A stretch of DNA of 20,788 nt from Paramicrosporidium saccamoebae KSL3 (GCA_002794465.1 MTSL01000207.1:1-20788); one strand, 5' to 3'. Positions 1 through 20,788 are shown, counted from the first letter of the stretch. Numbers and translations: made by a program. Notes: generated from the sequence alone by a model not told the origin.

Positions 1-96
1 AGATGTGTATCCATACTATTCTAGGATTAGCAGTGAATAAACCCCCCTTCCCTTTCCCGCCTAACAGTCCATACTATTTATCCCCACTATGCGACA
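1..96 (+). mobile_element. LTR-like repeat family 1, 3' part (copy D), truncated by the window edge
   Basis: 33-96 (GTGAATAAAC...TTCCCGCCTAACA...TATCCCCACTATGCGACA) matches the reverse complement of 16723-16800 (CTGAATAAAC...TTCCCGCCTGACA...TATCCCCACTACGCGACA). It ends in ...GACA, with AATAAA at 36-41. Confidence 0.7.
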
Positions 97-97
97 G

Positions 98-443
98 TGT
101 GACGTTAGTGATAAGACCCTGTTAAACAGCATCCATTTATTATTGGTAAGTCCGACCCAGATGGCGGTCTCACAGGCCAGTTTGGTTATATTAAGAATGG
201 CTACCTATAAAGAAGCCACATACTTTAAGAAAAGCATGTTCACACATCAAGCAGACCCCTTGTTGGGGTCCCTGCTCCACAGCTGTACTGTTGTGGCATA
301 GTGGATTAATCGCCATGTTCTTTGAGGACAACTCTCGAGTCTGAAAAGGATAGAGTTTAATGGCAAGTTTTAGTGGGTCGTTTAGGCTTGTTACTGTACC
401 GCTTGAAATGGGGGATGCCTGTATTGCTACGGGTCTTGTCACA
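98..443 (+). mobile_element. LTR-like/MITE-like repeat family 2, possibly full length (346 bp)
   Basis: 98-212 aligns ungapped with the reverse complement of 11389-11503 (87/115 identical by hand count). 119-208 aligns with 15094-15183 (70/90). It starts TGTGAC, and GTCACA at 438-443 gives a 6-bp terminal inverted repeat. TATAAA at 206-211. The right end is inferred from the TIR only; no target-site duplication seen. Confidence 0.6.
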
Positions 444-468
444 ATATAAGCAGCACAGCCTATCTCTG

Positions 469-1413
469 CTAAATCCCTGGATTCTTGAGAAATGGATGGT
501 TTTTAATCTTATCCACATCTCTATTCGCATGACACCAGCGCTGGTTGGGATCAAAATGGCCAATACCTCGGATAAAGCTATCAAACTCGGAATCTCCCGT
601 GTCCCCAGGCACCCACGATTTGACAGTTTCTTCTAGTTCATCTGTCGTTATGACCTCGCCAAACGGATGCTTCCCCGTCTTAACTTCAAGCAGTGTTATT
701 GCGAGGGCATACCAGTCCGCCCCATTATTGTAACGTCTGGATCCGTCTATTTTTTCTGGTGAGCTGTACAGTTGAGCACCGGTTCCACGAGTGGTGCCGT
801 CGGGGCTACTGACAGTCGCCGCATTGTAGTCAATTAGTTTGACTTTTCCGTCATCGGTTACCAGAATATTGGAAGGCTTAATGTCATTGTGGATGACATG
901 GTGGGTGTGTAGATAATCCAGAACATCCACCAACTGGCGAGCCACGTTTCGAAGAAAGCCGGGGGTGATGGCATCCGGGGTGCTCATCCACGTCTCGAGA
1001 GTCTTTGTGGTGTCAAAGCGCATAACCAAATTCACCGTTCCTCCCGTCTCGAGAAAGGTGCAAATACCCTCTGGAATATTTCGATGTTTGAGCACGTGGA
1101 GGGCTATATCTTCCATCCGGATCTCATTGATATCACCATCAGATACCTTTTTTATGACTACCACCATTTTTAAAGTCTCGTATTCTGCAAGGTAGACATT
1201 GGTGGAAGTAGGAAAGTGTCTGCTACGGCCAATTACGGTGCCAAGTTTAAAGTCAGCTTGGGTACATACTCGGCCACTATACTGCGGATAGAGAGGTATA
1301 TAGGTGCTAGTAACCTCTTCAAAATATTTATACTGTAATTCCAGTATTTTGGATAGGGTCCCCGAAGTAGCACCTGCTATGGTAAGCAGACAGAACATTG
1401 CCCACACGAACAT
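469..1413 (-). CDS. K1: signal-peptide-bearing Ser/Thr protein kinase (AGC/PKA-like, non-RD), 314 aa
   Basis: Hydrophobic N-terminus MFVWAMFCLLTIAGA. Motifs VVIK, MED (alphaC Glu), HNDIKPSN, DYN, SPE, DWY, QRW, NHPF. Intronless ORF. Confidence 0.9.
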   Translation of the reverse strand: MFVWAMFCLLTIAGATSGTLSKILELQYKYFEEVTSTYIPLYPQYSGRVCTQADFKLGTVIGRSRHFPTSTNVYLAEYETLKMVVVIKKVSDGDINEIRMEDIALHVLKHRNIPEGICTFLETGGTVNLVMRFDTTKTLETWMSTPDAITPGFLRNVARQLVDVLDYLHTHHVIHNDIKPSNILVTDDGKVKLIDYNAATVSSPDGTTRGTGAQLYSSPEKIDGSRRYNNGADWYALAITLLEVKTGKHPFGEVITTDELEETVKSWVPGDTGDSEFDSFIRGIGHFDPNQRWCHANRDVDKIKNHPFLKNPGI

Positions 1414-1963
1414 TACTGTATCCCCTGGTTATATTAACGTTACTTAAGTACTCGACCACGCGGACTGTAATGTTTCCGCTTACCCCTAAATCCTTTATTG
1501 GTAATTGTTTAAATTTTCAACACTAATCGGTTGCAGGCTAAGCCATTTACTACGTAATTGGCGAGGTAGGTTACGACCCTTGATTAAATGCCAAACTTTC
1601 CTCTGATACTTTTCCTCCGTTGCCTGCATCAGGGTGCGACGACAATGACCATTTGTATGCTTGCTTCAACCGATAGGGATCTTGTGCATCTATGCATGTA
1701 TGTTTTGTATTCAATCTAAGTGATGTTCCTCAGGATCAACGAGGTGCTTAATGCTCAATTATCAATACTGTCTAGAATAGGTTTCCACTTTCTGGGACTG
1801 GATTATAGACGATTGTAGGTTTGCCATAAGGCGGCACCGTGCCAACTGCAGACACTAGTCAAAACTCGAAACTGTTAAACAAATTATGGAGTTTTATTGA
1901 GTCGCCAAGACTGGCCCCTGCACCACTTTGAATAGGAGACACTTCTATTGCTATGGGCCCTGA

Positions 1964-2974
1964 TTATGGCCCAGCCTGGGTCTCTGGCTCTGTCAAATCG
2001 TGTAGATTTTTGAGAAATGGATGATTTAGAATCTTGTCCATACTTCCATTCGCACGGCTCCAACGCTGGTTGGGATCGAAATGGCCAATACCTCGGACAA
2101 AGCTATCAAAATCGGGATCGTCCGTGTCCTCGGGCACCCAGCTTGTGACAGCTTTTTTCAGTTCAGACATCTCTTTGATATCGCCAAACGGGTGTTTCCC
2201 AGTTTTAAATTCAATCAGTGTTAGTGCAAGCGCGTACCAGTCCGCCCCATTGTTGTAACGTCTAGGTTTTCTTAGCTTCTCTAGGGGGCTGTATAGTGGA
2301 GTGCCGATTGCGGTCGTAGTGCCATCGGAGTCACTAAAAGTGGCCAAGCCGTAGTCGATTAGTTTGACCCTTTCGTCCTTAGTTACCAAAATATTGGAAG
2401 GCTTGATGTCATTGTGGATGATATGGTGCTCGTGTAGATAAGCCATAACATTCACCAACTGGCGAGCCACATTTTGAAGGAAGCAGGGCTTGGTGGCTTC
2501 TGGAGCACCTATCCACATCTTGAGTGTCATATTGGTGTCATATTTCATAACCAAATTCACTGCTGAAGAGTCGTATTCTTCATTAAAAGTGCCAATACCG
2601 TCAGGGATATTTGGATGCTCGAGCAGATGGAGAATTATCTCTTCCATCCGGATAGACTTTAAATGCCCGTTGTAAATACGCTTGATGATTACATTCTCTT
2701 TTGAAGGTCCGTACTCTGCAGGAGAGACAAGGGTCGAAGACGTTTCGGTTTGAGTCATACTAATTCTCTTTCCACGTTGAAAGTCAGTTGAAACACATAC
2801 TTTGCCTTTATACTTCGGAAAGAGCGGTATATAGTAGCCTTCATAATCCCTGAGATCTCCTTCATCTTGTGGCATCAATGAGGATACGTCAAGCTCGACT
2901 GGAGGCTGCGCGATCTGCGCGGCAGCACCTAAAGCCACTAGGGTGAGCAGGCGGAATATCACTCCTACGAACAT
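1964..2974 (-). CDS. K2: signal-peptide-bearing Ser/Thr protein kinase, close paralog of K1, 336 aa
   Basis: N-terminus MFVGVIFRLLTLVALGAAA. Motifs VIIK, HNDIKPSN, DYG, GTPLY, DWY. The C-lobe is very similar to K1 (RYNNGADWYALA, KTGKHPFG, FDSF-RGIGHFDPNQRW). Gly-rich loop absent. Confidence 0.9.
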   Translation of the reverse strand: MFVGVIFRLLTLVALGAAAQIAQPPVELDVSSLMPQDEGDLRDYEGYYIPLFPKYKGKVCVSTDFQRGKRISMTQTETSSTLVSPAEYGPSKENVIIKRIYNGHLKSIRMEEIILHLLEHPNIPDGIGTFNEEYDSSAVNLVMKYDTNMTLKMWIGAPEATKPCFLQNVARQLVNVMAYLHEHHIIHNDIKPSNILVTKDERVKLIDYGLATFSDSDGTTTAIGTPLYSPLEKLRKPRRYNNGADWYALALTLIEFKTGKHPFGDIKEMSELKKAVTSWVPEDTDDPDFDSFVRGIGHFDPNQRWSRANGSMDKILNHPFLKNLHDLTEPETQAGP

Positions 2975-3149
2975 TACTGTACCCTGGCCATCCGAGCCTG
3001 ATTTAAATACTTGACCACGTGGGTAGGGGTATTTCCGCTAATCCTCAGGTCCTTACGAATATTGCAAGATGCCTATGATAAGGTGGATCGATTATATGGG
3101 CATTTATGGACAGTGAAAGCTGTGTCCTTGCGATTTTCGGATCAGAAAC

Positions 3150-3214
3150 GAACAAGTTTATTCCCTTCTCTTCTTTCCTGGCTTGGGCCGCGGCATTTTC
3201 CCCACTCCGCAACA
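3150..3214 (+). mobile_element. LTR-like repeat family 1, degenerate 3' fragment (copy E)
   Basis: 3187-3214 GCCGCGGCATTTTCCCCACTCCGCAACA matches the family 3' end CCCGTGGTATTATCCCCACTACGCGACA at 22/28, and is preceded by the family's pyrimidine-rich tract. Left boundary approximate. Confidence 0.45.
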
Positions 3215-3262
3215 CTAAGATGGGCTCCTCTACCTGATCATGGGTCACCATGAGGGCTATTG

Positions 3263-4414
3263 TCATTGAACTGTAGCAAATTGGCTCATCACGAGCAATA
3301 ATAGGCAGATGATGAGCGGTGCTATCGACCGATCGATATCCGTGTCTACGCTTGCCCCTACTCCAATGGGCAATATATTCGAGTTCAAGTAAGGATGATT
3401 CCACATTTCTTCGAGATTTCCATTGGCGCGACACCATCTCCTTGTAGGATCAGAATGTCGCAACATGCCTACGAAATCGTCTGTACTCGCGATAGGGAGC
3501 GGCGGAAATGGCTCTGCTAGGTCTCTCATAAATTCAGAAAGTGATGGAGAGTCTTCCAACGGGTGCTTTCCCGCAATTATTTCATAGAGAACCGTGCCCA
3601 ACCCATACCAATCTTCGCCGTTGTTAATAGGAAGGTCTCGGAGTTTCTCAAGAGACATGTACAACGGAGTGCCGCATACATTTGATTCTCCCCACGTTTC
3701 CCTAGTCACGTATCCAAAGTCGATTAATTTTACGGTTCCATCCTCCGCCATTAGGATATTTTTCGGTTTGATATCGTTGTGGATGAATTTCAAGTCATGG
3801 AGATATGTTAGCACACTGGCCATCTGTCGCACAAAGTGGCGCTGGTTTTCTAAACTTTTGAATGTTCCATTTTTTGCGGCGCTCTCGATCGTTGTGTCGG
3901 TCGTGAACTCCATCACAGTCCTTATTACGCCTTTCTCTACGTAGGTGCAAATTTCCCTCATAAGGTTCGGATGGTCCAAATTTAAGACTAACTCCTCTAC
4001 TCGAATTCTTTCTAGCTTACGACAACGGAAGGGGTATTTGTATTCTTTGATTGCCACTTGCCGGCCGTTGTCGTTGATGTGTTTTGCCAGATATACTGTT
4101 GAAGATGTCCCTTGTCCAATAGGGTGTAGCAACTTAAAGTCACTCGATTTGCATGGCTGACCCTTAAAGTTTGGAGAAATGGGAACATAGCTGCCATCTC
4201 CGCTACGAAGCTTTATGAATGGCGTCTCTAGCAACTCGCTGATGTCAAAGTTCCCAGAAATGAACTTTGGGGCTATAGATCCGCTTTCTGAAGCGTTGAG
4301 AGTTTCAGAAGCTCCTTGATTAAGCGGACCTTGCCCTTCCGCATTACCTGGTAAACGAGATGCCAAAATTTTCAATAACAACGTTGTACAGAAAATGAGG
4401 GTTTTACAGTGCAT
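3263..4414 (-). CDS. K3: signal-peptide-bearing Ser/Thr kinase with a C-terminal hydrophobic tail (GPI/TM-like), 383 aa
   Basis: First ATG at 4414 (the ORF track starts at a TTG at 4432) gives MHCKTLIFCTTLLLKILA. Motifs GQGTSSTVY, VAIK, HNDIKPKN, DFG, CGTPLY, DWY. C-terminus IAPLIICLLLLVMSQFATVQ. Confidence 0.9.
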   Translation of the reverse strand: MHCKTLIFCTTLLLKILASRLPGNAEGQGPLNQGASETLNASESGSIAPKFISGNFDISELLETPFIKLRSGDGSYVPISPNFKGQPCKSSDFKLLHPIGQGTSSTVYLAKHINDNGRQVAIKEYKYPFRCRKLERIRVEELVLNLDHPNLMREICTYVEKGVIRTVMEFTTDTTIESAAKNGTFKSLENQRHFVRQMASVLTYLHDLKFIHNDIKPKNILMAEDGTVKLIDFGYVTRETWGESNVCGTPLYMSLEKLRDLPINNGEDWYGLGTVLYEIIAGKHPLEDSPSLSEFMRDLAEPFPPLPIASTDDFVGMLRHSDPTRRWCRANGNLEEMWNHPYLNSNILPIGVGASVDTDIDRSIAPLIICLLLLVMSQFATVQ

Positions 4415-4798
4415 GTTAATTAAATTTCCCAATTGGTTTCTTAAGACGGAAATGCTGCTATAGTATTACTAATTAAGTAAGCCATGCGGCAGAGGACGAT
4501 CATTAATATGGGTTTACGTTGTAGCAATTTGATGTGTAGGCGTGAGCATTGATCTCTTGGAAATCCTGTACGACATTCCCATCAAGCCTCTAAACTTTAG
4601 CTTGCTGAATTAATAATACCATAGCTTAGGAAGCGTACCATTCCAAATTGTTCATATACGTGCTGTGTCATCTGATGGGTATTCTTATAGCAGCAGGTTC
4701 TTACACGCGGTGAGGGCAGGTATTACTTTAAAATCACAGATTGCTGCATAATTTTCCCAACTTGGCAGTGGTTCCGTTTTGGGAAAAGTGCTGGGCTG

Positions 4799-5152
4799 AT
4801 GAAAGTGTCGCTTTGTTGGATGCCTGCCGCGCTGGCACTGAACATTACCCAGCCCACCGGTCTCGGCAGACGACCTATCCACTGTGGAAATTATCTCCAG
4901 GTTCGCTGGAATGCCGCAAGTGTCCCCCAAGGTACTGATTGTGTGCGTCTACAGCTCGTACACAGTGGGGGAAAGACTATGATTGCAGATTGTGTGCCGG
5001 CGAGTCCGGGATTTGCGGCATTCTACCCATGGCGTTTCGCGGGACCGTTGCACGTTTTAATCGAATCGATTGACAAGGAAGGCTTGGTGCTAGACGCGAC
5101 TCTTTCTGACCAGTTCCTGCTTCCCTCTTGTATTGAATCTGGCCCCCAATGA
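4799..5152 (+). CDS. Small predicted secreted protein, 117 aa, possibly Kre9/Knh1-N-terminal-like Ig fold
   Basis: ATG start and signal-like MKVSLCWMPAALA. The mature start LNITQPT, followed by LQVRW, VRLQL, IADCVPASPG and SDQFLL, follows the beta-strand pattern of fungal Kre9/KNH-like domains. Four Cys in the mature part. The stop lies 15 bp from the convergent gene's stop. Confidence 0.55.
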   Translation: MKVSLCWMPAALALNITQPTGLGRRPIHCGNYLQVRWNAASVPQGTDCVRLQLVHSGGKTMIADCVPASPGFAAFYPWRFAGPLHVLIESIDKEGLVLDATLSDQFLLPSCIESGPQ

Positions 5153-5167
5153 AACGCTTTTTGTTTA

Positions 5168-6028
5168 TCATAATCTGGTCAATTTTCTGTCAAAGTCCAA
5201 CTCTAATATTATAGAATTTGTCGGAGGGACGTGATAAAACAGCTTGTAAGCAGGCATAAACTGATCTACAAAGCGATCAATCGTCGCTTTTGATCGACAA
5301 TGTGTACCAGCCAATCGACAAGCGTTTAATTCTTGTTCCCATCTCCAGCGGTATATTATGCTTAGGTCTCTTGTTCTCAAAAAGATATAGCCACTGAATA
5401 AGCCCCATACCTTCTGATAAGCACGCAAAGATTCATTTAATAGTGTCGCGGACTCTGTTTCGGGCGATTCGCACGGTTGAAAGCCCACCATCCAGCCTTC
5501 CACCAACAATATATCTAGCGGTAAAGAAATTACCCTAGGCGTAACCCTATCACCCAAAGTACGAGACGCAGCCCTGTCACCTAAAACACGAGGCGCAGTC
5601 CTATCGCCTAAACCACGAGACGCATTCCTGTCGCCTAAACCACGAGACACATTCCTGTCACCCAAGCCTCCTCGTGCATGTTTGTCATACGTGGGTACAA
5701 CAATTGGGTGTGCGCCATGCTTGAAGGCATTGAGATGCTCAAATAGCAATTCCACATCATGTGTGCCCGGATTGCCCCTGAATTCATACAAAGGGTTTTT
5801 GAGACGATCACGTAAGGCGAGTAGACTCTCGTGAGGTAGATAATAGTCGTCCAGGGAAACACAGTCAAGGTTCCAGCCATCACGTCGGAGTTTATCACAA
5901 GCCAGCTCGCAAAGAGTACTCTTCCCACAGCCTTGTGGCCCGCATAGCCCCACTATCACCGGTTTGGATTCGCTCCGTTCTACTATTTCCAAAATTGCCG
6001 CTACTAGCATTTGAGCATTCTCTTCCAT
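5168..6028 (-). CDS. TDA10: P-loop kinase of the TDA10 / D-glycerate 3-kinase-like family, 286 aa
   Basis: Walker A GPQGCGKST; SLDDYYL; RGNPGTHD; VPTYDK...GDR; LLVEGWMVGF; WRWEQE; FVDQFMPAY. Confidence 0.85.
   Translation of the reverse strand: MEENAQMLVAAILEIVERSESKPVIVGLCGPQGCGKSTLCELACDKLRRDGWNLDCVSLDDYYLPHESLLALRDRLKNPLYEFRGNPGTHDVELLFEHLNAFKHGAHPIVVPTYDKHARGGLGDRNVSRGLGDRNASRGLGDRTAPRVLGDRAASRTLGDRVTPRVISLPLDILLVEGWMVGFQPCESPETESATLLNESLRAYQKVWGLFSGYIFLRTRDLSIIYRWRWEQELNACRLAGTHCRSKATIDRFVDQFMPAYKLFYHVPPTNSIILELDFDRKLTRL
5534..5668. repeat. Five tandem 27-nt in-frame coding repeats (9 aa, RxLGDRxxS/P)
   Basis: Units at 5534, 5561, 5588, 5615 and 5642, e.g. ACGAGACGCATTCCTGTCGCCTAAACC. 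They translate as RGLGDRNVS / RGLGDRNAS / RGLGDRTAP / RVLGDRAAS / RTLGDRVTP. Confidence 0.95.
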
Positions 6029-6219
6029 ATCGAGGGGTCGTGGTGCTTTAATTGTTTACCACGTATGAGGCTTAAACGTTGTCAAATAAGGTATATCATC
6101 ATGCGTAATGCATCATGCATAATGCTGCTGGTTATAATGGGTCTTTGGCAGTTACCACAATGTTAAGCATTCATATTGTAAAGTTATTAAGAAGATCCTT
6201 TGTTAAAGTACCTGGTCTT

Positions 6220-6382
6220 TGTGCAGTACAACGGATTGATTAGCTGGGTATTTGGGGATAATTATCTAGTTTGGCTGAACCGAAAGAAGACTGAGATTTG
6301 CATCTGTACGGTTATAAGATTAGTAGTGCGTTGGATTATTAGTGAACGAATTCTCTTTTTGCTTCTTCCTCACTATGTGACA
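6220..6382 (+). mobile_element. LTR-like repeat family 1, internally deleted copy (copy F)
   Basis: Starts TGTG and ends CACTATGTGACA. 6235-6274 matches the reverse complement of copy A at 34/40. GTTGGATTATTAGTGAAC matches GTTGGATTAATAGTGAAC of copy A. Confidence 0.7.
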
Positions 6383-6481
6383 CGTAGATGTAACATTTTA
6401 CAACTTTTACTTCATTTATAACGTCAGTCCTATTGCAAAGGATCACTGACATGCTTTCAAGTGCACCTATTCTAGTTCATT

Positions 6482-7453
6482 CTAGTCGAGTTCCAAAGGT
6501 GGATCTCGGAGATATGGATGGTTTCTGATTGCATCAGAATGCCCGTTACACTGGGCCCAGCGCAGCTCCCAATTTGGGTGGGCAATCTGTTGTATAAAGT
6601 CATTCAGTGCACGGTTTTTAAGACGTGGCAGACCCCGCTTGGCGGCCACTTCAATATCGACCAACTTTGCGATACTTCGAAACGGATTATGTCCGGTAAA
6701 CATTTCATAAAGCATCACACCAAATGAATACCAATCTACGGCATTAAAGTATCGTGTGGCACGGAATTTTTCCGGTGCAAGATAGATGGTTGTGCCAGAA
6801 CGACGATTTGCCCCGTGCTGATCATAGGCCGCCAAATCAAAATCAATTAGGAACACATGGCCGTCCGGACGTACTAGCACATTTTCTGGCTTAATGTCGT
6901 TGTGAATGATCCCTTGTTCGTGCAGATAAATCAATACGCCTACCAATTGTCTTGCTACACTGCGGAGATTGATGGGAAAGGGTGGCCGTACGGATAGCCA
7001 TTCTCGTAGACTCTCCCCTGCAATGTATTCCATCACCACTCCCACACTGTCATCTAATCCAAGGAATGTACAGATTCCCTTGGGAAGATTCGGATGATCT
7101 AGCTTATTGAGCACCACTTCCTCCAACTGCACTTTTTGTGGAAAGCTTTTGTATGCCGCTTTGGTAAAATACTTTACTGCCACCAGCTGACCAGTGTCCG
7201 CCGTCAACGCTCTAAAGACACTCCCAGCGACCCGTGTGTCGATCTGAAATTGGTGAGGGTTGCAGGACACGTTGTGGCAGGTGTTGAAGATGGGCTGGTA
7301 AGTATCCTTGTCGTCCAAAAGACCTTTGGCGGGGAAGCTGAGAAGTTCGGACACGCTTGCATCAGCAGTAGGACGGGGGATGGTCTGAAGGATAACAACA
7401 TTAAAGAATTGAATTCCCAGACATAAAAGGGCCGCGGGACTGAGGTGATGCAT
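6482..7453 (-). CDS. K4: signal-peptide-bearing Ser/Thr kinase (non-RD, DFD), 323 aa
   Basis: ATG at 7453 gives MHHLSPAALLCLGIQFFNVVIL. Motifs VAVK, LEE, HNDIKPEN, DFD, GTTIYLAPE, DWY, NHPYL. Shortened Gly loop. Confidence 0.9.
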   Translation of the reverse strand: MHHLSPAALLCLGIQFFNVVILQTIPRPTADASVSELLSFPAKGLLDDKDTYQPIFNTCHNVSCNPHQFQIDTRVAGSVFRALTADTGQLVAVKYFTKAAYKSFPQKVQLEEVVLNKLDHPNLPKGICTFLGLDDSVGVVMEYIAGESLREWLSVRPPFPINLRSVARQLVGVLIYLHEQGIIHNDIKPENVLVRPDGHVFLIDFDLAAYDQHGANRRSGTTIYLAPEKFRATRYFNAVDWYSFGVMLYEMFTGHNPFRSIAKLVDIEVAAKRGLPRLKNRALNDFIQQIAHPNWELRWAQCNGHSDAIRNHPYLRDPPLELD

Positions 7454-7582
7454 GATCAACAAATATTGGTATTTATTTATTGTGTCGTTTTTGTTGATTG
7501 TCTATTAGTCGGTTGCTAACGGAAATGACTTTGGTTCTCTGAATGAAAATTTTATCCATGCGTGTTACGTGGTGACATATAA

Positions 7583-7666
7583 GCGGGTGGTGGATCAGCT
7601 AGAAGATTCAGCAGGCGGTAGATCAACTGGCAAATTCAGTGGATGGTGAATCAACTAGCAGATCCT
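7583..7666. repeat. Three imperfect 28-nt tandem repeats in a divergent promoter
   Basis: GCGGGTGGTGGATCAGCTAGAAGATTCA / GCAGGCGGTAGATCAACTGGCAAATTCA / GTGGATGGTGAATCAACTAGCAGATCCT, followed by two ATTGATTGAC copies. Confidence 0.8.
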
Positions 7667-7869
7667 TTATTGATTGACTGGATTTTAATTGATTGACAAG
7701 CTTTTACTTGAGGATGGTATATCGCTCTGCCGAAGCGTTCGCTGGAAAAACTATGAATACATAGCCAAGCCCGTAAATTGGTCATAAACGAGATCCCTCC
7801 CACTCAACAAAGGACTACACGCCCCAATCTTTTAACAGCGCCAGACACAACCCTGGACAGTCGGTCGGG

Positions 7870-9528
7870 ATGAACATTTTGTCGGCAACTGCTCGGGTCG
7901 CTTTGTGTCTTTCTTTTCTATCGTCTTGCAACGTCGCCAGAGCTAGCAATGACACGGAAGCCTTACGGAAAATTGTTTCGGAAGAATTGGGAATCTTGGA
8001 ACAATTGCCTGAAAATGGTAACCTTGACAGCAATCCCGTAGAGTACAACGAGGAAATGCTCATGCAGCAACTACTTCAAATGTACACATTACGGGAGCAT
8101 TTCTGTACAATGAATGAGCTCTCGCGAGAAAAGCTGGCAGCCCGACTTGTTGCCATGCCTTTGAGCGGCTCTGGACTGGAAGCGTGGCGGAATTGGGCCT
8201 GTTTTGATCTGCTGGGTAGAAATTTACCAAGGGGTGGAAGTTGCACCGTCTTGTATGCCAGTGATCTTGTGGAGATGCTGCTCTCGGCATGCAGAGGACA
8301 CGAATGGGCTATTACAGCCGTGGAGACTATTTTCCAGGATTCTCAAGCTCTTGGAATGTATAGAATCCAGTTCGATCCACCCATTAATGCTTTGGTCGAC
8401 CTGCCAACCTCGACACAGCATGCAATTGCTGCCAGTGGGGGATCCATTCTGCCGCTCCCTACCCTCCAGAATTGGTGTCTTAACCATGTCAGAGAAAATG
8501 GTGATGCAAGTCTGATGATGACCTTGTTACAGGTGCACACTAATGCTCCAAAGCTCCCTATTGAATCGACCGAATTCTGTAATCAGCTGATTCGAAAAGT
8601 GGCCATGCTACCTATGACTAACTATCGGCCGGATTGGGCACACTGCAAGTCTTTTGTCAGATATTACAAGACACTTGTCCATATAATACCAAATGAACTG
8701 AGGAATTTTACGTTTCATGACTCGCAAATGGCCCTCGATCTTGATCCGTCTATCCATGCAATTTTGTCTAATTGCCATCTCCTCGCTGTACTGAGTCCTG
8801 CGCTGCCCGCACCGCACTTTGAGCCGGGCACTCTGATAATCCGAAAAGACGGATTAGACGAGCTGGAAATTTTGGAATTTTACCTTTCTATGACAGATTT
8901 ATTTGGCATCAACACCAAATCATCTGCAGACACTATCCTCCGTGAAAATCACATTATGCACTGGGTTAATCAGTTGTACTCTAGCAACTCTAATGACGCT
9001 ACAGACTTTGAAAGAGTTGTAAGGATTCTGCTCACTCGAAACTCGCACCTAGTGTTGAACGCCTTTATACTATCATCTCAAAGAATCTCAGCTGAATTGA
9101 TATCTAGCTTCATGGTTGAGAGACTTTGCAGAGATCCAGAGGTACAACCACTGGCCCTTTCCCAATTGCTTTATTATAACAAGCTCCAGCGGATTTCATC
9201 TTCCGGGCTTTCTGGCCGCACGTTGTTGGTTTTGGATATTTTCAACAGCGTCACCGACTCTGGTTGTGTTCGTCCCTGTGGTCTTCCTGGTGAAGTGCAG
9301 TCTATTCCACTTCCTTTGATCCACATATCCAAGAGTGATGCCCTCTTTGCCCAGCGTGTGTATTTGCTTCTGAAATTTGGCATCCCGTTGGAAAGATCGC
9401 TACTGTTGGGATTTCTAAAGTCTCCCCGTACGTCAAGACCTGAACGCCGTGTCGATCATATAATCAGGCAACATTGCACCCTCCAAGGACTCTTTAGTGT
9501 GGTGAAGCACAAGATGGAAAACTATTGA
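7870..9528 (+). CDS. Predicted secreted hypothetical protein, 552 aa, no recognised domain
   Basis: Long intronless ORF. Signal-like MNILSATARVALCLSFLSSCNVARA with an A-x-A cleavage site. Leu-rich, helical-looking remainder. Confidence 0.8.
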   Translation: MNILSATARVALCLSFLSSCNVARASNDTEALRKIVSEELGILEQLPENGNLDSNPVEYNEEMLMQQLLQMYTLREHFCTMNELSREKLAARLVAMPLSGSGLEAWRNWACFDLLGRNLPRGGSCTVLYASDLVEMLLSACRGHEWAITAVETIFQDSQALGMYRIQFDPPINALVDLPTSTQHAIAASGGSILPLPTLQNWCLNHVRENGDASLMMTLLQVHTNAPKLPIESTEFCNQLIRKVAMLPMTNYRPDWAHCKSFVRYYKTLVHIIPNELRNFTFHDSQMALDLDPSIHAILSNCHLLAVLSPALPAPHFEPGTLIIRKDGLDELEILEFYLSMTDLFGINTKSSADTILRENHIMHWVNQLYSSNSNDATDFERVVRILLTRNSHLVLNAFILSSQRISAELISSFMVERLCRDPEVQPLALSQLLYYNKLQRISSSGLSGRTLLVLDIFNSVTDSGCVRPCGLPGEVQSIPLPLIHISKSDALFAQRVYLLLKFGIPLERSLLLGFLKSPRTSRPERRVDHIIRQHCTLQGLFSVVKHKMENY

Positions 9529-9560
9529 AAGAGCGAATTATTTAGTATGACGGATCATGT

Positions 9561-9759
9561 TGTCGCGTAGTGGAGATAAAACCACAGACTTTGCCAGACG
9601 GGAACCCGTTCACTATTAATCCAACAGCCTATTTATATAGTCTCGTAAATAACATAATGATCCTAAAGTACCAGCTAAGAGGACTCGCTGTGTTTAATCG
9701 ACTGCTCCAACCTAGGTAATTATCCTCAACTTTCCAGCTAATCAATTCTCTACATCACA
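9561..9759 (-). mobile_element. LTR-like repeat family 1 (copy A), near full length
   Basis: The minus strand begins TGTGATGTAG and ends CTACGCGACA. TATATAAA at 9632-9639 (minus). 9561-9604 matches 16723-16766 at 38/44. Flanks ATGT/CTTA do not form a TSD. Confidence 0.75.
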
Positions 9760-9760
9760 C

Positions 9761-11095
9761 TTACAATGTCAGCTTTAGCGAACTGAGATAGGCATAGCCA
9801 GATGCCACCCCTCCCTCCATCAGATTGGCGGGCTTTGTCCTCACTAAATATCCAGCCTGGCTATTACGCAGCACTTTGCCCCCTCTTGCCATGATCACGC
9901 CGTAAATTCCCAACTCGGAAACACCTGGTTCCCTCCAAATCTTGTCTCGTAGCAAAATGGACGGCTCAGAGGGGGCGTCAATCTTTTCCATTATAATATG
10001 TGCGGTACGTCGGACAGGGTCAGCGTCGGACAGAAGTTTGACCAATTCCGAACCGAAAATGTTGTGTCCCCCGCCCTCACGTTGCGGCTTGGCAATCCAG
10101 CGATCAGGTTCTGACAAGACACGTTCCGCATTATGCCGACCTGACTCATTATCTTCGAGATGCAATAGCTCCATGAATGTGCTTGCCAGCAAATCTCCAT
10201 CAGTTCTCATGAATTTGGACAATACCGTTGGACAGGCAAGTTCTTGCTGCACCTTTTTCAGTCCAGCCAAATGCATGGCAATATCAGGAATCTTTACAGC
10301 ACTACTCCTCTCCACCATCAATCTGGCAGTCCAGCAATGGCTGTGGACATAGTCGGACGGGCTGTATCCGGATCTGTAATACACTAGTCCCACAACCACT
10401 CCGTTCAACATCATGACGCCATCTTGAGTGGTGCAGTGTTGACCAACTTCCTCCAGTGTCAAGCGTACCATTGAGATACCACTTTGCTTAATTATTCCTT
10501 CTTGGTCATGCAGATTACCTTCTTCGGGCTGCACCACCATAATGGCCATTGCCTCTGTAATCCCATATTCATTCTTGAACAACTCTAATCCATCTCTAAT
10601 TGCCACTGCAATGTCCCCTCCGGCTGTATTTGCAGGAATGTCGAAAGAGTTCTCTCGATGCAGATCACACGTCAATTGCGAAAGATGTGAGAATGAGGCC
10701 GCAATTGTATTTAGCTCGACCTGCTTCAGTTCAGCCTGTTCCAGTTTCCCGTGGAGCATGTAGTCGGACCGGAAAAGGCCTAGCCGCAATTTCTGGGTTG
10801 GGCACTCTTTCCAAATCTTGCAGAGTCGCTCAACAAAGTCATCGCGAATTGCGTTACAAATGCCCTCCAGCCAGACATGTTCGTTGACAATTTCAAGGAC
10901 AAGTCTATTAAAGTATGGCTGGATTGCCACTGCTTTTTCGAATGCAAAGCGTGGCCAGCTGGCTGGCCGCAATGATATGGGTGCTGGCATCGAGCTCCAA
11001 CTGCCATTTACGTTACGTCGCATTGTCAAGCCGTGTTCAAATGCCCATGCACGGGCAGCATCCTCGTCAATTCCTTCGTCAAGGTGCACATGCAT
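9761..11095 (-). CDS. GSH2: Glutathione synthetase, eukaryotic type, 444 aa
   Basis: Motifs FRSDYM, KQVELNTIAASF, YYRSGY, HLAGLKKVQQEL, KPQREGGGHN, SELGIYG, GYLVRTK, EGGVASG. Confidence 0.97.
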   Translation of the reverse strand: MHVHLDEGIDEDAARAWAFEHGLTMRRNVNGSWSSMPAPISLRPASWPRFAFEKAVAIQPYFNRLVLEIVNEHVWLEGICNAIRDDFVERLCKIWKECPTQKLRLGLFRSDYMLHGKLEQAELKQVELNTIAASFSHLSQLTCDLHRENSFDIPANTAGGDIAVAIRDGLELFKNEYGITEAMAIMVVQPEEGNLHDQEGIIKQSGISMVRLTLEEVGQHCTTQDGVMMLNGVVVGLVYYRSGYSPSDYVHSHCWTARLMVERSSAVKIPDIAMHLAGLKKVQQELACPTVLSKFMRTDGDLLASTFMELLHLEDNESGRHNAERVLSEPDRWIAKPQREGGGHNIFGSELVKLLSDADPVRRTAHIIMEKIDAPSEPSILLRDKIWREPGVSELGIYGVIMARGGKVLRNSQAGYLVRTKPANLMEGGVASGYAYLSSLKLTL

Positions 11096-11244
11096 ATTTC
11101 ATTTAACCCGTTTTTAATGAGAGTATTGACGTATGTCGGGCTAGTGCGTCCAATCACAGGGGCCATGCTATACGGATGAGGCAACACGTTATAGATGGCC
11201 ACTACTACAACAGGGTCTGTTGATGAGCGAATTACTTTCAGGAG

Positions 11245-11387
11245 GAGAAGGGAATTTCTTCAGTCAATCCAACGACCCATTTATAGTCTCACAAATAACA
11301 TTATCCTTCATCGATTGTTCTGATTATCCCTTCTCCAAACTAAGGAACTATCTTCAAATACCCAACTAATCAGTCTTCTACGTCACA
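11245..11387 (-). mobile_element. LTR-like repeat family 1 (copy B), 3'-truncated, nested in a family 2 element
   Basis: About 90% identical to 16782-16949 apart from a 25-nt indel. The minus strand starts TGTGACGTAGAAGACTGATTAG. Confidence 0.85.
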
Positions 11388-11503
11388 CCTTTATAGGTGG
11401 CCATTCTTAGGACCACCAAACTGAGCGGTGGGACCGTTATCTGGGTCGGACTCGCCAATGACAGGCGGGTGCCGTTCAACAGGATCTTTACTTAAACCTC
11501 ACA
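11388..11503 (-). mobile_element. Repeat family 2, 5' part, interrupted by family 1 copy B
   Basis: 87/115 ungapped identity to 98-212. Similarity resumes on the far side of copy B (about 11190-11240, minus: TTCGCTCATCAACAGACCC vs TTCACACATCAAGCAGACCC). Confidence 0.8.
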
Positions 11504-11564
11504 CTATATATGCCCCTTCATCTCTACTAGCATTCTTAATCTTACGGCCAATGACAATATGCAT

Positions 11565-12528
11565 CTATTCCTTTGACTTGTCGGTCTGAAAAAATGAATG
11601 TGCCAGCATATCATCAATGTTATTGTTCTGGAATGACCACCGCTTCTCCGGATCCAACTCACATAAGTGATCAACTAAATCCTCTGCCGCCTTGTCTGCC
11701 AGCTCCTCCCGCCCTTTCAATGTCTTCCAGAGTGCCAATTTTCCCATGCGGGAAGCATAGACCACTAATCATGTAGAGACACACCCCCAATGAAAACCAA
11801 TCGACACGCCCATCATATACCTCACCCTTGAGCATCTCGGGAGCTCTACGTCCATCCGTTCCACATATATCCCTGGCGCCACCTGGAGCATAAGCGGCCT
11901 GATCGTAGTCGATCAGATAAACATCACAGTCGTTGCTCATAAGAACGTTCGTTGACTTGATATCTCGGTGTATAATTCCCATTCCATGTAAATATTCCAT
12001 CGCGCTAATAAGGCTTTTCATAACATGTCTCTGCAACGCCTTCTGGTTAAAATTAAAGGTTTTAGAGAGCCAAAATCCGAGCGAATGGCCCTTTACGTAC
12101 TGCATTACTATCCCAACCGATCCCTTAAATACATACGTGCAGTGCAATTTCGGAATGTTTGGGTGCGATGACATTCCGAGGATTCGTTCTTCGGTGCGAA
12201 CATCTTCCGCCCAAAGCTCTCGTTGCGCCTCCGGGTTTCTGCACTTGATCGCCACCATTTTTCGAAGCGGGATGTAGATTGCAGACCAAACCTGTCCGCT
12301 ACGTCCCTCGCCAAGCTTCTTTAGCAGTTTAAAGTGCGGAGCCTGGCACACATTGTTGCCCATGTCCATCCGCGGATAGATTGGCTGGTAGTTTCCTTCT
12401 GGTGAGAGGAGCCGAGCGCCTGGAAGGGCAAAAATTTCAGCCGTCGTCATGGAAGCATAATCGGGTGGATTCCATTCGCTACTGCATTGTACCGCAAGTA
12501 AAGGCAGAAAGAACGCTAAATTGCGCAT
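11565..12528 (-). pseudogene. K5: signal-peptide-bearing Ser/Thr kinase with a frameshift near 11697-11712 (pseudogene, truncated allele or assembly error)
   Basis: ATG at 12528 gives MRNLAFFLPLLAVQC. Motifs GEGRSGQVW, VAIK, HRDIKSTN, DYD, CGT, APE, DWF. The main frame stops at 11671, while the family C-terminus (DKAAEDLVDHL...KRW...HSFF) is in another frame ending at 11565. Confidence 0.85.
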
Positions 12529-12606
12529 ATTCACGAGGTTTAAATAAATACCCTTTAATGGAATCCCTAGTCGATGAGTGTACTATGTGTCACAGCCTGT
12601 ATCAAG

Positions 12607-13740
12607 CTACGCCTTGATGCTTTTATGATTTCTTATTTGTTCCAATTGTAAATAGCCCCACCGTTTCTCTACGTTGGGCACTGTCAAATGTTGAATCAGC
12701 TCGTTTTCGTGGGTGTCTCCCGTTTCCGGAATGCCCTCTTTAAAAGCCTCGGCCAGGTCATGATGCACATCGGAGCTATACCTGAGGTGATTGAAAGGAT
12801 GGTATCTATTGAGAAGCTCAAAAAAGATGATCCCTACGGCAAACCAGTCAGAGGCCTCAGCGGAAGGAGCACCATCCCATACCTCGGGGGAAATGTAAAA
12901 GGGCGATCCCACGCGATCCTTGCGCTGACCGTTGATCGTGGCAAAGCCAAAATCAATTAAATAGAGCACATTGTCTTTGGACAACATGAGATTTTCCAGT
13001 TTAATGTCTCGGTGCCAAATATTCTGACTGTGCAGATACCCCAACACATCCACAAGCTGTCGCATGATGGATTTGCGCAAGTCGTCATCAATCTCTTGTT
13101 TGATCGTTGCGGCTAATGTAACACCATCGATGAATGGCATAACTAAGGCTATATAGTTTGAATGTGGATACACGCAGTGCAGGTTGGCTATCGCCGAGTG
13201 ATGGAGTCTACTCAGGAACACCATTTCGGTCTGAATTTCCTGAATCTTTGATTTGTCTACATACTTGATGGCAACCACCGTCTCGTCCTTATCAAGGGCA
13301 CGATAGACAGCACTAGTGCCGCTTCCCGCACGCCCCAACCGTTTAAAGCGGTCCTTGTCGCACATCTGGCCCTTCCAGCTTGTATAGGCGGGTTGATTTG
13401 GCTTGCCCGGCGTTCCCGTCAGAGAGAGCAGTTCCTCGGTCGTTAGGGCCTGTAGAGCTTCAGCAATCGTCATTTCGGGTGGTTCTGCAAGCTCCGCTTT
13501 GTCACTGGTAGCCTCAATAGATGTCGAAATCGCTGGTTTGGTACTAACTGAATCATTTTTGGCTTCATTATCAAGTGCATCTTGGTTGGAAAGCAGGGTA
13601 GTGAGGTTCCCGCTGCTGACGGTACGTTCAGTCTGTTTCTCAGTTGGAACGTTTGATAGATTTATCAAAGAAAGTTTCGAGGCGTAACCTCCGCCATATA
13701 TACTGACAACCAAGATGAACCCAAGTGTGGTGAGTAGCAT
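12607..13740 (-). CDS. K6: signal-peptide-bearing Ser/Thr kinase with a long S/T-rich spacer, 377 aa
   Basis: MLLTTLGFILVVSIYGGGYA; sequons NLS, NLT and NDS in the spacer. Motifs VAIK, HRDIKLEN, DFG, GSPFYISPE, DWF. Confidence 0.92.
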   Translation of the reverse strand: MLLTTLGFILVVSIYGGGYASKLSLINLSNVPTEKQTERTVSSGNLTTLLSNQDALDNEAKNDSVSTKPAISTSIEATSDKAELAEPPEMTIAEALQALTTEELLSLTGTPGKPNQPAYTSWKGQMCDKDRFKRLGRAGSGTSAVYRALDKDETVVAIKYVDKSKIQEIQTEMVFLSRLHHSAIANLHCVYPHSNYIALVMPFIDGVTLAATIKQEIDDDLRKSIMRQLVDVLGYLHSQNIWHRDIKLENLMLSKDNVLYLIDFGFATINGQRKDRVGSPFYISPEVWDGAPSAEASDWFAVGIIFFELLNRYHPFNHLRYSSDVHHDLAEAFKEGIPETGDTHENELIQHLTVPNVEKRWGYLQLEQIRNHKSIKA

Positions 13741-13926
13741 GTGGCCAAAAGTAATCCCTGGCTATCACGCCATGCCGACTGAATAATTATAAGCCTGTGT
13801 GGGCGATCGGTTTTGGTAGCGTTGATTACTAGCAGAACTGAATGCATAGTACTGGTCTGGATAGCATAAGAAAAATTATGCATGCCAGAAAGAGTCTCTT
13901 TATATCGAACCTCTTGCTATCGATCA

Positions 13927-15057
13927 TTAATTAATGGCTCTATGGTCTCTGATGGTTTCCAATGTCGCATCACCCCATCGCTGCTCCACATCCAATAGTG
14001 TCAAACCTTGGATTAGCTCATCTTCGTCATTGTGTCCTGTGAGTGGAATGATACCCTTCGTGCAGGCCTTTTTAAGTTCACGACTTGGGTCAAAGGCGTT
14101 TTCGACCCATTGAAAAGGAGGAGAGCCCATTAATAGTTCGTAAAAGAGGATTCCCACGGCATACCAGTCGGAAGCGGCACTGTGAGTATTGCTCTTCCAA
14201 ACCTCCGGGGCCATGTAGGTCTCTGTCCCCACAAAACTGCTGTCCAGGCCGTTGATCGTGGCGAGGCCAAAATCAATTAAATAGAGCTTATTGTCCTCGG
14301 ACAACATGAGATTTTCCAGTTTAATGTCTCGGTGCCAGACTTCCTGACTGTGAAGGTATCTCAGCACATCTACTAGCTGCCGCATGATGGATTTGCGCAA
14401 ACCACTGTCGATCCCTTGACTAAGTTTTGCGAGCAGATTGACACCTTTGATGAACGGCATAACTAGAGCTACATTATCATGGTACGGAAATACACAGTGC
14501 AAGTTGATTATCCCCGGATGATTGAGTCTACTTAGAAGCACATCTTCGGCTCGGATTGCCTGTAATTCATCGTTTTCCACAAGCTTGATTGCAACTGTTA
14601 CGTTATCTTCGGCAAGGGCATAGTACACTGTACCTGTAGCGCCATTACCAATCTGCCTCCAGTTGCTGAATCGTCCTTTATGGCAGATCCGCCCGTTCCA
14701 GTGGGTGTAGATGGGTTGGTAGATTCCGCTAGTCTTGAAAGTTTCCGTCTTGGAAAGCAAGTCGACAGTGGTTCTTTCCCGCAGAATTTCAGCCTTTGTC
14801 TTTTTCAGTTCAGAGAGCTGCAACCGTACCATACGCGCTTTCATGGCCAAACTGCCCTCTGTTCCGTTGCTGGGTATGTTAGCAGAAAGAGCAGCGTCTT
14901 TAGCCCGTGTGCTAGCTTGTGTGTCAAATTCTGTCCTGTGACTCTGTAAGTTTTCAAGCTCGACCGTCTCTGGTTGGATTGTTTTTGCAGCCAAACCACT
15001 TTTCGTGTTTGCGCAGACAATAATCAGCAATACGGGAGTGAGCAGATCTAGCAACAT
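13927..15057 (-). CDS. K7: signal-peptide-bearing Ser/Thr kinase, close paralog of K6, 376 aa
   Basis: ATG at 15057 gives MLLDLLTPVLLIIVCA (an alternative in-frame ATG lies at 15084). Motifs GNGATGTVY, VAIK, HRDIKLEN, DFG, GTETYMAPE, DWY. Confidence 0.92.
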   Translation of the reverse strand: MLLDLLTPVLLIIVCANTKSGLAAKTIQPETVELENLQSHRTEFDTQASTRAKDAALSANIPSNGTEGSLAMKARMVRLQLSELKKTKAEILRERTTVDLLSKTETFKTSGIYQPIYTHWNGRICHKGRFSNWRQIGNGATGTVYYALAEDNVTVAIKLVENDELQAIRAEDVLLSRLNHPGIINLHCVFPYHDNVALVMPFIKGVNLLAKLSQGIDSGLRKSIMRQLVDVLRYLHSQEVWHRDIKLENLMLSEDNKLYLIDFGLATINGLDSSFVGTETYMAPEVWKSNTHSAASDWYAVGILFYELLMGSPPFQWVENAFDPSRELKKACTKGIIPLTGHNDEDELIQGLTLLDVEQRWGDATLETIRDHRAIN

Positions 15058-15093
15058 GGTAATTATACAATCCCTGGTTGCCATCAAAAGAGA

Positions 15094-15225
15094 CTGCTAA
15101 ACAGCATTCGCTTATTGTTGGCGAGTCCAGCTCAGTTATCGGACCCACAGTCCAGTTTGACTATATTACGAACGGCTACCTATGTCATAGACTTTAATAA
15201 ATGTAATTCACGCATCAACAGAGAC
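15094..15225 (+). mobile_element. Repeat family 2, internal copy between K7 and K8
   Basis: 15094-15183 matches 119-208 at 70/90 ungapped, and similarity continues through TTCACGCATCAACAGA. Weak similarity may extend to about 15310. Confidence 0.75.
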
Positions 15226-15316
15226 TTTACTGTCTCCTCACGCGGACCATTGCCCCAGCATCCCGTTTTTAGGTCAAACAAGGCGCCATGGAATTTACAC
15301 TCTACCCGAGGGTGAT

Positions 15317-16348
15317 TTATTGCGAATCGGATCGAGATTTACGGGCGCGTCTCTCCCTGACTTTGTTGATGCGCAAATGGCGAGTACGTTCCCCATCCAA
15401 AAAGTAGGGATGGGTGATAATGTCTTTCCAATTTCCATTGGCCACAGACCAACGCAGCCGCATCTGTACATGTGACAGCTTACCCACTAAATCATCCACC
15501 AGCCGGTCGCCTGTCCTGGGACAGCCCCGCGCTGCCCGCTCCAACATTCCATCCCGATCTCTGATCCGATCGTACGGATGCACTCCCATGACCATCTCAT
15601 ATAGCACCAATCCTGCCGCATACCAATCAATGCCGTTGTTGTAGGGTTCGCGACGGAGCAGTTCTGGCGCCATGTTCATTAGTGTGCCACATGGAGTACT
15701 CAACATGGCCTCAGTCATAAAGGCGTGGTCATAGTCCACAAGGTACAAGTGGCCCGCTTCCGTCACCATCATGTTCTCTGGTTTGACGTCGCGGTGCATC
15801 ACATTGTTTGCGTGCAGATAGCCCAACACGTTGACAAGCTGTACCATCACCCTCCTAGTTAGACGGGGAAGTAGTCGCTGTTCGTAAATCCAATCAAACA
15901 AATCTCGGGCTTCGGCCAATGTCATGGCCAGCACTGTTTGGCCGTTTTCCTGGAACGAGCAGTACAGTTTCGGAATGGACACATGGTCCAGTCGAGCCAG
16001 GAAGACTTCTTCCGCTCGAATCCGTTTGTACGCTATCGGTCCCTTATCATGCATCACTTTGAGCGCCACAAACATTCCCGAGTCGTGTCGGGCCCGCCAC
16101 ACTTGTCCCCGCGCGCCGCTGCCCAACTTTCGCAGCTTTTGGAAATGCTCCGGACGACAAGTCCGGTTTCGGTACTCGGTAAAGATGAGCTGGTAGTTCC
16201 CTTGTGCATCGCTAAAAGTGTTTTCTGTTGTCAACAGGGCTGTTGTAGAAAGGTCCCGGAGCAGCACACTTTGGCGCTCTCGATCCTTTCCCCACGACAA
16301 GCACGAGGCCGTGGAGCACAGCAATATTAGCCAGAGTCTACTCAACAT
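15317..16348 (-). CDS. K8: signal-peptide-bearing Ser/Thr kinase with a basic NLS-like C-terminal tail, 343 aa
   Basis: ATG at 16348 gives MLSRLWLILLCSTASC. Motifs GSGARGQVW, VALK, HRDVKPEN, DYD, TPCGT, APE, DWY. Tail RTRHLRINKVRERRARKSR. Confidence 0.92.
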   Translation of the reverse strand: MLSRLWLILLCSTASCLSWGKDRERQSVLLRDLSTTALLTTENTFSDAQGNYQLIFTEYRNRTCRPEHFQKLRKLGSGARGQVWRARHDSGMFVALKVMHDKGPIAYKRIRAEEVFLARLDHVSIPKLYCSFQENGQTVLAMTLAEARDLFDWIYEQRLLPRLTRRVMVQLVNVLGYLHANNVMHRDVKPENMMVTEAGHLYLVDYDHAFMTEAMLSTPCGTLMNMAPELLRREPYNNGIDWYAAGLVLYEMVMGVHPYDRIRDRDGMLERAARGCPRTGDRLVDDLVGKLSHVQMRLRWSVANGNWKDIITHPYFLDGERTRHLRINKVRERRARKSRSDSQ

Positions 16349-16722
16349 TGGCTTAAAGGCACGCGCCGCAATTGTCCTCAAGACGTCAACAGTGGCTCTC
16401 ACGGACTCGGCGTTTGAATAACATATCGGTTGCCATTTTAGGAAGCACGCTGTGACGTGGTGGAATGATTGGCGTGAGGTTTGTTGTGGCGGATGCGATG
16501 CCAAGCCAGAGGCACGTATGTGGCCGTAGTCGCGGCAAGTCTACCCACCCAGTAATATGTTTGTAGAGCAAGTCCCCTACTTAATATTTGACACCATACA
16601 ATAACCATCTTAATTATGAAAGAGCCCGTCAGGGACCGCAAGCCAAACTTTTTGGTCGTTTAAAAGTTTCATGATCACATAACAGACCCAGCCCCTCGGT
16701 CGTCATTACAATCCCATAACCA

Positions 16723-16949
16723 TGTCGCGTAGTGGGGATAATACCACGGGCTTTGTCAGGCGGGAAGAGACGAGATGTGACGAGAAGAGAGTTTATTCAG
16801 TCAATCCAACGACCCTTTTATGGTCTCACAAATAACATAATCCTCAAATGGTAAAGATCTCATTATCCTTCATCGATTGTTCTGGTTATCCCTTCTCCAA
16901 ACTAGAGAACTATTTCCAAAAGACATACTAATCAGTCTTCTACGTCACA
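16723..16949 (-). mobile_element. Solo LTR-like element, family 1 (copy C), 227 bp, with 4-bp target-site duplication ACCA
   Basis: Termini TGTGACGTAG...CTACGCGACA form an imperfect inverted repeat (8/10). ACCA lies at 16719-16722 and 16950-16953. On the minus strand a TATA-like CATAAAA is followed by AATAAA (16792-16797). Confidence 0.85.
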
Positions 16950-17045
16950 ACCATATCATATGCATATGCATAACAGACCAAAATTTTGTATTTTAATCCT
17001 TAATCTTTCGGTATTTAATAAAAGTCCCCCTCTGTCTAGTAGGTC

Positions 17046-17051
17046 AAAAAA
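17046..17051 (-). terminator. Pol III oligo-dT terminator of tRNA-Val
   Basis: T6 run immediately 3' of the tRNA on the minus strand. Confidence 0.85.
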
Positions 17052-17125
17052 TGCAACCGCCCGGAATCGAACCGGGTGCCTCGTCCGTGTGAAGGACGCG
17101 TGATAACCGAATACACCACGGTTGC
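17052..17125 (-). tRNA. tRNA-Val(CAC), intronless
   Basis: Acceptor stem GCAACCG/CGGTTGC; anticodon arm CGTCC-TTCACAC-GGACG; T arm CCCGG-TTCGATT-CCGGG; discriminator A. Confidence 0.97.
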
Positions 17126-17203
17126 CTTACAACAGCAGACAGTATATACTATAGATATTATTATAGCTATGCAAAAGTAATATCTGGGTGCATAACCATA
17201 ACA

Positions 17204-17937
17204 ATGCATGAACTACAGCTTCCGGTGCAGAATTGGCTAAAGTTTCTGTCAACTCAGGTGGGCCGAGACAAGGTCTATCGTTTTGTGCAATACTTTGCAC
17301 GCTTCCTGTCGTATCATCTGAAGACGCACACGTCGGCCACAGACTTGGCCACCCGACTCCAAAAGCTCTCGATGGCCATCGGACTTGGTCGAAAACGTAC
17401 CAACGAACCGTTGTTGATGGTAGTGTTTAGGATGGGCAAGCCGTTGGACTTTATGCAGACGGCACTGAAAACGCTAAGTGTGGGAGATGAGGTGGTGCGG
17501 GTGGGAACTATTATGAAATGTACCGGCTACGGCGGCTGGCTGGTCCTGGACATGCTACAGTGGGTAGAGTTGGAAAGAGGTTGATTGTGTAGTTGCAAAC
17601 GTCGGGAGTGATCACTCTGAACAAGGAAACGATGGCATGGATCAACGCTCAGGCCCCGCGTTTATGGCTGTTGGGCATCCTCTCATCGTTGGGCGTAAAT
17701 CTGCACAAGATTCAGAAGAATTTTTCACAGCGTCAATTCCACCTGATGGTGCAAAGCGCCCCTATGGGTCTGGACAAGGAAATGAAAAAGACTACCAAGG
17801 ACACGGTGCAGGATTTGATTGATTTGATTATCCCCATGTCATTACTCGGCTATGTGAATGTGTCATCAGGTACAGTAGGATTGGCGGGATCGATTACTTC
17901 TCTGATGAGTGCTGCCTCTATCTACCCACGCGAATAG
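17204..17937 (+). CDS. PEX11: Peroxisomal biogenesis factor 11, 225 aa; exons 17204-17396, 17424-17563, 17593-17937
   Basis: GRDKVYRFVQYFARF. Removing GT-AG introns 17397-17423 (27 nt) and 17564-17592 (29 nt) restores RKLFRMGK and QWLQTSG and joins the two track ORFs. C-terminal QDLIDLIIP...VGLAGSITS. Confidence 0.92.
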
Positions 17938-18071
17938 CCATTTAAGGGCAATAAATTTGTTGTATTGAGCATTGATTGAGTACTGGGTGTTGTGTCATTT
18001 TGGGACAAGTGTTTATAACGAAAAAATTGCACATCTATCCACGCAAATAACCATTCAAAGGCAATCAATAA

Positions 18072-18728
18072 TTACTGTTGTATTGGATCGTTTCGGGAAA
18101 AGTGTTTATACCAAAATAGCCGCATACGATCCAGACAGGCCTGGGGAGTGTCGAGAGCAGGACGCAGATCAACATTAAATGTCGCTTGACCCTCCTCGGG
18201 ATGCGAGTCGTAATAGTCAATGACGTAGCGTACATTGCATCCGCATCGATCTATTATCCAGTCATGACGATCAAAGGGCGGCAATCCGCCCCGCATACGG
18301 ACGTGCCACCACGCTCGGGGACTCCACTCCTCTGGTCGTCCCGTAAAACGCACCAACTGTGGCCTGCACTGCGGTGCCAATACGGATTCGGTTTTTACCA
18401 CTTCGGCCCAAACGGCCTCATTCAATGCATTATGCACATTGACCATGGACTCGACAGCGTCGGGGGGGACGGGCTTGCCTTTTCTCTGGAGAGCGGCATA
18501 AAACATGCGTGTTGAGGGATATTGCCAGGTGGTTTCTGCATCAGCACGGGGAATGGTGGATTCTTCGCGGACTGTAGAAAGGGTCTCAACTGAGGGGTCG
18601 GTGTATGCTTGCAACGTTTCAGCATAGGGCATATTGTTTGCCGGATTTAGTGTCGCATTGATCGGCGTCTCAATTGGCTGAACGGGACATTCGCCGCTTT
18701 TGCGCGAAACGGGACATTCCTCCAACAT
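18072..18728 (-). CDS. CYC3: Holocytochrome c synthase (cytochrome c heme lyase), 218 aa
   Basis: Two CPV heme-regulatory motifs; NPANNMP; WQYPS; DAVESMVNVHNALNE; PFDRHDW; RYVIDYY; RPALD. ATG at 18728. The CYC3 versus CYT2 assignment is by motif resemblance. Confidence 0.93.
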   Translation of the reverse strand: MLEECPVSRKSGECPVQPIETPINATLNPANNMPYAETLQAYTDPSVETLSTVREESTIPRADAETTWQYPSTRMFYAALQRKGKPVPPDAVESMVNVHNALNEAVWAEVVKTESVLAPQCRPQLVRFTGRPEEWSPRAWWHVRMRGGLPPFDRHDWIIDRCGCNVRYVIDYYDSHPEEGQATFNVDLRPALDTPQACLDRMRLFWYKHFSRNDPIQQ

Positions 18729-18775
18729 ATTAAATGAATTTTCCGTAATCCAGAACTTCAATTGGCCAATACAAC
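18729..18775. promoter_or_regulatory. 47-bp divergent intergenic region containing the palindrome ATTGGCCAAT
   Basis: Lies between the head-to-head ATGs of CYC3 (18728) and the PAF-AH gene (18776). Perfect 10-bp palindrome at 18761-18770. Confidence 0.45.
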
Positions 18776-20130
18776 ATGTTCCGATGGTTCCGGTCGTCTA
18801 GTTCCTCGGCCCTCCCCCGACCCTCTGGTGCATATACAGTAGGCTTTGTGGACTATGAATGGAGTCCGCCGTCCAGCGAAAACGCCACCAACCCGCCCTC
18901 CCATGTTCTTGCGCGGATATATTATCCGTCGCTGCCCGTAGCCAAACACGACCCAGCGGATCCTATAGAATCCGGATGGAGCGGCCGTTCTCATTGGATT
19001 CCCTCTGCTTCTTACTATCCAGGTATGGAATGGGGTAGGGCTGACCATTTAGGGTATGGCTATTACCTAAAGATGCCTTGGTACATCTCCTCGCCGCTCT
19101 TTCGTCTCGTGGCAGGCAACTCGGCTATTTGGGCAGTGGAGAATGCGCCACCGGCCCAGATTGATGAAATGCCCGCCGTGGTGTTCTCACACGGACTTGG
19201 CGGCATCCGCACAACCTATTCCTCCGTCTGTAGTGATCTGGCCAGCCATGGCTATGTGGTGGCGGCTATTGAACATCGGTACTTTGTCAGATGGGACGAG
19301 CCTACAGAATGCTGACATGGCTCGTCCCATGGCTTCTTCGTTGGCTAACTTTTAGGGACGGCAGTGCGTCAATGAGTCAGTTACAAGACGAAACAGTGCT
19401 GCAATATCGCCATCCCCCGTCCAACGACGATGAAGCCCACGAGTTTCGCGCAACACAGCTTTTACATCGGACGCAAGAAGTCAGCGCCACCATTGATCTG
19501 ATGTTGTCCGATGCATTGTCACCAAGTGTCTGGAAACAGACGAGCACCCATGAACCAACAGACCGTGGTGATTTGGTCACTGACCCGCTGTCCCAATTCA
19601 GGGGACGGATCAAAAAGGATTTTGTGGCAATGGCAGGCCATTCCTTTGGCGCAGCCACGGGTTTCCTAGCAGCACAAAAAGACCATCGAATTGGCTCAAT
19701 GTTGGCCTTTGATCCCTGGATGTTCCCTCTTCCCAGCAATTATAACGAAAAGGTCCAACTGCGAGCCCTCCCCACTTTGGTAATCAACTCGTCCACCTTT
19801 CATTGGCCCTCCAATCTTCAATCCCTCGCCATGCTTCTCCAAAGAAACCACGAATTGGGCTCACTGCAATCCATGCAAATTACGCTGAATAGCACAGGCC
19901 ATCTCGACCAATCCGATTTTTCCGCCATCATCCCCGCTTGGATCCGGAACCGATATCGATCTGGAGCCACCGCAGATCCAGTCGATGTGTTGACCACTAA
20001 TGCACAGCTCAATTTCGCCTTTCTAGATCGGATCTTTCAACGCACCCCGAACTCACTGAATCCCTATAGAGATATTTTGTGGAAAGATGCCAAGCCATCC
20101 AGCAAATTTACCGTGGACATTAAACTATAA
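18776..20130 (+). CDS. Platelet-activating factor acetylhydrolase-like alpha/beta hydrolase, 415 aa; exons 18776-19022, 19053-19278, 19356-20130
   Basis: FSHGLGG; SHGYVVAAIEH-RDGS restored by intron 19279-19355 (77 nt, CTAAC branch site); nucleophile motif GHSFG; DPWMFP; GHLDQSDF. Intron 19023-19052 (30 nt, in frame, CTGAC) is inferred. Confidence 0.9.
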
Positions 20131-20429
20131 ACGTGATTCTTGTGAATTGTAAGTAGTGATTCTGTCAAAGTGATAGGGTTAGTTTACTAAAGCGTGTGAC
20201 GCTTTTGTATAGGTTGTAGCCCCCAATGTAACTGGATTGGATTGTGGAATAGCATAAATATCCGAGTTAGCGCTGCCAATCATAAGCGCCATTAACAAGA
20301 CAACTTGCAAAGATTATCGAGTCAATGCATCTCGAAAGACTATAGGACACTACGACCATATTCACCCGGGTCTACTCATTGTTGAGATGGCCATAAGAAG
20401 CTACCGAGAGGTGACCTTTTTCATCATTG

Positions 20430-20498
20430 CTGAGCTGCCCATAGAGTTCATGGAGCGATTTGTGAACACTCGTCCCATGAGCTCTATGGGCAGTTCAG
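20430..20498 (+). repeat. Inverted repeat: 29-bp stem with 11-nt loop
   Basis: Arms 20430-20458 and 20470-20498 give 25 Watson-Crick pairs, 3 G-U wobbles (on a plus-strand RNA) and 1 mismatch. Confidence 0.85.
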
Positions 20499-20788
20499 AG
20501 GGCTTTAAGCTAGAGTGTCTCCACGAGCTGCAACTAAACGACATGAGCAGTTTTGGGGAAATCATCGTCAGTGGTTCGTGGAGTGTGCAATTGTCCTCGG
20601 GAAGTTTTGCGGGGCAGATCACGTGGAGCTGTGTGCCGCCACCAGGTACATTTGGGCCCGGAATATTTTCAGCCTTGAATTGAAGAGAGACCTCACCATG
20701 CTGGCCCTCGGACGGCTTAATCCCGAGCGGGGACAGGGTTTATGCCGGGATCTCCTTGCTCTGTACTCAAAAGATGCTTGGGTGAAGG

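Follow-up and report, generated by a model that had tools for sequence, protein, structure and literature searches.

The window analysed here is the whole of contig MTSL01000207.1 (20,788 nucleotides) from Paramicrosporidium saccamoebae (Rozellomycota). Its minus strand carries eight paralogous, co-oriented open reading frames, K1 to K8 (Table 1), each of which scores above the cutoff of the Pfam Pkinase family (PF00069), with E-values from 2.6e-35 to 1.9e-49. An earlier note on this DNA had described eight co-oriented, intronless kinase genes in two blocks of four. The eight genes, their shared orientation and their lack of introns all stand, and short introns are present in the neighbouring genes, but K5 is frameshifted (the N-terminal 285 codons lie in one frame and the remaining C-lobe in another) and the first block is not contiguous, being split by a D-glycerate-3-kinase homologue and a small ORF between K3 and K4. 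All the proposed starts are ATG codons, and each is the first of its ORF apart from that of K7; K7 alone has a further ATG, 9 codons upstream (15084). K2 is 56% identical to K1, and K7 is 48% identical to K6.

Table 1. Kinase genes and selected segments of the array (positions in the window)
Feature	Position	Strand	Description and evidence
K1 kinase	469..1413	(-)	314 aa; clade A (HND, non-RD); Pfam Pkinase 2.6e-35, alignment, N-terminal hydrophobic peak
K2 kinase	1964..2974	(-)	336 aa; clade A; Pfam Pkinase, alignment
K3 kinase	3263..4414	(-)	383 aa; clade A; Pfam Pkinase, alignment
K3 C-terminal hydrophobic tail, last ~20 residues	3266..3325	(-)	
K4 kinase	6482..7453	(-)	323 aa; clade A; shortened G-loop; Pfam Pkinase, AF2 model
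K5 kinase	11565..12528	(-)	clade B (HRD); one frameshift; Pfam Pkinase
K6 kinase	12607..13740	(-)	377 aa; clade B; spacer ~95 residues; Pfam Pkinase, alignment
K7 kinase	13927..15057	(-)	376 aa; clade B; Pfam Pkinase
K8 kinase	15317..16348	(-)	343 aa; clade B; canonical G-loop; Pfam Pkinase, AF2 model
K8 pre-kinase extension, residues ~31-68, example of the family module	16145..16258	(-)	pLDDT >=94 throughout
K8 C-terminal basic Arg/Lys-rich tail, ~27 residues	15320..15400	(-)	predicted helical; kept in both orthologues

The GenBank models are wrong for seven of the eight genes, K6 being the sole correct one. K7 is fused to K8, splicing shortens the products of two other genes, and the remaining three models disagree with the plain ORFs; one model carries the name "AGC protein kinase, variant". 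The genome paper and its supplements make no mention of these kinase genes, and the family has probably been overlooked because of this mis-modelling.

The alignment shows no variation among the eight proteins in the beta3 Lys, alphaC Glu, H-x-D-x-K-x-x-N catalytic loop, DFG Asp, APE Glu or DW motif, as expected from the claim that every copy keeps its catalytic residues. The Lys, Asp, Lys, Asn and DFG Asp also stay unchanged in 27 family members. With these columns in place and PF00069 matches above the curated cutoff, all eight belong to the eukaryotic protein kinase (ePK) superfamily. Other parts of the active site vary by copy. K1 to K4 are non-RD kinases with an HND sequence, while K5 to K8 form an RD clade. 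Only K5, K7 and K8 have a canonical glycine-rich loop; the loops of K1 (which carries an insertion), K2 and K4 are clearly degenerate, so that these last three copies may bind ATP unusually or poorly. The DFG glycine is substituted in four copies (DYN in K1), and the activation-segment residue before the conserved Gly-Thr is Ser or Thr in some copies and acidic or basic in others.

The core is closest to those of the AGC group. In a search of the PDB with the family profile, the best 60 matches are all AGC kinases, led by yeast PKA (4.4e-53) and including the RSK2 N-terminal domain, PKA C-alpha and Akt, and Foldseek with the K8 model returned PKA, PDK1 and Aurora. The AGC C-terminal tail is absent because the proteins finish where the kinase core does: Pkinase_C (PF00433) has no match at E<=0.01 in the eight proteins, the F-x-x-F/Y motif does not occur in the 1-40 residues after the core, and the family-profile alignment breaks off at the point in the chain from which the PKA tail would follow. 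The profile search, Foldseek and the tail-motif search together bear out the earlier description of a PKA/AGC-like core without its C-terminal tail.

Every one of the eight proteins has a hydrophobic peak that begins within residues 2-9, with a Kyte-Doolittle 9-residue mean of 2.2-3.1. Among 342 unrelated kinases, 4.1% pass a looser test that applies the same score but allows a start within the first 17 residues. The hydrophobic N-terminus is also kept in 27 of 27 family members with an intact N-terminus, despite only about 30% shared identity, and this conservation, with the peak in all eight, upholds the proposal of a signal-peptide-like start in every gene. The uncharged runs are mostly 9-21 residues long, a signal-peptide rather than a transmembrane length, and small residues stand at -3/-1 after most of the hydrophobic segments. 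None of the eight proteins has a KDEL-like ending. Set against a classical signal peptide, with its n-region, an h-region of 7-15 residues and small residues at -3/-1, the hydrophobicity, the (-3,-1) rule and the conservation point to putative signal-peptide cleavage and secretion. K4 and its orthologue may carry an uncleaved signal anchor, because their uncharged N-terminal run is longer and has no clean -3/-1 site. At the other end of the chain, the hydrophobic tail of K3, which is missing from its orthologue P0150, might serve as a membrane anchor or as a GPI-signal-like segment, while the basic tail of K8 resembles a nuclear-localisation or nucleic-acid-binding patch.

A variable, low-complexity spacer is followed, before the kinase domain, by a conserved extension of about 35 residues that is found family-wide and is confidently folded in AF2 models. 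Its signature is an aromatic-x-Pro-aliphatic-aromatic motif, then a conserved Cys, then a Phe four residues on; the motif sits 38-115 residues from the N-terminus. Of the 26 members whose sequence spans this region, 25 carry the signature. It is absent from all of 80 generic kinase loci and is so far confined to Paramicrosporidium-like sequences. In the models of K8 (pLDDT 93, pTM 0.85) and K4 (pLDDT 88), the N-terminal 20-30 residues have a pLDDT of about 60-69 and the extension one of at least 90. A second conserved Cys, in the N-lobe, is paired with the extension Cys in every family member but K2, and the only cysteines of K6 are these two. The corresponding positions are not Cys in aligned yeast PKA or RSK2.

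Clustering at 50% identity sorts the further relatives into about 17 groups, and every one comes from P. saccamoebae or its uncultured relatives in JGI/Logan metagenomes. This agrees with the suggestion of a lineage-specific family in a compact-genome, fungal-like parasite, and P. saccamoebae is indeed an intracellular parasite, related to fungi and with a compact genome. Synteny at a conserved locus likewise bears out expansion by tandem duplication. A distant relative (GSS 47% identical) has the order PAF-AH, heme lyase, PEX11, two family kinases, ABC transporter and GSS, and the window has four kinases where this syntenic locus has two. A close relative keeps the orders K3-K2-like, K6-K5-GSS and GSS-K4-GLYK-K3, with an intact K5 and at least three K2-like copies. 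The comparison shows that an old locus expanded from two copies to four, and that each lineage duplicated one subfamily on its own.

Comparison covered every paralogue except K7, and each of those compared has an orthologue in a related species. K4 is the most conserved copy (orthologue P0001, 83% amino acid identity, dN/dS 0.13). Identities for other copies are given by K8 (orthologues P0270 and P0271, 72-74%), K5 (orthologue P0162, unbroken and 318 aa long, 62.5%, dN/dS 0.29) and K3 (orthologue in a related metagenome species, 52.6%, dN/dS 0.35). K2, K3 and K5 have dN/dS values of 0.29-0.35 against 0.09-0.13 for GSS, and over the compared pairs, K5 included, the range is 0.13-0.51, all below 1. 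Most copies evolve 2-4 times faster than the adjacent housekeeping genes while still under purifying selection; with dS near saturation, every compared pair is net purifying and gives no signal of positive selection. K4 is as conserved as its adjoining housekeeping gene, so a parasite-internal role fits this copy at least as well as that of an arms-race effector.

The best sequence and structural matches are to the AGC kinases PKA/Tpk1, RSK (N-terminal domain), Akt and PDK1, and the family's activation segment and end-of-core motif are similar to theirs. AGC kinases are cytosolic. The present family differs from them in lacking the C-tail and hydrophobic motif, in having HND in half of its copies, and in adding a putative signal peptide, a spacer and a folded extension with a Cys pair. 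Foldseek ranks Aurora B, A and C near the top of its matches to the K8 model, and Aurora kinases also have AGC-like cores without a cis C-tail, the N-lobe pocket being otherwise occupied. Their activation, however, depends on partner proteins acting in trans; they serve the cell cycle in the nucleus or cytosol and have no signal peptide, and profile scores rank PKA, RSK and Akt above Aurora.

Toxoplasma ROPK proteins combine a signal peptide, an N-terminal extension and a kinase domain; they are polymorphic, have expanded in tandem and are secreted into the host. Reinke et al. (2017) also refer to this family. The present family is like them in outline, but the kinase lineages are unrelated, and there are no clear pseudokinases among K1 to K8, all of which keep the catalytic residues. 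Membership of the ROPK family was rejected, with PF14531 scoring 15.7-24.1 bits, below its 25-bit cutoff and beneath far stronger Pkinase matches; we know of no rhoptry organelle in P. saccamoebae. The FIKK kinases of Plasmodium are exported and lineage-expanded and tolerate non-canonical glycine loops, which K1, K2 and K4 share with them, although the core here is AGC-like. FIKK membership was also rejected, as neither the F-I-K-K motif nor a PEXEL-like R-x-L-x-E/Q/D motif occurs in any of the eight. WNG1 and Fam20C/VLK kinases act after entry into the secretory pathway, some without a normal glycine loop. The present core, by contrast, is a conventional AGC-like ePK, and none of the eight proteins has a Pfam match to the WNG1 or Fam20C/VLK families.

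The Microsporidia, the sister lineage of intracellular parasites, also have signal-peptide-bearing or host-exposed kinases, which are set beside the present family by description only. In Anncaliia algerae, signal-peptide-positive Pkinase proteins are encoded next to one another, and proximity labelling identified a Pkinase protein of Nematocida as host-exposed (Reinke et al., 2017, PMC5423893). No named microsporidian protein came up in the searches with the family proteins or profile. Large microsporidian families with targeting signals have been defined by at least 10 paralogues per genome and at least 2-fold enrichment of signal peptides or transmembrane segments (Reinke et al., 2017, PMC5423893); here, eight copies lie on this one contig, with heuristic signal-peptide-like N-termini in 8/8 against 4.1% of control kinases. 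The apicomplexan ROP and FIKK kinases and the microsporidian signal-peptide kinases are precedents for the present AGC-derived family, which is itself undescribed.

The presence of eight PKA-like kinases with signal-peptide-like starts in one array is confirmed, and their first reading as a secreted effector-kinase family is partly supported. Judged from sequence, they represent an undescribed family of probably secreted, host-facing kinases, and our preferred explanation, which we consider rather likely, is that lineage-restricted, AGC-derived serine/threonine kinases were re-targeted to the secretory pathway, are tail-less and extension-bearing, and face the host after release. Each protein consists of four parts: a putative signal peptide, a variable spacer, the folded extension of about 35 residues, and a catalytically complete core ending where the AGC C-tail would start. 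The signal peptide would carry the kinase into the ER and, because there is no ER-retention signal, the kinase is proposed to be released at the parasite surface or, for K3, displayed there by its hydrophobic tail. Because the parasite grows inside the nucleus of its host amoeba, that surface would face the host nucleoplasm, where ATP is present, and the kinases could there phosphorylate host proteins or proteins of the parasite-host interface. The extension, possibly pinned by a disulfide, would replace the missing AGC tail in stabilising the N-lobe. Through tandem duplication at the old syntenic locus the family has expanded, and it has divided into the non-RD (K1-K4) and RD (K5-K8) clades; the non-RD copies may have no need for an activation-loop Thr phosphorylated by PDK1. 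A bolder version, which we put forward tentatively and think doubtful as a whole, is that an AGC lineage was rebuilt for extracellular life: the otherwise necessary C-tail was lost, a disulfide-pinned extension with its aromatic motif docks on the N-lobe, and constitutively active, PDK1-independent paralogues, one with an NLS-like tail, are secreted into the host nucleoplasm to phosphorylate host nuclear proteins.

Toxoplasma WNG1 and the metazoan Fam20C-type kinases act on their own secretory cargo, and the array could similarly encode secretory-pathway kinases that work, in the lumen or at the interface, on proteins of the parasite itself, whether secreted or belonging to its spore wall, polar filament or surface. 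The same signal-peptide features would be equally expected of such enzymes; the housekeeping-like conservation of K4 also fits, and orthologues for all comparable paralogues at an old locus suggest stable, specialised functions and not rapid turnover. We nevertheless judge this explanation unlikely, if worth serious attention, given that the proteins have no ER or Golgi retention signal and that K8 ends in a conserved basic tail reminiscent of a patch for nuclear or nucleic-acid targeting. The faster evolution of most copies than of their neighbours, with a copy number that varies by lineage, also argues against it, fast evolution and copy-number differences having been reported for the host-exposed proteins of Microsporidia.

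Ordinary signalling by membrane-tethered kinases, held by an uncleaved reverse signal anchor with the kinase domain on the cytosolic side of the parasite membrane, is quite improbable. K1, K4, K6 and K7 do lack a positive charge before the hydrophobic core and have Lys/Arg after it, and the uncharged runs of K1 and K6 reach 21 residues (K4 is shorter by a stricter count), but the hydrophobic cores are mostly 9-16 residues, below bilayer-span length, and many relatives show a positive n-region, a hydrophobic core and then small residues. The family-wide Cys pair, at positions that are not Cys in the yeast PKA and RSK2 sequences, also fits an oxidising compartment. As for a decaying or artefactual array, in which pseudogenising duplicates or miscalled genes have hydrophobic starts by chance, the frameshift in K5, the three degenerate glycine loops and the seven GenBank models that differ from plain ORFs would be expected. 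This explanation is largely refuted and, in our view, very improbable indeed: seven ORFs are unbroken and keep every catalytic residue, dN/dS lies well below 1 even for K5, the starts and lengths recur in orthologues from independent metagenomes, and a comparable N-terminal peak is rare in the control kinases.

Secretion of host-facing kinases, as preferred here, would bear on a genus intermediate between the free-living fungi and the extremely reduced Microsporidia; to our knowledge, almost nothing is known of how Paramicrosporidium manipulates the host nucleus. A tail-less AGC core with a folded N-terminal module in place of the tail is a natural experiment in AGC N-lobe stabilisation. The family would also add an independent case, after the apicomplexan ROPK and FIKK kinases, of parasite kinases turned into exported ones, and, if the proposal is true, Rozellomycota would gain its first described effector-kinase system. 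These conserved, tandemly expanded kinases with putative signal peptides, hidden until now by the public annotation, are concrete candidates for action at the interface between the parasite and the host nucleus.

Each of the eight minus-strand open reading frames (ORFs) proposed in the earlier note as kinase genes scores above the Pfam Pkinase threshold, with E-values from 2.6e-35 to 1.9e-49, on a 20,788-bp window that represents one entire P. saccamoebae contig (MTSL01000207.1 of assembly GCA_002794465.1). All eight proposed starts are ATG codons, and an upstream in-frame ATG is present only in K7, nine codons before the proposed start. The proteins can be aligned end to end, and the catalytic residues expected of them are retained in 8/8 copies (β3 Lys, αC Glu, H-x-D-x-K-x-x-N, DFG Asp, APE Glu, and the DW motif), while a Cys and a Phe ahead of the kinase domain are also invariant. 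The genes are intronless as described, though the nearby PEX11 and PAF-acetylhydrolase-like (PAF-AH) genes carry putative short GT..AG introns. Two elements of the original description hold only in part. The ORF family is present, but K5 is broken by one frameshift, and its remaining C-lobe is readable in a different frame. Since both frames overlap inside conserved C-lobe sequence, an intron is ruled out and the break is either a frameshift or an assembly error. Similarly, the eight genes are there, but block I of the two blocks of four is not contiguous, with a pair of unrelated genes separating K3 from K4.

Features of the window, with amino acid identity to orthologues
Feature	Window position	Strand	Orthologue identity	Remarks
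K1	469-1413	-
K2	1964-2974	-	52%
K3	3263-4414	-	53%
D-glycerate-3-kinase homologue (GLYK)	5168-6028	-	75%	PDB 7xpc, 1.4e-30
K4	6482-7453	-	83%
Orphan 552-aa ORF	7870-9528	+		Signal-peptide-like N-terminus; between the two kinase blocks
Glutathione synthetase (GSS)			83%	Neighbour gene, for comparison, as is GLYK
K5	11565-12528	-	62.5%
K6	12607-13740	-	~75%	Identity from a fragment only
K7	13927-15057	-
K8	15317-16348	-	72-74%
K8 Arg/Lys-rich C-terminal helix	15320-15400	-		Conserved in the C-termini of P0270 and P0271, metagenome orthologues of K8
PEX11	17204-17937	+		In two frames
PAF-AH	18776-20130	+		In two frames

A closer look at the kinase motifs shows differences between copies. Only K5, K7, and K8 have a canonical glycine loop; the third Gly is replaced by Ser in K3 and K6, K1 and K2 carry insertions, and the loop of K4 is shortened. 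The DFG glycine is substituted in K1, K4, K5, and K8. The catalytic loop reads HND (non-RD) in K1-K4 and HRD in K5-K8, and a neighbour-joining tree separates an HND clade (K1-K4 and relatives) from an HRD clade (K5-K8 and relatives), coinciding with the two physical gene blocks. The N-lobes of K6 and K7 (window 12607-15057) match Pfam DUF5898 below threshold, at 23.5-23.8 bits where the cutoff is 28.9. Upstream of the kinases, no k-mer exceeds shuffled controls as a shared promoter motif. A CCAGGG(A/T)-like element, which is not significant, lies ∼10-60 nt 5′ of the ATG in four to five of the eight genes (K1, K2, K5, K6, and K7; the K5 copy is CTAGGGAT) and may be explained by paralogy.

The earlier description of the family as PKA/AGC-like with a missing tail is borne out. 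Single kinase sequences searched against the PDB match AGC kinases best (yeast PKA 5.6e-27, Akt2 3.3e-27), with PAK close behind, and among the best 60 matches of a family profile every one is an AGC kinase: yeast PKA Tpk1 comes first (4.4e-53), ahead of the RSK2 N-terminal kinase, PKA Cα, and Akt. AlphaFold2 models of K8 (pLDDT 93, pTM 0.85) and K4 (pLDDT 88, pTM 0.84) are confident, and Foldseek with the K8 model retrieves Aurora B, PKA, and PDK1. The profile-to-PKA alignment stops at the final core helix, after which the proteins continue for only 1-40 residues, and neither an F-x-x-F motif nor Pkinase_C is found in the eight proteins. On this tail criterion, the eight kinases fall outside AGC by strict definition. 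The ROP kinases of Toxoplasma and the FIKK kinases of Plasmodium are the closest functional analogues, although the eight kinases tested as members of neither family.

All eight copies start with a hydrophobic segment, with a Kyte-Doolittle 9-residue peak of 2.2-3.1 beginning at residues 2-9. The uncharged runs are mostly 10-21 residues long, and small residues occupy positions -3/-1 after the core in most copies. Among unrelated kinases, 14 of 342 (4.1%) reach the same hydrophobicity score beginning in the first 17 residues, a looser criterion than that met by the eight, and because paralogues are not independent the contrast describes conservation and not a probability. Mitochondrial presequences were rejected, as the N-termini are hydrophobic and neither amphipathic nor basic. 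Next comes a spacer that differs between copies in length and composition, and 38-115 residues from the N-terminus begins a conserved pre-kinase module of ∼35 residues, consisting of aromatic-x-Pro-aliphatic-aromatic, a Cys 5-9 residues on, and a Phe four further, leading into β1. In both models, pLDDT is ≥90 over this module and ∼60-69 over the first 20-30 residues, as would be expected if a removable signal peptide preceded an extension that is integral to the fold. A second N-lobe Cys accompanies the pre-kinase Cys in 26/27 family members, and the two conserved cysteines are the only ones in K6, while yeast PKA and RSK2 have other residues at the aligned positions. A structural disulfide between the pair is an attractive reading of this conservation. 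At the other end of the proteins, none of the eight has a KDEL-like ending. K3 carries a ∼20-residue hydrophobic C-terminal tail that is absent from its orthologue, and the basic helix of K8 is similar to a patch for nuclear localisation or nucleic-acid binding.

When 1.84 billion cluster representatives are searched exhaustively with a profile, ∼17 single-domain family representatives appear at 266-416 bits, compared to ∼180 bits for PKA with a comparable profile; the remaining top matches lack the family signature and are multi-kinase proteins. The family representatives all derive from P. saccamoebae or from JGI/Logan metagenome assemblies. Every relative with an intact N-terminus opens with a signal-peptide-like segment, and many of these are textbook examples, with a basic n-region, hydrophobic core, and small residues. 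Three word-indexed searches were also run: K4 alone finds three close relatives among the matches listed, those listed for a 27-sequence alignment are dominated by generic kinases, and the pre-kinase region matches only two K8 orthologues. Among the matches listed in these searches, no named relative outside P. saccamoebae appears. A scan of metagenome DNA with the clade-A alignment brings up 80 loci, all of them generic kinases that lack the family signature and serve as a specificity control only.

Two relatives allow the history of the array to be followed. On an 83-kb contig (L003) of a distant relative (GSS 47% and heme lyase 59% identical to the window), the order is PAF-AH, heme lyase, PEX11, two family kinases, ABC transporter, GSS, with two kinases at the syntenic position where the window has four. 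The ABC transporter is full-length (L003 11331-15137, plus strand), and the window lacks it, having two extra kinases instead. In the close relative (GSS 83% identical), the order GSS-K4-GLYK-small ORF-K3 is kept, as is K6-K5-GSS, and K5 is intact. Synteny thereby dates the array, and the expansion took place at the syntenic locus. Turnover is fastest in the K2-like subfamily, marked by its insertion-bearing glycine loop. On one contig of the close relative (L089 382-4118), three or more K2-like genes lie in tandem, and two of these share 66% identity, at the place where P. saccamoebae has K2 and K1. The tree pairs K1 with K2, and P0004 with P0269, metagenome K2-like copies of which P0269 lies on the close relative's contig. 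Synonymous divergence is 0.59-0.65 within each lineage, lower than the ∼1.0-1.1 between species for these genes, which implies that the subfamily was duplicated or homogenised independently in each lineage.

The other eukaryotic genes on the contig include GLYK, GSS, PEX11, cytochrome c heme lyase, PAF-AH, and one orphan, and GC content is even throughout (0.43-0.52). Horizontal transfer was rejected given this uniform composition. The orphan ORF has no Pfam or PDB match and is missing from the ∼280-bp GSS-K4 interval of the close relative's contig L001, indicating an insertion in the window or a loss in L001. GLYK contains, inside the enzyme, about six tandem copies of a ∼7-residue Gly/Asp/Arg-rich repeat; its L001 orthologue is 41 residues shorter. 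The frame splits in PEX11 and PAF-AH look like very short GT..AG introns; the one in PEX11 would be ∼29 nt, and the longer one in PAF-AH has a CTAAC-like branch site.

GenBank models much of this contig differently. Exact-sequence look-up shows that only K6 is identical to the plain ORF. Between window positions 7453 and 16348, a single 682-aa product joins K8 to K7, the model of K5 splices over the frameshift to leave 256 aa, and that of K4, a 203-aa “variant”, omits the central part of the kinase domain. The models of GSS (397 aa) and the orphan (510 aa) fall short of their own ORFs, and PEX11 and PAF-AH are each entered as two separate genes. Such mis-modelling probably explains why the family went unnoticed. 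P. saccamoebae belongs to the Rozellomycota and is a parasite growing inside Saccamoeba nuclei (PMC5701793). Neither the genome paper nor any of its five supplements has information on these kinases, expression included, and the paper does not mention secreted proteins or effectors (PMC5701793). We found no literature that describes secreted kinases from Rozellomycota. The precedent closest to P. saccamoebae in phylogeny comes from Microsporidia, where expanded kinase families of two species are enriched in targeting signals, Anncaliia algerae has adjoining signal-peptide-positive Pkinase genes, and a Nematocida Pkinase protein is experimentally host-exposed (Reinke et al., 2017; PMC5423893).

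Comparison with orthologues bears on whether the array is maintained. The dN/dS ratios are 0.29-0.35 for K2, K3, and K5, 0.13 for K4, and 0.09-0.13 for GSS, figures that are rough since dS is near saturation. All are below 1, and no positive selection is demonstrated by orthologue dN/dS. The family is functional, with most copies evolving faster than their neighbours. The ratio of K5 does not look like that of an old pseudogene, so its frameshift is either recent or an assembly error; for the array as a whole, decay or artefact is very improbable.

Secretory-pathway targeting of the eight kinases is probable, and a cytosolic, membrane-tethered topology is unlikely. Where the kinases would act is less settled. 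The main rival holds that they act on secretory cargo or spore structures of the parasite itself, and the conservation of K4, which resembles that of a housekeeping gene, speaks for it; we consider it a real but distinctly less likely alternative. The whole package, including host-facing action, is the best-supported reading and is favoured with some reserve. According to this host-facing reading, AGC-derived kinases would enter the secretory pathway and reach the parasite surface, to be released or displayed there; in this parasite the surface faces the host nucleoplasm. The N-terminal extension would stabilise the kinase in place of the lost AGC tail. The concept of such kinases is already known; the novelty lies in the family as such, in its apparent AGC origin with tail loss, in its conserved module at the N-terminus and its pair of Cys residues, and in its occurrence in Rozellomycota.
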